NCBI GenBank assembly: GCA_965207545.1
Contig: CBDBMS010000003.1
Location: forward strand, 285,411 to 349,410
Length of the DNA: 64,000 nt
Source: Gammaproteobacteria bacterium
Lineage (GTDB): Bacteria > Pseudomonadota > Gammaproteobacteria > Tethybacterales > CBDBMS01
Direction: 5' to 3'
In this document: positions 1-64,000 of the stretch, piece after piece
How the letters are laid out: each line of letters begins with the position of its first letter
Position numbering within the stretch: position 1 is the stretch's first letter
The notes under the pieces: generated by a model
Databases searched by the model: none
What the model saw: only the letters and a program-made list of their open reading frames with translations
What the model was told of the DNA's origin: nothing
Made by a program: the position numbers and the translations under genes

Positions 1-272
1 CCCGACGGATCACCGATGCGTGCAGTGAAGTCCCCGATGAGAAAGACAACCTGATGGCCGAGTTCCTGAAAATGTCTGGCCTTGTTGATGAGAACCGCAT
101 GGCCGAGATGAATGTCCGGCGAGGTCGGGTCGAATCCGGCCTTGACGCGCAACTTCCCGCCTGCACCAAGCCGTTTCCTGATCTCGTCAAGCCCGATGAT
201 TTCGCTGACGCCTCTCTGGATCAGGTTCAGTGACTTGGCTAGGGGATCCTTTGCACTCTTGGACGTGGGCAC
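1..272 (-). CDS. tyrS: tyrosyl-tRNA synthetase, N-terminal fragment running off the window start
   Basis: Minus-strand translation of nt ~240->1 reads ...[79 protein letters not shown]. This is the class I HIGH-motif region typical of TyrS (GFDPT..LHLGH...GDPS). The start is not resolved; a GTG near 272 is possible and there is no in-frame ATG. Not in the ORF track because it is partial. Confidence 0.55.
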
Positions 273-300
273 TGGCGTGTAGCCGGTCTCTACAGCCAGA

Positions 301-972
301 TCAGTGAATGGTGACTTCGCCGGGCAGGCTGTTGCGCAGGGCGTTCTCCATGAACGAGCGCACAAGAACGGCGCGCCGGCCAACACTTGGCGCCTCAAGC
401 AGGGCCTGCTTTTCATCGTCCGTGAAGGGACTTAGGATGGACAGGAGGTTGACCATCTCGTCCGGACTGCGGTCACTAAGCTCCTGTTCGGGGAAATGCA
501 GGCTTTTGTCCTCGAAATAGTCTGTGGATACGGAGAGCAGGTTCTTCAGTTCGTCCGGCAGGATCGAATCGTTCCCCGGCCTGAGATCGTCGAGAAAGCC
601 GTTCCATTCCGGAATGACTCTCCGGTATCCGTTGAAACTTCCCTCTTCCTTGGTGATTCGAAAGCGTGCCACGCCTCCGACCGCAATGACGTAGCGATCC
701 TGCGACGCTTCGGTGTAGGAGATGATACGGGCCGCACAGCCGACCGGTGACAGTTCGGGACTGTCGTCGCTCTTGTTGCTCTGGGGGGTGGGCTGGATCA
801 TGCCGATCAACCTGTGTGGAGTGGCCAGAGCGTCGTTGACCAGGCTGATGTAGCGCGGCTCGAATATGTTCAGCGGCAGGTTAAGGCCGGGAAACACGAG
901 GAACCCCCTTAACGGAAACACCGGCAACAGTTCCGGGAGATCGTTCTCCTTCAATGTCAATACGTGCTTCAT
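301..972 (-). CDS. Lon N-terminal (LON substrate-binding) domain protein
   Basis: 223-aa [34 protein letters not shown] is typical of stand-alone Lon-N domain proteins. Confidence 0.65.
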
Positions 973-1161
973 GTCGCTAGCACCGTGTCAAGTGTTGCAT
1001 GACATAACCTCATATACCTAATTATGTAGTGTGCCAGGCTATAAGATTCAACACTCGGCGGGATTTTACGGAAATAGTTCGGCCGTCATTCATATTTACC
1101 AATGAAAAGGGCGTTTCCTGCCTGGGATGCGGCTCTTCCGCATAAGGTATCATTGCAAGTC

Positions 1162-1866
1162 ATGGAACTGAAAGGGAAACTGGCCGATGTCGGCGTCATC
1201 GCCTTTGACGTCTACGGCACACTGATTGATGTCCGTGGAGTGGTTGATCTACTGTCGACCGAGTTCGGGGCTGAAGCCGGTCCAAGGCTTGCGGCAAGAT
1301 GGCGGGAAAAGCAACTTGAATACTCCTTCAGGCGCTCCCTGATGGAGCGCTACGCCGACTTTCCGACCTGTACGCGCCAGGCGCTCAGGTGGATCTGTAA
1401 CGAAGCGTCTCTCGACTGCAGCCGCCAGACGGAGGATTCGCTGATGCAGGCCTATGCCAGACTTCCGGCGTTTGCGGATGTGGGCCTGGCCCTGAAAGAA
1501 ATCCGGAAACTGGGCGGATCCATCAGGACCTACGCCTTTTCGAACGGTACGGCCACACAGGTTTTGGAGGTGCTCGGCAATGCCGGCATTGCCGGGGCGC
1601 TTGGCACCGTCGTGAGCGTTGACGACATCGGCTGCTTCAAGCCTTCGCCGAAGACCTACCGGCATTTCCTGGAGTGTGCCGGCATCCGTGATCCGGGCCA
1701 GGCTCTTCTGGTGTCCTCCAACATGTTCGATGTCATGGGTGCCGTCAGTTCGGGAATGAAGGCGGCGTGGATCAACAGGGCGGGGCAGCCGTGGGAGCCG
1801 TGGGAGTTCGAGCCGACCGTTGAACTTGCCACGCTTGAAGCCCTTCCTGATCTCATAAGCCACTGA
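1162..1866 (+). CDS. HAD-superfamily hydrolase, haloacid dehalogenase type II-like
   Basis: VIAFDVYGTLIDV is HAD motif I (DxYGT). About 235 aa from the internal Met; the ORF opens at 1102 but motif I would then sit unusually far from the N-terminus. Confidence 0.6.
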   Translation: MELKGKLADVGVIAFDVYGTLIDVRGVVDLLSTEFGAEAGPRLAARWREKQLEYSFRRSLMERYADFPTCTRQALRWICNEASLDCSRQTEDSLMQAYARLPAFADVGLALKEIRKLGGSIRTYAFSNGTATQVLEVLGNAGIAGALGTVVSVDDIGCFKPSPKTYRHFLECAGIRDPGQALLVSSNMFDVMGAVSSGMKAAWINRAGQPWEPWEFEPTVELATLEALPDLISH

Positions 1867-2036
1867 ACGCGACTGGTCAATTCCGGAAGCGGGATATTCC
1901 AGGACATGGCGGGATGAAACAAGAGCTTGGCGATCGCCTGGGATCCGGATTGCCAGCCATTTTCCCTATCCGGCGTGACCGCCCACAAGCGCTAGATGCC
2001 AGTCTTCCCGTCTGTATGTGCGCGAATGCGGGCGTG

Positions 2037-2042
2037 TATAAT
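2037..2042 (+). promoter_or_regulatory. candidate -10 hexamer (TATAAT) upstream of the CBS-domain gene
   Basis: Perfect TATAAT 36 nt upstream of the ATG at 2078; a GGAAGGGG ribosome-binding site lies just before the ATG. No convincing -35. Confidence 0.2.
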
Positions 2043-2077
2043 GGCTCTAACATCTCAAGACAGAGGAAGGGGTAGAG

Positions 2078-2533
2078 ATGAAAGTCAAGGAAGTGCTTGC
2101 TGCCAAGAAGCGCAAGGGTGAAATCATCTCTGTGGGGGTGAGTGACGACGTCGGGAAAGCGATACAGATCATGGTGGAGCATGACACGGGTTCGACCGTT
2201 GTCATGGAAGGCAGGAAGATGGTGGGGATGCTGACCTTTCGGGAGCTGCTCAAGGCCCTGTCGGAAAAGGGAACCCTTGACAGCGTGATGATCGGGGACA
2301 TCATGGATGAGGATCCCGGGGTCACCACGCCAGAAGATTCGGTGGATCAGATCAGAAACATGATGGTCAACCGGCACCTGCGCTACCTGCCGGTCATGAC
2401 CGACGGCGAACTGACGGACGTCATATCGTTCTACGACGTGGCCCGTGCGCTTGCGAAGGAGGTCGACTTCGAGAACCGGCTTCTCAAGCAGTACATATCG
2501 AACTGGCCTGAATCAGGGGAAGAGGAGGATTAA
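2078..2533 (+). CDS. CBS domain-containing protein
   Basis: 151 aa with a tandem CBS-pair signature (GVSDDVGKAIQIMVEHDTGSTVV...MVNRHLRYLPVMTDGELTDVISFYDV). Good ribosome-binding site. Confidence 0.7.
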   Translation: MKVKEVLAAKKRKGEIISVGVSDDVGKAIQIMVEHDTGSTVVMEGRKMVGMLTFRELLKALSEKGTLDSVMIGDIMDEDPGVTTPEDSVDQIRNMMVNRHLRYLPVMTDGELTDVISFYDVARALAKEVDFENRLLKQYISNWPESGEEED

Positions 2534-2537
2534 GAGC

Positions 2538-3005
2538 CGGTCTGAACGGATTGCCCGGGTCGCCTCGGAGTTGGACCGCTTGGGACTGCAGTGCCGTTCC
2601 TTCCAGTTTGAGAGCAGCGCCGCAACGGCTGCAATGGCAGCGGAGGCGGTAGGTTGCCGGCTGTCACAGATCGTCAAGTCGCTGGTGTTCGCCTGCAACG
2701 GCGGCGGACTGGTGCTGGCGCTCATCGGAGGCGAACACCGGGTCTGCACCGGCCGGCTTGCGGCGGCGGCAGGCACAGGAATTGTCAAGGCAACTGCGTT
2801 CCAAGTGAAAGAGCGGACCGGATTTGAAATCGGAGGTGTTCCTCCGCTGGGGCATCCTGACGGACTCCCTGTGTTCATGGACCGGCGCCTGATGGACGAG
2901 GACATGCTGTGGGCCGCAATGGGTTCGGCTTATGCGGTGTTCTCCATTGCGCCGCAGGATCTTGCCAAGGCGGCCGGAGCCATGGTCACCGACCTGTCGT
3001 CCTGA
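2538..3005 (+). CDS. YbaK/ProX-type aminoacyl-tRNA deacylase (Cys-tRNA(Pro) deacylase-like)
   Basis: IARVASELDRLGLQCRSFQFESS...VKSLVFACNGG..LVLALIGGEHRV...FEIGGVPPLGHPDGLPVFMDRRL aligns with YbaK. No in-frame ATG after the upstream stop at 2533; TTG candidates at 2571 and 2580. The start is unresolved; the ORF-track start at 2445 overlaps the CBS gene and is probably not real. Confidence 0.5.
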   Translation, partial: RSERIARVASELDRLGLQCRSFQFESSAATAAMAAEAVGCRLSQIVKSLVFACNGGGLVLALIGGEHRVCTGRLAAAAGTGIVKATAFQVKERTGFEIGGVPPLGHPDGLPVFMDRRLMDEDMLWAAMGSAYAVFSIAPQDLAKAAGAMVTDLSS

Positions 3006-3050
3006 CGGGAAACAGTGGATAGAATAGGGAAAGAGTGTTCGTGTTCAGCT

Positions 3051-3425
3051 ATGTCAGCCGAGAGTTTGCCGTCCATCCATCCTGTGGGCATCAAGGTGCA
3101 CCGAAAATCCAGAAGACTGGAGATGGGGTTCAACGACGGAACGTCATTCCAGTACAGCTTTGAGTTCCTGAGGGTGTTCTCGCCTTCAGCGGAGACGCGC
3201 GGCCATGGGAATTCGGATGGCAAGCTGGAGCATGGCAAAAGGGATGTTGATGTCAGCGAAGTCGAACAGGTAGGGAACTATGCTCTTCGTCCACGCTTTT
3301 CGGACGGACATGAAAGCGGCATCTATTCTTGGCGGTACCTTCATGACTTGGGCAGCAGGCAACAGGAACTGTGGGACATGTATCTTGCGGAACTGAAAGA
3401 TGCCGGACTTGGGAGGGAGCCATGA
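3051..3425 (+). CDS. DUF971 / gamma-butyrobetaine hydroxylase-like N-terminal domain protein
   Basis: PSIHPVGIKVHRKSRRLEMGFNDGTSFQYSFEFLRVFSPSAE matches the DUF971 pattern. It ends 4 nt into the ubiE start, an arrangement commonly seen next to ubiE. Confidence 0.5.
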   Translation: MSAESLPSIHPVGIKVHRKSRRLEMGFNDGTSFQYSFEFLRVFSPSAETRGHGNSDGKLEHGKRDVDVSEVEQVGNYALRPRFSDGHESGIYSWRYLHDLGSRQQELWDMYLAELKDAGLGREP

Positions 3426-4180
3426 GCGCGACCGGAACCGGAAACGCCGCGGTTGACGGCGCCAGGTTCTCGGCCGGAACCCCTCCGGCTGACAAGAGGC
3501 GCCTGGTCGACCATGTGTTCTCAAGCGTGTCGGCAAGGTACGACCTGATGAATGACCTGATGTCCATGGGCACACACCGCCTGTGGAAGCGTCAGGCCGT
3601 GTTTCTCGGCAGCTACTGCCGCGGCCAGCATGTGCTGGACCTGGCAGGCGGCAGTGGAGACATGACGCGCCTGATCGCTCCCCGCGTCGGTCCTGAGGGT
3701 CGGGTATGGCTTGCCGATGCCAGTGCCGAGATGCTTGACATGGGCATGCAGCGGACATCGCATCTGGCTCAGGTGTCCTTCGTCAGGTGCCGGGCCGAGG
3801 ATATGCCGTTCGAGGACGGCAGCTTCGACCAGGTGATGGTCGCCTTCGGTCTGCGCAACTTCTCTGACCAGCCGGCAGCGTTACGTGAGATATACCGGGT
3901 TTTGCGCCCCGGCGGATGCGTTCAGGTGCTTGAGTTTTCCCGGATCGCCCAGCCTCTACGGCAACCCTACCGCTGCTATCTGAACACGATCCTGCCACTG
4001 CTCGGCAGTCTTGTCGCCGGCGACGAGGGGAGCTATCGCTATCTGGCGGAATCAATCGAACTGCATCCGGATCAGGACCAGCTGTCATCCATCATGTTGG
4101 AAGCGGGTTTCCTATCCGTCGACTGGCTGAACTTCTCCGCCGGAATAGTCGCACTCCATCAGGGATTCCGGGGCCTGTGA
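3422..4180 (+). CDS. ubiE: ubiquinone/menaquinone biosynthesis C-methyltransferase UbiE
   Basis: VFSSVSARYDLMNDLMSMGTHRLWKR, the SAM-binding VLDLAGGSGD, and a GGGAGGGAG ribosome-binding site before the ATG at 3422. Confidence 0.85.
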   Translation: MSATGTGNAAVDGARFSAGTPPADKRRLVDHVFSSVSARYDLMNDLMSMGTHRLWKRQAVFLGSYCRGQHVLDLAGGSGDMTRLIAPRVGPEGRVWLADASAEMLDMGMQRTSHLAQVSFVRCRAEDMPFEDGSFDQVMVAFGLRNFSDQPAALREIYRVLRPGGCVQVLEFSRIAQPLRQPYRCYLNTILPLLGSLVAGDEGSYRYLAESIELHPDQDQLSSIMLEAGFLSVDWLNFSAGIVALHQGFRGL

Positions 4181-5457
4181 ACAAGTCGGCGTCCAGCCTG
4201 GCGATTTCGGCTTCGACCTTGGCCGACCCGTTGCGTTACCTGGAGGCCAGGGTGGTTGCGCGCTTTCCGGAAATCGAGAGCTGGCTTCACAGCGAGTTTC
4301 TGAAGACCCAGTCTCCTCTGTACTTCTCCGTTGATCTTCGCAACAACGGCCACAAGATCGTTCCAATAGACACCAACCTGTTTCCCGGCGGCTTTAACAA
4401 TCTGGGTCCGTCAAGCTACGGACTGGCGATCGAGGCGTTCAAGAGACGGATCTACGAGCTTTGTCCCGGCGCGAAGAAGATTCTCCTGGTTCCGGAGCGC
4501 CATACGAGAAACGCGTTTTATCTGGACAACGTTGCCGTTCTGCAGTACCTGCTCGAAAGCGCCGGCATTGCGGTCAAGGTGGGATTGACCGGGATAGCCA
4601 AGCCGCTGTCCCTGAAGTCGGGCCGGGGCGCCGACCTAGTCATTGATCCGGTCGTTCGTTCGGGAAACCGGCTTGTTGTGGGGGATTTCGAGCCTTGCGC
4701 GATTGTTCTCAACAACGACCTCACTTCCGAGAATATGGAAGAGTTCCAGGGGCTGGCCATCCCGGTCATGCCTGATCCCAGCGCCGGCTGGCAGACGCGA
4801 CGCAAGTCAAGCCACTTCTACCAGTACGAGCGGGTCGCGGCGCGTTTTGCCGAGGTGATCGACTTTGATCCCTGGTTCATAACGCCGTCGTTTTCCGTGT
4901 GCGGAAAAGTCAATGTTGGGATGAGCGAAGGTCTCGACTGCCTGGCGACCGCCAGCGACGAGACGCTCTGTGATCTGGCAGAGAACTACCGCAAGCACGG
5001 GATCAAAGAAGATCCGTTCGTAGTGGTCAAGGCGGATGCGGGAACCTATGGAATGGGCGTATTTACGGTCAGGTCCGTACAGGACATCTATGCGATGAAC
5101 CGAAAATCCCGCAAGGAGCTGTCCGTGGCAAAGGGTGGAATGCCGATCCGCGACATGCTCATACAGGAAGGCATACACACGGTGGACCAGATGGGCGGGG
5201 TGACGGCGGAGCCGGTGGTCTACGGGGTGGACGGAACCGTTGTGGGCGGTTTTTACCGGATGAACGCCCGCCGCGCCCGGGATGAGAACCTCAACTCGCC
5301 TGGCATGGCGTTTACACCCCTGCCGTTCGACACGGCGTCGCGTCCTCCCGGACCTTTCGACAGCGAGGGCGAGCGGGAAGGGTTTTCGCGGCTGTACGTC
5401 TACGGAGTTGTCGCCAGAATGGCCGCCTTGGCGGCTGCGAAGGAGTTCCAAGGCTAG
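4177..5457 (+). CDS. gshA: putative glutamate--cysteine ligase (GshA, T. ferrooxidans-type family); assignment tentative
   Basis: 426 aa with a GTG start overlapping the ubiE stop. The FSVDLRNNGHKIVPIDTNLFPGGFNNL N-terminal region and overall length resemble the small proteobacterial GshA family. Assigned from recollection of the family signature, not a search. Confidence 0.4.
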   Translation: MNKSASSLAISASTLADPLRYLEARVVARFPEIESWLHSEFLKTQSPLYFSVDLRNNGHKIVPIDTNLFPGGFNNLGPSSYGLAIEAFKRRIYELCPGAKKILLVPERHTRNAFYLDNVAVLQYLLESAGIAVKVGLTGIAKPLSLKSGRGADLVIDPVVRSGNRLVVGDFEPCAIVLNNDLTSENMEEFQGLAIPVMPDPSAGWQTRRKSSHFYQYERVAARFAEVIDFDPWFITPSFSVCGKVNVGMSEGLDCLATASDETLCDLAENYRKHGIKEDPFVVVKADAGTYGMGVFTVRSVQDIYAMNRKSRKELSVAKGGMPIRDMLIQEGIHTVDQMGGVTAEPVVYGVDGTVVGGFYRMNARRARDENLNSPGMAFTPLPFDTASRPPGPFDSEGEREGFSRLYVYGVVARMAALAAAKEFQG

Positions 5458-5515
5458 CGGGCGCCATCCGTACTATAATCAGCCCCTTATTGCACCAGCA
5501 CAGAGAAGACTGACA

Positions 5516-6085
5516 ATGGCAAAGATAAAGGCGACCGGGATCCGCATGGGAATGCTGATTGAACATGAAGGCAGGCTGTGGCGGGTCTCGAAATGCCAGC
5601 ACGTGCATGTTGGCGGCCGCGGCGGCGCCTACATGCAGGTCGAGATGAAGAACATCGAGGAAGGCACCAAGATCAACAACCGCTTCCGCACCGATGACAC
5701 AATCGAAAGGCCGTTCGTCGAATCGAGAGAGATGACCTATCTCTATCATGACGGCTCGGATCATGTGTTCATGGATTCGGAGAACTTCGAGCAGGTCCCG
5801 CTCAGCAAGGATTTTCTCGAAACCCAGGCCGGCTTCCTGATGGCGGACATGGCGGTCAACGTCAGTTTCCACGAAGGACGTCCCATTGGCATTGAACTGC
5901 CGGCGTCCGTCGCCTATCAGGTGGTCGAGACCGAACCGAACATCAAGGGGGCGACCGTTTCCGGAAGCTTCAAGCCGGCGAAACTGGAGAACGGCCTGAC
6001 CGTGATGGTTCCACAGTTCGTGTCGGAAGGCGAAAGGATCAAGGTCAGCACCGACACCGGCGAATACCTGCAGCGGACGAACTGA
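5516..6085 (+). CDS. efp: elongation factor P
   Basis: 189 aa, MAKIKATGIRMGMLIEHEGRLWRV...LYHDGSDHVFMDSENFEQV...KGATVSGSFKPAKLENG...GEYLQRTN. The modification-loop residue is Arg (VGGRGGAY) rather than Lys. Confidence 0.85.
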   Translation: MAKIKATGIRMGMLIEHEGRLWRVSKCQHVHVGGRGGAYMQVEMKNIEEGTKINNRFRTDDTIERPFVESREMTYLYHDGSDHVFMDSENFEQVPLSKDFLETQAGFLMADMAVNVSFHEGRPIGIELPASVAYQVVETEPNIKGATVSGSFKPAKLENGLTVMVPQFVSEGERIKVSTDTGEYLQRTN

Positions 6086-6277
6086 CCTGTTTTCCGGCTT
6101 TTCCGGAATCCATGCCAAAGCCAAGCATGAATTGCCGCCTCATGACTTCCTCGGACATGACTGTTTTCGTTGATTCTGTCCACGTGGGGATCCCTGCAGG
6201 GCCTTGCATCCTGTTTCCCTGAGACAGCGGCTGTATGTTTTTTCCCGTACATTTTCCTTGACTTCCCGGGGGGTGTT

Positions 6278-6315
6278 GGCCACTGTAGGTGGCCGAACGC
6301 TGTTGACATTGTCAA
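6278..6315 (+). promoter_or_regulatory. two perfect palindromes in the efp-pstS intergenic region (candidate operator sites)
   Basis: GGCCACtgtagGTGGCC at 6278-6294 and TTGACAtTGTCAA at 6303-6315, about 165 nt upstream of the pstS ATG. No canonical Pho box (CTGTCAT-N4-CTGTCAT) recognised. Confidence 0.2.
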
Positions 6316-6479
6316 GATCCATGGCAGGAACTGACTTTCATGGCATCAAAGATGGAATTCATCCGAACGGATGAAGTCAGGCGCTATTTTCGCCCGGTTG
6401 TCCCCATGATTCCGTCATTCATCCAGCGCCTCCTGCATAGAATTTGACTACAATGATTCTCTTCTTCAGGAGTCTGAAA

Positions 6480-7523
6480 ATGAAAAAGTCCATCCTCGGT
6501 CCGCTGGCCACATCGGCAGTGTCAGCCCTGCTGGCCTCGGCAGCGCTGGCTGAACGGGATCAGCTGATGATCGTCGGATCGTCGACCGTGTATCCGTTCT
6601 CAACGGTGGTTGCCGAACGCTTCGGCCGCAGCGGCTTTCGGAACCCGACAGTGGAGTCAACCGGAACCGGCGGCGGAATGAAGCTTTTCTGCAAGGGGAT
6701 CGGCACCGACAGTCCGGACATCACCAACGCCTCGCGGCGGATGAAGAAGTCGGAGTTCGAAAGCTGCCGGGCGAACGGCGTTGACGAGGTCATCGAGGTG
6801 CTCGTCGGCTACGACGGGATTGTGATTGCCAACACCAGGAAAGCGCCCCGTCTCGATGTCAGTCTCAGGGACATCTATCTTGCCTTGGCCAAGGACATTC
6901 CCGACCCTTCGGGCAAGGAGGATTTCATCCCGAACCCGCACACCACCTGGAGCGACGTCAACCCGTCCCTCCCGAATGTCAATATCCGCGTCTACGGACC
7001 GCCTCCGACATCGGGCACGAGGGATGCGTTTGCCGAGCTTGCCCTTGAAGGAGGTTGCAAGACCTTCGGCTGGGTCAGGGATCTGAAGAAAGAGGACAAG
7101 AGTCTGTACAAGGTCCGTTGTCGGTCGGTCCGCGAGGACGGCCCCTACGTCGAGGCAGGCGAAAACGACAATCTGATCATCCAGAAGCTGGTTTCGGACA
7201 GGAATACGTTCGGGATCTTTGGCTACAGCTTTCTTGACCAGAACTCGGACAAGGTTCAAGGCGCTTATGTCGACAGCAATGCTCCGGAGTTCGAGCTGAT
7301 TGCAAGCGGCGACTATCCGGTGAGCCGGCCACTCTACTTTTATGTCAAGAGGGCACACCTGGATGCGATGCCCGGTCTGGCCGAGTACGTCAACGAGTTC
7401 CTGGGCGACCGGGCCATCGGCGAGGACGGCTATCTGGTTGACCGCGGCCTGATTCCGCTCAGCAAAGGTCAGCGTGAGGAGTACTCGCTCGGCGTGAGCT
7501 CACTCGGCAACATCTCCCTGTAG
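6480..7523 (+). CDS. pstS: phosphate ABC transporter substrate-binding protein PstS
   Basis: Signal peptide MKKSILGPLATSAVSALLASAALA, then a PstS-family domain (GSSTVYPF...SRPLYFYVK). AGGAG ribosome-binding site. First gene of pstSCAB-phoU. Confidence 0.85.
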   Translation: MKKSILGPLATSAVSALLASAALAERDQLMIVGSSTVYPFSTVVAERFGRSGFRNPTVESTGTGGGMKLFCKGIGTDSPDITNASRRMKKSEFESCRANGVDEVIEVLVGYDGIVIANTRKAPRLDVSLRDIYLALAKDIPDPSGKEDFIPNPHTTWSDVNPSLPNVNIRVYGPPPTSGTRDAFAELALEGGCKTFGWVRDLKKEDKSLYKVRCRSVREDGPYVEAGENDNLIIQKLVSDRNTFGIFGYSFLDQNSDKVQGAYVDSNAPEFELIASGDYPVSRPLYFYVKRAHLDAMPGLAEYVNEFLGDRAIGEDGYLVDRGLIPLSKGQREEYSLGVSSLGNISL

Positions 7524-7584
7524 TCCGGGGAGGGTTCGTCCATGTCCGGTCCCGAAGGAGCTAGGGATTAGCAGCTGGAGCCTG

Positions 7585-8940
7585 ATGGGGCTAGTGGCGC
7601 TTGTAGCCGCCGGTTTCTTCTTTTTTGGCCGTGCCAGATCACTCGCCCTTGTACAAGGCGCGCATGCCGGAAAACTGAACTCGCTGCCGAACCACTACGG
7701 TGCGCTTTCGGCTCTGTGGGTTCTGGTTCCCGCAGTTGCGGTCATTCTTCTTTGGTCGGCCGCAGAGCCGGCGCTGGTCAAGGAGAGGATCATCGCTTCG
7801 GTTCCGACGGATCTGAAGGCAGGTCTGTCGTCCGTTGAAGTCGACCTTCTCGTTAACAAGATCCAGTCGTACCGGGAGATCGGCGCTCTGGATCCGCGCC
7901 TGCTGCCGGCGCTGGATGCGCTGAAGGGAGCCGAAGAGATGTCAGCCAGGCTCAGGATGGCGGTCGTGCTGCTCATGGCGGTTGCCACGGGCCTGGTGGT
8001 GACACTGCGTTTCCGACAGAAGACTCCGGCAAGAGGCCATGTCGAGCGCATAGTACACCTTTTTCTGGCCCTTTCGTCATGGCTGGCGGTTCTGACAACT
8101 GTGGGGATATTCCTTTCGGTGCTGGCTGAGTCGTGGAGGTTCTTCCAGATCGTCACGCCGTTCGAGTTCCTGTTCGGAACACAATGGAGTCCGCAGATTG
8201 CAATCCGCGAGGATCAGATCGGCGCTTCGGGCGCGTTCGGTTCGGTCCCTGTCTTCGGAGGAACTCTCCTGATCTCGCTTATTGCGCTTCTGATTGCCCT
8301 TCCGGTCGGACTGCTGTCGGCGATCTACATGACGGAGTACGCGACGAAGAGAGTGCGTAGCCTGGTGAAGCCGGTGCTTGAGATACTTGCGGGGATCCCG
8401 ACGGTGGTCTACGGATTCCTAGCGATCGTCACGATCGCTCCGTGGCTCCGTGGCGTGGGTGAACTGATTGGACTGGAGATTGCGTCCGAAAGTGCGTTGG
8501 TGGCCGGGGTGGTCGTGGGCATCATGATCATACCGTTCGTATCGTCCCTTTCCGACGACGTGATCAACGCCGTTCCGAACAGCCTGCGCGATGGTTCCCT
8601 GGCGCTCGGCTCCACCCGTTCGGAAATGCTTTGCCGCGTGGTGCTGCCGGCCGCGTTGCCAGGGATAGTCGGCGCCACCTTGCTGGCCGCCTCACGGGCG
8701 ATCGGCGAGACCATGATCGTCGTCATGGCTGCAGGACTGACCGCCAACCTGACGGTGAATCCGCTTGATGCCGTCACCACCGCGACCGTCCAGATTGTCA
8801 CCTTGCTGGTGGGGGACCAGGAGTTCGGGAACGTCAAGACGCTGTCGGCATTCGCTTTGGGGCTGACGCTGTTCCTGGTGACGCTGCTGTTCAACGTGGT
8901 GGCGCTCAGAATCGTGAAGAAGTACCGTGAACGCTACTGA
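7585..8940 (+). CDS. pstC: phosphate ABC transporter permease PstC (long N-terminal form)
   Basis: Multi-TM protein with the permease EAA-like region (ILAGIPTVVYGFLAIV...). Operon position between pstS and pstA. Confidence 0.85.
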   Translation: MGLVALVAAGFFFFGRARSLALVQGAHAGKLNSLPNHYGALSALWVLVPAVAVILLWSAAEPALVKERIIASVPTDLKAGLSSVEVDLLVNKIQSYREIGALDPRLLPALDALKGAEEMSARLRMAVVLLMAVATGLVVTLRFRQKTPARGHVERIVHLFLALSSWLAVLTTVGIFLSVLAESWRFFQIVTPFEFLFGTQWSPQIAIREDQIGASGAFGSVPVFGGTLLISLIALLIALPVGLLSAIYMTEYATKRVRSLVKPVLEILAGIPTVVYGFLAIVTIAPWLRGVGELIGLEIASESALVAGVVVGIMIIPFVSSLSDDVINAVPNSLRDGSLALGSTRSEMLCRVVLPAALPGIVGATLLAASRAIGETMIVVMAAGLTANLTVNPLDAVTTATVQIVTLLVGDQEFGNVKTLSAFALGLTLFLVTLLFNVVALRIVKKYRERY

Positions 8941-10219
8941 CAGTCCGGCATCCCGCAACATCACGGATCGGGTGAAACATGGTCTTGGCCGCCGCTACGC
9001 GCTGGAGGCCGTCTTCCGTTATGCAGGCCTTGCGGCAATTGGCTTCGCCACCTTGTGCGTTGTGGTTCTGCTGTCGTCGATTGCGGTGAAGGCATCGGGA
9101 GCCTTCACCCAGTCCTACATCAATGTTGAGCTGGACCTGGATCGGGAGACTCTTCAGATAGGCGCCCCCTCTTCCGACGAGATTATGGGTGCGAACTACC
9201 GTTCCGTCATCCGGAAGGGCCTGCAGGCTGTTTTCCCCGAAGTTCGCGGTCGCAGGGAGGTGAGGGAACTGACCTCGCTTCTGAGTCCGCAAGCCGAACT
9301 TCAGGTGCGCGATCGGCTGCTGGCCGATCCGGACCTGCTCGGCCGCAAGGTGTCGCTGGACCTGCTTGCATCGGCGGATGCAGACATCCAGTACCGACAG
9401 TTCCACGGAACCGGTGAGGATTTCGGCCGCATGAAGGGGCGTCAGGTGGAGATGCTCAGTACATTGATCCGGGCAGGGCAGGTGTCGACCAGGTTCAACC
9501 ACCACTTCTTCACCAGGGGGGATTCCCGCGATCCGGAAATCGCCGGCGTTCTGGGAGCCGTCATGGGCTCTTTTCTCACGCTGCTGGTTGTCGGGATGCT
9601 GTCGTTTCCGATCGGGGTCTGCGCCGCAATCTATCTGGAGGAGTTTGCGGCGCGGAACAGGTGGACCGACATCATTGAGGTGAACATCAACAATCTGGCG
9701 GCGGTTCCGTCGATCATATTCGGCCTGCTCGGGCTTGCCATCTTCATCAACCTGGCCGGCATGCCCCGGTCGGCGCCGCTGGTTGGCGGACTCGTTCTGA
9801 CGTTGATGACCCTTCCGACGGTGATCATCGCGTCACGGGCCGCGATCAAGTCGGTTCCCATGGCGATCCGCGAAGCGTCTCTCGGCATGGGAGCGTCAAA
9901 GATGCAGATGGTGTTCCACCAGGTTGTGCCGGCGGCCATGCCCGGCATCCTGACAGGCACGATTATCGGCATGGCTCAGGCGCTTGGCGAGACTGCGCCG
10001 CTGCTGATGATCGGCATGGTGGCGTTCATAGTCGACGTTCCGACGGGCGTGTTTGATTCGGCGACAACTCTTCCGGTCCAGATATTCCTCTGGGCGGACA
10101 GTCCCGAACGTGCGTTTGTGGAACGCACCTCGGCAGCGATCATGGTGCTTCTCGGCTTCCTGTTCCTGATGAACCTGTCGGCCGTGCTCCTACGCAAAAA
10201 GTTTGAAATCAGATGGTGA
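8927..10219 (+). CDS. pstA: phosphate ABC transporter permease PstA
   Basis: 430 aa, GTG start overlapping the pstC end by 14 nt. Permease core ([18 protein letters not shown]...). Confidence 0.85.
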
Positions 10220-10223
10220 CCCT

Positions 10224-11096
10224 ATGGATACAGCAATGACTCTGGACAAGGATGGCGACGCGGCCGGGATGGCTGCGGTTGGTCACGAGTGCATGTCGGA
10301 TCCGACCGGCGAGACCGCAGGCCAGCCTTTTGTGGAGGATGCCCGGTTCAGCGCACGGAACGTGTGGGTTCGCTACAGCAGCCAGGTTGCGGTTTCCGAC
10401 ATTAGCCTGGATGTCGGAAAGAACGAGGTTCTCGCCCTGATCGGGCCTTCGGGCTGCGGCAAGTCGACTTTCCTCCGATGTCTGAACCGCATGAACGACA
10501 TGATCGAAGACTGCAAGGTTTCAGGCGAGCTTGTCATGGACGGCCAAGACATCAACTCGCCACGGTGTGATGTCGTGCTTTTGAGATCCAGGGTCGGCAT
10601 GGTCTTCCAGAAGCCAAACCCCTTTCCGAAGTCGATCTACGACAACGTTGCCTACGGCCCGAGGCTTCATGGACTCTGCAGCAACAGGGCGGAGCTTGAC
10701 GAGAAAGTGGAGAAAAGCCTGGCCGCGGCGGGGCTGTGGAGCGAAGTGAAGGATTCGCTGCACAGCCGGCTCGGAATATCCCTTTCGGGCGGCCAGCAGC
10801 AGCGGCTGTGCTTGGCACGCACGATCGCTGTCGATCCCGAAGTCATTCTGATGGATGAGCCCTGTTCGTCGCTTGATCCGATCGCCACAGCGAGGGTGGA
10901 GGATCTGATCGAGGATCTGCGCAAGGCCTACACGATTGTTCTTGTCACCCACTCGATGCAGCAGGCGGCACGCGTGTCGAACCGGACCGCCTACTTCCAC
11001 CTGGGGCGCGTGGTCGAGGTTGGCAACACCGGAGAGATGTTCAAGAACCCCCGGCATCCCCTGACAGAGGGCTACCTTACCGGACGGTTTGGCTGA
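10224..11096 (+). CDS. pstB: phosphate ABC transporter ATP-binding protein PstB
   Basis: Walker [10 protein letters not shown], signature LSGGQQQRL, Walker B ILMDEP. ATG at 10224 just after the pstA stop. Confidence 0.9.
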
Positions 11097-11100
11097 TGAC

Positions 11101-11844
11101 ATGCCGGCGACAGGGCTCTGGGAGGCTCCGGTGACGCTTTTCCCGGACAAGGCGCGGCACACCTCCCACACCTTTGACAGGGAATTGGAGGACATCCATG
11201 AGCGCATCATCATGATGGGTGATCTGGCGGTCCAGCACGTTACGGATCTTCTTGACGCGATCGGCGGTTTTGATCTCGCCAAGGCGAACCGGGTTGATGC
11301 AAGCGATGCGGACCTGAACCAGCTTGAACTCGGCATAGATTCCAGTTGTACCGACGTTTTGGCAAGAAGAAGCCCGAACGCGGTTGACTTGAGATTTGTG
11401 CTGGCTGCAATCCGGTTCGTGGCGGATTGCGAGCGGATCGGTGACGAGACGTCAAGGGTTGCACGTCACCTCGTCATGATCGAGTCGCAGAAGCAGATAG
11501 CCCCGTTTCTGGACCGCATCAACCTGATTGGCCAGGCAGCCATTGACCAGGTCCGGACTGCGATCAAGGGGTACCGCCTGGCGGACATCTCGGCGGCGTA
11601 CGAGGTGTTCCGGATGGAGCGCGACCTGGACGCGGACTACCGCAATCACCTGACGTGGCTGATGAAGGATGTCAAGGACGAAGGGGACAACGCGAAACTT
11701 TTCATGTTCAACGTGCTCCATGCGTTCGAGCGGATTGGCGATCACAGCGTGAACATGGCGGAACAGGTCGTGTACATGGTCGAGGGTGTCGAACTGAGAC
11801 ATGACAAGGAGACTGAAGGCGGAGTGGCCAAGGAGGACGGCTAG
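11101..11844 (+). CDS. phoU: phosphate transport system regulator PhoU
   Basis: Two PhoU repeats (..HTSHTFDRELEDIHERIIMMGDLAVQH.. / ..FERIGDHSVNMAEQVVYMVEG..). The ATG is 5 nt after the pstB stop. Confidence 0.85.
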   Translation: MPATGLWEAPVTLFPDKARHTSHTFDRELEDIHERIIMMGDLAVQHVTDLLDAIGGFDLAKANRVDASDADLNQLELGIDSSCTDVLARRSPNAVDLRFVLAAIRFVADCERIGDETSRVARHLVMIESQKQIAPFLDRINLIGQAAIDQVRTAIKGYRLADISAAYEVFRMERDLDADYRNHLTWLMKDVKDEGDNAKLFMFNVLHAFERIGDHSVNMAEQVVYMVEGVELRHDKETEGGVAKEDG

Positions 11845-11924
11845 GCAACGCCCGGGCACCGCCTCTGACACGCCGAGCCGTGCATCCGGCGCATCTTCCG
11901 GGGATGTGCACTGTTACGGTGCCT

Positions 11925-11930
11925 TATAAT
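11925..11930 (+). promoter_or_regulatory. candidate -10 hexamer (TATAAT) upstream of ppsA
   Basis: Perfect TATAAT ending 21 nt before the ppsA ATG at 11951; no clear -35. Confidence 0.2.
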
Positions 11931-11950
11931 AGCGTGCATGGAGTTACGCC

Positions 11951-14323
11951 ATGACTGATGTGGTTTCGCTTTCCAGCTTGCGGCTGTCGGACATTGACCG
12001 TGTAGGCGGAAAGAATGCATCCTTGGGAGAAATGATCACACAGCTGGGTTCGGCAGGTGTACGCGTTCCCGAGGGTTTTGCCACCACTGCGGACTATTTC
12101 CGGAGCTTTCTCGACAAGGCATGTCTGACCGGGGACATCAGCAAGACGCTGGATCCTCTTGACGGGCATGATCCCGAAAGGATGATCTCGGTCTCGGACG
12201 AGTTGCGCCGCCGGATCGTTGAGGCCGATCTTGACCGGGGCTTCGTCACCCAGGTTCAGGATGCCTACGCCAGAATGTGCGATGCTGCCGGAACAGAGGT
12301 CTCGGTGGCAATCCGGTCGTCGGCAACGGCCGAGGATCTTCCGGACGCCTCCTTTGCAGGCCAACAGGACACCTACCTGAACGTCAGGGGCGCGGACGAG
12401 ATACTTGATTCGATCAAGCGGGTGTTTGCCTCGCTCTACACCGCCCGTGCGATCTCGTACCGTATCGACAAGGGGTTCGAGCACTCGAAAGTCGCTCTTT
12501 CCGTTGGCGTTCAGCGGATGGTGAGAAGCGACCTGGCCTCAAGCGGGGTCATGTTCACGCTCGACACCGAATCAGGCTTCGAAGGGGTGGTTTTCGTCAC
12601 GGCGTCCCACGGACTGGGCGAAATGATCGTTCAGGGAAGCGTCAATCCGGACGAGTTCTACCTGGACAAGCGCGCACTTGACGGAGGGCGTTCCTGCATT
12701 GTCCGCCGCCGGCTCGGCTCAAAGGCGAAGAAGATGGTTTTAGCCGACGAGAGCCGGGGTGGTGGCGTCTGCATCGTCGATGTGCCGCTGCCGGACCGGC
12801 AGCGCTTCTCACTGAACGACGACGATCTGGTGGAGCTGGGCCGGCATGCACGCTCCATAGAGAAGTATTACGGCCGCCACATGGACATCGAATGGAGCAA
12901 GGACGGCCTGGACGGCATGATCTACATCGTCCAGGCGCGTCCGGAGACAGTCAAGTCGAGGGAAGTTCGAGGCCATGTGGTGCAGCGCCACTCCCTGATC
13001 TCGAAAGGGGATCTCATCGTGGAGGGTCGCGCGATTGGCCAGAAGATTGGGATCGGCGTTGCCCGGATACTGCAGAGCCCTGACGAAATGGCTCGCCTCA
13101 AGCAGGGTGAGACTCTGGTTGCGGACATGACCGATCCCGATTGGGAACCGGTGATGAAACGTGCGGCGGCGATTGTCACGAACCGCGGTGGACGGACATG
13201 CCATGCGGCGATTATTGCCAGGGAACTTGGCATACCGGCCATAGTTGGCTGCGCAACCGCGACCCAAAGCATCGCCGAAGGCCAGACGGTCAGCGTCAGC
13301 TGCGCCGAGGGCGACACCGGCTACGTCTACGAAGGCAAGGCCGACTACCGCATTGACAGCATGAACTTGGGCGAAATGCCCGAAATACCTGTGAAGATGA
13401 TGATGAACGTCGCCAATCCCGACCTGGCATTCGAGTTCGCCAGCATGCCCAACAACGGGGTTGGCCTGGCCCGTCTCGAGTTCATCGCGAGCAGCATGGT
13501 CGGGGTGCATCCGCGCGCAGTTCTTGACTACGCAGGCTTGCCCGCGGAACTGCAGCGCGAAGTGCGCAAGGCGAGTTCCGGCTATGCCGATCCGCGGACT
13601 TTCTATGTCGAAAAGATCGTCGAGGGCATCGGAACCATAGCGACAGCGTTCCATCCGAAGCCGGTCATCCTCCGGCTTTCGGACTTCAAGTCCAACGAGT
13701 ATTCCGGCATGCTTGGCGGCCGGCAGTACGAGCCGCAGGAGGAGAACCCGATGATTGGATACCGGGGTGCGGCCCGCTATCTCTCCGACGGATTCAGGGA
13801 CTGCTTCGCGCTGGAGGTTGAGGCCATACGCAAGGTGCGCGATGAGATGGGTCTCGACAACGTTGAGGTCATGGTGCCGTTTGTGCGCACCGTCAGTGAG
13901 GCGTGCAGGGTGGTGGATCTGCTGAGAAGCCTGGGACTGGAACGCGGCAGGAACGGATTGCGGCTGATCATGATGTGCGAGGTGCCTTCGAACGCGATAC
14001 TGGCCGAGGAGTTTCTCGAGCATTTTGACGGGTTCTCGATCGGCTCGAATGATCTGACGCAACTGACACTTGCGCTCGACAGGGATTCAGGCCTGATCGC
14101 GGGCCAGTTTGACGAACGCGATCCGGCGGTCAAGTTCCTGATCGCCCGGGCCATACAGACTTGCGTTGTACAGGACAAGTACATCGGCATTTGCGGTCAA
14201 GGGCCATCCGACCATGTCGACTTGGCCCATTGGCTGGTGGAACAGGGCATCGCCAGTCTTTCGCTCAATCCTGATTCGATTGTCGAGACTTGGATGTCAA
14301 TTGCTAAAATCAAGGGACAATAG
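11951..14323 (+). CDS. ppsA: phosphoenolpyruvate synthase
   Basis: 790 aa. N-terminal PEP-utilisers region (VGGKNASLGEM), phospho-His domain (GGRTCHAAIIARELGIPAIVG) and C-terminal PEP-binding TIM barrel. Confidence 0.9.
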   Translation: MTDVVSLSSLRLSDIDRVGGKNASLGEMITQLGSAGVRVPEGFATTADYFRSFLDKACLTGDISKTLDPLDGHDPERMISVSDELRRRIVEADLDRGFVTQVQDAYARMCDAAGTEVSVAIRSSATAEDLPDASFAGQQDTYLNVRGADEILDSIKRVFASLYTARAISYRIDKGFEHSKVALSVGVQRMVRSDLASSGVMFTLDTESGFEGVVFVTASHGLGEMIVQGSVNPDEFYLDKRALDGGRSCIVRRRLGSKAKKMVLADESRGGGVCIVDVPLPDRQRFSLNDDDLVELGRHARSIEKYYGRHMDIEWSKDGLDGMIYIVQARPETVKSREVRGHVVQRHSLISKGDLIVEGRAIGQKIGIGVARILQSPDEMARLKQGETLVADMTDPDWEPVMKRAAAIVTNRGGRTCHAAIIARELGIPAIVGCATATQSIAEGQTVSVSCAEGDTGYVYEGKADYRIDSMNLGEMPEIPVKMMMNVANPDLAFEFASMPNNGVGLARLEFIASSMVGVHPRAVLDYAGLPAELQREVRKASSGYADPRTFYVEKIVEGIGTIATAFHPKPVILRLSDFKSNEYSGMLGGRQYEPQEENPMIGYRGAARYLSDGFRDCFALEVEAIRKVRDEMGLDNVEVMVPFVRTVSEACRVVDLLRSLGLERGRNGLRLIMMCEVPSNAILAEEFLEHFDGFSIGSNDLTQLTLALDRDSGLIAGQFDERDPAVKFLIARAIQTCVVQDKYIGICGQGPSDHVDLAHWLVEQGIASLSLNPDSIVETWMSIAKIKGQ

Positions 14324-14380
14324 CCTGGTATCCGGACATGTTTCCGTATCAGCACACTGGTTAGGAAAAAAGGAGTTTCG

Positions 14381-15265
14381 ATGAAGATTTTCAGACTGAT
14401 CCTGTCTCTGCTGGTGCTCTTTGTAGGAGTAGCAGCCGCAGCATACACCGTCATAATGTTTCAGGATCCCAGGCTCTCGACGCTGGTCATCAACGTCAAG
14501 AGGCTTGTTCCCGCGGAGATCGCCAATTTTCTGCCCATGATGCTCATGGATGTTCAGGTTTCTGCCATGTGGCTGCTGGGAGGTGTGGCGGCGTTCCTCA
14601 TAACGCTTGCAGGCCTGATTTGGCCTCCAAGGGTGTTCGGCGAGATGCAGCTGAAAAAGCGGGTGCGTGAACTCGAAAGGAAGAACCAGAAGACGGATCG
14701 GGGGCTCAAGCTCGATGCGGCTCCGACGGATGCTCCTGCTGCGCCAGCGACAGGAAAAAAGAAACTTCCGACCTTTAGAGCCAAGCAGCTTCAGAAGGGC
14801 ATGGACGGACAGGAGGGTGTTGCCACTCCCGAGAGTGTCAGTACGGCGGTCATGCGTGAACTGATCAACAAGGAGCAACAGACGATCGACCGCCAGATCG
14901 CCACCGAAATCATAGAGAAGTCCTATCCGGGCTTGTCGCCCATCATCCCGAAGTTCTATGACGAGCAGAGTCTGGTGTCGTTCTCAAGACAGATCATCGC
15001 CATCCTGCGGATCAAGGCCAAGCTGGACGACACAAACCTTTCAAGCTACCAGTTTTCGCAGTTCCAGGAAAAGGTTTACCAGATGGAGGAGGAGAAGCTG
15101 CTCCATCAGCTTGAGCCGGTTGACTCCTCCGTCATTCCCGACGACTGCAAGTCAATGATCGGGCAGATATTCGACATCAAGAGCTACCGTCAGGTGCAGC
15201 AAGACCTTAGGGCCGGCCGTGACGACTGGACCGCAAGATCCGTCAAGGACCTTTTGCCGAAGTGA
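14381..15265 (+). CDS. hypothetical membrane protein (two N-terminal TM helices, Lys/Glu/Gln-rich soluble tail)
   Basis: 294-aa ORF with a ribosome-binding site (AAGGAG). Composition is AT-richer and Lys-rich compared with its neighbours. No recognisable family. Confidence 0.4.
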   Translation: MKIFRLILSLLVLFVGVAAAAYTVIMFQDPRLSTLVINVKRLVPAEIANFLPMMLMDVQVSAMWLLGGVAAFLITLAGLIWPPRVFGEMQLKKRVRELERKNQKTDRGLKLDAAPTDAPAAPATGKKKLPTFRAKQLQKGMDGQEGVATPESVSTAVMRELINKEQQTIDRQIATEIIEKSYPGLSPIIPKFYDEQSLVSFSRQIIAILRIKAKLDDTNLSSYQFSQFQEKVYQMEEEKLLHQLEPVDSSVIPDDCKSMIGQIFDIKSYRQVQQDLRAGRDDWTARSVKDLLPK

Positions 15266-15295
15266 TCAGGCTGAGGCGTCGGGTCTGACGGACTG

Positions 15296-16033
15296 GTGGC
15301 GTCCTCGTACGGCAGGCGCCTGGTCGGTTCGGTCGTCTTTCTCGTCTGGCTGACTCTGGTCACCGTCGCGTTCTCGCTGCTGGCCATACCGCTTTTTCCG
15401 CTTCCGGCGCGGATCAGGCACCGCATCATCGGACACTGGAACGCGTGCGTTTTGCACGGGGCCCGGATCCTGTGCGGCATTGACTGGAAGGCCATCGGTC
15501 TTGAGCGGCTTCCGAAGCCCCCTTTCGTGATCCTGTCCAATCATCAGTCCGCATGGGAGACCCTAGGCTTTCATCTGGTCTTTCCTTCGCCACTTGTCTA
15601 CGTGATGAAGCGCCAGTTGCTGCTGATCCCCTTTTTCGGCTGGGGCGTGGCTGCGATGAGTCCGATCGCAATAGCGCGCTCACGGCAGCGCAAGGCGCTT
15701 GCCAAGCTTGCCAGGCAAGGGGAGGACCGCATTGCCAAAGGCTTCTCGATAGTGATTTTCCCCGAAGGGACGCGGATGCAGGTCGGGTGTCCCGGAGACT
15801 ATGCGCCAGGAGGCGCCTGGCTCGCCAAGCGCCTTGGAATCGCGGTCGTTCCCGTGGCGGTGAACAGCGGCATGTGCTGGCCGCGCAACGCATGGGTCAA
15901 GAGCGCCGGGTGCGTAACCGTCAGCATCGGCGAGGCGATTGAGACCGGCGACAAGCCGGCCAAGGAGATCAACGAGACCGCCCGCACATGGATACAGGGC
16001 GAACAGGAGCGACTGGAGGGCGTCTCCGCCTAG
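15296..16033 (+). CDS. lysophospholipid / 1-acyl-sn-glycerol-3-phosphate acyltransferase family protein (PlsC-like)
   Basis: NHQSAWET (the HX4D acyltransferase motif, variant NHQSxxE) and FPEGTR motifs, with an N-terminal TM helix. Confidence 0.6.
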   Translation: MASSYGRRLVGSVVFLVWLTLVTVAFSLLAIPLFPLPARIRHRIIGHWNACVLHGARILCGIDWKAIGLERLPKPPFVILSNHQSAWETLGFHLVFPSPLVYVMKRQLLLIPFFGWGVAAMSPIAIARSRQRKALAKLARQGEDRIAKGFSIVIFPEGTRMQVGCPGDYAPGGAWLAKRLGIAVVPVAVNSGMCWPRNAWVKSAGCVTVSIGEAIETGDKPAKEINETARTWIQGEQERLEGVSA

Positions 16034-17322
16034 TGACCCATTTCGGTGAACGTTTCCTTCGCCGCAGTGAGCGTTCTGTCCAGGATTCCCGCCTCGGCGT
16101 GGGCGATGCTGGCGAAGCCGGCCTCGAACATGGAAGGCGCAATGTAGACACCCCTTGACAGCATGCCGTGGAAGAACCGTCTGAAGGCTTCCTCATCCGC
16201 CTGTGCAGCCTCCTCAAGGTTCTCCGGTGTCCGTTTGCTGAAGTGCAGGCCAATCATGGCGCCGACGGACTGTGCACGGAAAGATATCCCTTCGGCCGTT
16301 GCCGTTTCTTCCAGGCCTGCACACAGCTGCCTGCAGAAAGATGCGATCCGTTCAATGAACCCGTCCTGCAGGACGATCCGCATTGTTGCCAGTCCGCATG
16401 CCATGGCAACCGGATTGCCCGATAGCGTTCCAGCCTGATAGACGGGACCTGTCGGCGCCAGTCTTTTCATGATCTCCCTTTTCCCGCCCACAGCGGCAAC
16501 TGCCATTCCGCCACCGATCACCTTGCCGAGGCAGGTGAGGTCCGGCTCAGTGCCGAGCAGTCCCTGTGCGCATCTGCGATCCACCCTGAACCCGGTCATC
16601 ACCTCGTCGAACACGAGCACGGATCCGTGGCGGTCGCAGGCTTCACGCAGGCACGACAGGAATCCGTCCCGCGGCATGACGAGGTTCATGTTGCCGGCGA
16701 TGGGCTCGACGATGACACCGGCGATTCGGTCGCCCCTCCTCTTGAACAGGTCACGGACGGCATCAGCGTCGTTGTAGGGCAGCACAACCGTGTCGGCCGC
16801 AACTCCCTTGGTGACTCCGGCCGAGGACGGATTGCCCAAGGTCATTGCTCCCGATCCAGCCTTGACGAGCAGGCTGTCGGAATGTCCGTGATAGCAGCCA
16901 TCGAACTTGACGATGACTTCACGTTGGGTGTGGCCACGGGCGGCACGTATGGCAGTCATTACGCTTTCCGTCCCGGAGCTTACGGTCCGCACCATGTCGA
17001 TCGAGCCGACTGCTCCGGTGATCGTTTCGGCAAACTCGACTTCGGATGGCGTCGGCGCGCCGAAGCTGATTCCGTTACGCAGTGCACGTTCGGTCGCCTC
17101 GACAACCTCCTTGTTGGCATGCCCGACGATTGCCGGTCCCCAGGAGCCGATGTAGTCGATGTAGCTGTTCCCGTCGACATCGAAGAGCAGGCAGCCCTCA
17201 GCCTTTTCAACGAAGAAAGGCGTGCCGCCCACCGCCTTGAACGCCCTGACCGGGGAGTTGACGCCTCCCGGGATCAGCCTCTGCGCGTCGGCAAAGAGCC
17301 TAGACGATCGTTTCGTTTCCAT
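16030..17322 (-). CDS. hemL: glutamate-1-semialdehyde 2,1-aminomutase
   Basis: 430 aa. LIPGGVNSPVRAF...DVDGNSYIDYIGSWGPAIVGH...VFDEVMTGFR are HemL hallmarks. Confidence 0.9.
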   Translation of the reverse strand: METKRSSRLFADAQRLIPGGVNSPVRAFKAVGGTPFFVEKAEGCLLFDVDGNSYIDYIGSWGPAIVGHANKEVVEATERALRNGISFGAPTPSEVEFAETITGAVGSIDMVRTVSSGTESVMTAIRAARGHTQREVIVKFDGCYHGHSDSLLVKAGSGAMTLGNPSSAGVTKGVAADTVVLPYNDADAVRDLFKRRGDRIAGVIVEPIAGNMNLVMPRDGFLSCLREACDRHGSVLVFDEVMTGFRVDRRCAQGLLGTEPDLTCLGKVIGGGMAVAAVGGKREIMKRLAPTGPVYQAGTLSGNPVAMACGLATMRIVLQDGFIERIASFCRQLCAGLEETATAEGISFRAQSVGAMIGLHFSKRTPENLEEAAQADEEAFRRFFHGMLSRGVYIAPSMFEAGFASIAHAEAGILDRTLTAAKETFTEMGH

Positions 17323-17965
17323 TGAACATGCGGGTCAACTGTGCAGCCGCTATTCTAATGTCGGCGGCGCCGAATATTCCGTTGCATACGGCGATGGCAT
17401 CGACGCCGGTCGCCAGCGTGCTTGCCGCATTGTGCGGTTCGATGCCTCCGATGGCGACTACCGTGGCGCCTGGAAACATCTCTCTGGCCTCGCGCAACTC
17501 CGTGTGTGTGCATTGCACGGCTTGGGGCTTCGTTTTCGTCGGGTGCACCGCCCCGAACGAGATGTAGTCGGCTCCCTGGCCGAGAGCGGCCGCCGCATGA
17601 CTGACCGAATTGCGGCACGAGACGCCAACAAGGATTTCATGACCCACTCTCCGTCGCACCTGTGCAGGAGAGGCGTCGTCAGGTCCGACATGGATGCCGT
17701 CAGCCTGCGCTTCGAGTGCGATGTCCACATCGTCGTTGACGACGAGAACTGCGCCACGCGTTAGCGTCAGTTTCCTGAGCTGTTGCGCCTGGCATGCAAA
17801 CACGCCGCGATCCGCGCCCTTGTAGCGCAGTTGCAGCGCCGACACCCCTCCGTCAAGTGCCTGGCGGCACAGATGCAGCAGTTCGTCGCCATCTTCCATG
17901 GACGGGGTAAGCGCATAGACGCCCCTAACATGCCGTCGCAGGTCAGACCTTGGCGGCAATGGCAT
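17300..17965 (-). CDS. thiE: thiamine-phosphate synthase
   Basis: 221 aa. GVYALTP...GGVSALQLRYKG...ADGIHVG...DYISFGAVHPTKTK matches ThiE. Overlaps the hemL start by 23 nt. Confidence 0.8.
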   Translation of the reverse strand: MPLPPRSDLRRHVRGVYALTPSMEDGDELLHLCRQALDGGVSALQLRYKGADRGVFACQAQQLRKLTLTRGAVLVVNDDVDIALEAQADGIHVGPDDASPAQVRRRVGHEILVGVSCRNSVSHAAAALGQGADYISFGAVHPTKTKPQAVQCTHTELREAREMFPGATVVAIGGIEPHNAASTLATGVDAIAVCNGIFGAADIRIAAAQLTRMFNGNETIV

Positions 17966-18779
17966 CCATCAACCGTGTCGGAAGCGTGCGCTTGAGCCAC
18001 CAGAACAGCGAGGTCGGTATCGTGATGCGGTACTGGGCGCGTGGACTGGATGCGTCGAGAGCCTTGACGAGAGCCTTGCAGACGGCTTCCGGTCCAAGCG
18101 TAAAGAGTCTCTCCGCCGGTGACCGGACGCCTTTGCGCCAGTTCGCGTCGGCTCTCTGGTAGGCCTCCTTGAAGCGGCTGCCTTCAATGTCGACATGCCT
18201 GTGATGCATCTTCATGGCAGTGTCTCTGAACCGGGACACGATCGGTCCGGGTTGAATCGACACGACATGGATGCCGGTGCCGGCGAGTTCCAGCCTCAAT
18301 GTGCCCGCCATGCCCTCGACAGCGTGCTTGGATGCGTTGTACGCGCCGCGGTGACGCATGCAGACGAAGCCCAGAACCGAACTGTTGAACACGATTCGCC
18401 CTTCACCCTGGATACGCATGATTCTTATGGCATGACGCGTCATTTCATGGAAGCCGAGCACATTGGTTCTTAGCAGATCCTCGAACGCCTCGCGCTTGAG
18501 ATCCTCCATGGCGCTCATGATGCCATAACCCGCATTGTTGAACAGGGCGTCGAGCCGCCCGTCGGTCTGTTCCAAAACATGCTCAAATCCCCGGGCGACA
18601 CTGTCCGGATCGTCGACGTCAATGTGCATGGCGGCCAGCCCCATGTCGCGCAGCTCCTTGACATCCTCTTCTCTCCGGGCGCTTGCGAACACCTCCCAGT
18701 TTCCGCTGCGGGCGAGATGAAGCGCACAGTGGCGTCCAATGCCCGTCGAGCATCCGGATATCAGTATCGTTCTCTTCAT
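17943..18779 (-). CDS. SDR-family short-chain dehydrogenase/reductase
   Basis: Start at the internal Met (MKRTILISGCSTGIGRHCA, a Rossmann TGxxxGIG motif). NNAG and the YNASKHAVEG catalytic motif. The 36 codons upstream in the ORF track are probably not translated. Confidence 0.75.
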   Translation of the reverse strand: MKRTILISGCSTGIGRHCALHLARSGNWEVFASARREEDVKELRDMGLAAMHIDVDDPDSVARGFEHVLEQTDGRLDALFNNAGYGIMSAMEDLKREAFEDLLRTNVLGFHEMTRHAIRIMRIQGEGRIVFNSSVLGFVCMRHRGAYNASKHAVEGMAGTLRLELAGTGIHVVSIQPGPIVSRFRDTAMKMHHRHVDIEGSRFKEAYQRADANWRKGVRSPAERLFTLGPEAVCKALVKALDASSPRAQYRITIPTSLFWWLKRTLPTRLMDAIAAKV

Positions 18780-19347
18780 CCTTGCAGTGCGTCTCCGAAC
18801 CTCTTCGGCAGAACAGACCGGAAAGCGCGGGGCAGACCGGCGCACCGCCTTTCCGGCTGGCGCGGTGTCCAGCATGTGTCGAACCAATGCATCTGCGCGA
18901 AGTATATAATTCCGCTGATTATAAGCCCCGTGCCGTCGGCCGCCCGTCTGGGCGACGGCGGTGCTGATACGGGAAAAGGGAATCCAGACATGGTTCAGCC
19001 AATTACAGATCGTTGCCTATGTGACGCGACCGCTACGGGTTTGTCACCGAGCCGATATGGCCCTGCAACCGCCACTGCGAGACCTGCGGAAGGCTGAACG
19101 GTGAAATGATGTCCCACGAATACCTTGCAGGCAGTGGCGGCCGGCCGGCTTGCCGGCTCTGTGCGGTGTGCCCTTCGCCTGTTTGGAAAGAGAGCCCGGC
19201 TATGCCTGATGTCAGCGTTGTCGCTGCCGGCAGCCTGGACGATTCTGCCGTCTTCAAGCTCAGCATGGAGATGTGTGTCCGGTCTGCTGTGGCATGGAAC
19301 TCCCCGAATCCGGACTTCAGGCAATCTCCGGGAATATCGGGGCCGAA

Positions 19348-19683
19348 ATGAGGCGTTTGCCCAAGGATGGCGGTTTTGCGGACGGCTTTCTCCGTGGCTG
19401 TGCCGACTGCATTCCGACGGTTCCAGGCTATCTGAGCATCGGCTTCTCCGCTGGTGCGTTGGCCAAGGTGGCGGGGATGAGCGAAGCGGAGATCGTCCTG
19501 ATGTCGCTTCTTCTTTACGCCGGATCGGCACAGTTCGTTGTTGCCGGCATGCTGCTGTCAGGCGCCTTGGGCGTAACCATTGTGCTTTCCGTCTTCTTCG
19601 TCAATCTGCGCCATCTGCTGATGTCTGCATATCTTGCCCCGTTCTTCCGGCAAGGGACGCCGACGGAAAAGGCTATGCCTTAG
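19348..19683 (+). pseudogene. azlC: truncated azlC (AzlC-family branched-chain amino acid exporter), N-terminal ~110 aa only
   Basis: GFADGFLRGCADCIPTVPGYLSIGFSAGALAKVAGMSEAEIVLMSLLLYAGSAQFVVAGMLL...VNLRHLLMSAYL matches the first half of AzlC (typically ~230 aa). The ORF terminates early and is followed by ~270 nt of AT-rich non-coding sequence. Confidence 0.5.
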
Positions 19684-19958
19684 TTTGGGATGCAATGAAC
19701 GGCCGCAATGTGCTTGTGACCTACTTCATTCCCGGCGCCGGAGAAGGCAATCCGGAAGACTTGAAAAACTGGGAAAACCGCCAAAGGAAACGGAAGGAAA
19801 ACAGGAAGTGAAGTCCGCCGCGGATGGCCCCAGTACATCCATCTGATGAGTTTAGCGCCTCTGTTACGCAACGTCCCCAGGCATTCATTACAAAGGAATT
19901 GGCACGGCGGACGGTTTCATTGTACACGATCAGGTTCGTTTTGGGATAAGGATTTGCC

Positions 19959-20387
19959 TTGGGCTTTTGCAAGAATTCGGACATGGATCATGAACACGCA
20001 CAGTTCGGCCCTGTGGAATTGTCGGACGAACATCAGCATCAGCTGGCCAGCGCCACTACGGACGGCGCGCCGAATGCGACGCTGACCGACGACAAGGGAT
20101 CGTCCGTGCCGGTGACCAAGCCGTATCTGACGGTCGTTGCGGCGGCTATTCTCGGGCGCCCCAACGCGCAGGGCGAAATCGCGGGCCGTGACGGCCGGCG
20201 CTACATTGCGGTGTCGGTGATGACTGCGCTGGTGGCGCAGGAACTGGTCCCCGCAGATGGGAACTGGGATGAGATGCTGCCGTGGATTCTTGCCGGCATC
20301 GTCTGTCTGCTGTGCGCCGCCGGGACGCGAAGTCTTTTTCTGACGGTGGCTTTCGGCATGATGGCGGTCACGCTGCTGGGCAGCTGA
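19959..20387 (+). CDS. AzlD-like small membrane protein; the N-terminal ~50 aa of the ORF are probably not part of the native protein
   Basis: The C-terminal ~90 aa (YLTVVAAAILG...RYIAVSVMTALVAQELVPADG...LPWILAGIVCLLCAAGTRSLFLTVAFGMMAVTLL) resemble AzlD. TTG start per the ORF track; the real start is unclear. Confidence 0.4.
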   Translation: MGFCKNSDMDHEHAQFGPVELSDEHQHQLASATTDGAPNATLTDDKGSSVPVTKPYLTVVAAAILGRPNAQGEIAGRDGRRYIAVSVMTALVAQELVPADGNWDEMLPWILAGIVCLLCAAGTRSLFLTVAFGMMAVTLLGS

Positions 20388-20407
20388 CCAGTGCAGCCTG
20401 AAGTTTT

Positions 20408-21046
20408 CTAGCTGGCTTTCCCCTCCCTTTTGAAGTTGCACAGGTCCGCGATGGGACACTTCCCGCACTTGGGTGTCCGCGCTGTGCAGATGTAGCGGCC
20501 ATGAAGTATGAGCCAGTGGTGCGCATTCATTTTGTAACGTGCCGGCACCCGTTCGACGAGCAGGTCCTCGACCTCGCGCGGCGTCCGTCCCGGCGCCAGC
20601 CCGGTCCGGTTGCCCACCCGGAATATGTGCGTGTCGACCGCTATGGTTGGCTCGCCGAACGCCACATTGAGGACGACGTTGGCGGTTTTTCTGCCGACGC
20701 CAGGCAGACTCTCCAGCGATTCGCGGCTGTGTGGAATCTCGCCGGAATGCTTATCCAGAAGCGTTTCAGAGAGGCCGATGACGTTCTTCGCCTTGTTACG
20801 AAACAGGCCGATGGTGCGTATGTGCCGCATGAGTCCGGCTTCACCGAGCCGGATCATCTCCTCGGGGGTGTCCACCTCCCTGAACAGGAGCTGTGTTGCC
20901 GCATTGACGCCCTTGTCGGTGGCCTGGGCGGACAGGACCACGGCGACAAGAAGCTGATAGGGATTGCCGTGCCGGAGTTCCGTCTTCGGTTCGGGAGATA
21001 TCCGGGAGAGTCTCCTGAAGACCTCTGCGTATTCCTTCCTGTCCAT
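20408..21046 (-). CDS. nth: endonuclease III
   Basis: Helix-hairpin-helix glycosylase (LPGVGRKTANVVL) and a C-terminal 4Fe-4S cluster, CTARTPKCGKCPIADLC. Start at the internal Met, MDRKEY. Confidence 0.85.
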   Translation of the reverse strand: MDRKEYAEVFRRLSRISPEPKTELRHGNPYQLLVAVVLSAQATDKGVNAATQLLFREVDTPEEMIRLGEAGLMRHIRTIGLFRNKAKNVIGLSETLLDKHSGEIPHSRESLESLPGVGRKTANVVLNVAFGEPTIAVDTHIFRVGNRTGLAPGRTPREVEDLLVERVPARYKMNAHHWLILHGRYICTARTPKCGKCPIADLCNFKREGKAS

Positions 21047-21056
21047 GCCTGTTCCG

Positions 21057-22514
21057 TCAGTTGCGCCAGAACATGGGGTGGAGCGCCACCATGAATGCCA
21101 GTATCTCAAGGCGGCCGAGAAGCATGGCGAATGTGCACAGCCAGGTCTGGACATCGGTCAGGCCACTGTAGTTGCCGGCTGGTCCGACATCGCCGAGACC
21201 CGGACCGGTGTTGCTGATCGAAGCGACTGCCGCGGAGAAGGCGGTGAGAAAGTCCATCCCGGTTGCGATCAGCAGCAGCATGAGAACTAGCGCACTGGCG
21301 AAGTAGGCGATGATGAAGAAGAGCACCGAGACGATGATCCGGTTCGGCAGCGCCGCCGAGCCGAACTTGGTGTCGTAGAAGGCTTTTGGATGGAGCAGTT
21401 TAAGCCGCTCGGTGCCGATCTGCCGGAACAGGATCAGGCTCCGGACCATCTTCACGCCGCCGCCGGTCGATCCGCCGCAGGCGGCGAAGTTCGCAAGCGC
21501 CAGCATGAGCATCGGTGCGAACAGCGGCCAGGCGTTGAAGTCCGTGTTCGAGTAGCCGGTGGTCGTCGCGATCGACACGGTGTTGAATGCGGCGTAGCGG
21601 AGGCTTTCGCCGAAAGTGTCGTAGCTGCCCTGTGCCCACAGGAACAGGGTGACGCAGGCAACTGCCGCGGCCATCACCGCCAGAAACGACTTGATCTCGA
21701 TGTCGCCCAGATACGCTCTCGGGCTGCGGTTGAGGAACGCCGCAAAATGGGTTGCGAAGTTCATGCCGGCAATCAGCATGAATACGATGGCGACACACTC
21801 GATCACCACGGAGTCAAAGTGGCCGAAGCTTGCGTCGTGTGACGAGAAGCCGCCGAGCGCCAGCGTCGTCATGCTGTGGACCGCCGCATCGAACCAGGTC
21901 ATTCCGGCCAGCCAGTAGGAAAACATGCACAGCAGGGTCAGGCCGAGGTAGATGAGCCACAGACCCTTGGCCGTCTTGGTGATCTGCGGCGTCAGGTTCT
22001 GCTCCTTGAGCGGTCCCGGAAGCTCCGTGGTGAGCAGCTGGCGCCCCCCCACGCCGAGGAACGGCAGGATCGCGATCGTTAGCACGATCAGTCCCATCCC
22101 GCCCAGCCAAATCATCTCGCCACGCCAGAAGTTCAGTGACGGCGGGAGTTCATCGATCCCGCTCAGGACGGTTCCGCCGGAAGCCGTCATTCCCGAAGCG
22201 GCCTCGAAGTAGGCCTCGGTCAGCGATATGTCGTCAACGATCATCATGATCGGCACGGCGCCGAACAGCGGCAGCAGAATCCAGACTTGGAGCACCAGGA
22301 AGAATCCGTGGCGCTGACGCAGGTCGCTGCGTGTGCGGACCGTGAGCGCCATGGCCGCCGCGCCGCAGGAGGCCGAAAGCGCGCTGGTCACCACGAACGC
22401 CTCCCATTGCCCGTCACCGACTGCGAGAGACACGGGCAGCGGCAACAGGGCAAGCAGGCCGAACAGGACCAGCACCTTTCCCGAAAGGTTGAAAGTGTGC
22501 AGCCAGCGTGACAT
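21057..22514 (-). CDS. trkH: Trk-type potassium uptake protein TrkH
   Basis: 485-aa polytopic membrane protein with the TrkH family pattern (…TASGGTVLSGI…GGFSSHDAS…STTGYS…). Adjacent to trkA. Confidence 0.8.
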   Translation of the reverse strand: MSRWLHTFNLSGKVLVLFGLLALLPLPVSLAVGDGQWEAFVVTSALSASCGAAAMALTVRTRSDLRQRHGFFLVLQVWILLPLFGAVPIMMIVDDISLTEAYFEAASGMTASGGTVLSGIDELPPSLNFWRGEMIWLGGMGLIVLTIAILPFLGVGGRQLLTTELPGPLKEQNLTPQITKTAKGLWLIYLGLTLLCMFSYWLAGMTWFDAAVHSMTTLALGGFSSHDASFGHFDSVVIECVAIVFMLIAGMNFATHFAAFLNRSPRAYLGDIEIKSFLAVMAAAVACVTLFLWAQGSYDTFGESLRYAAFNTVSIATTTGYSNTDFNAWPLFAPMLMLALANFAACGGSTGGGVKMVRSLILFRQIGTERLKLLHPKAFYDTKFGSAALPNRIIVSVLFFIIAYFASALVLMLLLIATGMDFLTAFSAAVASISNTGPGLGDVGPAGNYSGLTDVQTWLCTFAMLLGRLEILAFMVALHPMFWRN

Positions 22515-22520
22515 GAATGC

Positions 22521-23885
22521 CTAGAAGAAGCCTGCTCCGGCAGAGAGGAACTTGACGGTCTTGCGCACTGAATCGCGCTGCGAGACGAAGACGATCACGT
22601 GATCGCCCTGTTGCAGGACGAGGTCGTTGTGGGCGATGCACACCTTGTCGTCGCGCACAATGGCTCCCGGCATCACGTTGGGCGGCCAGGCGATCGACTT
22701 GATTGGCCGCCCGACCAGGTTGGAATCCTGCTCGGTGCCGTGCAGGACCGCTTCGAGCGCCTCAGCGGCTCCGCGCCTGAGCAGGTGTACCGCTGTGACG
22801 TCCGCCTGGCGTATGTACGTCAGCAGCGGACCGGTGGTGACCTCAGCCGGCGGAATCGCGATGTCAATGTCGTTGTCCTGGAGCACGTCCACGTAGGAGG
22901 CGCGGTTGACCAGAACGACCAGTTTGGCGGCGCCCATCCGCTTGGCGAGCAGCGAGGACATCACATTGGTCTCGTCGTCGTTGGTGACGGCGCAGTAGAC
23001 GTCGGATTCGCCGAACCCCTCCTCGCGCGCAAGGTTTTCGTCGGTTGCGTCGCCGCACAGGACGAGAGTCCTCTTGAGCGAGCGCGACAGGTACGCACAA
23101 CGCTCCCGGCTGCGCTCGAGAATCTTGACCTTGTGGTCCCTCTCAAGCGCCTTGGCTAAGCTCAGGCCCACGTTTCCGCCGCCGGAGATGAAGATTGACC
23201 GGTGTTCCCGGTTGACGTCGCTGAACTCGTTGACCACCTTGTCGAAATTGTCGGTGTCGGACACGAAGAACACCTCGTCGCCGGCGACGATGTCGGTCTT
23301 GCCGTCCGGAAACACCGACAGGTTGCCCCTGTAAATCGCCACGATGCGGAAGTCAACGTCCGGTGTCCGCGCCTGGATCGTCTCGATGCTGGTCTCGGTT
23401 GGGATCTTGTCGCCGGTGACCTTGACGACGCCGAGCAGGACGCGCCCCTTGGCGAACTTGTGGACCTGGAGACAGTTCGGATGCTGGATCGAATCGAGAA
23501 TATAGTTGGTCACCACCTGCTCGGGGAAAAACACGAAGTTGACGCCGAAGAGCTCTTCAGCGGTCTTTCCCAGCTCCTCGTCCCGGATGCGTGCGACCAG
23601 GTTCGGCGTATTGAACGTGTTCTTGCAGATACGGCATGCAACAAGGTTCACTGCGTCATTGGCGGTGACCGCAAGCACGAGTTCCGCGTCCTCGGCGCCG
23701 GCCTGGCGCAGGATGCCCGGATGTGCCGCATTGCCTATCACCGTCTTGATGTCGCACAGGTCCTGCAGCCTGCGCAGCTTGTCACCGTTGGTGTCGACGA
23801 CCGTGATGTCAGTGTCGGCGTTGCTGTGCAGCCTTTCGGTGACCGACTGGCCAACGCGTCCGGCGCCAAGTATGACAATCTGCAT
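22521..23885 (-). CDS. trkA: Trk system potassium uptake NAD-binding protein TrkA
   Basis: Two RCK/NAD-binding Rossmann domains (MQIVILGAGRVGQSV and IFISGGGNVGLSLA). About 454 aa from the internal Met. Confidence 0.85.
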   Translation of the reverse strand: MQIVILGAGRVGQSVTERLHSNADTDITVVDTNGDKLRRLQDLCDIKTVIGNAAHPGILRQAGAEDAELVLAVTANDAVNLVACRICKNTFNTPNLVARIRDEELGKTAEELFGVNFVFFPEQVVTNYILDSIQHPNCLQVHKFAKGRVLLGVVKVTGDKIPTETSIETIQARTPDVDFRIVAIYRGNLSVFPDGKTDIVAGDEVFFVSDTDNFDKVVNEFSDVNREHRSIFISGGGNVGLSLAKALERDHKVKILERSRERCAYLSRSLKRTLVLCGDATDENLAREEGFGESDVYCAVTNDDETNVMSSLLAKRMGAAKLVVLVNRASYVDVLQDNDIDIAIPPAEVTTGPLLTYIRQADVTAVHLLRRGAAEALEAVLHGTEQDSNLVGRPIKSIAWPPNVMPGAIVRDDKVCIAHNDLVLQQGDHVIVFVSQRDSVRKTVKFLSAGAGFF

Positions 23886-23887
23886 TC

Positions 23888-25150
23888 CTACTCCCTGACC
23901 TGGCCTTCGCCAAGGACTATCCATTTCTCAACCGTCAGGGCGCGTACGCCGACGGGTCCCCGCACATGGATCCGATCCGTCGAAATGCCGATTTCGGCGC
24001 CAAGGCCGTAGATGCCGCCGTCGGCAAAACGCGTGGACGCATTGGCGATGACGGAACTGGAATCGATCTCCCTAAGGAACCGCCACAGGTTGCGCTGGCT
24101 TTCGGTAATGATGGCGTCGGTATGTCCGGAGCCGTGGCGCGCAATGTGCGCCACAGCCTCGTCAATCCCGTCGACGACCTTGACGGCGAGAATCAGGTCG
24201 AGGTACTCGGTGTCCCAGTCGGCGTCCGTTGCGGGGACACACGCGTCTCCGATAGCCGCCGCCGTTTCCGGGCAGCCTCTCAGTTCAACGCCGGCAAGGC
24301 ATTCCTCCAGCCGAGGCAGAAGCCTGTCGGCGATATTCCTGTGCACGAGGAGTGTTTCCATGGCGTTGCACACTCCCGGCCGCTGCATTTTGGCATTGGC
24401 GAGGATCGGCAGCGCCGTTTCGACATCGGCGCTTTCGTCGACGAACACGTGGCAGTTGCCGTCAAGGTGCTTGATGACCGTGATCGAGGTCTGTTCGGAG
24501 ACGGCCTTGATAAGGCCCTTGCCTCCACGCGGGATCACCACGTCGATGAGTCCGTTCAGCTTGAGCAGTTCGGAGACGACCGCGCGGTCGGTGCTTCCCA
24601 TCACGTTGATTGCGGATGCAGGGAGGTTGGCCTTGCCGAGAGCCCGGTGAACACAGGCGGCTAACGCCGCGTTCGAGTGCTTGGCCTCCGAGCCTCCGCG
24701 CAACACGGCGCCGTTGCCTGACATCAGGCATAGCGCCGCGGCGTCGACAGTGACGCCCGGGCGTGATTCGTAGATGACCAGCACAACTCCGATTGGCGTG
24801 CGCATCCTGCCAATGCCAAGTCCCGCTTGTGTGCGGCGCAGTTCGCCAATCTCGCCGACAGGATCGTCAAGAGCGGCGATTTCCTCGACCGAGGCGGCGA
24901 TTCCCTCGATGCGCGCCTCGTCAAGGAGCAGCCGGTCTAGCAGAGCCGCGCTGAGTCCGCTGCTCCCGCCGCTGTCCATGTCTTTCCGGTTCTGCGTGAC
25001 AATGTCGCCGGAATTGGCGCGGATGTCGGCTGCCAGGGCGTGAAGCGCTTTGCGCTTCACCGATGTTGCCGCACATGCCAGGCTTTGCGCCCCTTGGCGA
25101 GCCGCCTCGGCCGCCGCTCTCGCCTGCTTTTGGGCCTTTCCGTCACTCAT
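23888..25150 (-). CDS. proA: gamma-glutamyl phosphate reductase
   Basis: ProA family (…VVLVIYESRPGVTVDAAALCLMSGNGAVLRGGSEA…CNAMETLLVH…). Confidence 0.85.
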   Translation of the reverse strand: MSDGKAQKQARAAAEAARQGAQSLACAATSVKRKALHALAADIRANSGDIVTQNRKDMDSGGSSGLSAALLDRLLLDEARIEGIAASVEEIAALDDPVGEIGELRRTQAGLGIGRMRTPIGVVLVIYESRPGVTVDAAALCLMSGNGAVLRGGSEAKHSNAALAACVHRALGKANLPASAINVMGSTDRAVVSELLKLNGLIDVVIPRGGKGLIKAVSEQTSITVIKHLDGNCHVFVDESADVETALPILANAKMQRPGVCNAMETLLVHRNIADRLLPRLEECLAGVELRGCPETAAAIGDACVPATDADWDTEYLDLILAVKVVDGIDEAVAHIARHGSGHTDAIITESQRNLWRFLREIDSSSVIANASTRFADGGIYGLGAEIGISTDRIHVRGPVGVRALTVEKWIVLGEGQVRE

Positions 25151-26169
25151 TCCAGCCTCCTGCGCATAGGTCGGACCTTCTGTCCGTCATTCATGATCAG
25201 TTGGAGGAAACCTGCTATCGACAGGAAATCGTCCCACGGATCCACTGCGGTGCCGCCCAGACCCTTGATATGCAGGTCGGCCTGTTGTGCGCGGTCAAGG
25301 ACATCGATCATTCTGGCCCGATCCACACCTGCCGCCGCCCGATCGATCGCCGTTTTACGCTCTCCCCAGACTCCGGGATGTCTGCGGCCTTCGTAGGCGG
25401 CGAGCAGCGCCCGTGCCTGGTCGGCCAGCGCCCAGAGAACCAGAGGTTCCGGCGCGCCTTCGTTGCGGAGGCTGGTCAGGGCGTGTCCCACGCTCTTCGG
25501 TGACCGCGACTGGATGGCCTCATGGACGGAAAACACGTTATGCCGCGACAGGTTGACGAGTCCCGCCCTGAGCTGGTCGGCGTCAAGCCTGCTCTCCGGG
25601 AACAGGAGCGAGATCTTGAGCAGCTCCTGGCTCGCCGCAAGCAGGTTGCCCTCGGTCATCTCGACGAACAGCGCCATTGCATCGGAGGTCGTCGAATGTC
25701 CGGAGCGTGCGAGGCGATCCGAAACCCATTTGGGAAACCTGGCACGGTCAATCTTCGGCACCGCAACGCAGGTGCAGGCATCCTGGAGTTCGCGGAACCA
25801 CTGGGTTTTGCGGATACGCCATTCGAGTTCATGCATGCAGATGACGATCCGGTCTCCGGTTCCGTCAAGTCGGCGGGCGATTTCCGCAAGCACCTTCCCG
25901 GCCTTGGCGTCAGGCGTTCCGCAGAACATCACCTCCAGGTGCCGTGATTCGCCGAACAGCGAAAGGTTTTCCGTTCCCGAACGTATGTCGTCGACATTTC
26001 CGCTCTTGTCCATCCGGACGGCAATGTGTTCGTCGGCCTTGCAGAAAGAGCGTATCATGCTGCGGCACTCGTCAACGATGAGTTCCTCGCCGCCGTGGAC
26101 AAGATAGGCGCACGAGTGCCGGCCACCGGTCAGGTGCCGCTCCAGACTTTCGGGAGTGAGGCTCTTCAC
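25147..26169 (-). CDS. holA: DNA polymerase III delta subunit
   Basis: 340 aa with a HolA-like architecture (YLVHGGEELIVDE…EGNLLAASQELLKISLL). Conserved position next to lptE. Confidence 0.7.
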   Translation of the reverse strand: MKSLTPESLERHLTGGRHSCAYLVHGGEELIVDECRSMIRSFCKADEHIAVRMDKSGNVDDIRSGTENLSLFGESRHLEVMFCGTPDAKAGKVLAEIARRLDGTGDRIVICMHELEWRIRKTQWFRELQDACTCVAVPKIDRARFPKWVSDRLARSGHSTTSDAMALFVEMTEGNLLAASQELLKISLLFPESRLDADQLRAGLVNLSRHNVFSVHEAIQSRSPKSVGHALTSLRNEGAPEPLVLWALADQARALLAAYEGRRHPGVWGERKTAIDRAAAGVDRARMIDVLDRAQQADLHIKGLGGTAVDPWDDFLSIAGFLQLIMNDGQKVRPMRRRLE

Positions 26170-26678
26170 TGTTTGCCGATCTCGCGTTGGATGTGGAACC
26201 AGATGCGGTCAAGCGCTGTCCGGCGCATCGCGTCGAACAGGCTGCGCCTTTCCTCGCGCTTGGCGAGATGGCTTGATTCGTTGTGGGTGACCACTTCGCG
26301 CACGGAGAACGAGCCGTTATTGACGTTCTCGCCGTTTCTGCTGATGCCGAAGGTGATCCTGTACACAAGACGGTACTTGTTGACGGTGCCGATTTCCGTA
26401 AGCGAGACAATGTCCTCGCTTTCGGTTCCGTTGACGGTAACGCGCAGCGCGGCATCATCGGAGACAGCCAGTCCCTGTCTGCCGAGGAAACTCTCGAGAT
26501 CGCCGCGCAGCCGGGCATCGTCGGACGTGACTGCGACACTGCCGGCGTGTGCGTGTTCCGTCCAGTCGTCAACCGCAAAGCCGCAACCGCCGAAGGACGC
26601 CAGAAACAGGGCGGACATTCCTAGCATTGCTGTGGCCGCGAAACTCACTGAAAGTTGCTGGCTTGCCGTTCGAGGCAT
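26166..26678 (-). CDS. lptE: LPS-assembly lipoprotein LptE
   Basis: 170 aa, lipobox ASFGGC|G, size and position matching the leuS-lptE-holA gene order. Weak sequence family resemblance. Start uncertain (internal Met alternatives exist). Confidence 0.6.
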   Translation of the reverse strand: MPRTASQQLSVSFAATAMLGMSALFLASFGGCGFAVDDWTEHAHAGSVAVTSDDARLRGDLESFLGRQGLAVSDDAALRVTVNGTESEDIVSLTEIGTVNKYRLVYRITFGISRNGENVNNGSFSVREVVTHNESSHLAKREERRSLFDAMRRTALDRIWFHIQREIGKQ

Positions 26679-28108
26679 GGATGGCTTGCCCGGCGTTGCG
26701 GATTTTCCATGAACAGCGCGGCCACTGTTCGGGCGCAGGAGTTGTTCGACAGCGTTGAGTGGGTTGAGTTCAGTCTGAAGTGCTGAACCCCCGGCATGCC
26801 TCCGATGGTGCTGTCGACGATGCTATCCGGGGTGATCGGATCGAGAGTGCCTGACAGTACGAGCATCGGATGGCCGTTGGATGCTATCTCCTCGGGCTTG
26901 ATGGGATTGCCAACATTCCAGGTGCCTGTGCAGAAGTCCTTCATGTGACGGCTTGCCGTCTCCGCCCCCCACGCTGTCTCGAGCGGGGGGATTTCGTCGC
27001 TGATGAACGGAACCATCTCGCGGCAGGTGATCGAGTAGTAGAGCGCCTCCTCGATCATGTCAAGACGGTAGAACCAGGCCAGGTTGCTGGCATATTCGCT
27101 GGAGAGCTTGCTCTGCCCTGTGATGGCGAGATCGCGCAGGTAGCGGGGCAGGTTGCTGACAAGGCCCTGGCTGTAGAAGGCCAGCAGCACGGATGCCATC
27201 AGCCGGTGCCGGTTGAGCACCATTTCTCCCGCATCGGTTCCGGCGGCACGGTAGGCCACCTTGGCAGGGTTTGCGTCGAGGCGGCTGGCGGCCGCGCGGA
27301 TGTTGCTTCTCATGTCTCCGTAGGTTCTGGAACAGGCGTTGAGCCCCAGACACTTTTCAGCGATCTGGCCGAACAGCCGGTCAAAATGGATTATGGGTGA
27401 AAGGGAACTCGCTTGCGGGATCGTCGGTGAATCCAGCAGGATCTGGCGGACTGACGCCGGATAGGATCTGGTCAGATCGAAGGCAATCCGCGCCCCGTAG
27501 GAGATGCCGATCAGGTCGAGCTGTGCGATGCCAAGTTCGCGCCTTAGGATCTCGAAGTCATGTGCGCTTGACATGGTGGTGTAATGTTCGAGCCCGATGC
27601 CGCTGTCTTGCAGACGACTGAGACAGGCGCCGGCCGATATTTTCTGGAAATCCATCTCTTCAGCCACCGAGAGGTCGTGTGACAGCAGCCAGGGGATCTC
27701 GTTGCGCATCTCCCGGCATTTGAGGCGGGGGGTTTCAACGGCTCCCCGCTGCTCCATGAGAATCAGGCCGCGGTCAGCACCGAGCACCTCAATCCTGAAC
27801 TGCTCCCAGTAGCCGAGTTCTGCGAGCGAGGCAATCCCGACGCGTGCGCCCGGTCCGCCTCCGCCGAGTACGATCGCCATGTGGCGGCTGTCGTCCGGAC
27901 CGAGCCGGATGACAGGTATTGACAGTCGCCTGGCATCCGGCTCGGCATGGTTTTCCGGAACGTCCAGGACGCCGCAGAGACTTTCCCGCGGAAGCTGGCG
28001 CTGATTGACCCAGCATTCGACTTCGGAGAATGTTCCGCCGGAATCTTCCGCCTGTGCAGCCGGCGATGCGGCAAGGAGAAGGGCGGCGAACAGAGGGGTT
28101 GTGCGCAT
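26645..28108 (-). CDS. secreted alpha/beta-hydrolase (S33 / TAP-like peptidase family)
   Basis: Signal peptide MRTTPLFAALLLAASPAAQA|ED. Nucleophile elbow GISYGARIAFDL (GxSxG). 487 aa. Confidence 0.55.
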   Translation of the reverse strand: MRTTPLFAALLLAASPAAQAEDSGGTFSEVECWVNQRQLPRESLCGVLDVPENHAEPDARRLSIPVIRLGPDDSRHMAIVLGGGGPGARVGIASLAELGYWEQFRIEVLGADRGLILMEQRGAVETPRLKCREMRNEIPWLLSHDLSVAEEMDFQKISAGACLSRLQDSGIGLEHYTTMSSAHDFEILRRELGIAQLDLIGISYGARIAFDLTRSYPASVRQILLDSPTIPQASSLSPIIHFDRLFGQIAEKCLGLNACSRTYGDMRSNIRAAASRLDANPAKVAYRAAGTDAGEMVLNRHRLMASVLLAFYSQGLVSNLPRYLRDLAITGQSKLSSEYASNLAWFYRLDMIEEALYYSITCREMVPFISDEIPPLETAWGAETASRHMKDFCTGTWNVGNPIKPEEIASNGHPMLVLSGTLDPITPDSIVDSTIGGMPGVQHFRLNSTHSTLSNNSCARTVAALFMENPQRRASHPCLERQASNFQ

Positions 28109-28110
28109 GG

Positions 28111-30573
28111 CTAGACCACTAGGTTGACGATGCGGCCCTTGACGGCAATGATCCGCCTGATCTGGCGGTTGTCGATGTGTCTGGCGACATCAGGGTGCTC
28201 CAGCGCCAGGCGCCGGAGCGTGTCTTCGCCGTCGTCCGGACTGGCCGATATCTGCCCCCGGACCTTGCCGTTGACCTGTACGGCAAGCGTAAGGGTCGAT
28301 TTCCGTGCCGGGTCGAAGCGGCTCTCTGGCCAGGCGGCGTCCATGACAAGCCCCTTGAAGCCGAACCGCTCCCAAAGTTCCTGCGTTATGTGCGGCACAA
28401 TCGGAGCAAGCATCCGCAGCAGAACCGAGATCGCCTCGGCGAGAAGCGCCTGCCCCTGGGGATCGCCCATGAACACGCCGCGACAGGCCTCAATGTGGTT
28501 GATGATCTTCATCCCGGCCGACGGAATGTTGTTGAGGCGGTAGCGTGTCATGTCGTAATCCGCCTTGTGAAAGATCTCATCGACCATCTCCCTGAACGCC
28601 TTGCCTTCGGAACTCAACGATTCGGCCTGCACCTCGCCTGCGTTGCCGACTCCGTCTTCTCCGCCGGCAGCGCAGGAGAAATCCCAGAGCCGTTGCAGAA
28701 AGCGGTGGCATCCCTTGACGCCGTTGTCGGACCATTCGAGTCTCTGCTCGGGCGGAGCGGCGAACACGATGAACAGCCGCGCGGTGTCGGCGCCGTAGTT
28801 GTCGATAAGTTCCTGGGGATCGACGGTGTTGCCCGTGGATTTGGACATCTTCGAGCCGTCCTTGAGCACCATGCCTTGGCACAGCAGCCGCGTGAACGGC
28901 TCGGGGGCGTTAAGCCCTTCCGGCAACATCCCGGTGTCGCGCATCATCTTGTGGAAGAAACGAGCATAGAGCAGATGGAGCACCGCATGCTCTATGCCGC
29001 CGATGTACTGGTCGACCGGCAGCCAGTAGGCCGCTCGCCGGTCAACCATGCCGGTCGTGCAGTCCGGACTTGCGAAACGTGCGAAGTACCATGAGGATTC
29101 GACAAAGGTGTCCATGGTGTCGGTCTCCCTTTTCGCCTCTCCGCCGCAGCGCGGACAGCGGCACTTCGCAATGGCTGCCAGATCCTTCTGGGAACGGATG
29201 CTCCGTTCCGTCGGCAACTCGACCGGAAGGTCCTTCTCGGGCACGGCCATCTCGCCGCACTCCGGACAGTGGATCACCGGGATCAGGCAGCCCCAGTAGC
29301 GCTGCCGGGAGAAGCCCCAGTCCCGCAGACGGTACTGGATCTCCCGCTTTGCCATTCCGTTGGGTGCGAGTTTCGCCTCGATGCGGTCGAACGCCTGCCG
29401 GAATCCAAGGCCGTCGAGTTCACCGCTGTTGCAGGTGATTCCGTATCCGGTCGCCGCCGCCGTTCCGTCATGCGGCACGTCATCGGGATCGCGGACGACT
29501 GTGCGCACAGGAAGCCCGTGTTCTGCGGCAAACTCGAAGTCCCGCTGATCATGCGCCGGCACGCCCATGACGGCGCCTTCGCCGTAGTCCATGAGCACGT
29601 AACTGGCAACCCATACCGGTATGGACGATCCGTCGACCGGGTTCTCCGCCTCCACGCCGAGAGGCATGCCCAGCTTGGCATGCCGCACCTGCGCCGATTC
29701 CGAGGTGCCCGTCTTGCCGCACTCGGTGACAAAAGCGGCGATCTCCACGTTTCGGGCGGCGATTTCGTCGACAAGCGGATGCCGCGCGGCAAGGGCAATG
29801 TAGGTGGTTCCCATTAGGGTGTCCGGCCGTGTCGTGAACACGCGCAATGTCCGGCTGTTTCCCTTGATCCTGAATCCGATGTTCAGCCCCTCGCTACGTC
29901 CGATCCACTTGCGCTGCATGGTCTTGACGGATTCGGGCCATCCGTCAAGCCGGTCCAACTCCTCAAGCAGTTCGTCGGCATATGCGGTGATGCGCATGAA
30001 GTACATCGGGATTTCGCGCTGCTCAACGGGAACCCCGGAGCGCCAGCCGCGGCCGTCAATGACCTGCTCATTGGCGAGAACGGTTTGGTCGACCGGATCC
30101 CAGTTCACCGTTCCGGTCTTGCGGTAGACGAGTCCTTTCTCGAACAGGCGCGACACCAGGAGCTGCTCCCAGCGATAGTAGTCCGAGGTGCAGGTTGCCA
30201 GTTCGCGCGTCCAATCGATGGCAAGCCCCAGCCGCTGCAGCTGGCTGCGCATCTCGCCGATGTTGGCATGGGTCCACTCTGCCGGGTGGATGTCGCTCTC
30301 GATCGCGGCATTCTCGGCTGGCAGGCCGAAGGCGTCCCAGCCCATCGGCTGCAGCACGTTTCTGCCCCGCATGCGCCAGTAACGCGAGATCGCATCGCCG
30401 ATCGTGTAGTTGCGCACATGCCCCATGTGGAGTTTCCCGGACGGGTAGGGAAACATGGAGAGGCAGTAGAACTTTTCCCGTTCGGCATGTTCGCCGACCT
30501 GAAAGGCCTTTTTTTCCTCCCAGAGCTGCTGGACTCTCCGCTCCAATCCAGCAAAGGGATAGCGACTTTTCAT
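28111..30573 (-). CDS. leuS: leucyl-tRNA synthetase
   Basis: 820 aa from the ATG (MKSRYPF...). HIGH motif ([15 protein letters not shown]) and KMSKS (KMSKSTGN). Confidence 0.92.
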
Positions 30574-30664
30574 TATGGTGGGGATTATAAGTCCGTCAGG
30601 CTTCAAACGACTAGAGTGCGAGGCTTGCCGACGGTGACGTCCGCCTGCCGGCGGAGGAAAGCAC

Positions 30665-31504
30665 TCAGGTGGTTCTCAGCAGTTCGTTGATCGAGGTTTT
30701 TGCGCGTGTCTTCTCGTCCACTCTCTTGACGATCACGGCGCAGTAGAGGGAGTGGCTGCCATCCTTGCCGGGCAACGATCCGGAAACCACCACGCTGCCG
30801 GCCGGAATCCTTCCGTACGAGACCTCGCCGGTTTCGCGGTCGTATATCTTGGTGCTTTGCCCGACATATACGCCCATGGAGATCACGGATCCCCTGCCGA
30901 CGATGACGCCTTCGACGACCTCGGAGCGTGCGCCGATGAAGCAGTCGTCCTCGATGATGGTGGGAGAGGCCTGCAGCGGCTCCAGAACGCCTCCTATGCC
31001 GACGCCGCCGGAAAGGTGCACATTCCTGCCGATCTGGGCGCAGGAGCCCACCGTTGCCCAGGTGTCAACCATGGTGCCCTGGCCGACATAGGCCCCTATG
31101 TTGACATAGCTTGGCATCATCACGACGTCCCGGGCGATGTGGCTTCCCTTTCTGGCGACGGCCGGCGGGACAATGCGGCAGCCGTCCCGGCCGAAGTCTT
31201 CGCCGCCGTAGTCCGCGAATTTCAAGGCAACCTTGTCGTAGTAGCCGGTCCATCCGCCTTCGATTCGGCGGTTATCGTGAATGCGAAAGTAAAGGAGCAC
31301 GGCCTTTTTCAACCATTCGTTCACCTGCCAGGTTCCATCCGGCATGGGTTCGGCGACCCGCATGGCTCCTGAATCCAGCAGGGAGATGGCCTCCTCCACA
31401 GCGGTCCGGAGATCATCATCGGCATTTGCCGGCGTGATCCCGCTTCGCCGTTCGTATGCGGATTCGATATGTTGCTTCAGTTGCTCCGGTGTCATGGCTG
31501 GCAT
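30665..31504 (-). CDS. dapD: 2,3,4,5-tetrahydropyridine-2,6-dicarboxylate N-succinyltransferase
   Basis: Near-collinear with the proteobacterial DapD family (…[48 protein letters not shown]…SINELLRTT). Confidence 0.9.
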
Positions 31505-31605
31505 CCTTTCCTGGTCGGCGGATTATAAGGCGGCCGGCCGATTGGCTGTACACTTTGCTGTAACACATGACCTGTCGCTAACGCAAAGATGACCCAGCCA
31601 CGAGG

Positions 31606-32511
31606 ATGATTCTTCACGTCTTTTTGCGGATTTTTGCGTGTCTTGCGTCCATGGCCCTTGTCATGACCTGCGGTCCTGTCTCGGCTTTGGACCACAAGTT
31701 CAAGGTTGCAACGACCTTTACGGTGATCGCTGACATGGCCGCCAACGTTGCGGGTGATGCGGCGGTGGTGGTGTCGATAACCAAGCCGGGAGCCGAGATC
31801 CATGGATATGAGCCGACGCCTAAGGACATTCTGAGAGCGCAGGATGCTGATCTCATCCTGTGGAACGGCATGGGCCTGGAACTTTGGTTTGAGCAGTTCT
31901 TCCACAACCTGGACGGGGTTCCTTCAGCGATCCTGACGGAGGGCATCAAGCCAATCAGCATCAGCGCCGGCTCCTACAAGGGCCGACCCAATCCCCACGC
32001 CTGGATGTCGCTTGAAAGCGCACTGGTTTACGTGGACAACATCCGTGATGCACTTGCGGAGCATGATCCGGAGAATGCGGCCGCCTACCGCGCCAACGCG
32101 GCCGCCTACGCCGGAAGGATCAGGGATGCCATTGCCCCCCTGAGGATGGCTGCGCTCTCAATACCTGAGCCGGCGCGCTGGCTTGCCACCTGCGAAGGGG
32201 CGTTCAGCTATCTGGCGCGTGACTTCGGGCTTAGGGAGCTCTATTTGTGGCCGATTAATGCGGATCAGATCGGGTCACCCAGGCAGGTGGCCGGGATGAT
32301 TGACGCAGTGCGCAGCCACGGGGTGCGCGCAGTGTTTTGCGAGAGCACTGTCTCGGACGAGCCGGTCCGGCAGGTGGCGCGCGAAACCGGTGTCAGCTTT
32401 GGCGGCGTTCTCTACGTTGATTCGCTTAGCGGCAAGGACGGGCCCGTGCCGACGTACCTGGATCTGCTGCGCGTTACGTCGCAAACCGTTGTGGAGGGGC
32501 TGACGCAGTGA
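31606..32511 (+). CDS. metal (Mn/Fe/Zn) ABC transporter substrate-binding protein, cluster-9 TroA/SitA/MntC-type
   Basis: Signal peptide, metal-coordinating His/Glu/Asp positions (…EIHGYEPTPKD… HAWMSLE…). First gene of a four-gene ABC operon. Confidence 0.75.
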   Translation: MILHVFLRIFACLASMALVMTCGPVSALDHKFKVATTFTVIADMAANVAGDAAVVVSITKPGAEIHGYEPTPKDILRAQDADLILWNGMGLELWFEQFFHNLDGVPSAILTEGIKPISISAGSYKGRPNPHAWMSLESALVYVDNIRDALAEHDPENAAAYRANAAAYAGRIRDAIAPLRMAALSIPEPARWLATCEGAFSYLARDFGLRELYLWPINADQIGSPRQVAGMIDAVRSHGVRAVFCESTVSDEPVRQVARETGVSFGGVLYVDSLSGKDGPVPTYLDLLRVTSQTVVEGLTQ

Positions 32512-33371
32512 CGGACAGGCATGGCTCCGGAGGAACGGGAATCGAGGCCAAAGGCCTGACGGTTGCCTACCGTGGCGGCACTGTTGCGCTTCGGGACGTG
32601 ACCTTTGCAATCCCGGAAGGGTCCATCACTGCCTTGGTGGGGGTGAATGGCGCCGGCAAGTCGACCTTGTTCAAGGCCATCATGGGGTTCGTGCCGATCA
32701 CGGCCGGCGAGATCTCGCTTCTGGACATGGACATCGGAGAGGCGTTGCGACGCCATATGGTTTCGTACGTGCCCCAGGCGGAGGAGGTTGACTGGGAGTT
32801 TCCGGTGCTGGTCGAAGACGTGGTGATGATGGGCCGCTACGGTCACATGTCATCGTGGCGTGTGCCGTCGCATGAGGACCGGAAGGCTGTCGATGCCGCC
32901 CTCGAACGGGCGGACATGTCGGCGCATCGCCGCCGGCAGATTGGTGAACTTTCGGGAGGCCAGAAAAAGCGGGTGTTCCTGGCGCGGGCGATGGCGCAGG
33001 ATGGGCGGATTGTGTTGCTTGACGAGCCGTTCACCGGTGTGGACGTCAAGACGGAGGCGGCGATCACTGCTGTGCTGCGCGAGTTGAAGGGCGAGGGCAG
33101 GGTGATGCTGGTATCGACCCACAACCTTGGCTCTGTGCCCGAGTTTTGCGATCGAACGGTTCTTCTTGACGGCACTGTTCTTGCCTCCGGACCGACTTCC
33201 GAAGTGTTCACGCACGCCAACCTGGAGATCGCGTTCGGTGGTGCGCTGCGACGCTTCGTTCTTGGCGGCAAGGATCTCCATCGCGACGACGACAGCCGCA
33301 CGGTGACTGTCATTACGGACGACGAGCGGCCGTTTGTGGTCTACGACGAGAACCGGAGCGAAGGGAAATGA
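32508..33371 (+). CDS. metal ABC transporter ATP-binding protein (SitB/MntB-type)
   Basis: Walker A GVNGAGKST, signature LSGGQKKRV, Walker B VLLDEPF. Confidence 0.85.
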   Translation: MTDRHGSGGTGIEAKGLTVAYRGGTVALRDVTFAIPEGSITALVGVNGAGKSTLFKAIMGFVPITAGEISLLDMDIGEALRRHMVSYVPQAEEVDWEFPVLVEDVVMMGRYGHMSSWRVPSHEDRKAVDAALERADMSAHRRRQIGELSGGQKKRVFLARAMAQDGRIVLLDEPFTGVDVKTEAAITAVLRELKGEGRVMLVSTHNLGSVPEFCDRTVLLDGTVLASGPTSEVFTHANLEIAFGGALRRFVLGGKDLHRDDDSRTVTVITDDERPFVVYDENRSEGK

Positions 33372-34228
33372 GCGGACTGCTGCTGGAGCCGTTCTCGTAC
33401 GGCTACATGACCACCGCGATCTGGGTGAGCGCGATGGTCGGGTCGGTGTGTGCATTCCTGTCCGCCTACCTGATGCTCAAGGGCTGGTCCCTGATCGGCG
33501 ATGCGCTGAGCCATTCGGTTGTGCCGGGCGTGGCTGGAGCCTACATGCTTGGCCTCCCGTTCTCAGTTGGCGCCTTCCTTTCAGGCGGTCTTGCGGCGGC
33601 GACCATGCTTTTCATCAAGGCGAGCAGCGGACTCAAGCAGGACACCGTAATAGGCGTGGTTTTCGCATCCTACTTCGGTCTCGGCCTGTTCATGGTCTCG
33701 CTGTCACCCGTCCCAGTCGACATCCGCAGGATTGCGCTTGGCAACGTACTGGCCGTCAATCCGGTGGATATCCTTCAGCTTGCAGTCATCAGCCTGGTCA
33801 CTGTGCTGATCCTGCTGTGGAAATGGCGTGACCTGATGGTGGTTTTCTTCGACGAGCGCCATGCGCGCGCGGTTGGGCTCAGCCCTCCGTTTCTCAACGC
33901 GCTGTTCTTCACGCTGCTTTCCGCCTGTTGTGTGGCCGCCCTCCAGACTGTGGGCGCGTTCCTGGTGCTCGCCCTAGTGGTCACCCCGGGCGCCACTGCC
34001 TATCTGCTCACCGACCGGTTTCCGGTGCTGATTGTCATCAGCGTTGCGCTTGGCGCAGCAACAAGCGCATCCGGCGCCTACATCAGCTACTTCCTTGACG
34101 GAGCGACTGGCGGGGTCATCGTAGTTCTCCAGGTGCTGGTGTTTCTTCTGGTGTTCCTGTTCGCACCGAAGCGGGGCTATCTTGCCATGCGCAAGGCGTC
34201 CTCCGCAGGTCCGGCTCCGGTGCGATGA
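33368..34228 (+). CDS. metal ABC transporter permease (SitC/MntC-type)
   Basis: 286-aa polytopic membrane protein of the ABC-3 permease family. 4-nt overlap with both neighbours. Confidence 0.8.
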   Translation: MSGLLLEPFSYGYMTTAIWVSAMVGSVCAFLSAYLMLKGWSLIGDALSHSVVPGVAGAYMLGLPFSVGAFLSGGLAAATMLFIKASSGLKQDTVIGVVFASYFGLGLFMVSLSPVPVDIRRIALGNVLAVNPVDILQLAVISLVTVLILLWKWRDLMVVFFDERHARAVGLSPPFLNALFFTLLSACCVAALQTVGAFLVLALVVTPGATAYLLTDRFPVLIVISVALGAATSASGAYISYFLDGATGGVIVVLQVLVFLLVFLFAPKRGYLAMRKASSAGPAPVR

Positions 34229-35076
34229 GCGCTCTTTCCCTTTGGGATGCGCTGACGCCGTTCCGGAACGAGTTCATGGCCAATGCGCTGGCGATGGGGC
34301 TCCTGGTTGGTCTGCCAACGGCGCTGCTGTCGTGCTTTCTGGTTCTCAAGGGCTGGTCCCTGATGGGCGATGCGATCTCGCATGCAGTGCTGCCCGGAAT
34401 CGTTCTGGCCTACATCGTGCAGGTTCCGCTGGTGCTGGGTGCGCTAGCCGCCGCTATGGCCTGTTCGCTGTTGACCGGCTTCCTGGCAGAGAACAGCCGG
34501 GTCAAGCCCGATACCGCCATGGGGATCGTGTTCTCCGGCATGTTCGGTCTTGGGGTCGTCATGTTCGCCAAGGTGCAGAGCGAAGTCCATCTCGACCACA
34601 TTCTGTTCGGCAACATGCTGGGTGTCGACCGGCAGGACCTTGTGCACGCGGCACTGATCGCGCTTCCGGTGGCGGCTGTGCTGTGCTGGAAGCACCGCGA
34701 CCTGATCCTTTTCTCGTTCGATCCCGTGCAGGCGAGGGCGGTGGGCCTAAGGACCGGATGGCTTCACTACGGCCTGCTGGCAATGGTGTCGATGACCGTG
34801 GTGGCCACCCTGAAGGCGGCCGGGATCATTCTTGCCATCGGGCTGCTGATCATACCGGGGGCGATTGCGTTCCTGCTGACGCGCAGCCTGCCATTGATGC
34901 TGTTGGCAGCGGTAGGCCTGAACTGGCTTGCAGCGTTTGCCGGTCTCATCGGCAGCTTCCACCTAGACAGTGCGCCGGCACCGACAATCATCCTCTGTTT
35001 GTCGTTCCTCTTTGTCGTTGCCTTTCTTTTCAGGGCATTCGCCGGATCCACAGGGGAAAGGCGAACATCTTCCTAA
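34225..35076 (+). CDS. metal ABC transporter permease (SitD/MntD-type)
   Basis: 283-aa ABC-3 permease, paralogous to the preceding gene. Confidence 0.8.
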   Translation: MSALSLWDALTPFRNEFMANALAMGLLVGLPTALLSCFLVLKGWSLMGDAISHAVLPGIVLAYIVQVPLVLGALAAAMACSLLTGFLAENSRVKPDTAMGIVFSGMFGLGVVMFAKVQSEVHLDHILFGNMLGVDRQDLVHAALIALPVAAVLCWKHRDLILFSFDPVQARAVGLRTGWLHYGLLAMVSMTVVATLKAAGIILAIGLLIIPGAIAFLLTRSLPLMLLAAVGLNWLAAFAGLIGSFHLDSAPAPTIILCLSFLFVVAFLFRAFAGSTGERRTSS

Positions 35077-35090
35077 CCGTATAATGGCTC

Positions 35091-35996
35091 ATGGCAGGCA
35101 CAACAGTCGGGGTGATACAGGCATCGTTTGACGGCACGTCGAGCAGGAACATCGAAAAGGCTGTCAAACTGGTCCGCAAGGCGCACCGGAAAGGTGCGCG
35201 GATCGTGCTTGTTCCCGAACTGTTCTCGCATCCCTATTTCTGCAAGACCCAGCGTCCGGAGTTCCTTAGCCATGCCGAGACGGTCGGGGAATCCGGCCCG
35301 GTGAGACGCATGGCGGAACTTGCCGCCGAACTGGGGGTCGTGATCCCGGTGAGCTTCTACGAACGCGCTGGCAACGTGCGCTTTAATTCAGTGGCAGTGA
35401 TTGATGCCGGCGGCGACGTGCTGGGGGTGTACCGCAAGTCACACATCCCGGACGGGCCAGGCTACCAGGAGAAGTTCTACTTTTCCCCCGGGAACACGGG
35501 ATTCCGGGTTTGGCATACACGCCACGGCTGCATTGGCGTCGGAATCTGCTGGGACCAGTGGTTTCCAGAGGCGGCGCGGAGCATGGCATTGATGGGAGCC
35601 GATCTGCTTCTCTACCCGACGGCAATTGGCAACGAGCCGCATGCTCCCGGCATTGATTCCCTCCTGCACTGGAGAAATGTGATGCGCGGTCATGCGGCCG
35701 CCAACATGGTTCCCGTTCTGGCCGCCAACCGCGTAGGCCGTGAGGAACAGACTGATGCGCTCGGCGGACAGCTGGCAATGTCGTTCTACGGAAAGTCGTT
35801 CGTTGCGGATCAGACCGGAGCGCTTGCCGCCGAGGCGGACGGCGAGGATGGCGCCGTCCTCTGTGTCGAGTTTGACTTTGCGGAAATTGGGCGAATGCGG
35901 ACCGAATGGGGTTTGTTCCGTGACCGGCGGCCCGACCTGTACACGCCTTTGATGAGCCTGGATTGTTCCGACTCGGAGCTGTCCAGGCGACGATAA
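35091..35996 (+). CDS. aguB: N-carbamoylputrescine amidase
   Basis: CN-hydrolase family with near-collinear similarity to AguB (…VLVPELFSHPYFC…RFNSVAVIDAGGDVLGVYRKSHIPDGPGYQEKFYF…IGVGICWDQWFPE…). Confidence 0.88.
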   Translation: MAGTTVGVIQASFDGTSSRNIEKAVKLVRKAHRKGARIVLVPELFSHPYFCKTQRPEFLSHAETVGESGPVRRMAELAAELGVVIPVSFYERAGNVRFNSVAVIDAGGDVLGVYRKSHIPDGPGYQEKFYFSPGNTGFRVWHTRHGCIGVGICWDQWFPEAARSMALMGADLLLYPTAIGNEPHAPGIDSLLHWRNVMRGHAAANMVPVLAANRVGREEQTDALGGQLAMSFYGKSFVADQTGALAAEADGEDGAVLCVEFDFAEIGRMRTEWGLFRDRRPDLYTPLMSLDCSDSELSRRR

Positions 35997-36123
35997 CGCC
36001 TGGTCTCGGCCGAAAGTACAGGCTGTCGCCGGATTCCGGTTGGCCGACATATATTTTTGGTTTACAATACAATATCTTGTCAAATTCCATGCAGGAAACT
36101 GAAGAACTTGGCATGGAATTTTA

Positions 36124-39100
36124 TTGTCTATGGTACATGATGAACAATCTGACAGCGTTCGCAAAATGAGCCGGTTGCCGCATCCGGCCAGACGGGCCTG
36201 TCGTTCAGAACGGGGCTTCATCCATATTCTGCTGGTGGTGCTGGTGACGTTCGGCATCACCGTCTATGGGTTTCTTCCGTCACTTGAAGAGGCGCTCATC
36301 AGCAAGACCCGCCTGGAACATGAAAGATATTCCGATCTGTTCCGGGCCCGCGACGCTCTGCAGAAGTATGCCCTCTTGGGTCCGGACGACAGAGGGAGCG
36401 ACAGATCTGAAATGCCCGGGGTGGGAGTGCGGCGCTTTCTGCTTCCCTGTCCCGATCTTCCTGCCAGCGGCGAGGTGTTCTCCGATGGCATTAGCGAGAA
36501 CTCATGCTTGGGACCGGCCGGCAGCATTGATGTCAAGCGTGACATTGATCTTGACCTGAATGACGATCTGGACAGTATCCAGGCCACAAGCACCAAAGGG
36601 AACTTCATCGGTTTTCTGCCATCCCGGGTTGCCAATCCTCACGATGCCAACAGGCCGCCGCTGGGCATTCTGGGCGAGACCAACGAGACGAACAGCCGGA
36701 ACAAACTGATCTATCTTGTTTCGCCCAACCTGATCCGCCGCGACCGGCCACTTAACCCAACCAGCCTTGCCCGCCGTTCGGAGGACTGGCTTGAGCTGGA
36801 TAACGTCATTGACAGCACGTACTCGACCACGGATGGTCCCGTCCAACTGGAGAAGCAAAGCAACCGCATTGCGCTGATGATAATGGCGTCCGGAACCAAC
36901 ACTCCGGTGTGCAGTGCCGAATCGCCCAACTCAGCTGCCCAAAGAGTTGGCAGCTGGGTTGACCTGTTCTATGACTCTTCCGACCGTACAGCGGACTGCA
37001 CGTATCCGCCCTCCTACCGGCTGGACGGGAAGCAGCACAACCGCTCGCTCAGCCGTCTCTCCTACGTGAGCGCCGAACAGCTTATCACAGGAGGAAGTGC
37101 AGACTTTGAGGACATCGAGGTTAGCGGCAGGCCGGTGAATGACGTTGTTGCAGGGAACCTCAACGGAGTCGGGGTTGCAGATCTTCTCAAGGGCTATTAC
37201 GCCCGCTACGGCCACTATCCGGATCCGGCCGCATTTGACATCGTCACCGGCGCCGGCTACCTTGCTCCACTGCCGCATATCAGCGACGAGCCCCATTCGG
37301 ATTCGCTCTATCGGCGGGGCGGCCTGTCCCTGGAGGGGATCAGCGCGATGCACCACATGAATGCCACAGTTGTCACAGTTGGCGCCCTTGTCAGCCCCCA
37401 AGCGAAACGGATCCGGGTCAATCTGCCGGAGGACATTGCCTTTGACAACGGATCGGGCGGGGCAGGCAGCATCCTTCAGGTTCCTCCGTTCAACACTTTT
37501 CAGCTCAATCCCGGCAGCCACCTGAAGCTTGCCTCAACAGACGGTTTCATACCGGTGAACCTAACGTTGCCGACCGAAACGGCTTTCCGGACCATGGCAA
37601 CGCTTGGTTTCAAGCCGCTTGATCTTACCGCGGCGAGCGGGTTGGTGACAACCAATGTACGGCTACAGATGGGGAGCACCGTCACAATGGGCAATGATGT
37701 GGCAGCCGGCCGCGCCTACCGCAGCCACCATGAAACCTTTCTTCCTCCCGGCATGCAGGTGTTGACGGAATCGCAGTTTCTGACGCTCTTCGTCCCGAAC
37801 ACCCATTTGAATTTTGGCGGTGGTGTGACCATCACCCAAACCTCAATAGTCAATTTCCCCACAGATGAGGTCGTGGCGGTGGAGGGGATTGACGTGCGCG
37901 TTCCAAACAGTGCGGTTGTCGAGGAGTTACTTGCGGTGCAGTCGACCGGCGGGATCATGGTGGGTGCGGCCGGGCAGGGTGGCGTAGCGAGGAGCTTCGA
38001 GATCGAAGGGGACGTCATTGCGCTTGGCGTGATTCCCCATGCGGCCAGCCCTGATGTCACCATAGACGGGACCACCTACGTCAACTCCACTACAGAGGCG
38101 GATCTGCCTCTTCTGGCTCCGCTAAGGGTCTCCAACAAGGGCTTTCTGCCGGTCGACCACATTCCCGATCTAAACGTCGTGTGTGCCAGCGTCAACGTTG
38201 CGGTGGTGTCGCTGGTTTCTCCCGGCGGCGGCTGTGGATCTCCCTACCTGCCCAATGCGAATGTCGTGCTGGCGCCGGTCGAATCCGGCGCACTGAGGCT
38301 GTTGCTTCCGTCCGACATGGAATTCCTGTCGTTCCCGAGCGAAGAGGGCCACGGGGTGATGGTCGAATCCTTCCCGATCCTCAATGCCGCCGCGCGTGAT
38401 GCCGCCTTTGTTCCCAACGAGGCGCCGAGTGCCTTCCGTATGCCGGAAGCCGACTACCAGGTTCTGGACGGTTCCGGCGTATCCTCGTTTCCCTCCGCAC
38501 TGCTAGCCGGAATTGGCGTGAACACGGCGCTGGAGAGGAAGCCAGTTCCGATCAGTCTTCCGGCCGGTTCACAGCTGGTGATGCCTCTTTCCAGTTCCAC
38601 GTCACTGACACTTGGAAAGGGTTTTGATCTGCCTTTCGCCTATGCGGTTGTTCCTGCGGGCACCCGGCTTCCCGGCGTGCTTCCGCCGGGGTCGATCAGG
38701 CCTGATGGCCGTAAGGTTCCGTCAGTGCCGGCAAGCGATTTGGTGGAGGATGACATTCTTTTGCCGCGCGGCGGCATTGTCCACTTCAACAACCACCTGC
38801 CGGACGGGAACCGCCTGGTGCTGGCCTCCACATCCCTGCCGAACTACAGCGATCTGTCCATCAGAGGTGAGATGCGGAACTTGGCGTTTGAGGTTGTGGA
38901 GTCCATGGCGGTGCTCTATTCAGCCGGTTCAGGAGTGCCCACGCGGCTCACCTTGGAGAGCGGCTGCTTCGTGATGCCCTACCGCACCGCCTGGTACTGT
39001 GAGGAGGAGGTCTACAGAATACAGGATTCGGGTGATTTCCTGGAGACGGTCGGCAATTCACTGGTGGAGGTGGGCATCCAGAAGACCGATTTCCACCATG

Positions 39101-42100
39101 TCATGGAAGGGAACACGGATTACCGCTGGAGCTACAGGAGTGGAAATGCACTGGGTTTCGTCACCGCCGACAGTGTTGGAACCGCTCCGCCCGCCGGCGC
39201 GCCGATTCCTTCCCTCTATCTTGACGAGTCCACACGCATCCTCGCACCTGTCGGCGCCACGGTTCGAATTGCCGTAGATGCCGCCGGCGGCGAGCCGGGT
39301 CTTGCGATCAGCACCACTCTCGCGCCGATGCTTCTGAACCGGTATGCCGAGCAGTTGCGCGGCGATTCTCTTTACGTGATGGATTTGGACGCTGCCGACA
39401 GGTTCAGCCTGCCGGCAACGCCGCGGTCCGGCGGCAATCGGATCGACACGATACCGCTGAGGAACCAGCTCATCACCGTATCCCAGGCATTAGATTTTGA
39501 ACGCACCCGACTCATCTTCAACAGCGCCAATGTTTATTCCAGCCCGATTGAAACGACCGCGGACATACTTCTCACTCCTGGCGTTGATTCGATCCAGCCA
39601 GTAATAACGCTCAACTACAGCTTGACACCCTATTCTGACATGCTGCTGACCGGCACGGTCTCCGGTGCGGCGGTCAGCGTGACGGTACCGGCCGGCTCGA
39701 TTGTTGAGGTTGAATCGACACCGAGCGATTTTACGGTGTTGTCGCCAGAGGTGGTTCTGACCCGGACCGAGATCAGGCGCATCGCTCCGCATTTCGGCGG
39801 AGTGAATCTCGATCCTGCGATCATGCTGATCACGGTGTCGGCGGCTGTCTTGCGACAAACTGCGGAGCCTTTCCAAGTGGTGCGGATCAAGCCGGCACGG
39901 GGCGGAGGCTCGGTCAGCCGTGGCCGTTCGAAACTGTATACCCACTACGAGATCATGGGGGTCTTGCGCGAACAGGTGACGGTTCTTTTCGACAGCCCGT
40001 TTGAGCTTGATGCCTACACGTTTGAGCAGGGCGGTGACGCAGTGCGAAGGCTTGTAGTCAACGGCACCTTGGGCATGGATTCACGCATTTATCCGGAGGT
40101 TGCCATACACTTCTGGACCATCGACTTTGGGGTGAGCGACAATATCAATAACCAGCTAGTAGCCCCTCCTAACGTGGAGACCGCAACGCTCTACAGAGAT
40201 ACGTTCTCGGGTGACCAATATCCGGCGATTCCCAAGTACGCCGCCGGAACCGATCCGGGCAACCAGTTTGTGATGCCGGCTGGAACACGGGTTCTGCTGC
40301 CGGGTGCGAGTGCCTACGACTTTGGAACCGGCGAAATCAGTTCGGACCGGATTGTGTTCCTGCCGTCCCCAGTGTATGCAAATCCGGAGCTTGTAAGCAC
40401 AGTGACCATGTACGAGTTCCGCTCGCACCGTCTCGGCAACAATTTCAGTTCGGAGGTTGTGCTGTCGACAGCAACGGGCGAGACGAGCATTGATCTCGCC
40501 CCGCCACTGAGAACCACGCTCAGCGGTCTTGACCTGTTCACACCATCCGGAGGTGCGCTGTTGCGCGAGATTGACGGAGGGGCGATCGATTCCGAATTGG
40601 CAGGGGTGATGGTGACGACGCTGATTGAGGACCTGCCGGCGGGCTCCTGGCTCGACATTGCCGGCGGCAAGGTGCAGTGGCGCGGCACGGATCCGAGCTT
40701 GCCGGTGGAATCGATGCCTTCGGCGCTGGCGACCGTGCTTCGCGACACCCCGATGGTCTATGCCGTTGCGAACGAGTGCCGGCGCACCGCGTATCCGCAC
40801 CGCAGGGACTTCGGTCCCGAGTGCGCCTTGCGCGAGGGCGAAGGCCTCAAAATGAACGTTGCCGCAGGCTCTTGGCTGGATCTTCCGGAGGAGAAGGCGC
40901 TGGCGTCCCGTCGCATGGTGATTCGGGCCACGCCGGGTTCGCTCCTGTCGCCGACGATTTCCGTTTCGGTGCCGGCGTATGACCGGGACGCGATGAGGGA
41001 TGCCACAAGCACCGTCTATAACGACGTTCTTTGGGCGGAGGTGGACATGGGGGCGGCAGAACTCGTGCTGGTCACACTTGAATCGATGGTGCCGACAGGA
41101 ACTACGCTCTCATTCGCTTCATCCGGAACATTCCCGCATCTGCTTGATGCAGTGTTCCACGCTCCGGAACAGGGACTGGAGGTGGTTTACCTGAACGACG
41201 GCCAGAGCCTGTTTTCGGCGCTTTCGATGGCAGTCGACGACGGATACGGCAGTTTGGATTTCGTCAAGGCGCAGGTGACAACGAACCTGACTCTCTATCC
41301 GGGGGGGCAGTTCCAACTGTCGGACGGTTCCCTGTCGCGGGGCCACCGGCTGGTCGAGGTGCCTGCGGACGCGGCAATCACGATGGGTCCGGCAGTTCTG
41401 GTCACCAACGGAGGTCCCAACGCGGAAGGCCTGCTTAGCAACGGGGGCTGGCGTGGCGACATGACGCTTCAGGGTTTCCGTCCGCATCCGGGGAGTTCGT
41501 ACAACCTGACTGTTGACATGATGGGCAATCCTGCCTATGGCTACGACTATGACGGGTTGCCGGTCGTTGAGCGTGCGCCGCTGATCACCAGTACAAGCCA
41601 AGGCAGCCAGTTCCTGGACACCACGGGCAGCTACATGATGAAACCCGGATATGCCTGGAACGGTCTTATCGCCTCAGCGGCAACGATTTCCCTGCAAGAC
41701 ATGACACAGAGCAACTTCCGCACCGAAACGGCCTACCAAAACCGTGGCGGAGTGTTTGTCCGGCGCTATCCCGACTTGGACAGCTTTGCCAGAATGGGTT
41801 CGCACAATGTGATCCAGCTGGATGGCACGACGCGCACAGCCACGCTGCCTCTCCCGACTGTTGCAGTCACCGTATTCGCATCGGGCACCCGGGCGGGCCT
41901 GGAGTTCGATCTGTACGAGGCCGATCCGATCTTGGTGACATTTCACCTGTCCCATCTTTCCGCCGTAACCCTGGACGCCTCAACGCCGTTGCTGATGGAC
42001 GAGCATGGCACGGAGGATTTTCCGGTTGCGCGGAGAATCTACAATCCGAGCAGGCTGGTAGAGCCCTTTGTTGAAGAGGTTGTGTACGAGATTGATCCGG

Positions 42101-45100
42101 ATCTTCTGGCCGTTTATTCCGACAGTGCGTCAGCCCTGGTGACATTCGCGGGTCTCGACTACCAGGACGAGCTGGAGGTGAACTTCCATCCGAGAAGGCG
42201 TTCACGTGCCAGCGGGGTGGGGATGCACGTTTCGCATATGGCGCCCAACTTCTCCAGCCAATCCAACTCAATCGACCTGCTTGCGATGAACGACCTGTCC
42301 ACTATCAGCATTGACGAGGACGTTGCGGATCTGGCTGTGGAGGCAGCCGATTTCCTCCATGCGTACCGCGGTTCGGTGGTTGTCCACGAGCAGACTGCAG
42401 CAGGCTTGAACAGCACGGTGACCGTGTCGCCATTCCAACGTCCCCGCAACACCTACCAGGTGACGATCGGCACCGGCCAGCGGGCTGACGACGGCGCCAT
42501 TGCAAGCGGCGGCGGGCTGTTCGGCCTGCCGGTGCCAAGCGACTATGCAGTTACGGTTTCAGTGTCGCTTCGCGCAGATGTTCCCCAGGCGACGGCTCTT
42601 CCTGCATCGGTTTTTCACGAGGAACACTTCACCACGATACCTGCCAACCTGGAAATAGGCCGCAACGCGTTTTTCTCACTGAACAGAAGGCACGGGATCC
42701 AGACGACGCTGAAGTTCGGCTCCGACTTCACAATAGACGGCTATGCGTCGATCTGGCCGCAGAGTTCGCAGGGCGTTCAGAGCGGCTGGGGCTTTTCCGG
42801 CTTTACGGGGGACGGTTCGTATCAACTTTACTTCGAGAGGATGGCCGCGGAATTTGTGGATGGACCGCCTCCGGAAATCTGGCTCATGTTCCCCGAGCCG
42901 TATGCGAGTCTTCCATCGGCCGACGGCTCCATGATTGACGTCTATGCCGGAAGCATGATCAATCCCGTAACCGGTGAGATCATCCAGGCGCGGCCGTTTC
43001 CGGCAAGGGCTACGCTCACCCTGGGAGGCGGCGGAGCATCCGGCGCCATAGGCGGAACGGATGCAGACACGCCACGTCCGGTTTTGGCCACCCCGTTGGA
43101 TCCGCGGGTTCATCTCTACAACAGCTATAGCCTGCCGGTTGCCGCCGGACAGGCGCAATTTGACCCATTGCTTGTCCGGACGGCAGACGAATGGCAGGAC
43201 ACCATGGGCACAGCGGTGACACCGACCGGAGTCACCTTTTCCGGCGCCGCGGTGGATCCGCTCAGCACGCGTCACATACCACTGTGCTTTGACGACCAGA
43301 GCCGTCTGGCCGAGACGGCCGTACTCGGATGCCAGTCAGTGTTCACCGATGTGGACATGAATCTGCCCAACATGTCTACGCGAATCATTGCCGACCTGGG
43401 AGGGGCAGCCACTAGCACCATTGCCTGGGACGTTTCGAAATCGGAAACTTGGCTGGTGGAGAACGCCGCACATCCGTCCGCTTCGCTTGTGCACCGGGAT
43501 GTACATACCTTGGACGAGCTGTTGCTGAAGACCAGAAACAGAACAAACAGGTCACTTCGAAACGTCACGGAGATCCGGATTCCGGGCAATGAGGAACTCG
43601 TTGTCAACGCCTTCACACAGGCGCCAGAAGGGATTTCCGATTTCCGGTTTCCGTCCGGTTCCTGGGCGCGGGTAGGCGTTCCGGAGGGAACAGGACCGCT
43701 CACCAACCTGTCAGTGGGGATTGGCAACTGGGCATTCCCGAGCAGGGTGAGGCCGATACGCGGCACAATTAACCTTGATGTGGAATACGACGTTGCAATT
43801 GACCCGATAACACTGGACTGCGGGGGTTGCACGGTGACGGAGACAGACGTAACAGTGCCTATTAACGGCGTCGACACAACGATGCCGTCCCTGAGCGTCA
43901 CTGCGCCGCTGTCGCCAACGGAAACCTATGAGGCGAGCTATCCCTATCTGCACTTTACGGGCGCAAACGCGCCTCATCCCACGCTTGGACTGGCCTATCA
44001 GACTCCGATGGCCATAGGCACCCCCATGGTGTCCGGAGGCACATTGGTCGCGGCAACAACGTTGTCGCTGACAACATGGGCGGCATCCATTGCATTCGCA
44101 CCGGTCACCGGAGGAACGGGCGAGCTTCCGCTGAGGGTGTCGAACACTGACGACCGCGACAGGTTCCAGATCGACATGAAGCAGAACTTGTGGATAACTC
44201 TGCAGGACGATGTGGATGTGACCTATACATACCGTGGCGTGGTCACCACCCTGTTTCTTCCCGAAGGCACAATTGTGAATCCGATTGTGGGCACTTACCT
44301 GATTCCGCCCGGCGTGGGAGGTCGGCATGAGCGTCTGGAAAGCAGATCAAGCGCGCTTCTGGTGCCGAAAGGGCATCTGTCACTGACGCGGCCGGGACTG
44401 ATTCTTCCGAAAGGGGCGAGATTCCATGCGGCTCAAGGCGCACAGCTTGAAAACGTTCAGGCGGCGGTGTTTCACAGTCCGTATCCGCTGGAGAACGCCA
44501 AGGGTTGCGCAGTGGCTTCCGCGGCGCCTTTCGACCAGGTCCACGAAGGCGTGGTCCAGGGAGGCGCCACCCGGACAAGCGATCCGGTCTCAAGCGGTCA
44601 CATCTGCACGTATCTTGACACGCCGGAGAACACCGACTTCGACAATGTCTTCGACTACTACAGCGGGTCGCAGCGTTCACGTGGCAGAGTGGACCAGCCG
44701 ATTGACACCAATGACAGGGTCTACGCCCTGGGCGGACGTCTTGTCGGCGCGTTCCTGACCACCGTGTCCGCATCCATAGCGCCGCAGGCGATCACGCCGG
44801 GGCTGACGATCATCACTCCGGCAATTTCAGTGGCTGTGACAACGGCCATCCCGGTCACGACGCTGACACCGGCGGTGGTTCCGTTTGACGGCCCGACACC
44901 TCCGCCACTGGTGCCGCCGGTGCCGCCGGTGGGAGATAAGGAGTTTCTGCCTACCGGCGGAACAATTGTGACACACGACCCTCACCCCGCCGACGGTACG
45001 GAGTCCCAATTCAGTGTCCGCCCCGGGGTCATAATATTCAACAACATACACTTTACTGTTCCTCCCGGATCAGATGGTTATTTGCCGATATCGTTGGTCA

Positions 45101-45405
45101 TCGGTGGCACCTCCAGGTTGGTATCAGGAGTCGACTATAGGATAACCTTTAGGGATTTGCCTGCTACTGACTGTCCGGATTTTGACAGCGCGACTGCTCC
45201 GAAGACCTGTTACTTTTTCGTGCCAGACGACGTAAGTTTTTCCAGAACACTCTCCGACGGAAGAATATTTCACACCATCCAATTAGCTGTATCTTTTAGT
45301 GTACCGACGGTTGATCCAGTCGACCAAGACGTGGAGGTCTCGATAGTACTGTTCCCTGGCACTTCCCAGGAGGTCCGTTATACACTACCATTCAGCTTCA
45401 TATGA
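36124..45405 (+). CDS. giant (3093 aa) prepilin-like surface protein with an atypical Glu5-less N-terminus; first gene of the giant-pilin-like operon
   Basis: Single uninterrupted 9.3-kb ORF. Probable real start at the ATG at 36166 (MSRLPHPARRACRSERG|FIHILLVVLVTFGITVYG): a basic leader, Gly-1, Phe+1 and a ~20-residue hydrophobic helix, but no Glu+5. Shares the post-helix LPCPD motif module with the three downstream paralogues. No other recognisable domains. The 3' ~400 nt are AT-richer. Confidence 0.6.
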   Translation: MSMVHDEQSDSVRKMSRLPHPARRACRSERGFIHILLVVLVTFGITVYGFLPSLEEALISKTRLEHERYSDLFRARDALQKYALLGPDDRGSDRSEMPGVGVRRFLLPCPDLPASGEVFSDGISENSCLGPAGSIDVKRDIDLDLNDDLDSIQATSTKGNFIGFLPSRVANPHDANRPPLGILGETNETNSRNKLIYLVSPNLIRRDRPLNPTSLARRSEDWLELDNVIDSTYSTTDGPVQLEKQSNRIALMIMASGTNTPVCSAESPNSAAQRVGSWVDLFYDSSDRTADCTYPPSYRLDGKQHNRSLSRLSYVSAEQLITGGSADFEDIEVSGRPVNDVVAGNLNGVGVADLLKGYYARYGHYPDPAAFDIVTGAGYLAPLPHISDEPHSDSLYRRGGLSLEGISAMHHMNATVVTVGALVSPQAKRIRVNLPEDIAFDNGSGGAGSILQVPPFNTFQLNPGSHLKLASTDGFIPVNLTLPTETAFRTMATLGFKPLDLTAASGLVTTNVRLQMGSTVTMGNDVAAGRAYRSHHETFLPPGMQVLTESQFLTLFVPNTHLNFGGGVTITQTSIVNFPTDEVVAVEGIDVRVPNSAVVEELLAVQSTGGIMVGAAGQGGVARSFEIEGDVIALGVIPHAASPDVTIDGTTYVNSTTEADLPLLAPLRVSNKGFLPVDHIPDLNVVCASVNVAVVSLVSPGGGCGSPYLPNANVVLAPVESGALRLLLPSDMEFLSFPSEEGHGVMVESFPILNAAARDAAFVPNEAPSAFRMPEADYQVLDGSGVSSFPSALLAGIGVNTALERKPVPISLPAGSQLVMPLSSSTSLTLGKGFDLPFAYAVVPAGTRLPGVLPPGSIRPDGRKVPSVPASDLVEDDILLPRGGIVHFNNHLPDGNRLVLASTSLPNYSDLSIRGEMRNLAFEVVESMAVLYSAGSGVPTRLTLESGCFVMPYRTAWYCEEEVYRIQDSGDFLETVGNSLVEVGIQKTDFHHVMEGNTDYRWSYRSGNALGFVTADSVGTAPPAGAPIPSLYLDESTRILAPVGATVRIAVDAAGGEPGLAISTTLAPMLLNRYAEQLRGDSLYVMDLDAADRFSLPATPRSGGNRIDTIPLRNQLITVSQALDFERTRLIFNSANVYSSPIETTADILLTPGVDSIQPVITLNYSLTPYSDMLLTGTVSGAAVSVTVPAGSIVEVESTPSDFTVLSPEVVLTRTEIRRIAPHFGGVNLDPAIMLITVSAAVLRQTAEPFQVVRIKPARGGGSVSRGRSKLYTHYEIMGVLREQVTVLFDSPFELDAYTFEQGGDAVRRLVVNGTLGMDSRIYPEVAIHFWTIDFGVSDNINNQLVAPPNVETATLYRDTFSGDQYPAIPKYAAGTDPGNQFVMPAGTRVLLPGASAYDFGTGEISSDRIVFLPSPVYANPELVSTVTMYEFRSHRLGNNFSSEVVLSTATGETSIDLAPPLRTTLSGLDLFTPSGGALLREIDGGAIDSELAGVMVTTLIEDLPAGSWLDIAGGKVQWRGTDPSLPVESMPSALATVLRDTPMVYAVANECRRTAYPHRRDFGPECALREGEGLKMNVAAGSWLDLPEEKALASRRMVIRATPGSLLSPTISVSVPAYDRDAMRDATSTVYNDVLWAEVDMGAAELVLVTLESMVPTGTTLSFASSGTFPHLLDAVFHAPEQGLEVVYLNDGQSLFSALSMAVDDGYGSLDFVKAQVTTNLTLYPGGQFQLSDGSLSRGHRLVEVPADAAITMGPAVLVTNGGPNAEGLLSNGGWRGDMTLQGFRPHPGSSYNLTVDMMGNPAYGYDYDGLPVVERAPLITSTSQGSQFLDTTGSYMMKPGYAWNGLIASAATISLQDMTQSNFRTETAYQNRGGVFVRRYPDLDSFARMGSHNVIQLDGTTRTATLPLPTVAVTVFASGTRAGLEFDLYEADPILVTFHLSHLSAVTLDASTPLLMDEHGTEDFPVARRIYNPSRLVEPFVEEVVYEIDPDLLAVYSDSASALVTFAGLDYQDELEVNFHPRRRSRASGVGMHVSHMAPNFSSQSNSIDLLAMNDLSTISIDEDVADLAVEAADFLHAYRGSVVVHEQTAAGLNSTVTVSPFQRPRNTYQVTIGTGQRADDGAIASGGGLFGLPVPSDYAVTVSVSLRADVPQATALPASVFHEEHFTTIPANLEIGRNAFFSLNRRHGIQTTLKFGSDFTIDGYASIWPQSSQGVQSGWGFSGFTGDGSYQLYFERMAAEFVDGPPPEIWLMFPEPYASLPSADGSMIDVYAGSMINPVTGEIIQARPFPARATLTLGGGGASGAIGGTDADTPRPVLATPLDPRVHLYNSYSLPVAAGQAQFDPLLVRTADEWQDTMGTAVTPTGVTFSGAAVDPLSTRHIPLCFDDQSRLAETAVLGCQSVFTDVDMNLPNMSTRIIADLGGAATSTIAWDVSKSETWLVENAAHPSASLVHRDVHTLDELLLKTRNRTNRSLRNVTEIRIPGNEELVVNAFTQAPEGISDFRFPSGSWARVGVPEGTGPLTNLSVGIGNWAFPSRVRPIRGTINLDVEYDVAIDPITLDCGGCTVTETDVTVPINGVDTTMPSLSVTAPLSPTETYEASYPYLHFTGANAPHPTLGLAYQTPMAIGTPMVSGGTLVAATTLSLTTWAASIAFAPVTGGTGELPLRVSNTDDRDRFQIDMKQNLWITLQDDVDVTYTYRGVVTTLFLPEGTIVNPIVGTYLIPPGVGGRHERLESRSSALLVPKGHLSLTRPGLILPKGARFHAAQGAQLENVQAAVFHSPYPLENAKGCAVASAAPFDQVHEGVVQGGATRTSDPVSSGHICTYLDTPENTDFDNVFDYYSGSQRSRGRVDQPIDTNDRVYALGGRLVGAFLTTVSASIAPQAITPGLTIITPAISVAVTTAIPVTTLTPAVVPFDGPTPPPLVPPVPPVGDKEFLPTGGTIVTHDPHPADGTESQFSVRPGVIIFNNIHFTVPPGSDGYLPISLVIGGTSRLVSGVDYRITFRDLPATDCPDFDSATAPKTCYFFVPDDVSFSRTLSDGRIFHTIQLAVSFSVPTVDPVDQDVEVSIVLFPGTSQEVRYTLPFSFI

Positions 45406-46982
45406 GTAAGGCTGGCCAGGGAACGTCCATGAACCGGAGCGGGAGCCTCCGTGCCGTTGCGCGGCCGCGTGGCGTCCGAGGCTACTCGATTGTGGAGCTG
45501 ACGATTGTGCTGGTGGCGGGTGCGCTTCTGGCGAGCGGACCCATTCTTCTGATCCAAAACAAGGTTCTTCAGGACAACTATGATTCGGTGGCGCGCCAAT
45601 TGGAAGTGATCAGGTTCAACGTGGCTGACTATGCGGCATCACACCGGACGGTTGAGCGCCACGTCGAGGTGGCCGGCACCGTTCATGCACTGCCGGGAGG
45701 GCGCCCCTATCTGCCGTGTCCGGACGTGACGGGTGACGGCATTGAGGATCGCATGGGCCTGACCATTCCACAGACAGTCACGGTTGCGCCCGGCGCTGCC
45801 ATAGGAAGCGCCGAAGGGCAATGCGTGAGCAGCCTGGGCTGGCTTCCGCATGCGACCCTGGGCAGCCAGCCGGCCGATCCCTGGGGGAACCGCCTTGTCT
45901 ACCGTGTGGACATGGTGATGTCCAATGCGTTGGTTGGCTTCGGTCCCGGACAGCGTGCCGGCTCCTACGATCTGGCGGGCTTGGTGAGAAGCAATGCCTC
46001 GGGCCCCCCCTCGTATCCGCTTCTTTCGGCTCGGGGAGGGACCGCCTTGTATCTGCCTCCGGTAATCTGCGTTGGCGGCTATCCCGCCACCGACAACGAC
46101 CATTCCTGTCCCAATGGCGACTACAAGGGCAGTGTTGTTCCGGCGGGGGCTTCAATAGGTCTAACGCTGGCATCATGGTCGGACATCAGCGGACTGCCGG
46201 AAGTGTACAGCACGGTTGATTCGGGTTCCTATTCGATGTCAGTTCACGACGGTCTTGCATTTGTCATCCTCTCCCCCGGACGGCACTATAGGCCTCCCTT
46301 ATATCAACAAGCCGAGGTTGGAACGGCGGTAGCCGGTGTGTGTACGAGATCAACGAGCGCCCAGGGAGCGGCTGGGATTGAGAACTCAGACACCTACAAC
46401 TATAATCAGCTTCATGGCAGCCTGTGCGGCACGCGTTCGACCGCATCCCCTCTGTTCTACCTGCCCCTGCGGCCTAATGCGTATGCCGCGTATGAATCGG
46501 AGAGTGACGGATCGAGCGCTAGCGACGACCAGGCTGCCTGGATGTCGACAGGGGAGCTGATGGGTCTGCTTGACGACCTGGCAGTCTTTCCCGTCAGCGC
46601 ATTTCCGGTGATTCCGGGATCAGCGTCAGTTCTGACAGGGCAGGGCGTTTCGGTCTCGGCGTCGCCGGCGACTGTCACGTTGCAGCCTGGCGTTGCATCA
46701 GCCGTGACACTTAATGCCAGTGCGGCGGCCACCTTGGCGCTGGATCTCCCGGGCAGTGATTCGGTCTACCACTTTCTCATGGATGTCGCAGGAACAACCG
46801 TCACGGTCTGTACGAGTCTGCTGACCTGTGAGTTGAACCTGTCCAGCGGCGACACCGAACTGAGCATTCTTTCCAGTGGCACAGTCACGGCAGAGATAAC
46901 CCTTTCTGGCGGCGGAAAGCTGGTGCTTGCCCGTCAGCCCCTGCCAACCAGCATAGCCGTTCCATGGGCGCCCTCGCCATGA
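45402..46982 (+). CDS. large (526 aa) type IV prepilin-like protein (class III signal peptide)
   Basis: ATGA overlap with the upstream gene. The N-terminus ...RGVRG|YSIVELTIVLVAGALLASG has Gly-1, Glu+5 and a hydrophobic alpha1 helix. GRPYLPCPDVTGDGIEDR and WGNRLVYRV motifs shared with the paralogues. Confidence 0.65.
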   Translation: MSKAGQGTSMNRSGSLRAVARPRGVRGYSIVELTIVLVAGALLASGPILLIQNKVLQDNYDSVARQLEVIRFNVADYAASHRTVERHVEVAGTVHALPGGRPYLPCPDVTGDGIEDRMGLTIPQTVTVAPGAAIGSAEGQCVSSLGWLPHATLGSQPADPWGNRLVYRVDMVMSNALVGFGPGQRAGSYDLAGLVRSNASGPPSYPLLSARGGTALYLPPVICVGGYPATDNDHSCPNGDYKGSVVPAGASIGLTLASWSDISGLPEVYSTVDSGSYSMSVHDGLAFVILSPGRHYRPPLYQQAEVGTAVAGVCTRSTSAQGAAGIENSDTYNYNQLHGSLCGTRSTASPLFYLPLRPNAYAAYESESDGSSASDDQAAWMSTGELMGLLDDLAVFPVSAFPVIPGSASVLTGQGVSVSASPATVTLQPGVASAVTLNASAAATLALDLPGSDSVYHFLMDVAGTTVTVCTSLLTCELNLSSGDTELSILSSGTVTAEITLSGGGKLVLARQPLPTSIAVPWAPSP

Positions 46983-49900
46983 GAGATTGCGTCAGCAGAT
47001 TCAGCCGGTCTTTCCGAACCGGACGAAAAGGTGCGGACTGTCCCGGGTTCCGTACACGCGCGGGCGGCTTCACGATCGTGGAGATGGCGATCGTGCTTGT
47101 GGTGCTGGGCCTGCTTCTGAGTTCGGCCTTGACTCCTCTGCGGCACCGCTGGGAGAACGGGAAGTACGAAGATGAACGGGAGAGGATCGAGCAGCGTCGC
47201 CAGGCGTTGGTTGCGTATGCTACGCAGAACCGGACGGAAGAGCGTACCGTTGTGCTTGAAGACCTGGGCTGGAGCTACACGATCCCGGCGGGACGTCCCT
47301 ATCTGCCGTGTCCGGACATTGACGGCGATGGTCTTGAAGACCGGCTGGCGACGAGTGGACTTCCTGATTCTGGGACTGCAATCACTCTTGAAAGCGCATC
47401 AAATTTCCGGGGGATTGCGGCGGCCGGGGGATGCCAGCACTACCAAGGACTGTTCCCGTGGGGTTCGGTTGGCACTGAAGCGAATGACACTTGGGGGCGT
47501 CTCTACATCTACCGTGTACATCCGTCGTTCAGCAACAATGTGTCGGGTTTCGATCACCTGACAAGAGCGGACGTCTACGACGAGACGTCAGGCCTGGTCG
47601 TCAGCACGGTGACGGTTAACTATGCCGGCAAGGATCTGGTTCCGACCTCGGCCATCTCCAACGACAGCATCAGGTTTCTCTACAACACCGAACTGAGCGA
47701 CCAGGCCACGGTGACAGTGACAACCTATCAGAGTCTCTACGAATCGACAGCGACAACCACGACAGCGACGATTAACGGCGTAACGGCAGTGCTGGTTCAT
47801 GACGAGCGTCCATTTGGCGTCTGTGCGCCGGGGGTGAGGGCGGCGGCCGGAGCGACAGTTACAATGAGTGCGCACTGTCCCGATGCCGATGCGGTGGCCG
47901 GCGTGGCGCTTACGATGAGCACTGCGAGCAACGTGGTCGAGTTCGACCCTCCACGCACAGGGATCAGCGGGCCGCTCCTCGTTCGCGCCTACATGGGGAG
48001 CGACAACGGAGCGGATGCCGACGACATCCCCAGGAGTTTCAAGGAGGGGGTCGTGTTCGGAGTGGTGTCGACCGGACAGAACGGCTACGGCGGCTTTGTC
48101 CGGAATGCAGCCGGAGGCCTGGCGTGTGGCAGTCATCCTGTTCCCGACGAGCCGTCGCCGGAGGTGATGCATTTGAGTCTGCTAAAAAACGTGAGCGGTC
48201 ACTGCAGCACATTGCCTACCAGCTACGCCCCCCATTATGAAGGAAACCTGTACTATCTGCCGCGCACCGAGCCGACAACTTTCGAAGCGGACTCGGAAAC
48301 AAGCTCACCTGTTGGCTTTGATGACGTGATTGGCTGGATGGGGCCAGATGAGTTCGTCGGAAAGCTGGCTCGGCAGGATGTGTTTCCAGTTGAAATGTAT
48401 CCGTACATAGGACTTCCGCTCGATTCGACAACCGTTGCAATGTCGGTGGCGCCGGCACTGGGGGTTGACTACACCGGAGCTCCGGGTTCCTCTGTGACGA
48501 TTGACCCTGCGCGTGATGCATCGGGGAGTGCCCGCTTTGTGGGCAGGACGGATCCGCCGCTGCCGCTGTCGGATGGCACGACGATTTCCCTGACGGTACA
48601 GGTGGACCAGGAAGACGGAAACACGACCCAGGTTCCATTCCGGTTCGACACCGAGGATGTGACCCTGACGCTGGAAGCAACCGGCGCCCCGTGCGTGGAC
48701 GACATGGACACCCCCTTGCCTGAGATAACGGGTGGTGACAGCTGTCTGATCTCGGTAACAGGCCGCGTGCCGGCGGATATTCTGCTGAGCGTGACCGGGG
48801 TGACGGTGGATGACTTTGTCAATGCAGCGGCAACCATCCAGATGGTGCCCTTTATCGGCACAAGCCCGACGGTGTCGCTAGCTCATCCTTCCGTCGCGAT
48901 CCTGACGCCGAACAGCGCGGCCGGCAGCATTGTGTTTGCCCCCTCGGACGTGTTCTACACACCGGCGGTTGCGCCAGGTTTGGAGATGCTGGCGACATTG
49001 CAGGCTCTGTACATACCTGAGGCCGACGGAGTGCCGCAGACGCTGACACTGGAGGCGGCGTCCATTCCGGCAGGCGTGACACTGACGCTGGGAGGAGTGC
49101 CGTCATGCATCTCCGTCGGCGTGAACATGTGCGAGTATCGGTTCGGCGGCATGACGACAGAATTTGATGCGACACTTTCTGCCCAGGATCTAACCACGGC
49201 CGCGTCCTTCTCGGTTACAGTGGCTGGCGGGGGTGCGGTTCTGACGATCCGCACCCGCACAGCGCCATTCGTCGATGAATTCAGGGTTCTTGGCGGATCG
49301 GCGGCGACAACCTATTTTCGCACAGGAGCCCCCGTGCTGAAGCGTTTTGCACTCAAGGGGGGCGGTCTTCAGCCTCTGGAGCGGCTTACGGTGACGGTCT
49401 CGATCAGCAGCAACAGGATGACTTCGTCGGAGAAGTTCATCAATACGGACATCAGTGTCGCAACGCCGGAGGCGGAGTGCTACGACAATGTGATGGTGCC
49501 GCCTGTACAGGCAACGATGGTTGGACACGGCGACCACTGCGTATTCGAACTGACTGGAAGCAACGAGGCGCGGTTTCTTCTGCGGCTGAACGAACTGCGG
49601 CCTGAGCTGATCACCCTGACGACCACGCCAACGGGCTTGGAGCTGGCCCTTCGGGAAACGACGTCCACTGCGCCCGGAGTGTATTTCGATCCGAGGGTGC
49701 TTCCGTACATCACCGCGACGCCCACGCCTGGAGCAACAAGGCTGGCCGGAGCCACACTTCATGTGTCCACAGGAACCGGAGCCGCCCCGTCAAGTGACTT
49801 TGTGTTCACGCTGACCTCGGCACCGCCGAGTCCGATCGTGCTGGCTGCCGCATTTGCCGCCGGTGTGACGCCGTCAACCTGCAGTTTTTCCGGTGGGACG

Positions 49901-52900
49901 ACACTGTGCGCGCTGACTGTGGCGTCGACTTCGTTACCGAGCGGAACCTATGAGACGGATGTTACGGTTGATCTGACAAGCGTTCAGGAGTTGGTGTCAG
50001 CGGGTACGCCAACGCTTACGATTCTCTGGGAAGCCCATCCGGTGCTTCTGACGCGTCCTATTCCCAACACCAACCCCTATCTCTCTTTCCTGCCGGACAC
50101 AGCATCGTTTCCCGCGGCTGTGAATCCGGAGAACCGACCCTTCGGTCTTGTGACCATGGACTATGGAAACTTGGCAGGCAACCGGGACATTACGCTAAGT
50201 GCAACCGGTTTGCCGGCGCTGGCGGCGCTGACGCTAGAGGAGGGAGTACTGACGCCTTTGACTTGCCGGATCACTGCCGGGACGCCTTGCACTGTCAGTG
50301 TCGCGAACGATCTTGGCGCTGTCGTGTTTATGGGCTCGATCGAGAACGCCCATGTGCTTTCCGCCGGAGACACAGTGACAGTTCAATGGAACGGCAATGA
50401 CGTTCTGGAAGTGGAGGCTCTCCCGGCTCAGCCGCTCAATGTTGTGGGAAGTCCCGCCACGGTTCGCTATGCGCCAACACCGCCTGGCCGCGGAATTCTG
50501 CAGGCGTTCGAGAGAGTGACCGTCGATTACTCCCCTGTCGACCCTGCGCTGACGTCCATCACGTTGGCAATCACCGCAAGCGGTTTGCAGACCGGCAACT
50601 CGCTTTCCGGCGATCCGATGCTCCCGGGTCAGAATGTCCAGTTCACCCCGGCAGCCAGTGTGCAGCCTGTCACATTGACGACCACCACTCCCGGCGATTT
50701 TACGTTCAGCCTAAACCTGACGCTTGCACCGAACCGTTTGGAGACAGGTTCGACAATGGCGCTGTCGGCGGAAGGCCTCCCGTTTCTCTCGATTCAACCG
50801 GCGACGCTAGGTTTCATGCCGGCGTCAGTAGGCTACGTCAACGCACCTGGAGGAATGAGGTCTCTTTTCGATGTCAACCTGATCTACAGCGGCAACGTCA
50901 GCGCAGCCGTGGCCAATGTGTTCCTGGAGCATGAGGGCTTTGATTTTCCTCAGGCTTCAGACCGGTTCCTGCTCTCGCTGAACACGACTCCTCCGGAGAC
51001 GTGCGACCTGCACAGGAATGCACCTGCGACATGTGACTGGACTTTCCCGCTGACAGGCGGCATGGCCAACATTCCAGTCGACGTCAGCCAATTCAGCGAC
51101 ATTGGGGGCGGTACCGCGTATCTGAAGTACCGCGGGGTAACCGTGCTTACCTTTATGCCTGCCATGCCAACGCTCAGTATTTCCCCAAACATGGCAACAT
51201 TTGATTCACTATTGGATGGTGCTCAACCAGCCATAGCAAGATTTTCCTATAGCCAGGGCCATCCAGGCGCGTTAGCTACGGACGTCACATTGACAGTAAG
51301 CGGGATAAGAGCCGGGAATTCTCATGTTCTACAGGCTACCGGCATCAACTGTTTTTTGGGCGCTGACGGTGAATGCGCATTCAGTTTTACGACTGGGTCC
51401 GACGGGACATACAATCTTGATCCCTTCGCCGTGACGCAATTTGATCGTGACTCTCAAGGTCCCCACCCGATTACAGTCAGCTGGAACGGCCAGGAGATTT
51501 TTGTGTGGACACCCATCCCGCCGTCGATCTCTGCCAATCCCGACAGATTTCAATTTAGGGCGGGTACGTCAGGGAACAACAGCGATCGTGTTAGCCCTCC
51601 TGTCACAGTCACGTATTCTTCACGCGATGTTAACTTATCAGAGGCCGTTCTCACCGTCACTGCATCCGGCCTTGCGAGCGGAGCCACCATCGCGATGGAC
51701 TTGGACATCATGCCGGCACAGTCATGCAGTTTCACTCGCGTTGCGGCCGAATGTGTTGTCACCTTGGAGAGTCCGTCGTCGACTGGGGAGTTCGAGCAGG
51801 AGTTGAGGACCACACTGGAGAACCCTGTTGCCCAGGGAGACGCCAATATGACGCTCTCAACGATAGACACCGACTTCTACATATTGGCACCCGCCTCTGT
51901 GACGCTCGGCTTTGCCCCCAACAGTGGACTGTTTGATCAACTGGGTATTGGGAGGCGCGACCACAGACCGGCATTTTCCTATAGCCAGGGTCTTCCAGGT
52001 GCGTCAAATACGACCGTCACATTGACAGTGAGCGGGCTGATGGGCACAGGTAATGGCTTAAATATGGACGTTGGTACCAATAGTTGCTCCCTGGGCCAGC
52101 TGATTGGCACTTTTGAGTGTGAACTCACTTTCACAACTCAAGCTGACGGGACGTTCAGTGCGAGCAGCCTGCTTAGGCTTCTCAGAGTTCAAGATCAAGA
52201 TGGCAACCCGGTCACAATCAGCTGGGACGGCCAGGAGGTTTTCGTGTTCGAACCGACACCGCCGTCGATCTCTGCCAGTCCCGACAGCTCTGCGTTTACG
52301 CCGACAGCCACTCCTCAGGTTTTCCGTTCCGTGCTCTCTTACGCTTCGCGTGACACCGGCTTGTCAAGAGCCACGATTACTGTCACTGCATCCGGCTTGC
52401 AGACTAACGTCACGGTTAGGTCGCGCTTCGACACCTCTCCAAGGCGAACATGCGACTTCACCACTGTTGCATCCCAATGCGTTCTCACATTGAGCGGACC
52501 GGATAGCTCCGGAACCTTCGATCATGAGATGACGGTCACATTGAGAAATCCTGATGACCAAGGCCAGTCCAATGTGACGCTCTCATGGGAAGACAATGAC
52601 TTCTACACCCTTTCGGTTCCAATGTCGTTGCTTAGCTTTACTCCCCGCGGGTTGTTGTTCCCCTTCAACGTAGAAGCTGTCAGAATTGCTGGTTTCTACA
52701 ACCAGAGACCTCCTGCATTTAGCTACTACACATCCAGTGGTGCAGGAACTTATGATGTCACGCTGGCCGAAAGCGGATTACAAACCGGCAACCAAATTTT
52801 CTTAAATTTGGACAGGTTCGGCGTTGATGAGTGCTCTCTAGTCGAAGATGGTACCTGCTCGTTCGCCGTTACCGTTGGTGCCAACAATTTTGCTAGCTTC

Positions 52901-53809
52901 GACTCAATAAGCTTTAGGACAGCCAGCTTTGCCGATCAGACCAATACGGTCACTATAAGTTGGGACAGCACTCCCGTCTTGATAGTTACACCGCCATCGC
53001 CAGGTTCAAATGCCGACTTCGGTTTTGATGCGACTGCTGCGTCTTTCAGGCAGGGCGCCAATCTTCTCGATGTGGCTGACAGGATCATCACGGTTGGCTT
53101 TGATTACGATTATGACAACCCAGCCCAGCCAGGCGGCTTTATGGGTCGAATACCCGCTCCCTTACTCACACTCACTGTCACCGGTTTGCAGACTCAAGTG
53201 AGCTTGGACACCAGCATACGCGGCAGCCAGTGCTCGTGGACTACCAACGGCTTGGGATGTGTTTATAACATGAGTGACTCGGGAACTGAGGGCATGTTCA
53301 GCGACACGTTGCTTATGACCTTGAAAATGGCGGGGAGACAGGGGACAAGTGCGATCACGCTTCAATGGACTCATCCCGTCTCGGGAACGAGCGCCGACGT
53401 GCTTACACTGACTCCGGCTGCACCGGCGGAGAGCTTGCGGTTCGATCCGATGACGGTTACATACACGCCTTCCTCTGGAACAACACCGGCATCTCTAGGT
53501 GATGTGACCCTCAACTACAACTCCGCCTCCGATTCGGCGGTCAGACAGTTTGTCACAATCACCTGGAACGCCTCTAATATGTCTTCGATTGACGAGATCG
53601 AGTTTCGTAACAGGTACATAGGCGTTAACCAGACGGCAACGCTCAGTCCCACGGAGACGACCGCTACGGTCGGTGTTGAAGGCAACTACGGCATTCTCTC
53701 ATCTGCCGTTACCATTTACGCAACGGATCCAAGTTCCCTTGGATCCGAGACGGTTGAAATCGACTGGGAGGGCGATACCGTTCTTGAGATTGAGGCGGCA
53801 ACACCATGA
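46964..53809 (+). CDS. giant (2281 aa) type IV prepilin-like protein with a long repeat-containing C-terminal extension
   Basis: Likely start ATG at 46979 (ATGA overlap with the upstream stop). ...RTRAGG|FTIVEMAIVLVVLGLLLSS has Gly-1, Phe+1 and Glu+5. GRPYLPCPDIDGDGLEDR and WGRLYIYRV motifs. The C-terminal third contains ~245-aa degenerate internal repeats and is AT-richer. Confidence 0.65.
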   Translation: MGALAMRDCVSRFSRSFRTGRKGADCPGFRTRAGGFTIVEMAIVLVVLGLLLSSALTPLRHRWENGKYEDERERIEQRRQALVAYATQNRTEERTVVLEDLGWSYTIPAGRPYLPCPDIDGDGLEDRLATSGLPDSGTAITLESASNFRGIAAAGGCQHYQGLFPWGSVGTEANDTWGRLYIYRVHPSFSNNVSGFDHLTRADVYDETSGLVVSTVTVNYAGKDLVPTSAISNDSIRFLYNTELSDQATVTVTTYQSLYESTATTTTATINGVTAVLVHDERPFGVCAPGVRAAAGATVTMSAHCPDADAVAGVALTMSTASNVVEFDPPRTGISGPLLVRAYMGSDNGADADDIPRSFKEGVVFGVVSTGQNGYGGFVRNAAGGLACGSHPVPDEPSPEVMHLSLLKNVSGHCSTLPTSYAPHYEGNLYYLPRTEPTTFEADSETSSPVGFDDVIGWMGPDEFVGKLARQDVFPVEMYPYIGLPLDSTTVAMSVAPALGVDYTGAPGSSVTIDPARDASGSARFVGRTDPPLPLSDGTTISLTVQVDQEDGNTTQVPFRFDTEDVTLTLEATGAPCVDDMDTPLPEITGGDSCLISVTGRVPADILLSVTGVTVDDFVNAAATIQMVPFIGTSPTVSLAHPSVAILTPNSAAGSIVFAPSDVFYTPAVAPGLEMLATLQALYIPEADGVPQTLTLEAASIPAGVTLTLGGVPSCISVGVNMCEYRFGGMTTEFDATLSAQDLTTAASFSVTVAGGGAVLTIRTRTAPFVDEFRVLGGSAATTYFRTGAPVLKRFALKGGGLQPLERLTVTVSISSNRMTSSEKFINTDISVATPEAECYDNVMVPPVQATMVGHGDHCVFELTGSNEARFLLRLNELRPELITLTTTPTGLELALRETTSTAPGVYFDPRVLPYITATPTPGATRLAGATLHVSTGTGAAPSSDFVFTLTSAPPSPIVLAAAFAAGVTPSTCSFSGGTTLCALTVASTSLPSGTYETDVTVDLTSVQELVSAGTPTLTILWEAHPVLLTRPIPNTNPYLSFLPDTASFPAAVNPENRPFGLVTMDYGNLAGNRDITLSATGLPALAALTLEEGVLTPLTCRITAGTPCTVSVANDLGAVVFMGSIENAHVLSAGDTVTVQWNGNDVLEVEALPAQPLNVVGSPATVRYAPTPPGRGILQAFERVTVDYSPVDPALTSITLAITASGLQTGNSLSGDPMLPGQNVQFTPAASVQPVTLTTTTPGDFTFSLNLTLAPNRLETGSTMALSAEGLPFLSIQPATLGFMPASVGYVNAPGGMRSLFDVNLIYSGNVSAAVANVFLEHEGFDFPQASDRFLLSLNTTPPETCDLHRNAPATCDWTFPLTGGMANIPVDVSQFSDIGGGTAYLKYRGVTVLTFMPAMPTLSISPNMATFDSLLDGAQPAIARFSYSQGHPGALATDVTLTVSGIRAGNSHVLQATGINCFLGADGECAFSFTTGSDGTYNLDPFAVTQFDRDSQGPHPITVSWNGQEIFVWTPIPPSISANPDRFQFRAGTSGNNSDRVSPPVTVTYSSRDVNLSEAVLTVTASGLASGATIAMDLDIMPAQSCSFTRVAAECVVTLESPSSTGEFEQELRTTLENPVAQGDANMTLSTIDTDFYILAPASVTLGFAPNSGLFDQLGIGRRDHRPAFSYSQGLPGASNTTVTLTVSGLMGTGNGLNMDVGTNSCSLGQLIGTFECELTFTTQADGTFSASSLLRLLRVQDQDGNPVTISWDGQEVFVFEPTPPSISASPDSSAFTPTATPQVFRSVLSYASRDTGLSRATITVTASGLQTNVTVRSRFDTSPRRTCDFTTVASQCVLTLSGPDSSGTFDHEMTVTLRNPDDQGQSNVTLSWEDNDFYTLSVPMSLLSFTPRGLLFPFNVEAVRIAGFYNQRPPAFSYYTSSGAGTYDVTLAESGLQTGNQIFLNLDRFGVDECSLVEDGTCSFAVTVGANNFASFDSISFRTASFADQTNTVTISWDSTPVLIVTPPSPGSNADFGFDATAASFRQGANLLDVADRIITVGFDYDYDNPAQPGGFMGRIPAPLLTLTVTGLQTQVSLDTSIRGSQCSWTTNGLGCVYNMSDSGTEGMFSDTLLMTLKMAGRQGTSAITLQWTHPVSGTSADVLTLTPAAPAESLRFDPMTVTYTPSSGTTPASLGDVTLNYNSASDSAVRQFVTITWNASNMSSIDEIEFRNRYIGVNQTATLSPTETTATVGVEGNYGILSSAVTIYATDPSSLGSETVEIDWEGDTVLEIEAATP

Positions 53810-55248
53810 TGAAGCGGGCCACATCACCGGCAACAGGTTCAGGTGCGGGCAGTCGCAGCGCCTTTGGTTTCTTCCGGATCGGTCTTGGTCCGTCGAGTTC
53901 CCATACTGTGGGTCCGATGCGTGCGGCCCGTGACTTCTGTGTTGATCTGCGTGACAAGGGCGTTCTGGAGAGCGTATCGCGCGTCCAGGCGTTTCTGCAT
54001 GGTTCGCTGGCGGCGACCGGAGTGGGACATGGCACCGATCGCGCCGTAGTTCTCGGCCTCTCAGGCGAAGTCCCCGAGGAAGTTGATCCGGTTGCGGCGG
54101 TGGAACTCGTGGAATCGGTTCGTGCACAAGGGAGAATCAGGCTTCTTGGTGTCCATGAGGTCGAGTTTGACATGTCGAAAGACATTGTCATGATCCGCCG
54201 TCCGTTGCCAACCCATCCGAACGGAATGGTTTTCGAGGCGGCGGATGCCTCTGACAGGAAATTGGGCAAGGCTGAACGCTATTCGGTTGGCGGCGGGTTT
54301 GTTACTGGTCCTGAAGATTCCGCCGGAGAGGAACAGGAAAACGTTGAATATCCATATCCTTTTGGCACCGGTGTGGAGCTTCTTGCAATGTGTGCACGGA
54401 AGGGCCTATCGGTGTCGGAGCTGATGATGGCGAATGAATGTGCACAAGGACTCGATGAGAGCGAAGTCCGTGCAGGACTGCTTGCCGTCTGGAATGCGAT
54501 GGTTGCTTGCATAGATGCGGGTTGTTCGAACAGTGGGATCCTTCCGGGTGGTCTTAGGGTGCGTCGCCGCGCACCGGATCTGTATGCGCAGCTGAAGACG
54601 GAGCACGGCTCGAACACCGACGACCTGCATATCTTGGACTGGGTTAACCTCTATGCGTTGGCGGTGAACGAAGAGAATGCGGCTGGCGGCCGCGTGGTGA
54701 CCGCACCGACAAATGGTGCGGCTGGGGTGGTTCCAGCGGTGTTGCGCTACTTTTCGGACTTTCGCGTTGCTAGGGCAGGACGTTGCATGGAGGACGAAAT
54801 AGTGTCGTTTCTGCTTGCTGCCGCGGCGGTGTGCGTCCTGTTCAAGCGCAATGCATCAATATCAGGAGCCGAGGTCGGATGCCAGGGCGAGATTGGTTCG
54901 GCATGTGCAATGGCTGCTGCGGGTTTGACGGAGGTTTCCGGCGGCACGCCGGAACAGGTGGAGAATGCCGCTGAAATAGGGCTTGAGCACAATCTTGGCC
55001 TAACTTGTGATCCGGTTGGAGGGCTTGTACAGATCCCGTGCATAGAGCGTAATGCTCAGGCGGCCGTCAAGGCGATCAATGCTTCCCGCATAGCGTTGCG
55101 TGGCGATGGCACACATCAGGTCTCGCTGGACCAGGTGATCAAGACAATGTGGAACACCGGACAGGACATGAAGCTTAAGTACAAGGAGACCGCTCGCGGA
55201 GGACTGGCTGCTACGGTTAAAATACCAGTGAATGTGGTTGAATGTTAG
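53806..55248 (+). CDS. sdaA: L-serine dehydratase (iron-sulfur, single-chain)
   Basis: [19 protein letters not shown]...[33 protein letters not shown]...[26 protein letters not shown]...[22 protein letters not shown] is collinear with SdaA. Start and stop both overlap the flanking prepilin-like genes. Confidence 0.88.
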
Positions 55249-56780
55249 GCATGGACAGCAAAGGGAAGAATAGGCTTGGTTGCGCGGGTGTGTCTCAGCG
55301 GGGCTACTCGCTGGTCGAGTTAGCCATTGTTCTGGCAGCTTTGGGGCTGTTTCTGGGTGGTGCGACGGTGCCCCTGTTTCAGCTCTACCGTAATTCCGCC
55401 ATTGACAAGACGGAGCAGCGCTTGGCGGATGTACATGCGGCGATAGCGGGTTATGCGGTCCGCCATAGGACTCCCGGACTTAGATATGTCGTAGAGACGC
55501 AGATTACCGATGCTTCGGGCAATCGGAGGTCGGATACGCGTTCCTACTGGATTCCCGCCAATCGACCCTATCTTCCGTGCCCGGACTACAACAGCGATGG
55601 CATTGAGAACAGAGTTGATCCGATGGCGGTTATCATGAGTCAGTTGATCAATGGGCATGTTGTTGATGTCAAGCCGGTCACTCTTAATCCGGCTGCGACG
55701 TATCCCTTGCTTCAGGAGATGCAGAATGAGAAGGATTTCACCACTGCAAATGCAGGAGTGAGAATGCGGTCGCTGGCTGAATATGGCGTGTGTGCGCACC
55801 ATCCGGGACATACCAGTGATTCGTCAAACTCGCACAATGCCAATGACCGGGGAGTGTTGCCTTGGCGTACACTCGGGGTTCTGCCGACGGATCGTTGGGG
55901 TGGAAGATTCACTTATCGTGCCGATACCGTTTACGCCTCGGCGCTTACTGGCTTTGGTCACGACACTTCGATCGACAGCTATGACCCTAGGGTGCCAATG
56001 CACTATCTCCAGAACGGCGGAAATCTGCGTCTCATGTCGCTGAGAAGGCCGTCAGTGTCGAATGGAGCTGCCGTCAACGATACCTTGACTCCCAAGTCCA
56101 TGGTGCCTTCAATGGTATGTTCGGAACCAGACTATAATGATGGCGGTGGAGAACGTCTTCACGTGTGCGATCCGGTTCGTCCTAATTCTACCGGTCTGAT
56201 TACCAGAATTAACTCGTCGATCAGTAGCTCCAACACTCAGCCTGAGCATGAGCTCCTTGTGGGAAGCGTTGCCACTGCCCAAGTTGGGCATACGCAGGAA
56301 AACATACGTCCGATACCGTTTCCTCTGGATCTTCTGACCGCGAGCAACCTTCCAGGTCACACATCGGCTGTACAGGTCGGAGGTGTTGTTGAAGGTCTCC
56401 CATACGTGGTTCTTTCCCATGGTCCGAACCAGCATTTTGCTGTTAAGCACCGCGAGGCGGCAGATGCTTTTGAAACCTTGTCCTCTTCGACCAGTCAGTG
56501 GAATCCTTGTCTTGTGGGTAGAGATTCCGTCAGAAGCAACGGCAGACTTAATACAGACGCCTCGATATTCGAGGCTCATAACAGTCCTTGTCCTGTGATA
56601 TACGCATCTGGCGCCAATAGGCAATATCCAACCTATCTGTTTGTCAAAAAGCTTGGCCCAAGTTGGGATGATGATTTCGATGACATCATTGAGTGGCGAA
56701 CCAGGAGCCAGCTTTTGGCCGATCTGTCTGAAGCTGGTGTCCTACCTGCTGCGGGTCTGCCATTGCTTTTAGTGCGTTAG
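55242..56780 (+). CDS. large (512 aa) type IV prepilin-like protein (class III signal peptide)
   Basis: ...GVSQRG|YSLVELAIVLAALGLFLGG has Gly-1 and Glu+5. NRPYLPCPDYNSDGIENR and WGGRFTYRA motifs. The 3' half is AT-richer. An alternative ATG at 55251 exists. Confidence 0.65.
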   Translation: MLGMDSKGKNRLGCAGVSQRGYSLVELAIVLAALGLFLGGATVPLFQLYRNSAIDKTEQRLADVHAAIAGYAVRHRTPGLRYVVETQITDASGNRRSDTRSYWIPANRPYLPCPDYNSDGIENRVDPMAVIMSQLINGHVVDVKPVTLNPAATYPLLQEMQNEKDFTTANAGVRMRSLAEYGVCAHHPGHTSDSSNSHNANDRGVLPWRTLGVLPTDRWGGRFTYRADTVYASALTGFGHDTSIDSYDPRVPMHYLQNGGNLRLMSLRRPSVSNGAAVNDTLTPKSMVPSMVCSEPDYNDGGGERLHVCDPVRPNSTGLITRINSSISSSNTQPEHELLVGSVATAQVGHTQENIRPIPFPLDLLTASNLPGHTSAVQVGGVVEGLPYVVLSHGPNQHFAVKHREAADAFETLSSSTSQWNPCLVGRDSVRSNGRLNTDASIFEAHNSPCPVIYASGANRQYPTYLFVKKLGPSWDDDFDDIIEWRTRSQLLADLSEAGVLPAAGLPLLLVR

Positions 56781-56979
56781 TTTCTAGCCTCTAGGCTTCT
56801 GATGATTGCCAAGTCTTCTTGGAAGCGCGGCTGACCATCGGATAAGGGGTTGTGCTTGATCAAAGTGCCGAGACTAGCTCCGGATTTCAAGGTTTCGCCG
56901 AGATGATGGATTCTTTTCCCACCTGTGCCTGTTGCTTTTGTTTGCGTGATGTTTACAGGTAGAATACCCAGTTCATTCA

Positions 56980-57005
56980 CCCCCCCCCCCCCCCCCCCCC
57001 CCCCC
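56980..57005 (+). repeat. homopolymeric poly(C) tract, 26 nt
   Basis: Uninterrupted C26 in the AT-rich intergenic region. It lies ~15 nt downstream of a TAGAAT hexamer and ~255 nt upstream of the first in-frame ATG of the tandem-repeat adhesin gene. Confidence 0.85.
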
Positions 57006-57260
57006 TTATTTTTGGTCTGACCGCTCAAAGACAAGTTGGAGGGCATCCAGCAGCAGCATAGTCAGTATTAGGGGTTGCCCTATTTATGCGTTGTATGTCT
57101 CACTGGTTAATTGTGTTGTCAAGGCATCCAGTAATTCCAGTGAGATTGTTGAACCACAATGTTACTCCATGCAATTACTGCAAAAAAGAATTGGCATTAC
57201 TCACAAATTTGTGTGGAGCATTGATCCTTGCAAAAAGTGAATTTCCAATTTCATTAAACC

Positions 57261-60200
57261 ATGCGTATGCATTATTTAGTACAGTGTGTACTGGTCATGA
57301 TTCTGCTGATCTTTCCGAATGCATTGACCCAGGAGGTGCTTCCTGCCATGTCTCGAATGCCTATGCTTCATTGCAATTTCGTAGGTGATAATGAATGCCC
57401 CGTAGGGAGTGCTGTCATTACAATCTCAAAGATGCCTATGACTGGCGAGGATGGTACAGATGATGAAATTAAAGTCGCATTAACGGTTATACCAGACAAC
57501 CTGGTCACGGTGTGGGTAACTAGTTCGGATCTTAGCGAGGCGGTGGTTTCACCAATGTCGTTGGTGTTTGATGAGATCAACTGGCGTAGTGGAGTGACGG
57601 TGACGGTGACGGGCATTGACGATGAGGTCGACGACGGTGACATTAACTACGAGATTCGCCTGTCGACGAGAGCTATTCCTGACGACCTCCACTATGCGGC
57701 AGTTCTGACGGCCAGCACGACCGGGACCAACAGCGACGACGACATGGCCGGCCTGTCGGTGCCGCCGGGGCGCCTGGCGACCAGCGAGGCGGGAGCCACG
57801 GCGCGGTTCCCGGTGTCGCTGTCGAGCGAGCCGACCGGTCTGGTGACGGTGTCGGTGTCCAGCTCGGATGCCGGCGAGGCGACGGCGGCGCCGCCGTCGC
57901 TGGTGTTTGATGCCGACAGCTGGGACACGGCGCTGACGGTGACGGTGACGGGCGTTGACGACGAGATTGACGACGGCGACGTCGCCTACGAGATCGACCT
58001 GTCGGTGAGCGCGGCGCCGGCCGGCAGCCCCTATGCGGGCCTGACGGCCGACGTGGCCGGGACCAACAGCGACGACAGCGACATGGCCGGCCTGTCGGTG
58101 CCGCCGGGGCGCCTGACGACCAGCGAGGCGGGAGCCACGGCGCGGTTCACGGTGTCGCTGTCGAGCGAGCCGACCGGCCCGGTGACGGTGACGGTGTCCA
58201 GCTCGGATGCCGGCGAGGCGACGGCGGCGCCGCCGTCGCTGGTGTTTGACGCCGACAGCTGGGACACGGCGCTGACGGTGACGGTGACGGGCGTCGACGA
58301 CGAGATTGACGACGGCGACGCCGACTACGAGATCGACCTGTCGGTGAGCGCCTCGCCGGCCGGCAGCCCCTACGCGGGCCTGACGGCCGACGTGGCCGGA
58401 ACCAACAGCGACGACGACATGGCCGGCCTGTCGGTGCCGCCGGGGCGCTTGGCGACCAGCGAGGCGGGAGGCACGGCACGGTTCACGGTGTCGCTGGCGA
58501 GCGAGCCGACCGGCCCGGTGACGGTGTCGGTGTCCAGCTCGGATGCCGGCGAGGCGACGGCGGCGCCGTCGTTGCTGGTGTTTAACGCCGGCAGCTGGGA
58601 CACGGCGCTGACGGTGACGGTGACGGGCATTGACGACAAGATTGACGACGGCGACGTCGACTACGGGATCCGCCTGTCGGTGAGCGCGGCGCCGGCCGGC
58701 AGCCCCTATAAGAGGATGTTGATTACGGTACTAGGAACAAATTCGGACGATGATACGGGCGAATTGCTAGTTCCTTCGACCTCCTTTTTAACTGATGAGG
58801 ATGGAGGGCAAGGAGTTTTCGCAGTTAGCCTTTCCAGCAATCCGTTTGGAATGGTGACGGTATCAGTGACAAGTGGTGATTTAACGGAAGGCATTCCCAC
58901 ATTGCCAACACTAGTGTTCAGCCCGTCAAATTGGAATGTAGGACTTTCCGTAACAGTTTTGGGACAGGATGATACCATTGCAGACGGAGATACGAAGTAT
59001 AAGATAAGTCTTTCGGTAAGCGGAGTAGATGAGGGGAGTGTATACACAGGTTCCACAGCTATTGTCACTGGCATTAACGCTGAAAACGAGACGATTGAAA
59101 TAATCACTTCTCCAGATTTTGTAAGGACGGGGGAGGGGGGCGTGAATGCAATGATTACCGTTAAGCTCTCAAGCAAACCAAGAGGTGCAGTGTATGTACA
59201 GGTAGACAGTTCTAATGACGCGGAGGCAAGAGTTTCTCAGACACTGAGGTTCCGCAAGGCAACCTGGAATATTGGACAAACACTCGAGGTGTTAGGTGTA
59301 GATGATAATGTTGCGGATGGTGTGATTGGCTATGAGATCTTTCTGATAGCTCAGGCATCAAAAAGAAACCCTTATCGTAATGTAAGAACAACAGTTTTAG
59401 GGAGCAATGCGGATGATGAACTAGCTGAACTGGTAATTGATTCATCATCTATTGCAACTGGTGAAGATGGCGCAACAGATAGTTTTAAAGTGTCGCTGTC
59501 GAGCGAGCCGACCGGCCTGGTGACGGTGTCGGTGTCCAGTTCGGATGCCGGCGAGGCGACGGCGTCGCCGCCGTCGCTGGTGTTTGACGCCGACAGCTGG
59601 GAGACGGCGCTGACGGTGACGGTGACGGGCGTCGACGACGAGATCGACGACGGCGACGTCGCCTACGAGATCGAACTGTCGGTGAGCGCGGCGCCGGCCG
59701 GCAGCCCCTACGTGGGCCTGACGGCCGAGGTGGCCGGGACCAACAGCGACGACAGCGACATGGCGGGCCTGTCGGTGCCGCCGGGGCGCCTGGCGACCAG
59801 CGAGGCGGGAGCCACGGCGCGGTTCACGGTGTCGCTGTCGAGCGAGCCGACCGGCCTGGTGACGGTGTCGGTGTCCAGTTCGGATGCCGGCGAGGCGACG
59901 GCGACGCCGCCGTCGCTGGTGTTTGACGCCGACAGCTGGGACACGGCGCTGACGGTGACGGTGACGGGCGTCGACGACGAGATCGACGACGGCAGCGTCG
60001 CCTACGAGATCGAGCTGTCGGTGAGCGCGGCGCCGGCCGGCAGCCCCTACGCGGGCCTGACGGCCGAGGTGGCCGGGACCAACAGCGACGACAGCGACAT
60101 GGCGGGCCTGTCGGTGCCGCCGGGGCGCCTGGCGACCAGCGAGGCGGGAGCCACGGCGCGGTTCACGGTGTCGCTGTCGAGCGAGCCGATCGGCCTGGTG

Positions 60201-63200
60201 ACGGTGTCGGTGTCCAGTTCGGATGCCGGCGAGGCGACGGCGGCGCCGTCGTCGCTGGTGTTTGACGCCGACAGCTGGGACACGGCGCTGACGGTGACGG
60301 TGACGGGCGTCGACGACGAGATCGACGACGGCAACGTCGCCTACGAGATCAAGCTGTCGGTGAGCGCGGCGCCGGCCGGCAGCCCCTACGTAGGCCTGAC
60401 GGCCGACGTGGCCGGGACCAACAGCGACGACAGCGACATGGCGGGCCTGTCGGTGCCGCCGGGGCGCCTGGCGACCAGCGAGGCGGGAGCCACGGCGCGG
60501 TTCACGGTGTCGCTGTCGAGCGAGCCGATCGGCCTGGTGACGGTGTCGGTGTCCAGTTCGGATGCCGGCGAGGCGACGGCGGCGCCGTCGTCGCTGGTGT
60601 TTGACGCCGACAGCTGGGACACGGCGCTGACGGTGACGGTGACGGGCGTCGACGACGAGATCGACGACGGCAGCGTCGCCTACGAGATCGAGCTGTCGGT
60701 GAGCGCGGCGCCGGCCGGCAGCCCCTACGCGGGCCTGACGGCCGACGTGGCCGGGACCAACAGCGACGACAGCGACATGGCCGGCCTGTCGGTGCCGCCG
60801 GGGCGCCTGGCGACCAGCGAGGCGGGAGCCACGGCGCGGTTCACGGTGTCGCTGGCGAGCGAGCCGACCGGCCTGGTGACGGTGTCGGTGTCCAGTTCGG
60901 ATGCCGGCGAGGCGACGGCGGCGCCGTCGTCGCTGGTGTTTGACGCCGACAGCTGGGACACGGCGCTGACGGTGACGGTGACGGGCGTCGACGACGAGAT
61001 TGACGACGGCAGCGTCGCCTACGAGATCGAGCTGTCGGTGAGCGCGGCGCCGGCCGGCAGCCCCTACGTGGGCCTGACGGCCGACGTGGCCGGGACCAAC
61101 AGCGACGACAGCGACATGGCGGGCCTGTCGGTGCCGCCGGGGCGCCTGGCGACCAGCGAGGCGGGAGCCACGGCGCGGTTCACGGTGTCGCTGTCGAGCG
61201 AGCCGACCGGCCCGGTGACGGTGTCGGTGTCCAGTTCGGATGCCGGCGAGGCGACGGCGGCGCCGTCGTCGCTGGTGTTCGGCGCCGACAGCTGGGACAC
61301 GGCGCTGACGGTGACGGTGACGGGCGTCGACGACGAGATCGACGACGGCAGCGTCGCCTACGAGATCGAGCTGTCGGTGAGCGCGGCGCCGGCCGGCAGC
61401 CCCTACGTGGGCCTGACGGCCGACGTGGCCGGGACCAACAGCGACGACAGCGACATGGCCGGCCTGTCGGTGCCGCCGGGGCGCCTGGCGACCAGCGAGG
61501 CGGGAGCCACGGCGCGGTTCACGGTGTCGCTGGCGAGCGAGCCGACCGGCCTGGTGACGGTGTCGGTGTCCAGTTCGGATGCCGGCGAGGCGACGGCGGC
61601 GCCGTCGTCGCTGGTGTTTGACGCCGACAGCTGGGACACGGCGCTGACGGTGACGGTGACGGGCGTCGACGACGAGATCGACGACGGCAGCGTCGCCTAC
61701 GAGATCGAGCTGTCGGTGAGCGCGGCGCCGGCCGGCAGCCCCTACGCGGGCCTGACGGCCGACGTGGCCGGGACCAACAGCGACGACAGCGACATGGCGG
61801 GCCTGTCGGTGCCGCCGGGGCGCCTGGCGACCAGCGAGGCGGGAGCCACGGCGCGGTTCACGGTGTCGCTGTCGAGCGAGCCGACCGGCCTGGTGACGGT
61901 GTCGGTGTCCAGTTCGGATGCCGGCGAGGCGACGGCGGCGCCGTCGTCGCTGGTGTTCGGCGCCGACAGCTGGGACACGGCGCTGACGGTGACGGTGACG
62001 GGCGTCGACGACGAGATCGACGACGGCAGCGTCGCCTACGAGATCGAGCTGTCGGTGAGCGCGGCGCCGGCCGGCAGCCCCTACGTGGGCCTGACGGCCG
62101 AGGTGGCCGGGACCAACAGCGACGACAGCGACATGGCGGGCCTGTCGGTGCCGCCGGGGCGCCTGGCGACCAGCGAGGCGGGAGCCACGGCGCGGTTCAC
62201 GGTGTCGCTGGCGAGCGAGCCGACCGGCCTGGTGACGGTGTCGGTGTCCAGTTCGGATGCCGGCGAGGCGACGGCGGCGCCGTCGTCGCTGGTGTTTGAC
62301 GCCGACAGCTGGGACACGGCGCTGACGGTGACGGTGACGGGCGTCGACGACGAGATCGACGACGGCAGCGTCGCCTACGAGATCGAGCTGTCGGTGAGCG
62401 CGGCGCCGGCCGGCAGCCCCTACGCGGGCCTGACGGCCGAGGTGGCCGGGACCAACAGCGACGACAGCGACATGGCGGGCCTGTCGGTGCCGCCGGGGCG
62501 CCTGGCGACCAGCGAGGCGGGAGCCACGGCGCGGTTCACGGTGTCGCTGTCGAGCGAGCCGACCGGCCTGGTGACGGTGTCGGTGTCCAGTTCGGATGCC
62601 GGCGAGGCGACGGCGGCGCCGTCGTCGCTGGTGTTTGACGCCGACAGCTGGGACACGGCGCTGACGGTGACGGTGACGGGCGTCGACGACGAGATCGACG
62701 ACGGCAGCGTCGCCTACGAGATCGAGCTGTCGGTGAGCGCGGCGCCGGCCGGCAGCCCCTACGTAGGCCTGACGGCCGACGTGGCCGGGACCAACAGCGA
62801 CGACAGCGACATGGCCGGCCTGTCGGTGCCGCCGGGGCGCCTGGCGACCAGCGAGGCGGGAGCCACGGCGCGGTTCACGGTGTCGCTGTCGAGCGAGCCG
62901 ACCGGCCCGGTGACGGTGTCGGTGTCCAGTTCGGATGCCGGCGAGGCGACGGCGGCGCCGTCGTCGCTGGTGTTCGGCGCCGACAGCTGGGACACGGCGC
63001 TGACGGTGACGGTGACGGGCGTCGACGACGAGATTGACGACGGCAGCGTCGCCTACGAGATCGAGCTGTCGGTGAGCGCGGCGCCGGCCGGCAGCCCCTA
63101 CGCGGGCCTGACGGCCGACGTGGCCGGGACCAACAGCGACGACAGCGACATGGCGGGCCTGTCGGTGCCGCCGGGGCGCCTGGCGACCAGCGAGGCGGGA

Positions 63201-64000
63201 GCCACGGCGCGGTTCACGGTGTCGCTGTCGAGCGAGCCGACCGGCCTGGTGACGGTGTCGGTGTCCAGCTCGGATGCCGGCGAGGCGACGGCGACGCCGC
63301 CGTCGCTGGTGTTTGACGCCGACAGCTGGGACACGGCGCTGACGGTGACGGTGACGGGCGTCGACGACGAGATCGACGACGGCAGCGTCGCCTACGAGAT
63401 CGAGCTGTCGGTGAGCGCGGCGCCGGCCGGCAGCCCCTACGCGGGCCTGACGGCCGAGGTGGCCGGGACCAACAGCGACGACAGCGACATGGCGGGCCTG
63501 TCGGTGCCGCCGGGGCGCCTGGCGACCAGCGAGGCGGGAGCCACGGCGCGGTTCACGGTGTCGCTGTCGAGCGAGCCGATCGGCCTGGTGACGGTGTCGG
63601 TGTCCAGTTCGGATGCCGGCGAGGCGACGGCGGCGCCGTCGTCGCTGGTGTTTGACGCCGACAGCTGGGACACGGCGCTGACGGTGACGGTGACGGGCGT
63701 CGACGACGAGATCGACGACGGCAACGTCGCCTACGAGATCAAGCTGTCGGTGAGCGCGGCGCCGGCCGGCAGCCCCTACGTAGGCCTGACGGCCGACGTG
63801 GCCGGGACCAACAGCGACGACAGCGACATGGCGGGCCTGTCGGTGCCGCCGGGGCGCCTGGCGACCAGCGAGGCGGGAGCCACGGCGCGGTTCACGGTGT
63901 CGCTGTCGAGCGAGCCGATCGGCCTGGTGACGGTGTCGGTGTCCAGTTCGGATGCCGGCGAGGCGACGGCGGCGCCGTCGTCGCTGGTGTTTGACGCCGA
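57261..64000 (+). CDS. giant tandem-repeat surface adhesin-like protein (Calx-beta / cadherin-like ~113-aa repeats), 5' portion; ORF continues beyond the window end
   Basis: Frame opens after a TAA at 57255. The first ATG is at 57261 with a plausible Sec signal (MRMHYLVQCVLVMILLIFPNALTQ). The ORF then consists of repeats of ...GLSVPPGRLATSEAGATARFTVSLSSEPTGLVTVSVSSSDAGEATAAPSSLVFDADSWDTALTVTVTGVDDEIDDGSVAYEIELSVSAAPAGSPYAGLTADVAGTNSDDSDMA. It is not in the ORF track because it has no stop within the window. The minus-strand 78-95-aa ORFs at 339-nt spacing are antisense artefacts. Confidence 0.6.
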   Translation, partial: MRMHYLVQCVLVMILLIFPNALTQEVLPAMSRMPMLHCNFVGDNECPVGSAVITISKMPMTGEDGTDDEIKVALTVIPDNLVTVWVTSSDLSEAVVSPMSLVFDEINWRSGVTVTVTGIDDEVDDGDINYEIRLSTRAIPDDLHYAAVLTASTTGTNSDDDMAGLSVPPGRLATSEAGATARFPVSLSSEPTGLVTVSVSSSDAGEATAAPPSLVFDADSWDTALTVTVTGVDDEIDDGDVAYEIDLSVSAAPAGSPYAGLTADVAGTNSDDSDMAGLSVPPGRLTTSEAGATARFTVSLSSEPTGPVTVTVSSSDAGEATAAPPSLVFDADSWDTALTVTVTGVDDEIDDGDADYEIDLSVSASPAGSPYAGLTADVAGTNSDDDMAGLSVPPGRLATSEAGGTARFTVSLASEPTGPVTVSVSSSDAGEATAAPSLLVFNAGSWDTALTVTVTGIDDKIDDGDVDYGIRLSVSAAPAGSPYKRMLITVLGTNSDDDTGELLVPSTSFLTDEDGGQGVFAVSLSSNPFGMVTVSVTSGDLTEGIPTLPTLVFSPSNWNVGLSVTVLGQDDTIADGDTKYKISLSVSGVDEGSVYTGSTAIVTGINAENETIEIITSPDFVRTGEGGVNAMITVKLSSKPRGAVYVQVDSSNDAEARVSQTLRFRKATWNIGQTLEVLGVDDNVADGVIGYEIFLIAQASKRNPYRNVRTTVLGSNADDELAELVIDSSSIATGEDGATDSFKVSLSSEPTGLVTVSVSSSDAGEATASPPSLVFDADSWETALTVTVTGVDDEIDDGDVAYEIELSVSAAPAGSPYVGLTAEVAGTNSDDSDMAGLSVPPGRLATSEAGATARFTVSLSSEPTGLVTVSVSSSDAGEATATPPSLVFDADSWDTALTVTVTGVDDEIDDGSVAYEIELSVSAAPAGSPYAGLTAEVAGTNSDDSDMAGLSVPPGRLATSEAGATARFTVSLSSEPIGLVTVSVSSSDAGEATAAPSSLVFDADSWDTALTVTVTGVDDEIDDGNVAYEIKLSVSAAPAGSPYVGLTADVAGTNSDDSDMAGLSVPPGRLATSEAGATARFTVSLSSEPIGLVTVSVSSSDAGEATAAPSSLVFDADSWDTALTVTVTGVDDEIDDGSVAYEIELSVSAAPAGSPYAGLTADVAGTNSDDSDMAGLSVPPGRLATSEAGATARFTVSLASEPTGLVTVSVSSSDAGEATAAPSSLVFDADSWDTALTVTVTGVDDEIDDGSVAYEIELSVSAAPAGSPYVGLTADVAGTNSDDSDMAGLSVPPGRLATSEAGATARFTVSLSSEPTGPVTVSVSSSDAGEATAAPSSLVFGADSWDTALTVTVTGVDDEIDDGSVAYEIELSVSAAPAGSPYVGLTADVAGTNSDDSDMAGLSVPPGRLATSEAGATARFTVSLASEPTGLVTVSVSSSDAGEATAAPSSLVFDADSWDTALTVTVTGVDDEIDDGSVAYEIELSVSAAPAGSPYAGLTADVAGTNSDDSDMAGLSVPPGRLATSEAGATARFTVSLSSEPTGLVTVSVSSSDAGEATAAPSSLVFGADSWDTALTVTVTGVDDEIDDGSVAYEIELSVSAAPAGSPYVGLTAEVAGTNSDDSDMAGLSVPPGRLATSEAGATARFTVSLASEPTGLVTVSVSSSDAGEATAAPSSLVFDADSWDTALTVTVTGVDDEIDDGSVAYEIELSVSAAPAGSPYAGLTAEVAGTNSDDSDMAGLSVPPGRLATSEAGATARFTVSLSSEPTGLVTVSVSSSDAGEATAAPSSLVFDADSWDTALTVTVTGVDDEIDDGSVAYEIELSVSAAPAGSPYVGLTADVAGTNSDDSDMAGLSVPPGRLATSEAGATARFTVSLSSEPTGPVTVSVSSSDAGEATAAPSSLVFGADSWDTALTVTVTGVDDEIDDGSVAYEIELSVSAAPAGSPYAGLTADVAGTNSDDSDMAGLSVPPGRLATSEAGATARFTVSLSSEPTGLVTVSVSSSDAGEATATPPSLVFDADSWDTALTVTVTGVDDEIDDGSVAYEIELSVSAAPAGSPYAGLTAEVAGTNSDDSDMAGLSVPPGRLATSEAGATARFTVSLSSEPIGLVTVSVSSSDAGEATAAPSSLVFDADSWDTALTVTVTGVDDEIDDGNVAYEIKLSVSAAPAGSPYVGLTADVAGTNSDDSDMAGLSVPPGRLATSEAGATARFTVSLSSEPIGLVTVSVSSSDAGEATAAPSSLVFDA
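57405..64000 (+). repeat. tandem array of ~339-bp (113-codon) coding repeats, about 19-20 units in the window; units after ~59500 are near-identical
   Basis: Periodic recurrence of the same 339-nt unit (minus-strand ORF ends at 59944, 60283, 60622 ... 63673 give an exact 339-nt period). The ~58690-59500 block holds diverged, AT-richer units. Confidence 0.85.

What the first reader, a model, noticed from the sequence alone, without database searches (positions are those of the whole stretch)
36124..56780. Translationally coupled operon of four paralogous giant prepilin-like proteins (3093, 526, 2281, 512 aa) — candidate novel pilus-tip or pseudopilus adhesin system
Paralogy and size:
- Four consecutive same-strand genes encode proteins that each start with a type IV prepilin-type (class III) signal: a short basic leader, an invariant Gly at -1, an aromatic +1 residue (F/Y) and a ~20-residue hydrophobic helix.
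- Three of them carry the canonical Glu+5: G|YSIVELTIVLV at 45402, G|FTIVEMAIVLV at 46964/46979, and G|YSLVELAIVLA at 55242.
- The next ~100-450 aa are clearly paralogous in all four. They share the motifs RPYLPCPDxxGDGxEDR and WG(N/G)RxxYR(V/A), and in three of four (A/Y)(F/V)V(I/V)LS(P/H)G.
- Known pilins and minor pilins are ~120-200 aa, and the largest tip-associated minor pilins such as CofB/TcpB are ~500 aa. A 2281-aa and a 3093-aa protein with a pilin N-terminus are therefore far outside the usual size range.

Operon structure:
- Every gene junction shows ATGA-type or short start/stop overlap (45402/45405, 46979/46982, 53806/53809, 55242/55248), indicating one transcription and translation unit.
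- No assembly ATPase, platform protein, secretin or prepilin peptidase gene is present in the window, so the machinery these proteins would use must be encoded elsewhere.

Hypothesis: these are giant minor (pseudo)pilins that prime or cap a type IV-pilus or type II-secretion-like filament and display large C-terminal adhesin or effector payloads.
Basis: partly seen in the sequence, partly recalled or inferred. Interest (0 to 1): 0.9.

Follow-up and report, generated by a model that had tools for sequence, protein, structure and literature searches.

The report
Giant pilin-like proteins of sponge symbiont
A sponge-symbiont-type bacterium carries a conserved operon of four pilus-subunit-like proteins, two of them enormous (329 and 239 kDa), which most likely form the adhesive tip of a type IV filament; the idea of pilins carrying extra modules is known, but this protein family and these sizes are not described.

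Summary

- **B, C and E:** they share a canonical prepilin signal with Glu5 and a full roughly 450-aa module with no Pfam family.
- **A:** it lacks Glu5 and is only a profile-level relative over its first ~190 residues.
- **Conservation:** the same cluster, one giant Glu5-less protein (2,500-6,508 aa) followed by three module pilins, occurs in at least 12 small genomes of sponge symbionts (Tethybacterales).
- **Origin:** compact ancestors, a 300-920-aa Glu5-less protein plus a 225-250-aa module pilin, end an MSH-type type IV filament operon in free-living Betaproteobacteria.

Best reading: A is a GspK/PilK-like apical subunit split by about 2,300 aa of insert. B, C and E are the underlying minor pilins. 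C carries a lineage-specific 1,800-aa repeat stalk.

The assembly machinery is not in the window, and I could not test whether it exists elsewhere in the genome. I rate this a new variant of a known kind.

The parts
36040..36073 (+). Promoter-like sigma-70 site in the 127-bp gap between the upstream CN-hydrolase gene and A.
   Evidence: 2 overlapping sites found against 0.2 expected from shuffles. This is a consensus match only.
36124..45405 (+). Gene A: giant Glu5-less pilin-like protein. It is 3093 aa from the TTG start; the likely start is ATG 36166, giving 3079 aa and 329 kDa. Predicted cleavage site is SERG|FIHILLVVLV at 36214/36217.
   Evidence: Orthologous giants occur in 12 or more symbiont loci. 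There is no Pfam, NCBIfam or PDB sequence hit.
36166..37323 (+). A N-terminal pilin-like lobe (aa 15 to ~400): leader, hydrophobic alpha1, LPCPD motif at aa 107, 'GFLPSR', 'LMIMASG'.
   Evidence: Aligned with the Glu5-less family. hhalign against the module profile gives 98.7% probability, E 4e-16. tblastn to the L002 and L081 giants covers aa 12-438.
40621..40977 (+). Conserved island inside A (aa 1500-1618), 'PMVYAVAxEC...C..GEGL'. It is the best-conserved stretch of the middle region.
   Evidence: 29-39% identity to eight other giants.
44176..44742 (+). A C-terminal pilin-like lobe (aa 2685-2873), ending in 'GHICTYLDTPENTDFDN...NDRVYALGGRL'. In the other giants and in the compact homologues this is the C-terminus.
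44743..45402 (+). Extra 220-aa tail of A beyond the conserved C-terminal motif. Most other giants lack it.
45402..46982 (+). Gene B: Glu5-bearing module pilin (526 aa), G|YSIVELT. The module spans aa 20-405 and is followed by a ~120-aa C-terminal domain.
   Evidence: 326 bits against the family profile. A positional orthologue exists in L001.
46964..53809 (+). Gene C: Glu5-bearing module pilin with a giant C-terminal extension. It is 2281 aa, or 2276 aa (239 kDa) from ATG 46979.
   Evidence: The module spans aa 30-481 and scores 234 bits. Among the 150 best family representatives only three others exceed 600 aa (685, 1205, 1258).
48419..53806 (+). C extension (aa 486-2281). It is Thr-rich and Lys-poor, with Cys-pair units. 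The ~245-aa tandem repeats span aa 1017-2280 (50012-53803).
   Evidence: No homologue was found in any related locus or in PDB/Pfam.
53806..55248 (+). Gene D: sdaA, L-serine ammonia-lyase. It is a metabolic gene embedded in the operon and not a pilin.
   Evidence: It holds the same position in L001 and L014.
55242..56780 (+). Gene E: Glu5-bearing module pilin (512 aa), G|YSLVELA.

Best explanation
The locus is a conserved operon of sponge-symbiont (Tethybacterales-type) bacteria. It encodes a four-subunit set of type-IV-pilin-like proteins.

**Gene A: the apical subunit**
- A has a prepilin-type leader and hydrophobic alpha1 but no Glu5, the hallmark of GspK/PilK-type tip subunits.
- Its pilin-like core is split into an N-terminal lobe (aa ~15-400) and a C-terminal lobe (aa ~2685-2873).
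- The two lobes are separated by about 2,300 residues of unassigned sequence, which I infer to be the displayed passenger.

**Genes B, C and E: the subunits beneath it**
- They are three old paralogues of a ~450-aa, Glu5-bearing, GspG-like module.
- I infer that they dock beneath A through alpha1/Glu5 contacts.
- C adds an ~1,800-aa stalk of tandem, probably beta-sandwich, repeats that arose recently.

**Origin (shown)**
- The set derives from the last two genes, a Glu5-less protein and a compact module pilin, of an MSH-type type IV filament operon found in free-living Betaproteobacteria.

**Mechanism (inferred)**
1. A prepilin peptidase encoded elsewhere processes the four proteins.
2. They assemble at the inner-membrane platform as an initiation/tip complex.
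3. A type IV filament machine pushes the complex outward, exposing acidic, lysine-poor mega-passengers that attach the symbiont to sponge cells or matrix.

sdaA is a passenger metabolic gene with no role in the structure.
For: **Shown**
- Class III-type N-termini: B, C and E carry Glu5 and A does not. The family profile matches the leader plus alpha1 of solved pilins (E 3e-6). E passes TIGR02532.
- B, C and E each contain the whole module (399, 326 and 234 bits for E, B and C), with 30 invariant columns across 24 sequences.
- A's N-terminus is homologous to the module at profile level (98.7%, E 4e-16). A shares its N-lobe, a mid island and a C-lobe with other giants.
- A's C-lobe aligns with the extreme C-terminus of 410-511-aa compact homologues. 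The giant is therefore a compact protein with inserts.
- The architecture 'one Glu5-less giant plus three Glu5 pilins' recurs in 12 or more genomes of 1.6-2.05 Mb, with giants of 2,500-6,508 aa.
- In Azospira, Methylophilaceae and others, the compact pair closes an operon. Its gene order is ExeA/MshM-like AAA, MshL secretin (TIGR02519 263 > 250), a TPR protein, a GspE/PilB-type ATPase with an MshE c-di-GMP motif, GspF, and three unknown proteins.

**From the literature**
- PilK/GspK homologues invariably lack Glu5 and sit apically. CpaL and others carry large inserts between the pilin sheet and a C-terminal strand (PMC13533445).
- Modular pilins are a recognised way to display adhesins (PMC8179133).
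- A T4aP machine was predicted in one Tethybacterales MAG (PMC12625764).
Against: - No filament machinery, major pilin or prepilin peptidase lies in the 64-kb window or within 10 kb of the cluster in any symbiont locus. I could not examine the rest of the genome.
- Curated pilin HMMs are borderline or negative for A, B and C.
- A folded 329-kDa passenger is hard to pass through a secretin.
- The passengers match no known adhesin domain, so adhesion is inferred only from composition, repeat architecture and analogy.
- The model of the compact homologue was built from only 9 sequences. I could not inspect coordinates to see whether the terminal strand completes the N-lobe sheet.
Confidence: 0.55

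Rival explanations
1. The proteins are orphaned membrane-anchored envelope proteins. In these reduced genomes the filament machine has been lost. The pilin N-terminus now serves only as an inner-membrane anchor (cleaved or not) for very long periplasmic or envelope-spanning proteins. No filament is assembled.
For: - The cluster is never next to machinery genes in the symbiont loci, whereas in free-living relatives it always is.
- The genomes are small, 1.6-2.05 Mb.
- The passengers are too large for easy passage through a secretin (my inference).
Against: - Glu5, the Gly at -1 and the whole alpha1 are invariant in the three module pilins across the family. The one-Glu5-less-plus-Glu5-bearing stoichiometry is also conserved. 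Neither would be needed for a mere anchor.
- A T4aP system was reported by TXSScan in one Tethybacterales MAG (PMC12625764).
Confidence: 0.2
2. The proteins are the pseudopilus of a type II-secretion-like exporter and not an adhesive pilus. B, C and E act as GspG/H/I/J-like pseudopilins and A as a GspK-like cap of a short periplasmic piston. The large domains interact with cargo or with the secretin.
For: - The closest fold for both families is the major pseudopilin GspG. The weak NCBIfam hits are to GspG and GspH.
- The related operon has GspE/GspF-like components (best NCBIfam matches, all below the curated cut-offs), and no retraction ATPase was seen.
Against: - The secretin passes the MshL (pilus-type) equivalog cutoff, not the GspD one (263 vs 250, against 171 vs 351).
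- The ATPase carries the MshE-type c-di-GMP motif.
- GspC, GspL and GspM were not recognised.
- A 239-329-kDa pseudopilin cannot fit a periplasmic piston.
- Tandem repeat stalks are typical of surface adhesins (established knowledge).
Confidence: 0.15
3. The giant ORFs are artefacts: assembly or merging errors, or decaying pseudogenes.
For: - C's extension is repetitive and has no homologue elsewhere.
- Public annotation of E starts 60 codons downstream.
- The word-index protein search did not return A or any giant.
Against: - Uninterrupted ORFs of 9.3 and 6.8 kb cannot arise by chance in ~60% GC DNA.
- Independent assemblies from different sponges carry intact orthologous giants of 2,500-6,508 aa with the same N- and C-terminal lobes.
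- C's repeats are only 25-46% identical, so they are not prone to collapse or expansion in assembly.
- The ATGA couplings are precise.
Confidence: 0.03

Closest known systems
GspK / XcpX / PilK / PilX apical minor (pseudo)pilins, and CpaL of Tad pili
   Same: - A and its compact homologues have a prepilin-like leader and alpha1 without Glu5, and there is one such gene per cluster, placed next to Glu5-bearing pilins.
- A large insertion separates the pilin sheet from a conserved C-terminal segment. This is the arrangement described for CpaL and for the Thermus and Vibrio PilK homologues in PMC13533445.
   Different: - There is no match to the Pfam T2SSK models or to the GspK structure.
- The insert is ~2,300 aa (up to ~6,000 in L080), against ~180-470 aa.
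- The gene comes first in the cluster.
- A duplicated-lobe architecture with LPCPD/YLExxN/NDR motifs is specific to this family.
Modular type IV pilins (S. sanguinis PilB/PilC, CofB/TcpB, ComZ; Raynaud et al. 2021, PMC8179133)
   Same: C is an N-terminal pilin module with a grafted C-terminal passenger, presumably exposed at the tip.
   Different: - The pilin module itself is ~450 aa instead of ~120-150 aa.
- The passenger is ~1,800 aa of family-specific repeats with no InterPro or Pfam signature.
- The survey's most extreme multi-domain case was 860 residues.
MSHA pilus system of Vibrio (MshL/M/N/E/G and minor pilins MshD/O/P with the large MshQ)
   Same: - In free-living relatives the compact genes end an operon with an MshL-equivalog secretin, an ExeA/MshM-like AAA protein, a TPR protein, an MshE-type c-di-GMP ATPase and a GspF-like platform.
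- A large tip-associated protein accompanies the minor pilins.
   Different: - MshQ is not a pilin, whereas here the large protein carries the pilin N-terminus itself.
- The pilins do not match MshA/B/C/D/O/P models.
- No msh machinery lies in the window.
GspG major pseudopilin (EpsG, PulG)
   Same: - From my recollection of GspG sequences, the motif order is similar: DxWGxxYxY ... SxGxxG ... DDIxxW.
   Different: - TIGR01710 scores 14-31 bits against a cutoff of 88.85.
- The module is 3-4 times larger, with conserved Cys pairs and an RPYLPCPDxxGDGxEDR loop absent from GspG.
PilY1 / PilC tip adhesins
   Same: The presumed role is the same: a very large protein presented by a minor-pilin tip complex.
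   Different: - PilY1/PilC are non-pilins that use a Sec signal and a C-terminal beta-propeller.
- No such domain was found in A or C.

Membership tests
Type IV pilin-like proteins (class III signal peptide; PF07963 / TIGR02532 / IPR012902) | Short basic leader ending in Gly(-1), followed by a ~20-residue hydrophobic alpha1N | tested here: met
   All four proteins show this: A SERG|FIHILLVVLVTFGITVYG, B VRG|YSIVELTIVLVAGALLASG, C AGG|FTIVEMAIVLVVLGLLL, E QRG|YSLVELAIVLAALGLFL.
Type IV pilin-like proteins (class III signal peptide; PF07963 / TIGR02532 / IPR012902) | Glu at +5 | tested here: met
   Met for B, C and E, and invariant in the 24-sequence family alignment. Not met for A (Leu at +5), as in GspK/PilK-type subunits.
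Type IV pilin-like proteins (class III signal peptide; PF07963 / TIGR02532 / IPR012902) | Score above the curated HMM threshold | tested here: inconclusive
   E passes TIGR02532 (19.0 > 16.3) but is below the Pfam GA (20.1 < 21.2). C is below both (14.7 and 18.0). A and B give no hit. Relatives P0171, P0156 and the compact L031/L049 pilins pass Pfam. The family profile hits PDB pilin N-termini at E 3e-6.
Type IV pilin-like proteins (class III signal peptide; PF07963 / TIGR02532 / IPR012902) | Pilin fold: long N-terminal helix packed on an antiparallel beta-sheet | tested here: inconclusive
   [not shown]
Type IV pilin-like proteins (class III signal peptide; PF07963 / TIGR02532 / IPR012902) | Cleavage and N-methylation by a prepilin peptidase, then polymerisation by a type IV filament machine | not testable with these tools
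   No peptidase or machine lies in the window.
GspK/PilK-type apical minor pilin | Lacks Glu5; a single copy accompanies Glu5-bearing minor pilins | tested here: met
   A and every orthologue or compact homologue have L, V, M or I at +5. There is one per cluster. The criterion is taken from PMC13533445.
GspK/PilK-type apical minor pilin | Sequence or structure match to GspK (Pfam T2SSK; PDB 3CI0 chain K) | tested here: not met
   [not shown]
GspK/PilK-type apical minor pilin | C-terminal beta-strand that completes the pilin sheet | tested here: inconclusive
   A conserved C-terminal 'NDRxxxxGGxL' segment is present. A predicted terminal strand lies at residues 406-409 of the compact homologue. 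Contacts could not be inspected. A carries 220 further residues after this segment.
MSH-type type IV filament system | MshL-type secretin, MshE-type ATPase with c-di-GMP-binding N-domain, GspF-like platform and ExeA/MshM-like AAA protein in one locus with the pilin genes | tested here: not met
   Not met in the window. Met in loci of free-living relatives that carry the compact homologues, L031, L049 and L059. The link is therefore evolutionary and has not been shown for this genome.
GspG major pseudopilin (TIGR01710 / PF08334) | Score above the equivalog cutoff | tested here: not met
   Scores are 18.7 (C) and 13.9 (E) bits against a cutoff of 88.85, over the N-terminal helix only.
Modular pilins (sensu Raynaud et al. 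2021) | N-terminal pilin module fused to an additional non-pilin module | tested here: met
   C has the module at aa 30-481 plus a 1,800-aa repeat extension. B carries a ~120-aa extra C-terminal domain. The extra modules have no database signature.
PilY1/PilC or MshQ tip adhesins | Non-pilin protein with a Sec signal and a C-terminal beta-propeller (PilY1) domain | tested here: not met
   A and C begin with pilin-type N-termini and give no PilY1/Neisseria_PilC Pfam hit.

The most novel reading that the evidence does not exclude
Tethybacterales sponge symbionts have turned the two terminal pilin genes of an MSH-type filament into a dedicated 'mega-tip'. It would consist of a Glu5-less cap interrupted by 2,300-6,000 residues plus three 450-aa pilins, one of which can grow a repeat stalk. 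These would be the largest pilin-like proteins known. A type IV filament machine would thread or present them as the main host-attachment organelle of one of the most widespread sponge-symbiont clades. This would also define a new pilin-module family (RPYLPCPDxxGDGxEDR) and a new way to build tip adhesins: insertion into the apical pilin instead of recruitment of PilY1/MshQ.
Probability: 0.35. Interest if true: 0.8.

Novelty: new variant of a known kind. Interest (0 to 1): 0.62.

Why it matters
**For symbiosis biology**
- Tethybacterales are dominant, broadly distributed sponge symbionts with reduced genomes. How they attach to or are recognised by their hosts is unknown.
- None of the Tethybacterales papers I could search mentions this cluster.
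- The cluster takes 20.6 kb, about 1.3% of a 1.58-Mb genome. It is conserved across families of the order and evolves rapidly in its passenger parts. That profile fits a host-interface determinant.

**For type IV filament biology**
- It offers natural extremes of the 'apical pilin with insert' and 'modular pilin' designs: 239 kDa, 329 kDa and up to 6,508 aa.
- This raises a concrete question about how much cargo a tip complex and a secretin can carry.
- The compact version in cultivable Azospira sp. I13 provides an experimentally tractable entry point.

**For annotation**
- The module (230 representative clusters at E <= 1e-30) and the Glu5-less partner family have no Pfam or NCBIfam model.

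Tried and rejected
- **Whole-A homologue search:** A second search with an alignment of Glu5-less N-termini returned only 7 compact proteins and no giants. Orthologous giants were therefore taken from fetched loci.
- **Identifying the window's own genome:** exact look-ups of E as annotated (P0001) and of SdaA both failed. P0012 also failed. The rest of the genome could not be inspected for pilD or machinery genes.
- **Foldseek against AFDB:** the library was unavailable.
- **Sequence searches for the large regions:** PDB searches with A, C and the Glu5-less profile found nothing. Pfam and NCBIfam on A and C found nothing credible. The PTS-HPr hit in C and the heme A synthase hit in B are noise.
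- **Internal repeats:** none were found in A. A profile built from C's repeats did not detect the extra domains of A or B.
- **Deep orthology of B, C and E:** an NJ tree did not resolve it across symbiont families. I claim only that each has a positional orthologue in L001.
- **One literature search** (AqS2 plus pilus terms) was unproductive.
- **Readings rejected:**
  - The minus-strand operon at 16-30 kb is not the missing secretion machinery. It is leuS, lptE, trkAH, nth and similar genes.
  - sdaA is not part of the pilin system.
  - A is not a PilY1 or MshQ homologue.

Full report
**1. What is in the sequence**

The + strand between 36124 and 56780 carries five contiguous ORFs:

| Gene | Coordinates | Length |
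|---|---|---|
| A | 36124-45405 | 3093 aa from a TTG; probable start ATG 36166, 3079 aa, 329 kDa |
| B | 45402-46982 | 526 aa |
| C | 46964-53809 | 2281 aa; 2276 aa from ATG 46979, 239 kDa |
| D | 53806-55248 | 480 aa |
| E | 55242-56780 | 512 aa |

- The junctions are ATGA overlaps at A/B, B/C and C/D, and a 7-nt overlap at D/E.
- A promoter-like site lies in the gap upstream of A.
It has nothing to do with pilins.
- The rest of the window is housekeeping: Lon-domain protein, gshA, efp, pstSCAB, ppsA, thiE, nth, trkAH, lptE, leuS, dapD, a ZnuA-type ABC transporter and a CN hydrolase. No filament machinery is present.

**2. The N-termini**

- B, C and E carry G|YSIVELT, G|FTIVEMA and G|YSLVELA followed by hydrophobic helices. 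These are the only such motifs in all six frames of the window.
- A has SERG|FIHILLVVLV, a Gly(-1)/Phe(+1) hydrophobic segment with Leu in place of Glu at +5.
- Curated models are borderline. E passes TIGR02532, while C and E fall just under Pfam N_methyl, and A and B give no hit.
- A profile of the family matches the leader plus alpha1 of solved type IV pilins (E 3e-6 to 1e-3), and relatives pass Pfam.

**3. Paralogy**

- B, C(30-481) and E each contain a complete ~420-500-aa module (326, 234 and 399 bits against the family profile).
- The module has 30 invariant columns, including Glu5, RPxLPCPDxxDGxExR, GxLPxxTL, DxW, SxG and DDxxW.
- A is not detected by BLASTP or by that HMM.
- When A is aligned with its own relatives, the Glu5-less proteins, the profile matches the module profile at 98.7% probability, E 4e-16. 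The match runs over the leader, alpha1, the LPCPD loop and the 'GRLPWRTLG ... LWYA' strands.
- A is therefore a remote paralogue of a different lineage, not one of four equivalent copies.

**4. Relatives and host**

- A word-index search with E found only 27 proteins in 5.8 billion.
- An exhaustive profile search found 230 representative clusters at E <= 1e-30, nearly all 350-530 aa long.
- Loci fetched from genomes come from sponge-symbiont MAGs of the Tethybacterales: Ca. Zeuxoniibacter abyssi, Ca. Tethybacter castellensis, Ca. Amphirhobacter, Ca. Persebacter and AqS2, plus unnamed gammaproteobacterial MAGs with chromosomes of 1.7-2.05 Mb.
- In every case the architecture is the same. One giant Glu5-less protein (N-terminus RG|F(I/V)(H/Q)(I/V)(L/M)L) is followed by three Glu5 module pilins.
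- Giant sizes seen are 2,579, 2,598, 3,320, 3,329 and 6,508 aa.
- sdaA sits before the last pilin gene in L001 and L014 as well.
- Each of B, C and E pairs with its positional counterpart in L001.
- No paper on Tethybacterales in the library mentions the cluster.

**5. Anatomy of the giants**

A shares three islands with the other giants:
- the N-lobe (aa ~12-440);
- a short mid island (aa 1500-1618, 'PMVYAVAxEC');
- a C-lobe (aa 2685-2873) ending in 'GHxCxYLDxxENTDxD...NDRxxxxGGxL', which is the C-terminus of the other giants.

Other points:
- A carries a further 220-aa tail.
- Compact homologues of 410-511 aa contain both lobes back to back, and A's C-lobe aligns with their extreme C-terminus. 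The giant is thus a compact Glu5-less pilin-like protein with ~2,300 aa inserted between its lobes.
- The insert has no detectable repeats, Pfam hit or PDB hit.
- C's extension (aa 486-2281) is absent from all relatives. Its L001 orthologue is 703 aa.
- From aa 1017 the extension is built of five to six ~245-aa tandem units at 25-46% identity, with Cys pairs.
- A, B and C are acidic and lysine-poor (0.5-1.1% Lys against 2-4% in neighbouring housekeeping proteins).

**6. Evolutionary origin and the machine**

A shorter form of the module (224-252 aa) occurs in Thiobacillus, other Hydrogenophilales, Rhodocyclaceae (Azospira sp. I13) and Methylophilaceae. There it is the last gene of an operon with this order:
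1. an ExeA/MshM-like AAA+SPOR protein;
2. a secretin that passes the MshL equivalog cutoff;
3. a TPR protein;
4. a GspE/PilB-type ATPase with the MshE c-di-GMP-binding motif;
5. a GspF-type platform;
6. three unassigned proteins;
7. in most loci, a 300-920-aa Glu5-less protein (RG|AALL...) carrying the same LPCPD/GRLPWxTLG motifs.

The pair 'Glu5-less protein plus module pilin' therefore belongs to an MSH-type type IV filament. The symbionts retain an expanded version of only these two gene types at a separate locus.

**7. Structure**

- AF2 of E with 24 sequences gave pTM 0.79 and pLDDT 72, with a helix at 24-74 followed by strands.
- AF2 of the compact Glu5-less P0175 with 9 sequences gave pTM 0.76. 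It shows helix 11-67, a beta lobe, helix 235-261, a second beta lobe and a terminal strand at 406-409.

**8. Interpretation**

- PilK/GspK-type subunits 'invariably lack Glu at +5' and are apical. CpaL and some PilK homologues carry large inserts between their sheet and a C-terminal strand that licenses tip-complex assembly (PMC13533445).
- Modular pilins that graft adhesive modules onto a pilin are widespread. The most extreme multi-domain example in that survey was 860 residues (PMC8179133).
- Against that background, A is best read as the apical subunit with an extreme insert, and B, C and E as the Glu5-bearing subunits beneath it. C is a modular pilin with a repeat stalk.
- The combination would be a tip or initiation complex that displays mega-passengers, plausibly for attachment to the sponge.
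- Shown: the homologies, the architecture, the conservation and the operon link in free-living relatives.
- Inferred: processing, assembly, tip location and adhesion.
- One Tethybacterales MAG was reported to encode T4aP (PMC12625764), but I could not examine this genome beyond the window.

**9. Rivals**

- **Orphaned inner-membrane-anchored envelope proteins after loss of the machine (0.2).** This fits the lack of linkage, but it does not explain the invariant Glu5 and the conserved stoichiometry.
- **A T2SS-like pseudopilus (0.15).** This fits the GspG-like fold, but not the MshL/MshE signatures or the passenger sizes.
- **Artefact (0.03).** This is excluded by the independently assembled intact orthologues.

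**10. Verdict**

- It is a new variant of known kinds (apical minor pilin with insert; modular pilin), built on a protein family that has no curated model and is specific to a major sponge-symbiont clade.
- Interest 0.62.

Noticed in passing
window 53806-55248: An intact L-serine dehydratase gene (sdaA) is embedded in the pilin operon, with an ATGA overlap upstream and a 7-nt overlap downstream. It occupies the same position, before the last pilin gene, in two other symbiont loci (L001, L014). Why a catabolic enzyme is co-translated with the pilin-like genes is unexplained.
   Followed up: partly
window 57258-64000 (runs off the end): Another giant ORF of at least 2,247 aa starts with a Sec-like signal. 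From 57721 it consists of 18.6 tandem copies of a 339-bp (113-aa) unit at 87% identity. GC is 0.74 there against ~0.59 for the rest of the window. No credible Pfam domain was found. It is probably a second, unrelated repeat adhesin.
   Followed up: partly
window 56980-57005: A homopolymeric tract of 26 C lies in the 477-bp gap between E and the downstream repeat ORF, ~255 bp upstream of that ORF's first Met. It could be a phase-variable promoter tract or a sequencing-error hotspot.
   Followed up: no
window 55242-55421 (E N-terminus): The public protein record for E (P0001, 452 aa) starts at Met61, which removes the whole prepilin signal and alpha1N. The giants were not retrievable from the 5.8-billion-protein collection at all. 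Such genes are likely under-annotated in MAGs.
   Followed up: partly
window 36124-53809 (A, B, C): There is strong lysine depletion (A 1.1%, B 0.8%, C 0.5%; C extension 0.3%) compared with 1.9-4.2% in seven housekeeping proteins of the same window. pI is acidic (4.4-5.0), and C is Thr-rich (11.8%).
   Followed up: partly
L080 1-8682 (ENA ERZ21788738 ctg58025c, 1.97 Mb): The orthologous Glu5-less giant in this symbiont genome is called at 6,508 aa, twice the size of A. It has the same conserved C-terminal motif and the same three downstream pilins.
   Followed up: partly
L049 10808-12115 and L051 11289-12677: In Azospira sp. I13 a class III adenylate/guanylate cyclase gene directly follows the compact module pilin. 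A similar-looking gene follows it in L051, judged by eye only. Together with the MshE-type c-di-GMP motif of the ATPase, this hints at cyclic-nucleotide control of the ancestral system.
   Followed up: no
L045 12644-13369, L059 12621-13271: In Hydrogenophilales loci a conventional 216-241-aa prepilin (N_methyl 33.6 bits in L059) lies ~2.5 kb downstream of the compact module pilin. It is a candidate major pilin for the ancestral system. No equivalent small pilin exists in the window.
   Followed up: no

Follow-up and report, generated by a model that had tools for sequence, protein, structure and literature searches.

The gene at positions 36166-45405 on the + strand of the window (the whole 64-kb stretch of DNA that was analysed) encodes a protein, referred to here as A, that we read with a probability of about 0.6 as a giant cap-type (K-type) minor pilin of modular build. 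Its family has a pilin-like head that lacks the glutamate at position +5 (Glu5), three Glu5-bearing partners, a large middle part and, at the C-terminus, an invariant element; in architecture it agrees with the known tip-cap design on each of these points, and for this reason we favor a giant K-type cap or tip subunit. Protein A is probably a giant tip-displayed protein of an undescribed family. The reading that we favor is that it works like a subunit of the GspK/PilX/CpaL type, yet comes from an unnamed family that is paralogous to its partners.

The start of gene A was assigned by comparison with an orthologue. The open reading frame called mechanically begins at TTG 36124 and is 3093 aa long, and an in-frame ATG at 36130 is another possible start. 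The leader of P0104, the closest homologue of A, is 17 aa long, equal in length to the leader obtained from ATG 36166, and for this reason the start was set at ATG 36166, from which the protein is 3,079 aa long. Inspection by eye showed no Shine-Dalgarno sequence before 36130 or 36166. Two sigma-70-like promoter candidates (36040..36073, + strand; 0.2 sites expected, consensus match only) precede all three candidate start codons. Whichever start is used, the prepilin-like motif lies within the first 31 residues of the protein.

Translated from ATG 36166, the N-terminus of A reads MSRLPHPARRACRSERG/FIHILLVVLVTFGITVYGFLPSLEE, where the slash marks the predicted cleavage site; the leader and the onset of the mature part are also given as MSRLPHPARRACRSERG/FIHILLVVLVTFGITVYG. 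As in class III signals, a short basic leader, Gly -1 and about 20 hydrophobic residues are present at the N-terminus. The predicted class III (prepilin-type) leader covers residues 1-17 (36166..36216, + strand) and ends at the invariant Gly -1, after which come Phe +1, His +3, Leu +5 and the hydrophobic run. The predicted alpha-1 helix of the mature protein, with the onset FIHILLVV, covers residues 18-71 (36217..36378, + strand), and its hydrophobic half contains no acidic residue. The residue at +5 is therefore non-acidic, as it is in cap pilins, and A lacks the Glu +5 of type IV prepilins that B, C and D possess. The HMM part of the prepilin signature is missing from A as well: the N-terminal methylation-motif models PF07963 and TIGR02532 gave no match at E <= 0.1 in Pfam and NCBIfam. 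The original prediction had described a G/F prepilin-like N-terminus without Glu +5 from ATG 36166, and this is what the translation contains and what the family conserves; the length of 3093 aa given with it is that of the mechanical frame from TTG 36124 and not of the protein counted from ATG 36166.

Detection of relatives of A required a short N-terminal profile and an exhaustive search, a word-indexed search with full-length A having found nothing. An exhaustive HMMER search with a two-sequence profile of the A-type module yielded 61 representatives, 43 of them at E <= 1e-10; the N-terminal counts given below are from 62 relatives obtained in searches of ~1.8-5.8 billion proteins. Most of these relatives are 2,600-5,582 aa long, with the range of the family extending to ~6,500 aa, and the profile match starts within the first ~70 residues of intact N-termini. 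Gly -1 was present in 53 of 53 aligned N-termini and Arg -2 in 40 of 53. Phe or Tyr occupied +1 in 40 of 54, while His was found at +3 in 36 of 57 (Gln in 5). Glu was found at +5 in none of 58 aligned N-termini. Thus the motif is confirmed, and the missing Glu5 is a fixed character of the family. Judged from these alignments, the N-terminal motif of A is well beyond chance.

Gene A belongs to a co-directional run in which A, B, C, an L-serine dehydratase gene (53806-55248) and D follow one another with overlapping stops and starts. BLASTP and translation indicated that B (45402..46982, + strand; 526 aa), C (46964..53809, + strand; 2,281 aa) and D (55242..56780, + strand; 512 aa) each encode a Glu5 prepilin-like protein, and the start of B overlaps the stop of A by 4 nt. 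All three leaders are basic, and the translations read ...GVRG/YSIVE in B (G27), ...RAGG/FTIVE in C (G35) and ...SQRG/YSLVE in D (G21), in agreement with the earlier expectation that the three downstream paralogues keep Glu +5. D passes TIGR02532 (19.0 bits vs a cut-off of 16.3); the N_methyl match of C (E 0.002) is below the cut-off. A module of ~200 aa or more is common to B, C and D (BLASTP 1e-20 to 1e-26) and is marked by the motifs RPYLPCPD..DGIEDR, LPW.TLG, D.WGN.L.YRV and a closing FDD(I/V)I.W. Around the WGN motif these Glu5 modules resemble GspG, and weak GspG/GspH matches were obtained. D is a single complete LPCPD module ending FDDIIEW...GVLP. In B the module runs to ~residue 400 and is followed by an extension of ~125 residues, and in C it runs to ~residue 485 (FDDVIGWM) and is followed by a C-terminal payload of ~1,800 residues. 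The tails of A, B and C showed no similarity to one another in BLASTP. P0167 and P0168, short members of the cluster of B, were considered as paralogues and rejected as truncated calls of the same gene. The remainder of the 64-kb window is made up of housekeeping genes, including pstSCAB-phoU, ppsA, trkAH, nth, leuS, dapD, znuABC and a nitrilase gene, and the window contains no gene for a prepilin peptidase, ATPase, platform protein, secretin, major pilin or other pilus or secretion machinery.

A aligns weakly but recognisably to B, C and D through LPCPD, DGI and NKLIYLV. Comparison of the A-type module with the Glu5 prepilin family by hhalign gave a probability of 98.8% (E 1.2e-16) over A residues 13-113. 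That A, B, C and D have one prepilin-derived N-terminal module in common is supported at the level of sequence. A profile of the four N-terminal modules (A-D) retrieved 102 prepilin-type proteins of 170-435 aa, and 98 of the 102 members of this B/C/D-type partner family have Glu +5. Two of the partner-family loci have a four-gene layout whose first gene encodes a giant (3,329 aa and 6,502 aa) starting ...DARG/FVHVLLLVLF. The hhalign alignment of the A-type module with the Glu5 family contains a one-residue gap at the place of Glu5, and the conserved glycines are Gly13/Gly18 in the Glu5-less family vs Gly14/Gly19 in the Glu5 family. Given the gap and the shift in glycine register, a one-residue deletion of Glu5 would be as likely as a Glu-to-Leu substitution.

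When a profile dominated by the Glu5 LPCPD family was compared with PDB sequences, all of the matches (21/21) were type IV pilins or pseudopilins. With three Glu5-less N-termini as the profile, no pilin was matched among the PDB sequences, and the link of A to bona fide pilins is therefore transitive, by way of the Glu5 LPCPD family. Two AlphaFold2 models of A(1-400), made from different alignments, both have a helix at residues 16-71 (pLDDT mostly 85-97) followed by strands, with modest mean values (pLDDT 63-64, pTM 0.63). Foldseek found no match for A in the PDB, and there was no structural resemblance specific to GspK, which scored only 2.6-2.7. Neither T2SSK (PF03934) nor PilX_N (PF14341) matched protein A or 10 small relatives at E <= 0.1, and no PilY1 (PF05567) or MshQ model in Pfam or NCBIfam matched protein A or five larger relatives. 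By these comparisons A is not a detectable member of the GspK, PilX_N, PilY1 or MshQ families.

The N-terminal pilin-like module of A occupies ~residues 1-360 (36166..37245, + strand). It carries LPCPD (93-97), Cys95/Cys114, DGIS, NKLIYLV (~179-185), RIALMIMASG (~234-243), SYVSAEQL (~299-306) and YGHYPDPAAF (~348-357). A non-repetitive payload follows at ~residues 361-2662 (37246..44151, + strand), and A as a whole has no internal repeats. The payload, put at ~2,500 residues, is poor in Lys and rich in Thr, Ser, Val, Gly and Pro. It gave no Pfam, NCBIfam or PDB sequence match, the search of the PDB with full-length A having found nothing. Within it, the conservation profile and the orthologue blocks mark conserved islands at ~residues 801-850, 1490-1607 and 2240-2338.

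Along A, the N-terminal module is one maximum of conservation; the strongest lies at ~residues 2,700-2,850, in a conserved C-terminal block (~residues 2663-2862; 44152..44751, + strand; ...GHICTYLDTPENTDFDN...TNDRVYALGGRL). This block is the best conserved part of the family, with 33-35% column identity vs 3-15% in much of the payload, and its consensus is GH.C..LD..EN.D.D ... ND(R)..(L)GG(K/R)L.L. The block ends 13 residues or fewer from the stop codon in 25 of 25 full-length relatives aligned, and it also closes payload-free relatives of ~395-460 aa. One of these, P0156 (457 aa), has retained the module at its N-terminus as well as the C-terminal motif, which identifies the payload as an insertion between the two. 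A duplicated pilin module was considered as the origin of the block; hhalign against either pilin module gave a probability of 0.5%, and the block is therefore not such a duplicate. The position of the block at the chain end of the relatives suggests a closing element in the style of CpaL and GspK. The conserved C-terminal block did not figure in the original prediction; it may be part of the cap module. In A the block, its final part at ~residues 2,811-2,862, is followed by a tail of 217 residues (44752..45405, + strand), a Thr/Pro/Val-rich linker and a ~140-residue domain that runs to the stop, which is unique to A and has zero alignment occupancy in 25 relatives. These 217 extra residues after the C-terminal block count against the cap model.

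The combination of one giant Glu5-less gene with three Glu5 genes recurs at L001/L006, L002/L003, L004, L013 and L014, on contigs of 0.5-2.0 Mb and always within housekeeping genes. Thus, in the window and at L001, L002/L003, L004, L013 and L014, the giant is encoded with three Glu5-bearing minor pilins, which are mutual paralogues and not recognisable H/I/J families. Positional orthology holds for the three Glu5 genes of L001 and L002 and, in L004, for the first one: scores were 244-302 bits within a position vs ~100-140 between positions in L001, L002 and L004. This orthology marks the products of the three Glu5 genes as three specialised subunits and not as copies of one another; in the window itself, B, C and D have diverged further. 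In none of the relatives with reduced genomes (1.6-2.0 Mb) does the giant gene adjoin filament machinery, a peptidase or a major pilin.

Small Glu5-less relatives were found in association with machinery genes. In L010, L016 and L019 a small relative lies directly after the machinery genes and before a Glu5 LPCPD pilin, the upstream order being secretin, TPR, MshEN+T2SSE ATPase, T2SSF and three alignment-complex-like genes. L015, L017 and L020 have the same upstream genes, and in these the downstream Glu5 pilin was not found or the contig ends. L016 also encodes a separate 229-aa pilin resembling a major subunit. An I/J/K-like division of labour, with A as the cap, had been proposed for the four proteins of the window. 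The shared module, the fixed loss of Glu5, the layout of one plus three genes and the small relatives in pilus-machinery clusters all agree with this idea; the lack of a match of A to any GspK, PilX_N, PilY1 or MshQ model and the lack of machinery in the window weigh against it.

If A is a cap subunit, a prepilin peptidase encoded elsewhere would cut the 17-residue basic leader after Gly17 and leave the N-terminus FIHILL.... The hydrophobic half of the predicted helix of ~54 residues would anchor A in the inner membrane, and a predicted pilin-like head of ~300 residues would follow. With a buried helix that lacks Glu5, A would fit as the first and topmost subunit, by analogy with GspK, PilX and PilK; it would be suited to the top because there is no subunit above it with an N-terminal amine to neutralise. 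The Glu5-bearing paralogues B, C and D would stack below A as an initiation or tip complex, from which a type IV filament machine would go on to build the filament. The tip would present the payload of ~2,500 residues, whose most likely role would be attachment. More speculatively, the C-terminal block may return to the pilin module, in the manner described for GspK and CpaL, whose tip complexes are closed by a C-terminal strand. The tip-cap model has a protein of 330-700 kDa passing a secretin, which counts against it.

In known tip complexes the cap is a subunit without Glu5 (PMC10191384; PMC7541494), GspK and PilX being examples (PMC7541494). A resembles GspK (XcpX/PulK), PilX (P. aeruginosa, M. 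xanthus) and PilK (Neisseria) in its prepilin-type leader, its Gly -1 and the hydrophobic residue that replaces Glu5. Like them, it is encoded with three Glu5-bearing minor (pseudo)pilins and, owing to additional sequence inserted into the pilin module or attached to it, exceeds its partners in size. The last element of GspK is an additional C-terminal strand; that of the A family is the conserved C-terminal block. Donation of a C-terminal strand is described for CpaL and GspK (PMC13533445). A 2026 study proposes that such a strand licenses tip-complex assembly, the proposed donors being PilY1/PilC or MshQ, or GspK and the pilin-adhesin fusion CpaL themselves (PMC13533445; PMC11870444). CpaL of the Caulobacter Tad pilus is like A in having a minor-pilin-like N-terminal module without the docking residue, a large middle effector region and a C-terminal element, for which a return to the pilin sheet that licenses assembly of the tip complex has been proposed in CpaL (PMC11870444, PMC13533445). 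Unlike A, CpaL is ~626 aa long, has a recognisable vWA domain and belongs to a Tad (type IVc) system, whereas no domain is recognisable in the payload of A, and the relatives of A occur with machinery of the MshE type.

Because of their bulky modules, modular pilins are expected to find room at the tip only (PMC8179133). In PilB and PilC of Streptococcus sanguinis, as in A, the pilin module is a carrier with a bulky module grafted behind it (PMC8179133). The architecture of both A and C, an N-terminal pilin module plus an extra module that is not pilus-specific, is that of a modular pilin, and C (2,281 aa, Glu5 present) fits the description of PilB and PilC directly. The survey of modular pilins used InterPro signatures, and its extreme for the number of extra domains was a protein of 860 residues (PMC8179133); unlike the pilins surveyed, the present proteins are 2,300-6,500 aa long and carry no known signature. 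The tip adhesins PilY1/PilC and MshQ (~1,000-1,200 aa) are tip-associated, as A would be, and are likewise encoded beside minor pilins, and their conserved C-terminus docks on the K-type pilin. Unlike A, they are not pilins, have a Sec signal and lack the alpha-1 helix. In the A family, carrier and adhesin would form one chain, unlike in the PilY1/PilC and MshQ systems.

Instead of capping a long filament, A might belong to a short, pseudopilus-like stalk made of minor pilins only, which would serve solely to export the giants A and C and anchor them on the cell surface of a reduced-genome bacterium; a long filament would be lacking, and a dedicated major pilin perhaps as well. Such a stalk would suit a gene cluster that never adjoins a major pilin or machinery genes in genomes of 1.6-2.0 Mb, that in the window encodes two proteins with huge payloads among four, and whose Glu5 modules are GspG-like around WGN, with their weak GspG/GspH matches. 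However, distant relatives of both families occur in clusters with an ATPase of the MshE type, as is typical for true pili, and the cluster in L016 adds the 229-aa pilin that resembles a major subunit. We consider the stalk unlikely, though worth keeping in mind. The absence of Glu5, of an N_methyl model match and of machinery nearby, and the very large size of the protein, would also be consistent with a pilin-derived but uncleaved signal-anchor (bitopic in the inner membrane) that does not enter a filament, with A as a tethered giant of the periplasm or envelope. An anchor alone would have no need of the invariant Gly -1 with Arg -2 and Phe +1, and both the co-conservation with three Glu5 pilins and the small relatives inside pilus-machinery operons argue against it, so that we regard an anchor of this type as quite improbable.

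Very little credence is given to a Sec-type cleaved signal peptide or to loss of Glu5 through decay of a former pilin gene. The basic n-region and the hydrophobic stretch behind it look superficially like a Sec signal, but the hydrophobic run of ~20 residues, the lack of an Ala-x-Ala site and the single helix that continues to residue 71 do not. Decay is made unlikely by the lack of Glu5 in 58 of 58 aligned N-termini, mostly from intact open reading frames of 2,600-6,500 aa.

Going beyond the K-type cap assignment preferred here, we offer a fuller reading, tentatively and as a whole somewhat doubtful, in which A forms the core of a tip complex in a single chain. One polypeptide would unite a cap pilin of the K type, a payload reaching ~6,000 residues and, at the C-terminus, a closing element like that of PilY1 or CpaL; with three dedicated Glu5 partners it may act as a filament-tip or stalk-mounted attachment organ in uncultured Gammaproteobacteria with genomes of 1.6-2.0 Mb. 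The A-type proteins would then be the largest pilin-class proteins described, and the smaller relatives would define a pair of minor pilins, so far unnamed, in a type IV filament system of the MshE type.

If A is a cap pilin, at least 60 protein clusters, which make up a family at present without a name in any database, would be given a role, and the known size of pilin-class subunits would rise from several hundred residues to 3,000-6,500. This would raise the question of how a tip protein of 330-700 kDa crosses the secretin. The rule that a Glu5-less subunit caps the filament would hold in a case where the cap and body subunits are recent paralogues, and such a case would be a clean natural experiment on the residues that decide position in the filament. 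The invariant C-terminal block would provide an independent, testable case for strand-licensed assembly of the tip complex (PMC13533445).

The residue at +3 of the predicted mature form of A, the giant protein proposed as the filament-tip cap, is histidine (His20; 36223-36225, + strand), which lies inside the membrane-buried helix. This position is His or Gln in 41 of 57 members of the A family and, to our knowledge, neither residue at +3 is a feature of GspK/PilX-type or ordinary pilins. The side chain at +3 might substitute for the polar contact lost with Glu5. At the other end of the protein, a C-terminal block (residues about 2663-2862; 44152-44751, + strand) carries the family-invariant pattern GHPC.WLDD.ENTDGD...NDRTYLLGG(K/R)L.L. 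In all 25 full-length relatives of the aligned set, only 0 to 13 residues separate the end of this block from the stop codon. A differs from these relatives in that the block is internal and is followed by a unique tail of 217 residues (44752-45402). By analogy with proposals for GspK, CpaL and PilY1, the block may supply a strand that closes the tip complex.

The modules of the three Glu5-bearing genes downstream share a loop, ...LPCPD(x)(x)GDG(I/L)E(D/N)R, on the + strand at 45696-45755 (B), 47288-47347 (C) and 55563-55622 (D). Immediately after the conserved Cys comes a DxDxDG-like stretch (PDIDGDGLEDR in C), which in sequence resembles known calcium-binding loops. Another conserved Cys, 20-40 residues beyond the first, suggests a disulphide between the two.

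Between C and D, inside the pilin-like operon, lies a complete L-serine dehydratase gene (53806-55248, + strand; SDH_beta, E 1e-54; SDH_alpha, E 1e-88), overlapping its neighbours by 4 nt at its start and 7 nt at its stop. The corresponding clusters of L001, L002, L013 and L014 lack this gene. Beyond D, a reading frame with a Sec-like N-terminus opens at 57258 (+ strand) and continues past the window end at 64000, encoding more than 2,247 aa. It contains a tandem array of a 339-nt (113-aa) unit, present in at least 18.6 copies that are 87% identical and have a G+C content of 74%, compared to about 60% elsewhere; the units include acidic DDEIDDGD-type motifs. The product is a second giant protein, probably surface-located, adjoining the pilin-like cluster.

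Among more distant relatives, an MSH-like type IV filament cluster recurs in L008, L010, L015-L017, L019 and L020, in the order AAA_22, secretin (STN), TPR, MshEN-ATPase, platform, three proteins of about 520, 200 and 170 aa, and a Glu5-less protein of the LPCPD family. No Glu5-less gene was seen in the cluster of L008. L008, L010, L016 and L019 have a Glu5 LPCPD pilin after this series. Neither Pfam nor NCBIfam names the three middle genes or either pilin-like family, and the arrangement is apparently an unnamed variant of the MSH-like cluster.

The orthologous first gene of L002/L003 (two contigs from one sample; gene ending at 8691/8661) was called at 6,502-6,504 aa, about twice the size of A. 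In L014 the giant was called as two pieces of 3,971 and 653 aa. Among the GTDB species representatives, only three have the giant gene. In public data proteins of the window fall on one contig of 1,583,133 bp. For the relatives with the giant gene, such as those at L001, L002, L013 and L014, from MAGs of uncultured Gammaproteobacteria, the contigs measure 0.5-2.0 Mb, and several reach 1.8-2.0 Mb; these contig sizes point to a lineage with small genomes.

What the first reader, a model, noticed from the sequence alone, without database searches (positions are those of the whole stretch)
45702..45752. Conserved Cys-Pro-Asp / DxDGDG acidic loop right after the pilin helix in all four paralogues (possible Ca2+-binding site)
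- The same short module recurs ~75-90 residues after the cleavage site in each protein: GRPYLPCPDVTGDGIEDR (526 aa, nt 45702-45752), GRPYLPCPDIDGDGLEDR (2281 aa, nt 47294-47344), NRPYLPCPDYNSDGIENR (512 aa, nt 55563-55613). A degenerate copy, RRFLLPCPDLPASGEVFSDG, is in the 3093-aa protein (nt 36430-36489).
- The D-x-[DN]-x-DG-x-E arrangement is the classic calcium-coordinating loop pattern (EF-hand-like, also used by PilY1-type adhesins).
- The invariant Cys may pair with a downstream Cys, as in the pilin D-region. A conserved metal site at the base of the globular domain would be a defining feature of this family.
Basis: seen in the sequence. Interest (0 to 1): 0.5.

Follow-up and report, generated by a model that had tools for sequence, protein, structure and literature searches.

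The report
Disulfide-clamped calcium-type loop in pilin-like proteins
Four neighbouring pilus-subunit-like proteins of a sponge-symbiont-type bacterium, two of them giant, share a strictly conserved acidic loop closed by two cysteines; it looks like the calcium-binding loop of bacterial thrombospondin-type repeats and defines a so far undescribed pilin family, but metal binding is only predicted.

Summary
The motif RPYLPCPD-x-[DNT]-x-DG-[IL]-E-[DN]-R lies at the stated coordinates in three paralogues. A degenerate copy lies in the 3093-aa protein.

- **Conservation:** the motif is the most conserved block of the globular part of an uncharacterised type IV pilin-like family (441 clusters at E<=1e-3). 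In 145 of 147 representatives it reads D1-x-[DTNS]3-G-D5-G6-hydrophobic-E8-[DN]9-R10. The preceding Cys and one downstream Cys are invariant in the 44-sequence alignment.
- **Closest solved match:** the only solved protein with a similar segment is the thrombospondin-type-3-like repeat of a bacterial OmpA protein (5WTL, CPDTDGDGIPDKDDxCP). Both cysteines align, and that repeat is reported to bind calcium in a disulfide-dependent way.
- **My reading:** a disulfide-clamped structural Ca2+ site of the Dx[DN]xDG class. It is not a canonical EF-hand and not a pilin D-region disulfide. Binding is inferred, not shown.
- **Context:** free-living relatives always follow an MSHA-type pilus operon. The relatives closest to the window proteins (Tethybacterales sponge symbionts) have one giant plus three smaller paralogues and no machinery nearby.

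The parts
45402..46982 (+). 526-aa pilin-like paralogue. The prepilin-type N-terminus reads G27|YSIVE (Glu5). The pilin-like module covers residues 25-406 and is followed by a C-terminal beta-rich extension of about 120 aa.
   Evidence: ORF and translation. The family HMM spans residues 25-406. In the AlphaFold2 model, helix 30-80 and the core have pLDDT above 90. The protein is identical to database protein P0045 from a 1,583,133-bp contig.
45699..45752 (+). The finding itself: GRPYLPCPDVTGDGIEDR. Putative Ca2+ loop D108-V-T-G-D112-G113-I-E115-D116-R117.
   Evidence: Translation. In 44 family sequences P105, C106, P107 and G113 are invariant, and Y103, L104, D108, D112 and E115 are at least 90% conserved. 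The segment is a non-helical loop with block pLDDT 96 and 91.
45717..45824 (+). Segment from the Cys106 codon (45717-45719) to the Cys141 codon (45822-45824). This is the predicted disulfide that closes the loop.
   Evidence: Both Cys are invariant in alignments A3 and A4. Both Cys align to the two Cys of the 5WTL repeat unit. The disulfide is inferred and was not observed.
46964..53809 (+). 2281-aa pilin-like paralogue. N-terminus G35|FTIVE (Glu5). The pilin-like module covers residues 32-482, followed by about 1800 aa with no recognisable domain.
   Evidence: The protein is identical to P0050.
47291..47344 (+). Motif copy GRPYLPCPDIDGDGLEDR, with strict DxDxDG. Cys116 is at 47309-47311 and the partner candidate Cys157 at 47432-47434.
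55242..56780 (+). 512-aa pilin-like paralogue. N-terminus G21|YSLVE (Glu5). The pilin-like module spans residues 18-511 with large insertions.
   Evidence: TIGR02532 scores 19 bits against a cut-off of 16.3. The family HMM covers residues 18-511.
55560..55613 (+). Motif copy NRPYLPCPDYNSDGIENR (D-x-N-x-D-G). Cys113 is at 55578-55580 and the partner candidate Cys184 at 55791-55793.
36124..45405 (+). 3093-aa pilin-like protein. N-terminus G31|FIHIL, with Leu instead of Glu at position 5. Only the N-terminal half of the family module (residues 28-214) is detectable. A more likely start codon is the ATG at 36166.
   Evidence: In relatives the giant orthologue also has a hydrophobic residue at position 5.
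36430..36507 (+). Degenerate copy RRFLLPCPDLPASGEVFSDGISENSC. LPCPD and a 'DG-I-x-E' remnant are kept, with four extra residues, so the DxDxDG spacing is lost. Cys109 is at 36448-36450 and Cys128 at 36505-36507 (C-x18-C, like the compact family members).
   Evidence: Giant orthologues in L010, L012-L014, L016 and L017 are similarly degenerate.
53806..55248 (+). L-serine dehydratase gene lying inside the cluster. Its start overlaps the stop of the 2281-aa gene and its stop overlaps the start of the 512-aa gene. It belongs to the operon but not to the family.
   Evidence: Pfam SDH_alpha 1.1e-87 and SDH_beta 1.5e-53. A serine-dehydratase-like ORF (judged from its N-terminal sequence only) sits at the same position in relative L008.

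Best explanation
The motif is a structural divalent-cation site, most likely for Ca2+, of the Dx[DN]xDG loop class.

**Proposed site (inferred).** It is built as a single thrombospondin-type-3-like unit, C-P-D-x-[DNT]-G-D-G-[ILVY]-E-[DN]-R...C, inserted in the alpha-beta loop of a type IV pilin / pseudopilin-like head domain. The side chains at positions 1, 3, 5 and 9 (D108, T110, D112, D116 in the 526-aa protein) and the backbone carbonyl at position 7 would hold the ion. Gly6 allows the turn. The invariant Cys pair (C106-C141) staples the loop shut. The invariant Glu8 and Arg10 either complete the coordination sphere or lock the loop by a salt bridge. The bound ion would rigidify the segment that packs against the C-terminal half of the pilin helix. 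It would thereby stabilise the folded subunit outside the cytoplasm, as the C-terminal Ca2+ site does for GspG/PulG.

**Carriers (partly shown).** The proteins that carry the loop are dedicated pilin-like subunits of an MSHA-type pilus system. In this window they form a four-member set. One is a giant subunit without Glu5 and with a degenerate loop, probably the tip subunit. The other three have Glu5 and intact loops.

**Shown:** motif, conservation, loop conformation in the models, pilin fold, genomic association.

**Inferred:** metal binding, the disulfide, the stabilising role and the tip arrangement.
For: 1. **Ligand positions are conserved.** In 145 of 147 cluster representatives at most 50% identical to each other, D1 is 100%, position 3 is D/T/N/S in 144 of 145, D5 is 143/145 (N in 2), G6 is 100% and position 9 is D/N in 100%. 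Positions 2 and 7 vary. The same picture holds in 89 of 101 instances from genomes. These are the positions that PMC3123361 names as Ca2+ ligands in Dx[DN]xDG loops, which occur in many non-EF-hand contexts.
2. **The Cys pair is invariant.** Both flanking Cys are invariant in 44 sequences. The spacing is C-x15-18-C in compact members.
3. **One solved protein matches.** It is 5wtl_A, an OmpA-family protein with the repeats GCPDTDGDGIPDKDDxCP. The single-sequence search gives E 4.1e-07. The profile search gives E 0.0025 and aligns both Cys. [quoted passage not shown] 2017, Cell Calcium 66:78, cited in PMC12045341).
4. **The models show a loop.** AlphaFold2 gives a confident non-helical loop directly after helix 1 (pLDDT 91-96 in the window protein; block pLDDT 90-93 in the compact homologue P0010, whose whole model has pLDDT 87.8 and pTM 0.81).
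6. **The peptide is under selection.** The three DNA copies differ at synonymous sites.
7. **The pilin context is consistent.** The N-termini match pilin helices of solved pilins. Every free-living homologue with enough flank lies directly downstream of MshL-secretin / MshE / T2SSF / three small genes.
Against: - No metal was modelled or measured. Coordinates of the models were not available, so neither the ligand geometry nor the Cys-Cys distance could be checked.
- The invariant Glu8 and Arg10 are not explained by the EF-hand or TSP3 paradigm, and position 12 is not acidic.
- Six of 101 instances (Thiobacillaceae type, PCPDRREGPQANDGVEDR or PCPDKMTTAGAGTANDGVEDR) carry insertions that break the D1-D5 spacing but keep DG-x-E-D-R. 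Two distant members (P0041, P0043) keep only LPCP and the Cys.
- The Pfam models TSP_3, TSP3_bac, EF-hand and related families do not score the loop even at E<=10.
- The per-repeat E-values against 5WTL are only 0.6-10. The match is short and may be convergent.
- The 526-aa copy has Thr at position 3.
- The conservation figures come from the best-scoring 150 hits of a profile that contains the motif, which biases them upward.
Confidence: 0.6

Rival explanations
1. The loop is metal-free and serves as an interface. The disulfide-stapled acidic loop is rigidified internally (Glu8-Arg10 and other salt bridges). It would be the docking surface between the paralogous subunits of a minor-pilin complex, or between the subunit and the assembly platform. 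The resemblance to calcium loops would be incidental.
For: - Glu8 and Arg10 are as invariant as the putative ligands (145/145), which a pure Ca2+ site does not require.
- Variants with insertions that destroy the DxDxDG spacing still keep DG-x-E-D-R.
- In pilins the alpha-beta loop is a known subunit-subunit contact region (established knowledge of type IV pilus structures).
- No Ca-binding Pfam family scores the loop.
Against: - The pattern of which positions are conserved (1, 3, 5, 6, 9) and which are free (2, 7) is the signature of the Ca2+ loop.
- Position 3 is restricted to the oxygen donors D/N/T/S.
- The closest solved match is a repeat type reported to bind Ca2+.
Confidence: 0.25
2. 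The loop is a functional (adhesive or sensing) calcium site rather than a structural one. Ca2+ would switch the conformation of the subunit and control pilus assembly and retraction or binding to a host matrix ligand. PilY1 does this with its two Ca2+ sites. Alternatively the loop would mimic host thrombospondin-type repeats in the sponge matrix.
For: - In PilY1, nine-residue D-x-[DN]-x-D-x-x-x-D sites govern pilus biogenesis and integrin binding (PMC3248442).
- The closest relatives of the window proteins are from sponge symbionts.
- The motif resembles a matrix-protein repeat.
Against: - The same loop is present, in even more canonical form, in compact free-living relatives from Thiobacillus-type bacteria. 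It is therefore not a symbiosis-specific acquisition.
- It sits at the base of the head next to helix 1, not on the C-terminal extensions where an adhesive function would be expected.
- The giant candidate tip protein is the one member in which the loop is degenerate.
Confidence: 0.12
3. The motif is a chance or compositional match, or the residue of recent gene conversion among paralogues, and has no function of its own.
For: The motif is short and rich in D and G. The paralogues lie next to each other.
Against: - It occurs only at homologous positions, against a shuffle expectation of 0-0.17.
- The copies differ at synonymous sites.
- It is near-invariant in representatives at most 50% identical to each other, from several bacterial lineages.
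Confidence: 0.02

Closest known systems
Bacterial thrombospondin type-3-like repeats (TT3R) of OmpA-family proteins (PDB 5WTL; Pfam TSP_3 / TSP3_bac; Dai et al. 2017 Cell Calcium 66:78)
   Same: The core C-P-D-T-D-G-D-G-I-x-D is nearly identical. A basic residue follows at position 10. A second Cys lies 15-19 residues after the first, and both Cys align. That repeat type is reported to bind Ca2+ in a disulfide-dependent way (title cited).
   Different: The pilin family has a single unit embedded in a pilin head, not a tandem array linking a barrel to an OmpA domain. Position 8 is Glu instead of Pro. The acidic position 12 is missing. The loop is 2-4 residues longer in compact members and 18-55 residues longer in the window paralogues. 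The Pfam TSP_3 and TSP3_bac models do not score it.
Dx[DN]xDG calcium-binding loop class (Rigden and Galperin; PMC3123361), which includes EF-hands and the Excalibur domain
   Same: D1, [DN]3, D5, G6 and an oxygen donor at position 9 are present. The loop occurs without a helix-loop-helix frame, as in many members of this class.
   Different: Thr is frequent at position 3. Glu at 8 and Arg at 10 are invariant. The hydrophobic residue is at position 7 rather than 8. There is no Glu12 and no exiting helix, so it is not an EF-hand. The comparison with Excalibur rests on my memory of that domain's DxDxDGxxCE motif and was not tested.
GspG / PulG / EpsG major pseudopilins of type II secretion
   Different: The GspG Ca2+ site is near the C-terminus and has no disulfide. 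Here the loop lies in the alpha-beta region and is Cys-bracketed. TIGR01710 matches only the N-terminal helix (13.9-18.7 bits against a cut-off of 88.85). hhalign finds only the helix. Foldseek finds nothing significant. The proteins here are 230-3093 aa against about 140 aa.
PilY1 calcium sites (P. aeruginosa residues 851-859 and 600-608)
   Same: Both are pilus-associated. The spacing of oxygen donors at positions 1, 3, 5, 7 and 9 is the same, with position 9 acting as the last side-chain ligand (plus my own knowledge of Orans et al. 2010).
   Different: PilY1 is not a pilin. It has no prepilin N-terminus, and its characterised 851-859 site lies in the crystallised C-terminal domain with no flanking disulfide. 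No homology was detected.
GspK-type tip minor pilins and modular pilins (TcpB, CofB, S. sanguinis PilB/PilC)
   Same: In a set of four pilin-like proteins, only the largest has a hydrophobic residue at position 5. This is the signature of the first (tip) subunit (PMC5207764). Extra modules are grafted behind a pilin module.
   Different: All four proteins are paralogues of one family, not GspH/I/J/K-like. Sizes of 2281 and 3093 aa are far above described modular pilins. No machinery or major pilin lies nearby.

Membership tests
Type IV pilin-like proteins (prepilin-type N-terminal cleavage/methylation domain) | N-terminal G|[FY]xxxE motif followed by a hydrophobic helix of about 20 residues, recognised by TIGR02532 / PF07963 | tested here: met
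   - 512-aa protein: TIGR02532 19.0 bits against a cut-off of 16.3.
- 2281-aa protein: 14.7 bits, below the cut-off.
- 526-aa protein: no HMM hit, but the sequence reads G|YSIVELTIVLV.
- The family profile matches the N-terminal helices of solved pilins (E 2e-7 to 1e-4).
- 3093-aa protein: G|FIHILLVVLV, without Glu5.
Type IV pilin-like proteins (prepilin-type N-terminal cleavage/methylation domain) | Pilin fold: a long N-terminal helix packed on a beta-sheet head | tested here: met
Type IV pilin-like proteins (prepilin-type N-terminal cleavage/methylation domain) | Encoded with, and assembled by, a type IV filament machine (prepilin peptidase, ATPase, platform, secretin) | tested here: inconclusive
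   Free-living homologues always lie downstream of MshL-type secretin, MshE-type ATPase and T2SSF. Neither the 64-kb window nor 15 symbiont-type loci (L004-L018) contain any of these genes. The rest of the genome could not be searched.
Dx[DN]xDG calcium-binding loops | Sequence D-x-[DN]-x-D-G in a loop | tested here: met
   The 2281-aa protein has DIDGDG and the 512-aa protein has DYNSDG, both met. The 526-aa protein has DVTGDG, with Thr at position 3. This is outside the strict expression, which the authors say does not cover all true sites. The 3093-aa protein does not meet it..
Dx[DN]xDG calcium-binding loops | Demonstrated coordination of Ca2+ by positions 1, 3, 5, 7 (carbonyl) and 9 | not testable with these tools
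Biochemistry or a structure is needed.
Canonical EF-hand | Helix-loop-helix frame with a hydrophobic residue at position 8 and a bidentate Glu at position 12 | tested here: not met
   DSSP shows no helix after the loop, and the only adjacent helix is the long pilin helix ending about six residues upstream in P0010. Position 8 is Glu in 145/145 representatives. Position 12 was tabulated only on the smaller set, where it is variable (A, G, P, T; for position 8). There is no Pfam EF-hand hit.
Thrombospondin type 3 repeat (Pfam TSP_3, TSP3_bac) | Match to the family HMMs | tested here: not met
   A single 5WTL unit scores TSP_3 at E 5e-4 to 1.5e-3 and TSP3_bac at E 0.014-0.021. The loop segments and whole family members give no hit at E<=10.
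Thrombospondin type 3 repeat (Pfam TSP_3, TSP3_bac) | Core C-P-D-x-D-G-D-G-I-x-D bracketed by two Cys | tested here: met
   phmmer gives E 4.1e-07 and the profile search gives E 0.0025 against 5wtl_A, the only clear PDB hit. Both Cys align. Per-unit E-values are only 0.6-10.
GspG major pseudopilin (TIGR01710) | Full-length HMM match and a C-terminal Ca2+ site | tested here: not met
   The HMM covers only the N-terminal helix, at 13.9-18.7 bits against 88.85. hhalign also finds only the helix. The S-x-G-x-N-G ... D-D-x-x-x-W blocks resemble the GspG C-terminal region by eye only.
Pilin D-region disulfide | A Cys pair enclosing the C-terminal segment of the pilin head | tested here: not met
   The invariant pair C106/C141 lies 26-61 residues after the end of helix 1, in a module that extends to about residue 406. 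In compact members it is C71/C87 of 234 residues.

The most novel reading that the evidence does not exclude
The four paralogues are the subunits of a calcium-dependent tip complex or short fibre. Genome-reduced sponge symbionts (Tethybacterales) would use it as their host-attachment organelle. A 3093-aa subunit without Glu5 sits at the tip. Three Glu5 subunits lie beneath it, one of which carries a further 1800-aa module. Each of the three is locked by a thrombospondin-like, disulfide-clamped Ca2+ loop. These would be by far the largest pilin-anchored proteins known, and a minor-pilin set built from one duplicated family instead of GspH/I/J/K-type proteins.
Probability: 0.25. Interest if true: 0.7.

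Novelty: new variant of a known kind. Interest (0 to 1): 0.5.

Why it matters
**For pilus biology.** Calcium sites and disulfides are the two known ways in which pilins and pseudopilins stabilise their heads outside the cytoplasm. If the site is confirmed, this family would combine both in one small loop placed in the alpha-beta region. The loop is built like a thrombospondin-type repeat unit. That would be a further structural context for the Dx[DN]xDG loop and a simple sequence signature ([LF]PCPD-x-[DNT]-G-DG-x-E-[DN]-R) for an uncharacterised pilin family tied to a particular MSHA-type machine.

**For sponge symbiosis.** The relatives with this gene arrangement are genome-reduced symbionts. 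The cluster takes about 1.2% of the 1.58-Mb contig (19.2 kb of coding sequence). It is conserved as 'one giant plus three' across several Tethybacterales genera. It is not mentioned in the papers on these bacteria that I could search. It is therefore a candidate host-interaction structure that has been overlooked.

Tried and rejected
- **Family libraries.** Pfam and NCBIfam on the four proteins gave only weak N-terminal pilin hits and nothing for the giant parts.
- **Calcium-motif families.** Pfam on the isolated loop segments at E<=10 gave no EF-hand, Excalibur, TSP_3, FG-GAP or dockerin hit.
- **Foldseek.** The 526-aa model against PDB gave only weak hits (E>=0.046) of its low-confidence C-terminal part to beta-sandwich domains such as the C. 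perfringens enterotoxin C-terminal domain and the ColG collagen-binding domain. I judged these unreliable. The compact model against PDB gave nothing below E 0.95.
- **AlphaFold database.** The Foldseek library for it was not available.
- **GspG comparison.** hhalign of the family against a real E. coli GspG aligned only the N-terminal helix.
- **Plasmids.** tblastn of a compact member against plasmids gave no match.
- **Source record.** Exact look-up of the window's 526-aa protein and of P0001 found no record with DNA. The rest of the source genome could therefore not be inspected for pilD, mshE or a secretin.
- **Internal repeats.** BLAST among the four proteins found no internal repeats and no shared extension modules.
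- **Literature.** The Tethybacterales papers searched do not mention pili or secretion systems. The Dai et al. 2017 paper itself is not held, so only its title could be used.
- **Gene conversion.** This reading was rejected on synonymous differences.
Full report
**1. The observation**

- 45702-45752: RPYLPCPDVTGDGIEDR
- 47294-47344: RPYLPCPDIDGDGLEDR
- 55563-55613: RPYLPCPDYNSDGIENR
- 36430-36489: RRFLLPCPDLPASGEVFSDG

The host ORFs are 36124-45405 (3093 aa), 45402-46982 (526 aa), 46964-53809 (2281 aa) and 55242-56780 (512 aa). All are on the + strand and their start and stop codons overlap. The overlaps include a serine dehydratase gene (53806-55248) that sits between the third and fourth pilin-like genes.

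The motif begins 74-87 residues after the putative cleavage Gly.

In the six-frame translation of the whole window, D-x-[DNTS]-x-D-G-x-x-[DNE] occurs three times, exactly in these three proteins. Shuffled sequence gives 0.17 on average.

The three DNA copies differ at many synonymous positions. The peptide is therefore maintained by selection and was not copied by recent gene conversion.

**2. What the proteins are**

Sequence evidence:
- Three of the four have a prepilin-type N-terminus with Glu5: G|YSIVE, G|FTIVE and G|YSLVE. The 3093-aa protein has G|FIHIL, with Leu at position 5.
- Pfam and NCBIfam recognise only this N-terminus, and weakly.
- A family profile matches solved structures only along the pilin helix.

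Structure prediction:
- For the 526-aa protein, AlphaFold2 gives a confident helix 30-80 and core (pLDDT above 90 for residues 30-120 and 140-180). The inserted segments have low confidence.
- For a compact 234-aa homologue (P0010), the whole model is good (pLDDT 87.8, pTM 0.81).
- A sensitive HMM comparison with a real E. coli GspG finds, besides the helix, the short block D-x-W-G-N-x-x-x-Y.

I conclude that the head is a divergent pilin fold, nearest to GspG, and not a member of any curated family.

The family HMM shows how the window proteins are built:
- The complete module spans residues 25-406 of the 526-aa protein, 32-482 of the 2281-aa protein and 18-511 of the 512-aa protein.
- The 2281-aa protein therefore carries about 1800 further residues behind a pilin module.
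- In the 3093-aa protein only the N-terminal half of the module is detectable.

**3. The family and its conservation**

A word-indexed search found 43 relatives. Most are 230-280 aa proteins that their sources name only 'type II secretion system protein' or prepilin-type protein.

An exhaustive HMM search used a profile that excludes the pilin helix. It found 441 cluster representatives at E<=1e-3 and 173 at E<=1e-10 among 1.84 billion.

In the 44-sequence alignment (526-aa numbering):
- P105, C106, P107, G113 and C141 are invariant.
- Y103, L104, D108, D112 and E115 are at least 90% conserved.

Among the 147 best representatives, which are at most 50% identical to each other, 145 have the canonical spacing:

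| Position | Residue | Frequency |
|---|---|---|
| 1 | D | 100% |
| 3 | D/T/N/S | 144 of 145 |
| 4 | G | 87% |
| 5 | D | 143 (N in 2) |
| 6 | G | 100% |
| 7 | hydrophobic or aromatic | most |
| 8 | E | 100% |
| 9 | D/N | 100% |
| 10 | R | 100% |

These are the best hits of a profile that contains the motif, so the figures are somewhat biased upward. An independent tally of 101 non-redundant instances from genome loci gives the same picture in 89 of them.

The exceptions are informative:
- Six members have insertions between PCPD and DG, for example PCPDRREGPQANDGVEDR.
- A few have GNG in place of GDG.
- Two distant members keep only LPCP and the cysteines.
- The giant orthologues keep LPCP(D) but have a degenerate loop.

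**4. Is it a loop, and what does it resemble?**

In both models the motif is non-helical, with only isolated bridge residues, and confident (block pLDDT 96 and 91; 93, 93 and 90). In the compact member it begins six residues after the end of helix 1, so it lies in the alpha-beta loop region of the pilin head.

The conserved positions 1, 3, 5, 6 and 9 are those that define the Dx[DN]xDG calcium loop. That loop is known in many structural contexts besides EF-hands (PMC3123361).

It is not a canonical EF-hand. No helix follows the loop, position 8 is an invariant Glu rather than a hydrophobic residue, and position 12 is not acidic.

I searched all PDB sequences with the 26-residue loop of a compact member. 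This returned a single protein, 5wtl_A, an OmpA-family protein with tandem units GCPDTDGDGIPDKDDxCP (E 4.1e-07 for the chain; 0.6-10 per unit). A profile of 25 loop segments returned the same protein (E 0.0025) and aligned both cysteines. The only other rows were two chance-level hits at E 2-3.

These units are thrombospondin-type-3-like repeats. A single unit scores Pfam TSP_3 and TSP3_bac, whereas the pilin family does not.

[quoted passage not shown] 2017, as cited in PMC12045341). The link between this paper and entry 5WTL is from memory. The paper is not held, so I rely on its title only.

In compact family members the two cysteines are 16-19 residues apart and enclose the whole motif. 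In the window paralogues the same pair is 35-71 residues apart because of insertions after the motif.

**5. Mechanism**

My best-supported reading has several steps:
- The loop is a structural Ca2+ site of the Dx[DN]xDG / TSP3 type, stapled by the C106-C141 disulfide.
- It rigidifies the alpha-beta loop against helix 1.
- It thereby stabilises the subunit in the periplasm or outside the cell. This is analogous in purpose to the C-terminal Ca2+ site that stabilises GspG/PulG/OutG in place of the disulfide of type IVa pilins (PMC13081927).

The motif, its conservation, the loop state and the fold are shown. Ion binding, the disulfide and the stabilising role are inferred.

The main rival is a metal-free acidic interface loop. 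It draws on the unexplained invariance of Glu8 and Arg10 and on the insertion variants. A regulatory or adhesive Ca2+ site of the PilY1 kind (PMC3248442) is less likely. The loop is equally present in free-living relatives. It sits at the base of the head. It is degenerate precisely in the giant protein that I take to be the tip subunit.

**6. Genomic context**

Every free-living-type homologue with enough flank lies directly downstream of one conserved operon. These come from Thiobacillus and other Thiobacillaceae, Hydrogenophilales, Burkholderiales and a Hyphomicrobiaceae MAG, plus 21 metagenome loci. The operon encodes:
- an MshM-like AAA protein;
- a secretin best matching the MshL model (2.6e-74, 249.9 bits, just under the 250.2-bit cut-off);
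- a TPR protein;
- an ATPase with the MshE N-terminal c-di-GMP domain;
- a T2SSF platform protein;
- three small unannotated proteins.

A GspG-like 213-aa pilin is often found nearby. The family is thus a dedicated pilin-like component of an MSHA-type system.

The closest relatives of the window proteins (34-41% identity) are from Tethybacterales sponge symbionts: AqS2, Ca. Persebacter, Ca. Tethybacter, Ca. Amphirhobacter and Ca. Zeuxoniibacter. The window proteins themselves are identical to database proteins from a 1,583,133-bp contig.

In these symbionts the arrangement is one giant protein plus three paralogues:
[quoted passage not shown] - One relative (L008) also has a serine-dehydratase-like ORF (judged from its N-terminal sequence) at the same place.

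None of 15 such loci (L004-L018), nor the 64-kb window, contains any machinery gene.

Ng et al. describe a set of four or five minor pilins in which only the largest lacks Glu5 as the signature of the first, tip-forming subunit (PMC5207764). That fits this cluster. Here, however, all members are paralogues of one family, and two of them are far larger than any described modular pilin. I could not establish whether the source genome has a machine to assemble them.

**7. Comparison and novelty**

- At the level of the loop, this is a new structural context and a sequence variant (Glu8, Arg10, no acidic position 12, single unit) of a known calcium-loop type.
- At the level of the protein, it is an uncharacterised pilin family with no curated model for its head domain.
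- I found no description of it in the searchable literature.

I rate it a new variant of a known kind, of moderate interest for the motif alone. Interest would be higher if the four-paralogue giant-pilin cluster proves to be a symbiont surface organelle.

Noticed in passing
window 57258-64000 (+), runs off the window end: One open reading frame of at least 2247 aa with a signal-peptide-like N-terminus (MRMHYLVQCVLVMILLIFPNALTQE). From 57721 it consists of 18.6 tandem copies of a 339-bp (113-aa) unit at 87% identity. GC is 0.74 here against about 0.60 elsewhere. By eye the repeat (…VTVTGVDDEIDDGDVAYEIDLSV…) looks like a Calx-beta-type adhesin domain. It is a second giant surface protein next to the pilin-like cluster.
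   Followed up: partly
window 56980-57005: A run of 26 C lies in the intergenic region between the 512-aa pilin-like gene and the giant repeat gene. It could be a slipped-strand phase-variation tract or a long-read assembly artefact.
   Followed up: no
window 53806-55248; L008 8554-9969: An L-serine dehydratase gene (SDH_alpha 1.1e-87, SDH_beta 1.5e-53) is embedded in the pilin-like operon, and its start and stop overlap the neighbouring genes. A serine-dehydratase-like ORF (judged from its N-terminal sequence only) sits at the same position in a related symbiont chromosome. Why a metabolic gene is kept inside this cluster is unexplained.
   Followed up: partly
window 36214-36231 (3093-aa protein residues 31-36): The giant protein has G|FIHIL, with Leu at position 5, while the other three have Glu5. 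The giant orthologues in L012 and L013 also have a hydrophobic residue at position 5. This is the published signature of the tip-forming minor pilin (PMC5207764).
   Followed up: partly
window 46254-46274 and 46524-46544 (526-aa residues ~285-291 and 375-381); P0010 residues 158-167 and 211-217: The family also keeps the blocks V-V-L-S-H-G-x-N-G and [FY]-D-D-[LI]-x-x-W (S291, G293, N295, G296, D375, D376 and W380 are at least 90% conserved). By eye these resemble the GspG C-terminal region (TLGADG…ADIGNW) that forms the known Ca2+ site. This may be a second, GspG-type metal site split by an insertion of about 40 residues.
   Followed up: no
L022, L023, L027 (PCPDRREGPQANDG[VE]EDR and PCPDQRSGPHAGDGLEDR); L002/L003/L051 (PCPDKMTTAGAGTANDGVEDR); L019, L026 (PCPDQTGGDGIEDR and PCPDRAGEDGIEDR): These are natural variants with 1-7 extra residues between PCPD and DG. 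The insertion breaks the D1-D5 spacing but keeps DG-x-E-D-R and both Cys. They are a ready-made test of the ligand assignment.
   Followed up: no
L002 8540-9985: In one free-living locus a 481-aa protein lies directly upstream of the compact family member. It also carries GYLPCPDIDGRDLSNN behind a hydrophobic N-terminus without the G-F-x-x-x-E signature. It may be the free-living counterpart of the symbionts' giant subunit.
   Followed up: no
window 46667-46979 (526-aa residues ~423-526): The C-terminal extension of about 120 aa in the 526-aa protein is predicted as a beta-sandwich at low confidence (pLDDT 33-53). Foldseek gives weak matches (E 0.05-0.2) to the C. perfringens enterotoxin C-terminal domain and the ColG collagen-binding domain. 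This is too weak to interpret.
   Followed up: partly
database proteins P0001 (176 aa) and P0044 (167 aa) against window 45402-46982: The protein collection holds truncated products of this gene on the same 1,583,133-bp contig next to the full 526-aa product. P0001 ends ...MVMSNC where the window reads ...MVMSNALVGF. This points to differing gene calls or assembly versions of the source genome.
   Followed up: no
window 36124-45405 and 48410-53806: About 2900 aa of the 3093-aa protein and about 1800 aa of the 2281-aa protein have no Pfam or NCBIfam domain at E<=0.1, no internal repeats by BLAST and very low Lys content (1.1% and 0.5% over the whole proteins). They are large blocks of sequence of unknown fold.
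   Followed up: partly

Follow-up and report, generated by a model that had tools for sequence, protein, structure and literature searches.

A serine dehydratase gene embedded among very large pseudopilin-like genes in a Tethybacterales genome

In Escherichia coli, sdaB adjoins the serine transporter gene sdaC and tdcG lies in the tdc catabolic operon, whereas the sdaA gene described here has pilin-like genes as its neighbours. Its product shares the beta plus alpha architecture of E. coli SdaA, SdaB and TdcG (TIGR00720) and of LpLSD (4RQO). In the latter the catalytic residue is His61, three cysteines hold the [4Fe-4S] cluster and the C-terminal Cys458 is the fourth ligand (PMC12647591). The catalytic histidine, the three cysteines of the cluster and that at the C-terminus are common to LpLSD and the SdaA studied here. 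Compared with type 2 Fe-S L-serine dehydratases, this SdaA has a 17-residue N-terminal extension and carries Trp449 where close homologs typically have an arginine.

The neighbouring genes recall the minor-pilin and pseudopilin sets (GspH-I-J-K of the type II secretion system, T2SS; FimU-PilV-PilW-PilX with PilY1), the likeness consisting of four genes with a prepilin leader on the same strand. GspK and PilX-class subunits lack Glu5, and so does the largest member of the set, g3093. Profile matches to T2SS GspG and GspH are weak, and the family motifs D.WG..Y.Y, S.G.(D/N)G and DD(I/V)..W are taken by us to resemble the GspG core. In contrast to the minor-pilin sets, the proteins are far larger (363-3329 aa), belong to no Pfam family, gave no significant structural match (with a low-confidence model) and share the family-specific invariant motif RP.LPCPD..DG.E.R; moreover, their genes enclose a metabolic one. 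Genes for an assembly ATPase, platform, secretin or prepilin peptidase were not found within the 64-kb window, by which the whole stretch of DNA analysed is meant.

The canonical Tethybacterales cluster (Ca. Zeuxoniibacter abyssi CP136751, here L006; OZ244916, L002/L014) encodes the same family in the order giant-p1-p2-p3, where p1 to p3 are pilin-like genes 1 to 3. Such clusters lack sdaA, and most have the endonuclease III gene (nth) after p3. In the window, by contrast, nth is on the other strand at a distance of 15 kb, p2 is extended by 1800 aa and sdaA stands between p2 and p3. No paper was found that links serine dehydratase to minor pilins or pseudopilins in symbionts; neither is mentioned in the comparative study of Tethybacterales with its supplements (PMC8546597), nor are serine dehydratase and pilins in the main text of the Zeuxoniibacter paper. 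The features of the locus are as follows.

36040..36073, + strand: candidate operon promoter, two overlapping sigma-70-like matches ~50-80 nt upstream of g3093 (consensus scan).
36124..45405, + strand: g3093, giant pilin-like protein of 3093 aa, first gene of the cluster (ORF list, N-terminal translation).
45402..46982, + strand: p526, pseudopilin-like gene 1, with leader plus GYSIVELTIVL and with RPYLPCPD..GDGIEDR; it overlaps the g3093 stop by 4 nt.
46964..53809, + strand: g2281, pseudopilin-like gene 2 (2281 aa), a family core of ~500 aa (GFTIVEMAIVL, RPYLPCPD) plus a C-terminal extension of ~1800 aa.
53806..53809, + strand: ATGA junction (CC-ATGA-TG), the sdaA start codon overlapping the g2281 stop TGA (read from the sequence).
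53806..55248, + strand: sdaA, 480 aa, ATG start (ORF list and raw sequence agree).
55242..55248, + strand: ATGTTAG junction (GA-ATG-T-TAG), the 7-nt overlap of sdaA and p512 (read from the sequence).
55242..56780, + strand: p512, pseudopilin-like gene 3 (512 aa), last gene of the operon, with a leader followed by GYSLVELAIVL.
56781..57260, no strand: spacer of 480 nt after p512, the putative end of the operon.

The five same-strand genes g3093, p526, g2281, sdaA and p512 overlap by 4, 19, 4 and 7 nt, with sdaA as the fourth. That sdaA is wedged between two prepilin-like genes and overlaps both was borne out by the ORF list and the raw sequence. A GAGG is present 10 nt upstream of the sdaA ATG, and the start codon of p512 is built from the last two sense codons of sdaA, GAA-TGT (Glu-Cys; GAATGTTAG). 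The sdaA/p3 junction of genome L001 has the same 7-nt design (GAATGCTGA). An alternative in-frame ATG at 55251 would leave a gap of 2 nt between sdaA and p512 instead of an overlap; because the L001 ortholog of p512 has only the overlapping ATG, the start at 55242 is favoured. Since four-base ATGA overlaps are common in bacteria, the overlap upstream of sdaA is by itself unremarkable; the same gene order recurring in other genomes is more than chance.

In the inter-gene scan no terminator-like sites were found between the genes of the operon. No credible promoter of sdaA was found either: the only nearby promoter-like match lies inside sdaA, and match counts were no higher than in shuffled sequence. 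Each of the two sigma-70-like matches ahead of g3093 agrees with 9 of 12 consensus positions, the regional match count again not being above that of shuffled sequence. Scans for Rfam elements and tRNAs revealed none in the operon. As sdaA overlaps both neighbours, its co-transcription and translational coupling with the pilin-like genes is the natural reading, and the scans for terminators and promoters agree with it. We infer it from the arrangement of the genes, where the first-pass annotation had called it almost certain. The spacer that follows p512 contains a run of 26 C (56980-57005), and the next gene, which starts at 57261, encodes a Calx-beta repeat giant.

The annotation of sdaA as full length and intact was confirmed by TIGR00720, Pfam and the alignment with 4RQO, the key residues being kept. 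PF03315 (SDH_beta) covers residues 18-167 (1.5e-53) and PF03313 (SDH_alpha) residues 199-468 (1.1e-87) in Pfam, while NCBIfam TIGR00720 (sda_mono) scored 651.7 bits against an equivalog cut-off of 345.1, over model positions 2-450 of 450. Among PDB entries, 4RQO, LpLSD of Legionella pneumophila, was the closest in sequence (E 1.7e-145). In this alignment His75, Cys359, Cys401 and Cys412 fall on the corresponding LpLSD residues, and Cys480, which ends the C-terminus ...VVEC, is aligned with the C-terminal cysteine of 4RQO. In an alignment of the window SdaA with 150 family representatives, 124-146 of the 151 sequences agree in the catalytic and cluster columns. Of the 184 positions with a conservation of 97% or more among 229 close homologs, SdaA retains 176. 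The product is thus predicted to be a full-length, single-chain (type 2) [4Fe-4S] L-serine ammonia-lyase, by its sequence a normal and catalytically complete enzyme that would convert serine to pyruvate and ammonium. The 17-residue N-terminal extension, similar ones being present in L001 and P0003, is imposed by the overlapping start. As it shows no hydrophobic stretch by eye, SdaA is presumed to be cytoplasmic.

Residue 449 is a tryptophan in all five sdaA products of the cluster lineage, whereas 226 of 228 close homologs have an arginine; among 233 close homologs, tryptophan occurs in this column in those five only. In four of the five, position +4 is in addition a glutamine, predicted to face the same side of the helix. 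When 1.84 billion representatives were searched, 18 of 150 distant sdaA sequences, the window not counted, carried tryptophan as well, so that the exchange was ruled out as a sign of new function, tryptophan being common in more distant subfamilies. Trp449 may serve as a weak phylogenetic marker.

The neighbours of sdaA had been called prepilin-like, and this description holds. The score of p512 with TIGR02532 is 19.0 (cut-off 16.3), while p512 (20.1 bits) and g2281 (18.0 bits) just miss the gathering score of 21.2 for Pfam N_methyl (PF07963). This model gave no match at all with p526 and g3093, and g3093 had no Pfam match of any kind. A distant, 235-aa homolog from Azospira passes the N_methyl threshold at 24.9 bits. 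A class III leader that ends in glycine is followed by a hydrophobic helix with Glu at +5 in p512 (QRG/YSLVELAIVL), p526 (RG/YSIVEL) and g2281 (GG/FTIVEM). Leader and Glu5 helix are conserved in an alignment of 23 family members, in which Glu26, RP.LPCPD, SHG.N and DD..W are invariant. The N-terminus of g3093 has a pilin-type hydrophobic helix that lacks Glu5 (RGFIHILLVVLV), together with the family motif FLLPCPD; by tblastn, L001-L023 have a conserved counterpart of its C-terminal region upstream of the pilin-like genes. The weak GspG/GspH profile matches are those of g2281, and p526 is a paralog of p512 (E 4e-21). In the AF2 model of p512, an N-terminal helix (24-74) is followed by strands at low confidence (mean pLDDT 60.7), and this model had no match in the PDB at E <= 0.001 by Foldseek. 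The pilin assignment rests for this reason on the sequence motifs.

The genes around sdaA fall into a rare, Pfam-less pseudopilin-like family. It has 27 matches in 5.8 billion proteins, and the matches in named genomes are from metagenome-assembled genomes of Tethybacterales sponge symbionts. A metagenome scan with the pilin-like alignment returned distant short homologs only and no further giant clusters. The idea that serine-rich products need a serine deaminase was rejected, for the pilin-like proteins are only moderately rich in Ser/Thr and a deaminase competes for serine rather than supplying it.

The usual cluster consists of one giant gene and three pilin-like genes. Of the 15 complete clusters, three (window, L001 and L016) have sdaA between pilin-like genes 2 and 3, and the partial contig L124 shows the order p2-sdaA-p3 as well. 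The embedding that the first-pass annotation had proposed to follow in related genomes is found again, which speaks in part for a real association, but it is not general: in 11 of the 15 complete clusters p1-p2-p3 are contiguous without sdaA, and in the remaining one (L004) a secreted ankyrin-repeat gene occupies the p2/p3 slot. Even among relatives of the window lineage the partners are separated. In L082/L009, p3 is alone and adjoins pyrG, and in L083 a sister of the L001 sdaA is followed by a Fic gene and not by p3. In part this is the outcome that the first-pass annotation had named as speaking against its own reading. Genome L001 has the order of the window throughout: giant, p1 (37% identity), p2 (36%, residues 36-484 of g2281 against a 703-aa ortholog), sdaA (66%) and p3 (42%). 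The sdaA of L016 is 55% identical to that of the window and has junctions with 3-nt and 1-nt gaps; in L124 the gaps are 1 nt. Two further sdaA homologs, P0221 and P0229 (contigs of ~1.6-1.7 Mb), are found in unrelated contexts, by a ribosomal-protein operon and by NHL/HpcH genes. Shared by the window with at least three other divergent genomes, the placement of sdaA between p2 and p3 is old, and it is lineage-restricted because most clusters are devoid of sdaA.

In neighbour-joining (NJ) trees the embedded sdaAs form two clades, one of the window, L001 and P0003 (100% bootstrap) and one of L016 and L124 (99%). Their union was obtained in only 11-14% of replicates, the two clades differ in junction design, and the branches of the embedded sdaAs are long. 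The tryptophan shared at position 449 weakly favours one ancestral capture over convergence.

With a probability of roughly 0.55, our preferred explanation is that the operon captured a housekeeping sdaA long ago and that the gene, dependent on the operon for its expression, has been locked in place ever since, while its product does the usual metabolic job only. As no separate sdaA promoter or terminator was detected, the gene is read as being transcribed from the operon promoter ahead of g3093. Ribosomes terminating on g2281 would then translate sdaA by way of the ATGA overlap and would pass on from sdaA to p512, for which the terminal Glu-Cys codons of sdaA supply the ATG. SdaA would be made together with the surface apparatus and would be neither a structural nor a modifying component of it. 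For the apparatus sdaA appears to be dispensable, since the pilin-like genes are contiguous in 11 of 15 clusters, p3 is alone in L082/L009 and the sdaA of L083 is without p3. The p2/p3 slot seems to accept other cargo too, as the ankyrin gene of L004 suggests. Against a frozen accident it can be argued that the same gene in the same slot, in two clades and with two junction designs, would fit selection for linkage.

Such selection is the essence of adaptive co-regulation of sdaA with the surface apparatus, which is possible but on balance rather unlikely. It supposes that serine catabolism or detoxification is useful when the apparatus is made, for instance in contact with amino-acid-supplying host material, so that the linkage was selected while the enzyme stayed normal. 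For Tethybacterales, amino-acid import has been predicted and exchange with the host suggested as possible (PMC8546597), which would agree with this idea, as would the tight packing in nearly all junctions and the occurrence of the same slot in four divergent genomes; the two clades that the NJ trees do not join and their two junction designs are compatible with two captures. However, linkage is broken in close relatives and 11 of 15 clusters manage without sdaA, an unrelated gene in the same slot suggests a permissive rather than an sdaA-specific site, Trp449 in all five cluster-lineage sdaAs weakly points to a single ancestral capture, and no serine transporter or other serine-pathway gene was found in the window operon. 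Because of the two sdaA clades and the two start/stop junction designs, it could be proposed in addition that sdaA was captured at least twice independently into the p2/p3 junction, that a surface organelle for host contact and serine catabolism are tied together by selection and that sdaA is a functional accessory instead of a passenger. This proposal is regarded as doubtful.

It was also considered whether sdaA and the 3' part of the cluster arrived recently as horizontally acquired foreign DNA. A zone of ~6 kb at ~51-57 kb (C-terminal part of g2281, sdaA and p512) has a GC3 of 0.54-0.59 as against 0.68-0.83 in core genes, and in L001 a HigB/HigA pair and a transposase gene come after the cluster. 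The high, core-like GC content first ascribed to sdaA could not be upheld: its total GC is 0.575 (core genes 0.595-0.634), and its GC3 of 0.580 matches that of the flanks (0.593 in the C-terminal part of g2281, 0.536 in p512). In three genomes the GC3 of sdaA equals that of the flanking pilin-like genes (window 0.58, L001 0.94, L016 0.61); its composition being that of its flanks, sdaA would be a long-standing resident, and the full match in L001 and L016 is difficult to reconcile with a recent arrival. Furthermore, L001, from which the window is deeply diverged (66% identity for sdaA, 36-42% for the pilin-like genes), has all five genes in the same order, and the cluster has housekeeping neighbours: leuS, dapD and genes for a metal ABC transporter and a CN hydrolase in the window; leuA, a ctpA-like gene and an aldehyde dehydrogenase gene in L016. 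With orthologs at 36-42% identity, the cluster is old and lineage-specific rather than the acquired island that had been suggested, and recent hitch-hiking is judged very improbable. A moonlighting or modification-related role, in which SdaA would act on the pilin-like proteins (e.g. on seryl residues) or be a physical partner of the apparatus, can practically be set aside: the conserved position inside the cluster, the long branches, the arginine to tryptophan exchange with Gln at +4 in four of five and the moderate Ser/Thr content of the pilin-like proteins are circumstantial and yielded no evidence for it, while SdaA is full length with a score far above the equivalog cut-off, keeps the catalytic histidine, all cluster cysteines and the self-inhibiting C-terminal cysteine, is presumably cytoplasmic given an extension without hydrophobic stretch by eye, and shares Trp449 with distant subfamilies.

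Capture followed by locking would imply that an operon for a surface structure can hold a housekeeping metabolic gene frozen within it across deep divergence, and no functional link should be read from such co-location without further tests. If the linkage was selected, through independent captures or coupled expression, amino-acid catabolism would be tied to a host-interaction organelle. The enzyme itself appears to be ordinary. The very large pseudopilin-like proteins encoded by its host operon make up a family that is undescribed and without a Pfam entry, and to understand how these reduced-genome bacteria make contact with their host, this family would be a better target than sdaA. For the last of its genes in the window, p512, the public annotation (P0121, 452 aa) starts 60 codons too late.

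The L-serine dehydratase gene sdaA is one of five genes (36124-56780) that all lie on the same strand and of which successive members overlap by 4, 19, 4 and 7 nt:

36040-36073, upstream of g3093: two overlapping promoter-like matches (candidate; consensus scan)
36124-45405, plus strand: giant gene g3093
45402-46982, plus strand: p526, pilin-like gene 1 (p1)
46964-53809, plus strand: g2281, pilin-like gene 2 (p2)
53806-55248, plus strand: sdaA
55242-56780, plus strand: p512, pilin-like gene 3 (p3)
57261-64000, plus strand: Calx-beta giant ORF of >2247 aa, continuing past the window edge (Pfam Calx-beta, 1.2e-25)

According to the ORF list and the sequence, sdaA comprises 480 codons from the ATG at 53806 to the TAG at 55246-55248. 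The TGA (53807-53809) of the upstream 2281-codon ORF closes across its start in an ATGA overlap, and the ATG (55242) of the 512-codon ORF p512 lies within its final two sense codons (GAA-TGT-TAG), giving an overlap of 7 nt. A second in-frame ATG at 55251 is an alternative start of p512 and would leave a gap of 2 nt after sdaA. The coordinates and the overlaps on both sides that the first-pass annotation had given were thus borne out. Consensus scans revealed no terminator-like sites among the junctions of the five genes, and scans for Rfam families and tRNAs detected none within the operon. The sole promoter-like match near sdaA (54167-54194) is situated inside the gene, and match counts were not above those of shuffled sequence. 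As p512 is followed by a spacer of 480 nt, which contains 26 consecutive C residues, and then by the separate Calx-beta giant gene, the operon most likely ends at 56780.

The product of sdaA contains the Pfam domains SDH_beta and SDH_alpha and matched the NCBIfam equivalog TIGR00720 over the entire model (651.7 bits; cut-off 345.1). Its residues 13-470 align (E 1.7e-145) to the solved L-serine dehydratase of Legionella pneumophila (LpLSD, PDB 4RQO). In this alignment His75, Cys359, Cys401 and Cys412 correspond to the catalytic His and the cluster cysteines, and the last residue, Cys480, to the C-terminal Cys of LpLSD, which is the fourth iron ligand (residue roles according to PMC12647591). 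Of 184 columns conserved at >=97% in 229 close homologs, 176 are retained. The gene had been called full-length with intact catalytic and Fe-S regions, which the full TIGR00720 match and the 4RQO residues show to be correct. The ATG-ATG at 53806 is the only possible start and gives a 17-residue N-terminal extension, in which no hydrophobic stretch was found; similar extensions occur in the sdaA products of the homologous locus L001 and of L083 (P0003). No second sdaA was present inside the 64-kb window. The best-supported reading of the sequence is that the product would be a typical serine deaminase, a further case of a known enzyme type.

The synteny of the sdaA slot was compared in 15 complete clusters, the window included. 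The standard layout is one giant gene followed by three contiguous pilin-like genes, with endonuclease III downstream in most members of one group. In three clusters (window, L001 and L016) sdaA lies between p2 and p3. The sdaA of L001 (a 326-kb ENA contig) is 66% identical to that of the window and its pilin-like genes 36-42%, and the sdaA of L016 (chromosome OZ242208, 1.99 Mb) is 55% identical. A fourth embedded sdaA was found outside this set on the short JGI contig L124, where a complete 430-aa pilin-like gene ends 1 nt upstream of it and, 1 nt downstream, another ORF opens whose leader resembles that of p2. Eleven of the 15 clusters have no insert. In the cluster L004 the exact sdaA slot, between copies 2 and 3, is occupied by a gene for a secreted 605-aa ankyrin-repeat protein, which suggests that the p2/p3 junction is a permissive site. 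The three pilin-like genes of L004 (5150-11425) are near-identical recent duplicates, and no giant gene was found upstream of them. In the sub-lineage of the window itself the linkage of sdaA and p3 is not fixed: in L082, L009 and L005 the p3 ortholog is isolated between pyrG and an MFS gene, and P0003, which is closest to the sdaA of L001, is followed by an opposite-strand Fic-domain gene. For the partnership noted in the first-pass annotation, synteny had been proposed as a check. The partnership held in that the slot recurs, but not in that most clusters do without sdaA; the association is conserved yet facultative.

The core genes of the window have a GC3 of 0.68-0.83. Along the operon GC3 is 0.685 in g3093, 0.66 in p526, 0.67 declining to 0.59 along g2281, 0.58 in sdaA and 0.54 in p512. 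The earlier statement that sdaA has a core-like GC content was therefore not upheld, since its GC3 groups with that of its flanks. Its slightly raised total GC (0.575 versus 0.53-0.54 in the flanks) is due to the first codon positions (0.667), reflecting amino-acid content. In L001 (GC3 0.94) and L016 (0.61) the composition of sdaA is likewise indistinguishable from that of the adjoining pilin-like genes. This agreement in all three loci argues for a long residence of sdaA beside its present neighbours and disfavours a recent arrival. A zone of about 6 kb (51000-57300; last third of g2281, sdaA, p512 and spacer) is lower in GC and GC3 than the core genes and than the 5' part of the operon; relaxation of codon bias or an ancient recombination event could be the cause.

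The sequences are compatible with a single capture of sdaA into the p2/p3 slot as well as with several independent ones. In neighbour-joining trees with three distance corrections and bootstrap, in which all branches are long, embedded sdaA genes formed two groups, window + L001 + P0003 (100%) and L016 + L124 (99%), the union of which was recovered in 6-14% of the replicates. The distance between the sdaA genes of the window and L016 (0.65) exceeds the median distance of each to unrelated bacterial sdaA genes (0.50-0.53). In trees of the pilin-like genes the window was joined to L001 (100%) and to L016 in 0-7%. The junctions also differ in design: in the window and L001 the ATG of p3 is made from the Glu-Cys codons of sdaA (GAATGYTRA), whereas in L016 and L124 sdaA terminates with GAT-TGC-TGA and the ATG follows 1 nt later. 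Against separate captures stands residue 449 of the window protein, which is Trp in all five sequences, the usual residue in close homologs being Arg (226 of 228). Of the control pairs, only 2% had at least one state of this rarity in common with the window clade. However, Trp is common at this column in distant sdaA subfamilies, 18 of 150 representatives besides the window carrying it, and homoplasy is therefore plausible. As a sign of new function Trp449 was dismissed on the same ground.

In the best-supported account, a serine deaminase gene of ordinary function would have joined the operon long ago and lost its own expression signals, or never had any, so that its transcription would now depend on the operon and its translation on coupling. 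Such dependence alone could account for its retention where the cluster is intact as well as for its separation where the cluster is fragmented. That selection keeps serine catabolism co-regulated with the surface apparatus is less likely, and would gain weight if the captures proved independent. For SdaA as a structural or modifying component of the apparatus no support was obtained.

More notable than sdaA is the uncharacterised giant pseudopilin-like family around it, for which no Pfam model exists. The N-termini of p526, g2281 and p512 consist of a basic leader, Gly, (F/Y)(S/T)(L/I)VE and a hydrophobic helix. The TIGR02532 prepilin-domain cut-off is met by p512, and the Pfam N_methyl matches of p512 and g2281 are slightly under threshold. 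The three share a core of ~400-500 aa with the invariant motifs RP.LPCPD..DG.E.R, LPW.TL...D.WG..Y, SHG.N and DD..W. In g3093 the LPCPD motif recurs, and the N-terminal helix is pilin-like but lacks Glu5; tip-type minor pilins likewise lack Glu5. The public annotation of p512 (P0121, 452 aa) begins at Leu61 and omits 55242-55421. On sequence grounds this start is wrong, because it drops two elements conserved family-wide, the leader of the prepilin and the helix with Glu5. An AF2 model of p512 showed the expected long N-terminal helix at low confidence, and with this model no solved structural relative was found. Within the 64-kb window, genes for pilus or type II secretion machinery were not detected; its other genes have housekeeping roles (pst operon, efp, gshA, PEP synthase, leuS, dapD, trkAH, nth and a metal ABC transporter).

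The family is rare (27 matches in 5.8 billion proteins), and these matches contain no Pfam domains besides N_methyl. Carriers were located by scanning one genome per species. Large members occur in MAGs of Ca. Zeuxoniibacter abyssi, Ca. Tethybacter castellensis, Ca. Persebacter sydneyensis, Ca. Amphirhobacter and AqS2, which belong to the Tethybacterales, symbionts of sponges whose genomes are reduced (PMC8546597, PMC11525543), and on Gammaproteobacteria chromosomes of 1.7-2.05 Mb. Judging by this distribution, the bacterium from which the window comes is presumably a symbiont of the same type. Distant short homologs (235-290 aa) were found in Thiobacillus, Hydrogenophilales and Azospira. The 235-aa homolog of Azospira sp. 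I13 (L051, 4659-10678) passes Pfam N_methyl and is preceded by a 922-aa protein without Pfam match and two small ORFs. Given this arrangement, large proteins and pilin-like genes may already have been paired before the symbiont lineage arose.

The 26-C run in the spacer downstream of p512 (56980-57005) may be an artefact of assembly or a tract for phase variation by slipped-strand mispairing. The N-terminus of the Calx-beta giant beyond it resembles a signal peptide. In this ORF a 339-bp (113-aa) unit is repeated in tandem 18.6 times with 87% matches, and its GC (0.73) and GC3 (0.86) are far above those of the remainder of the window.
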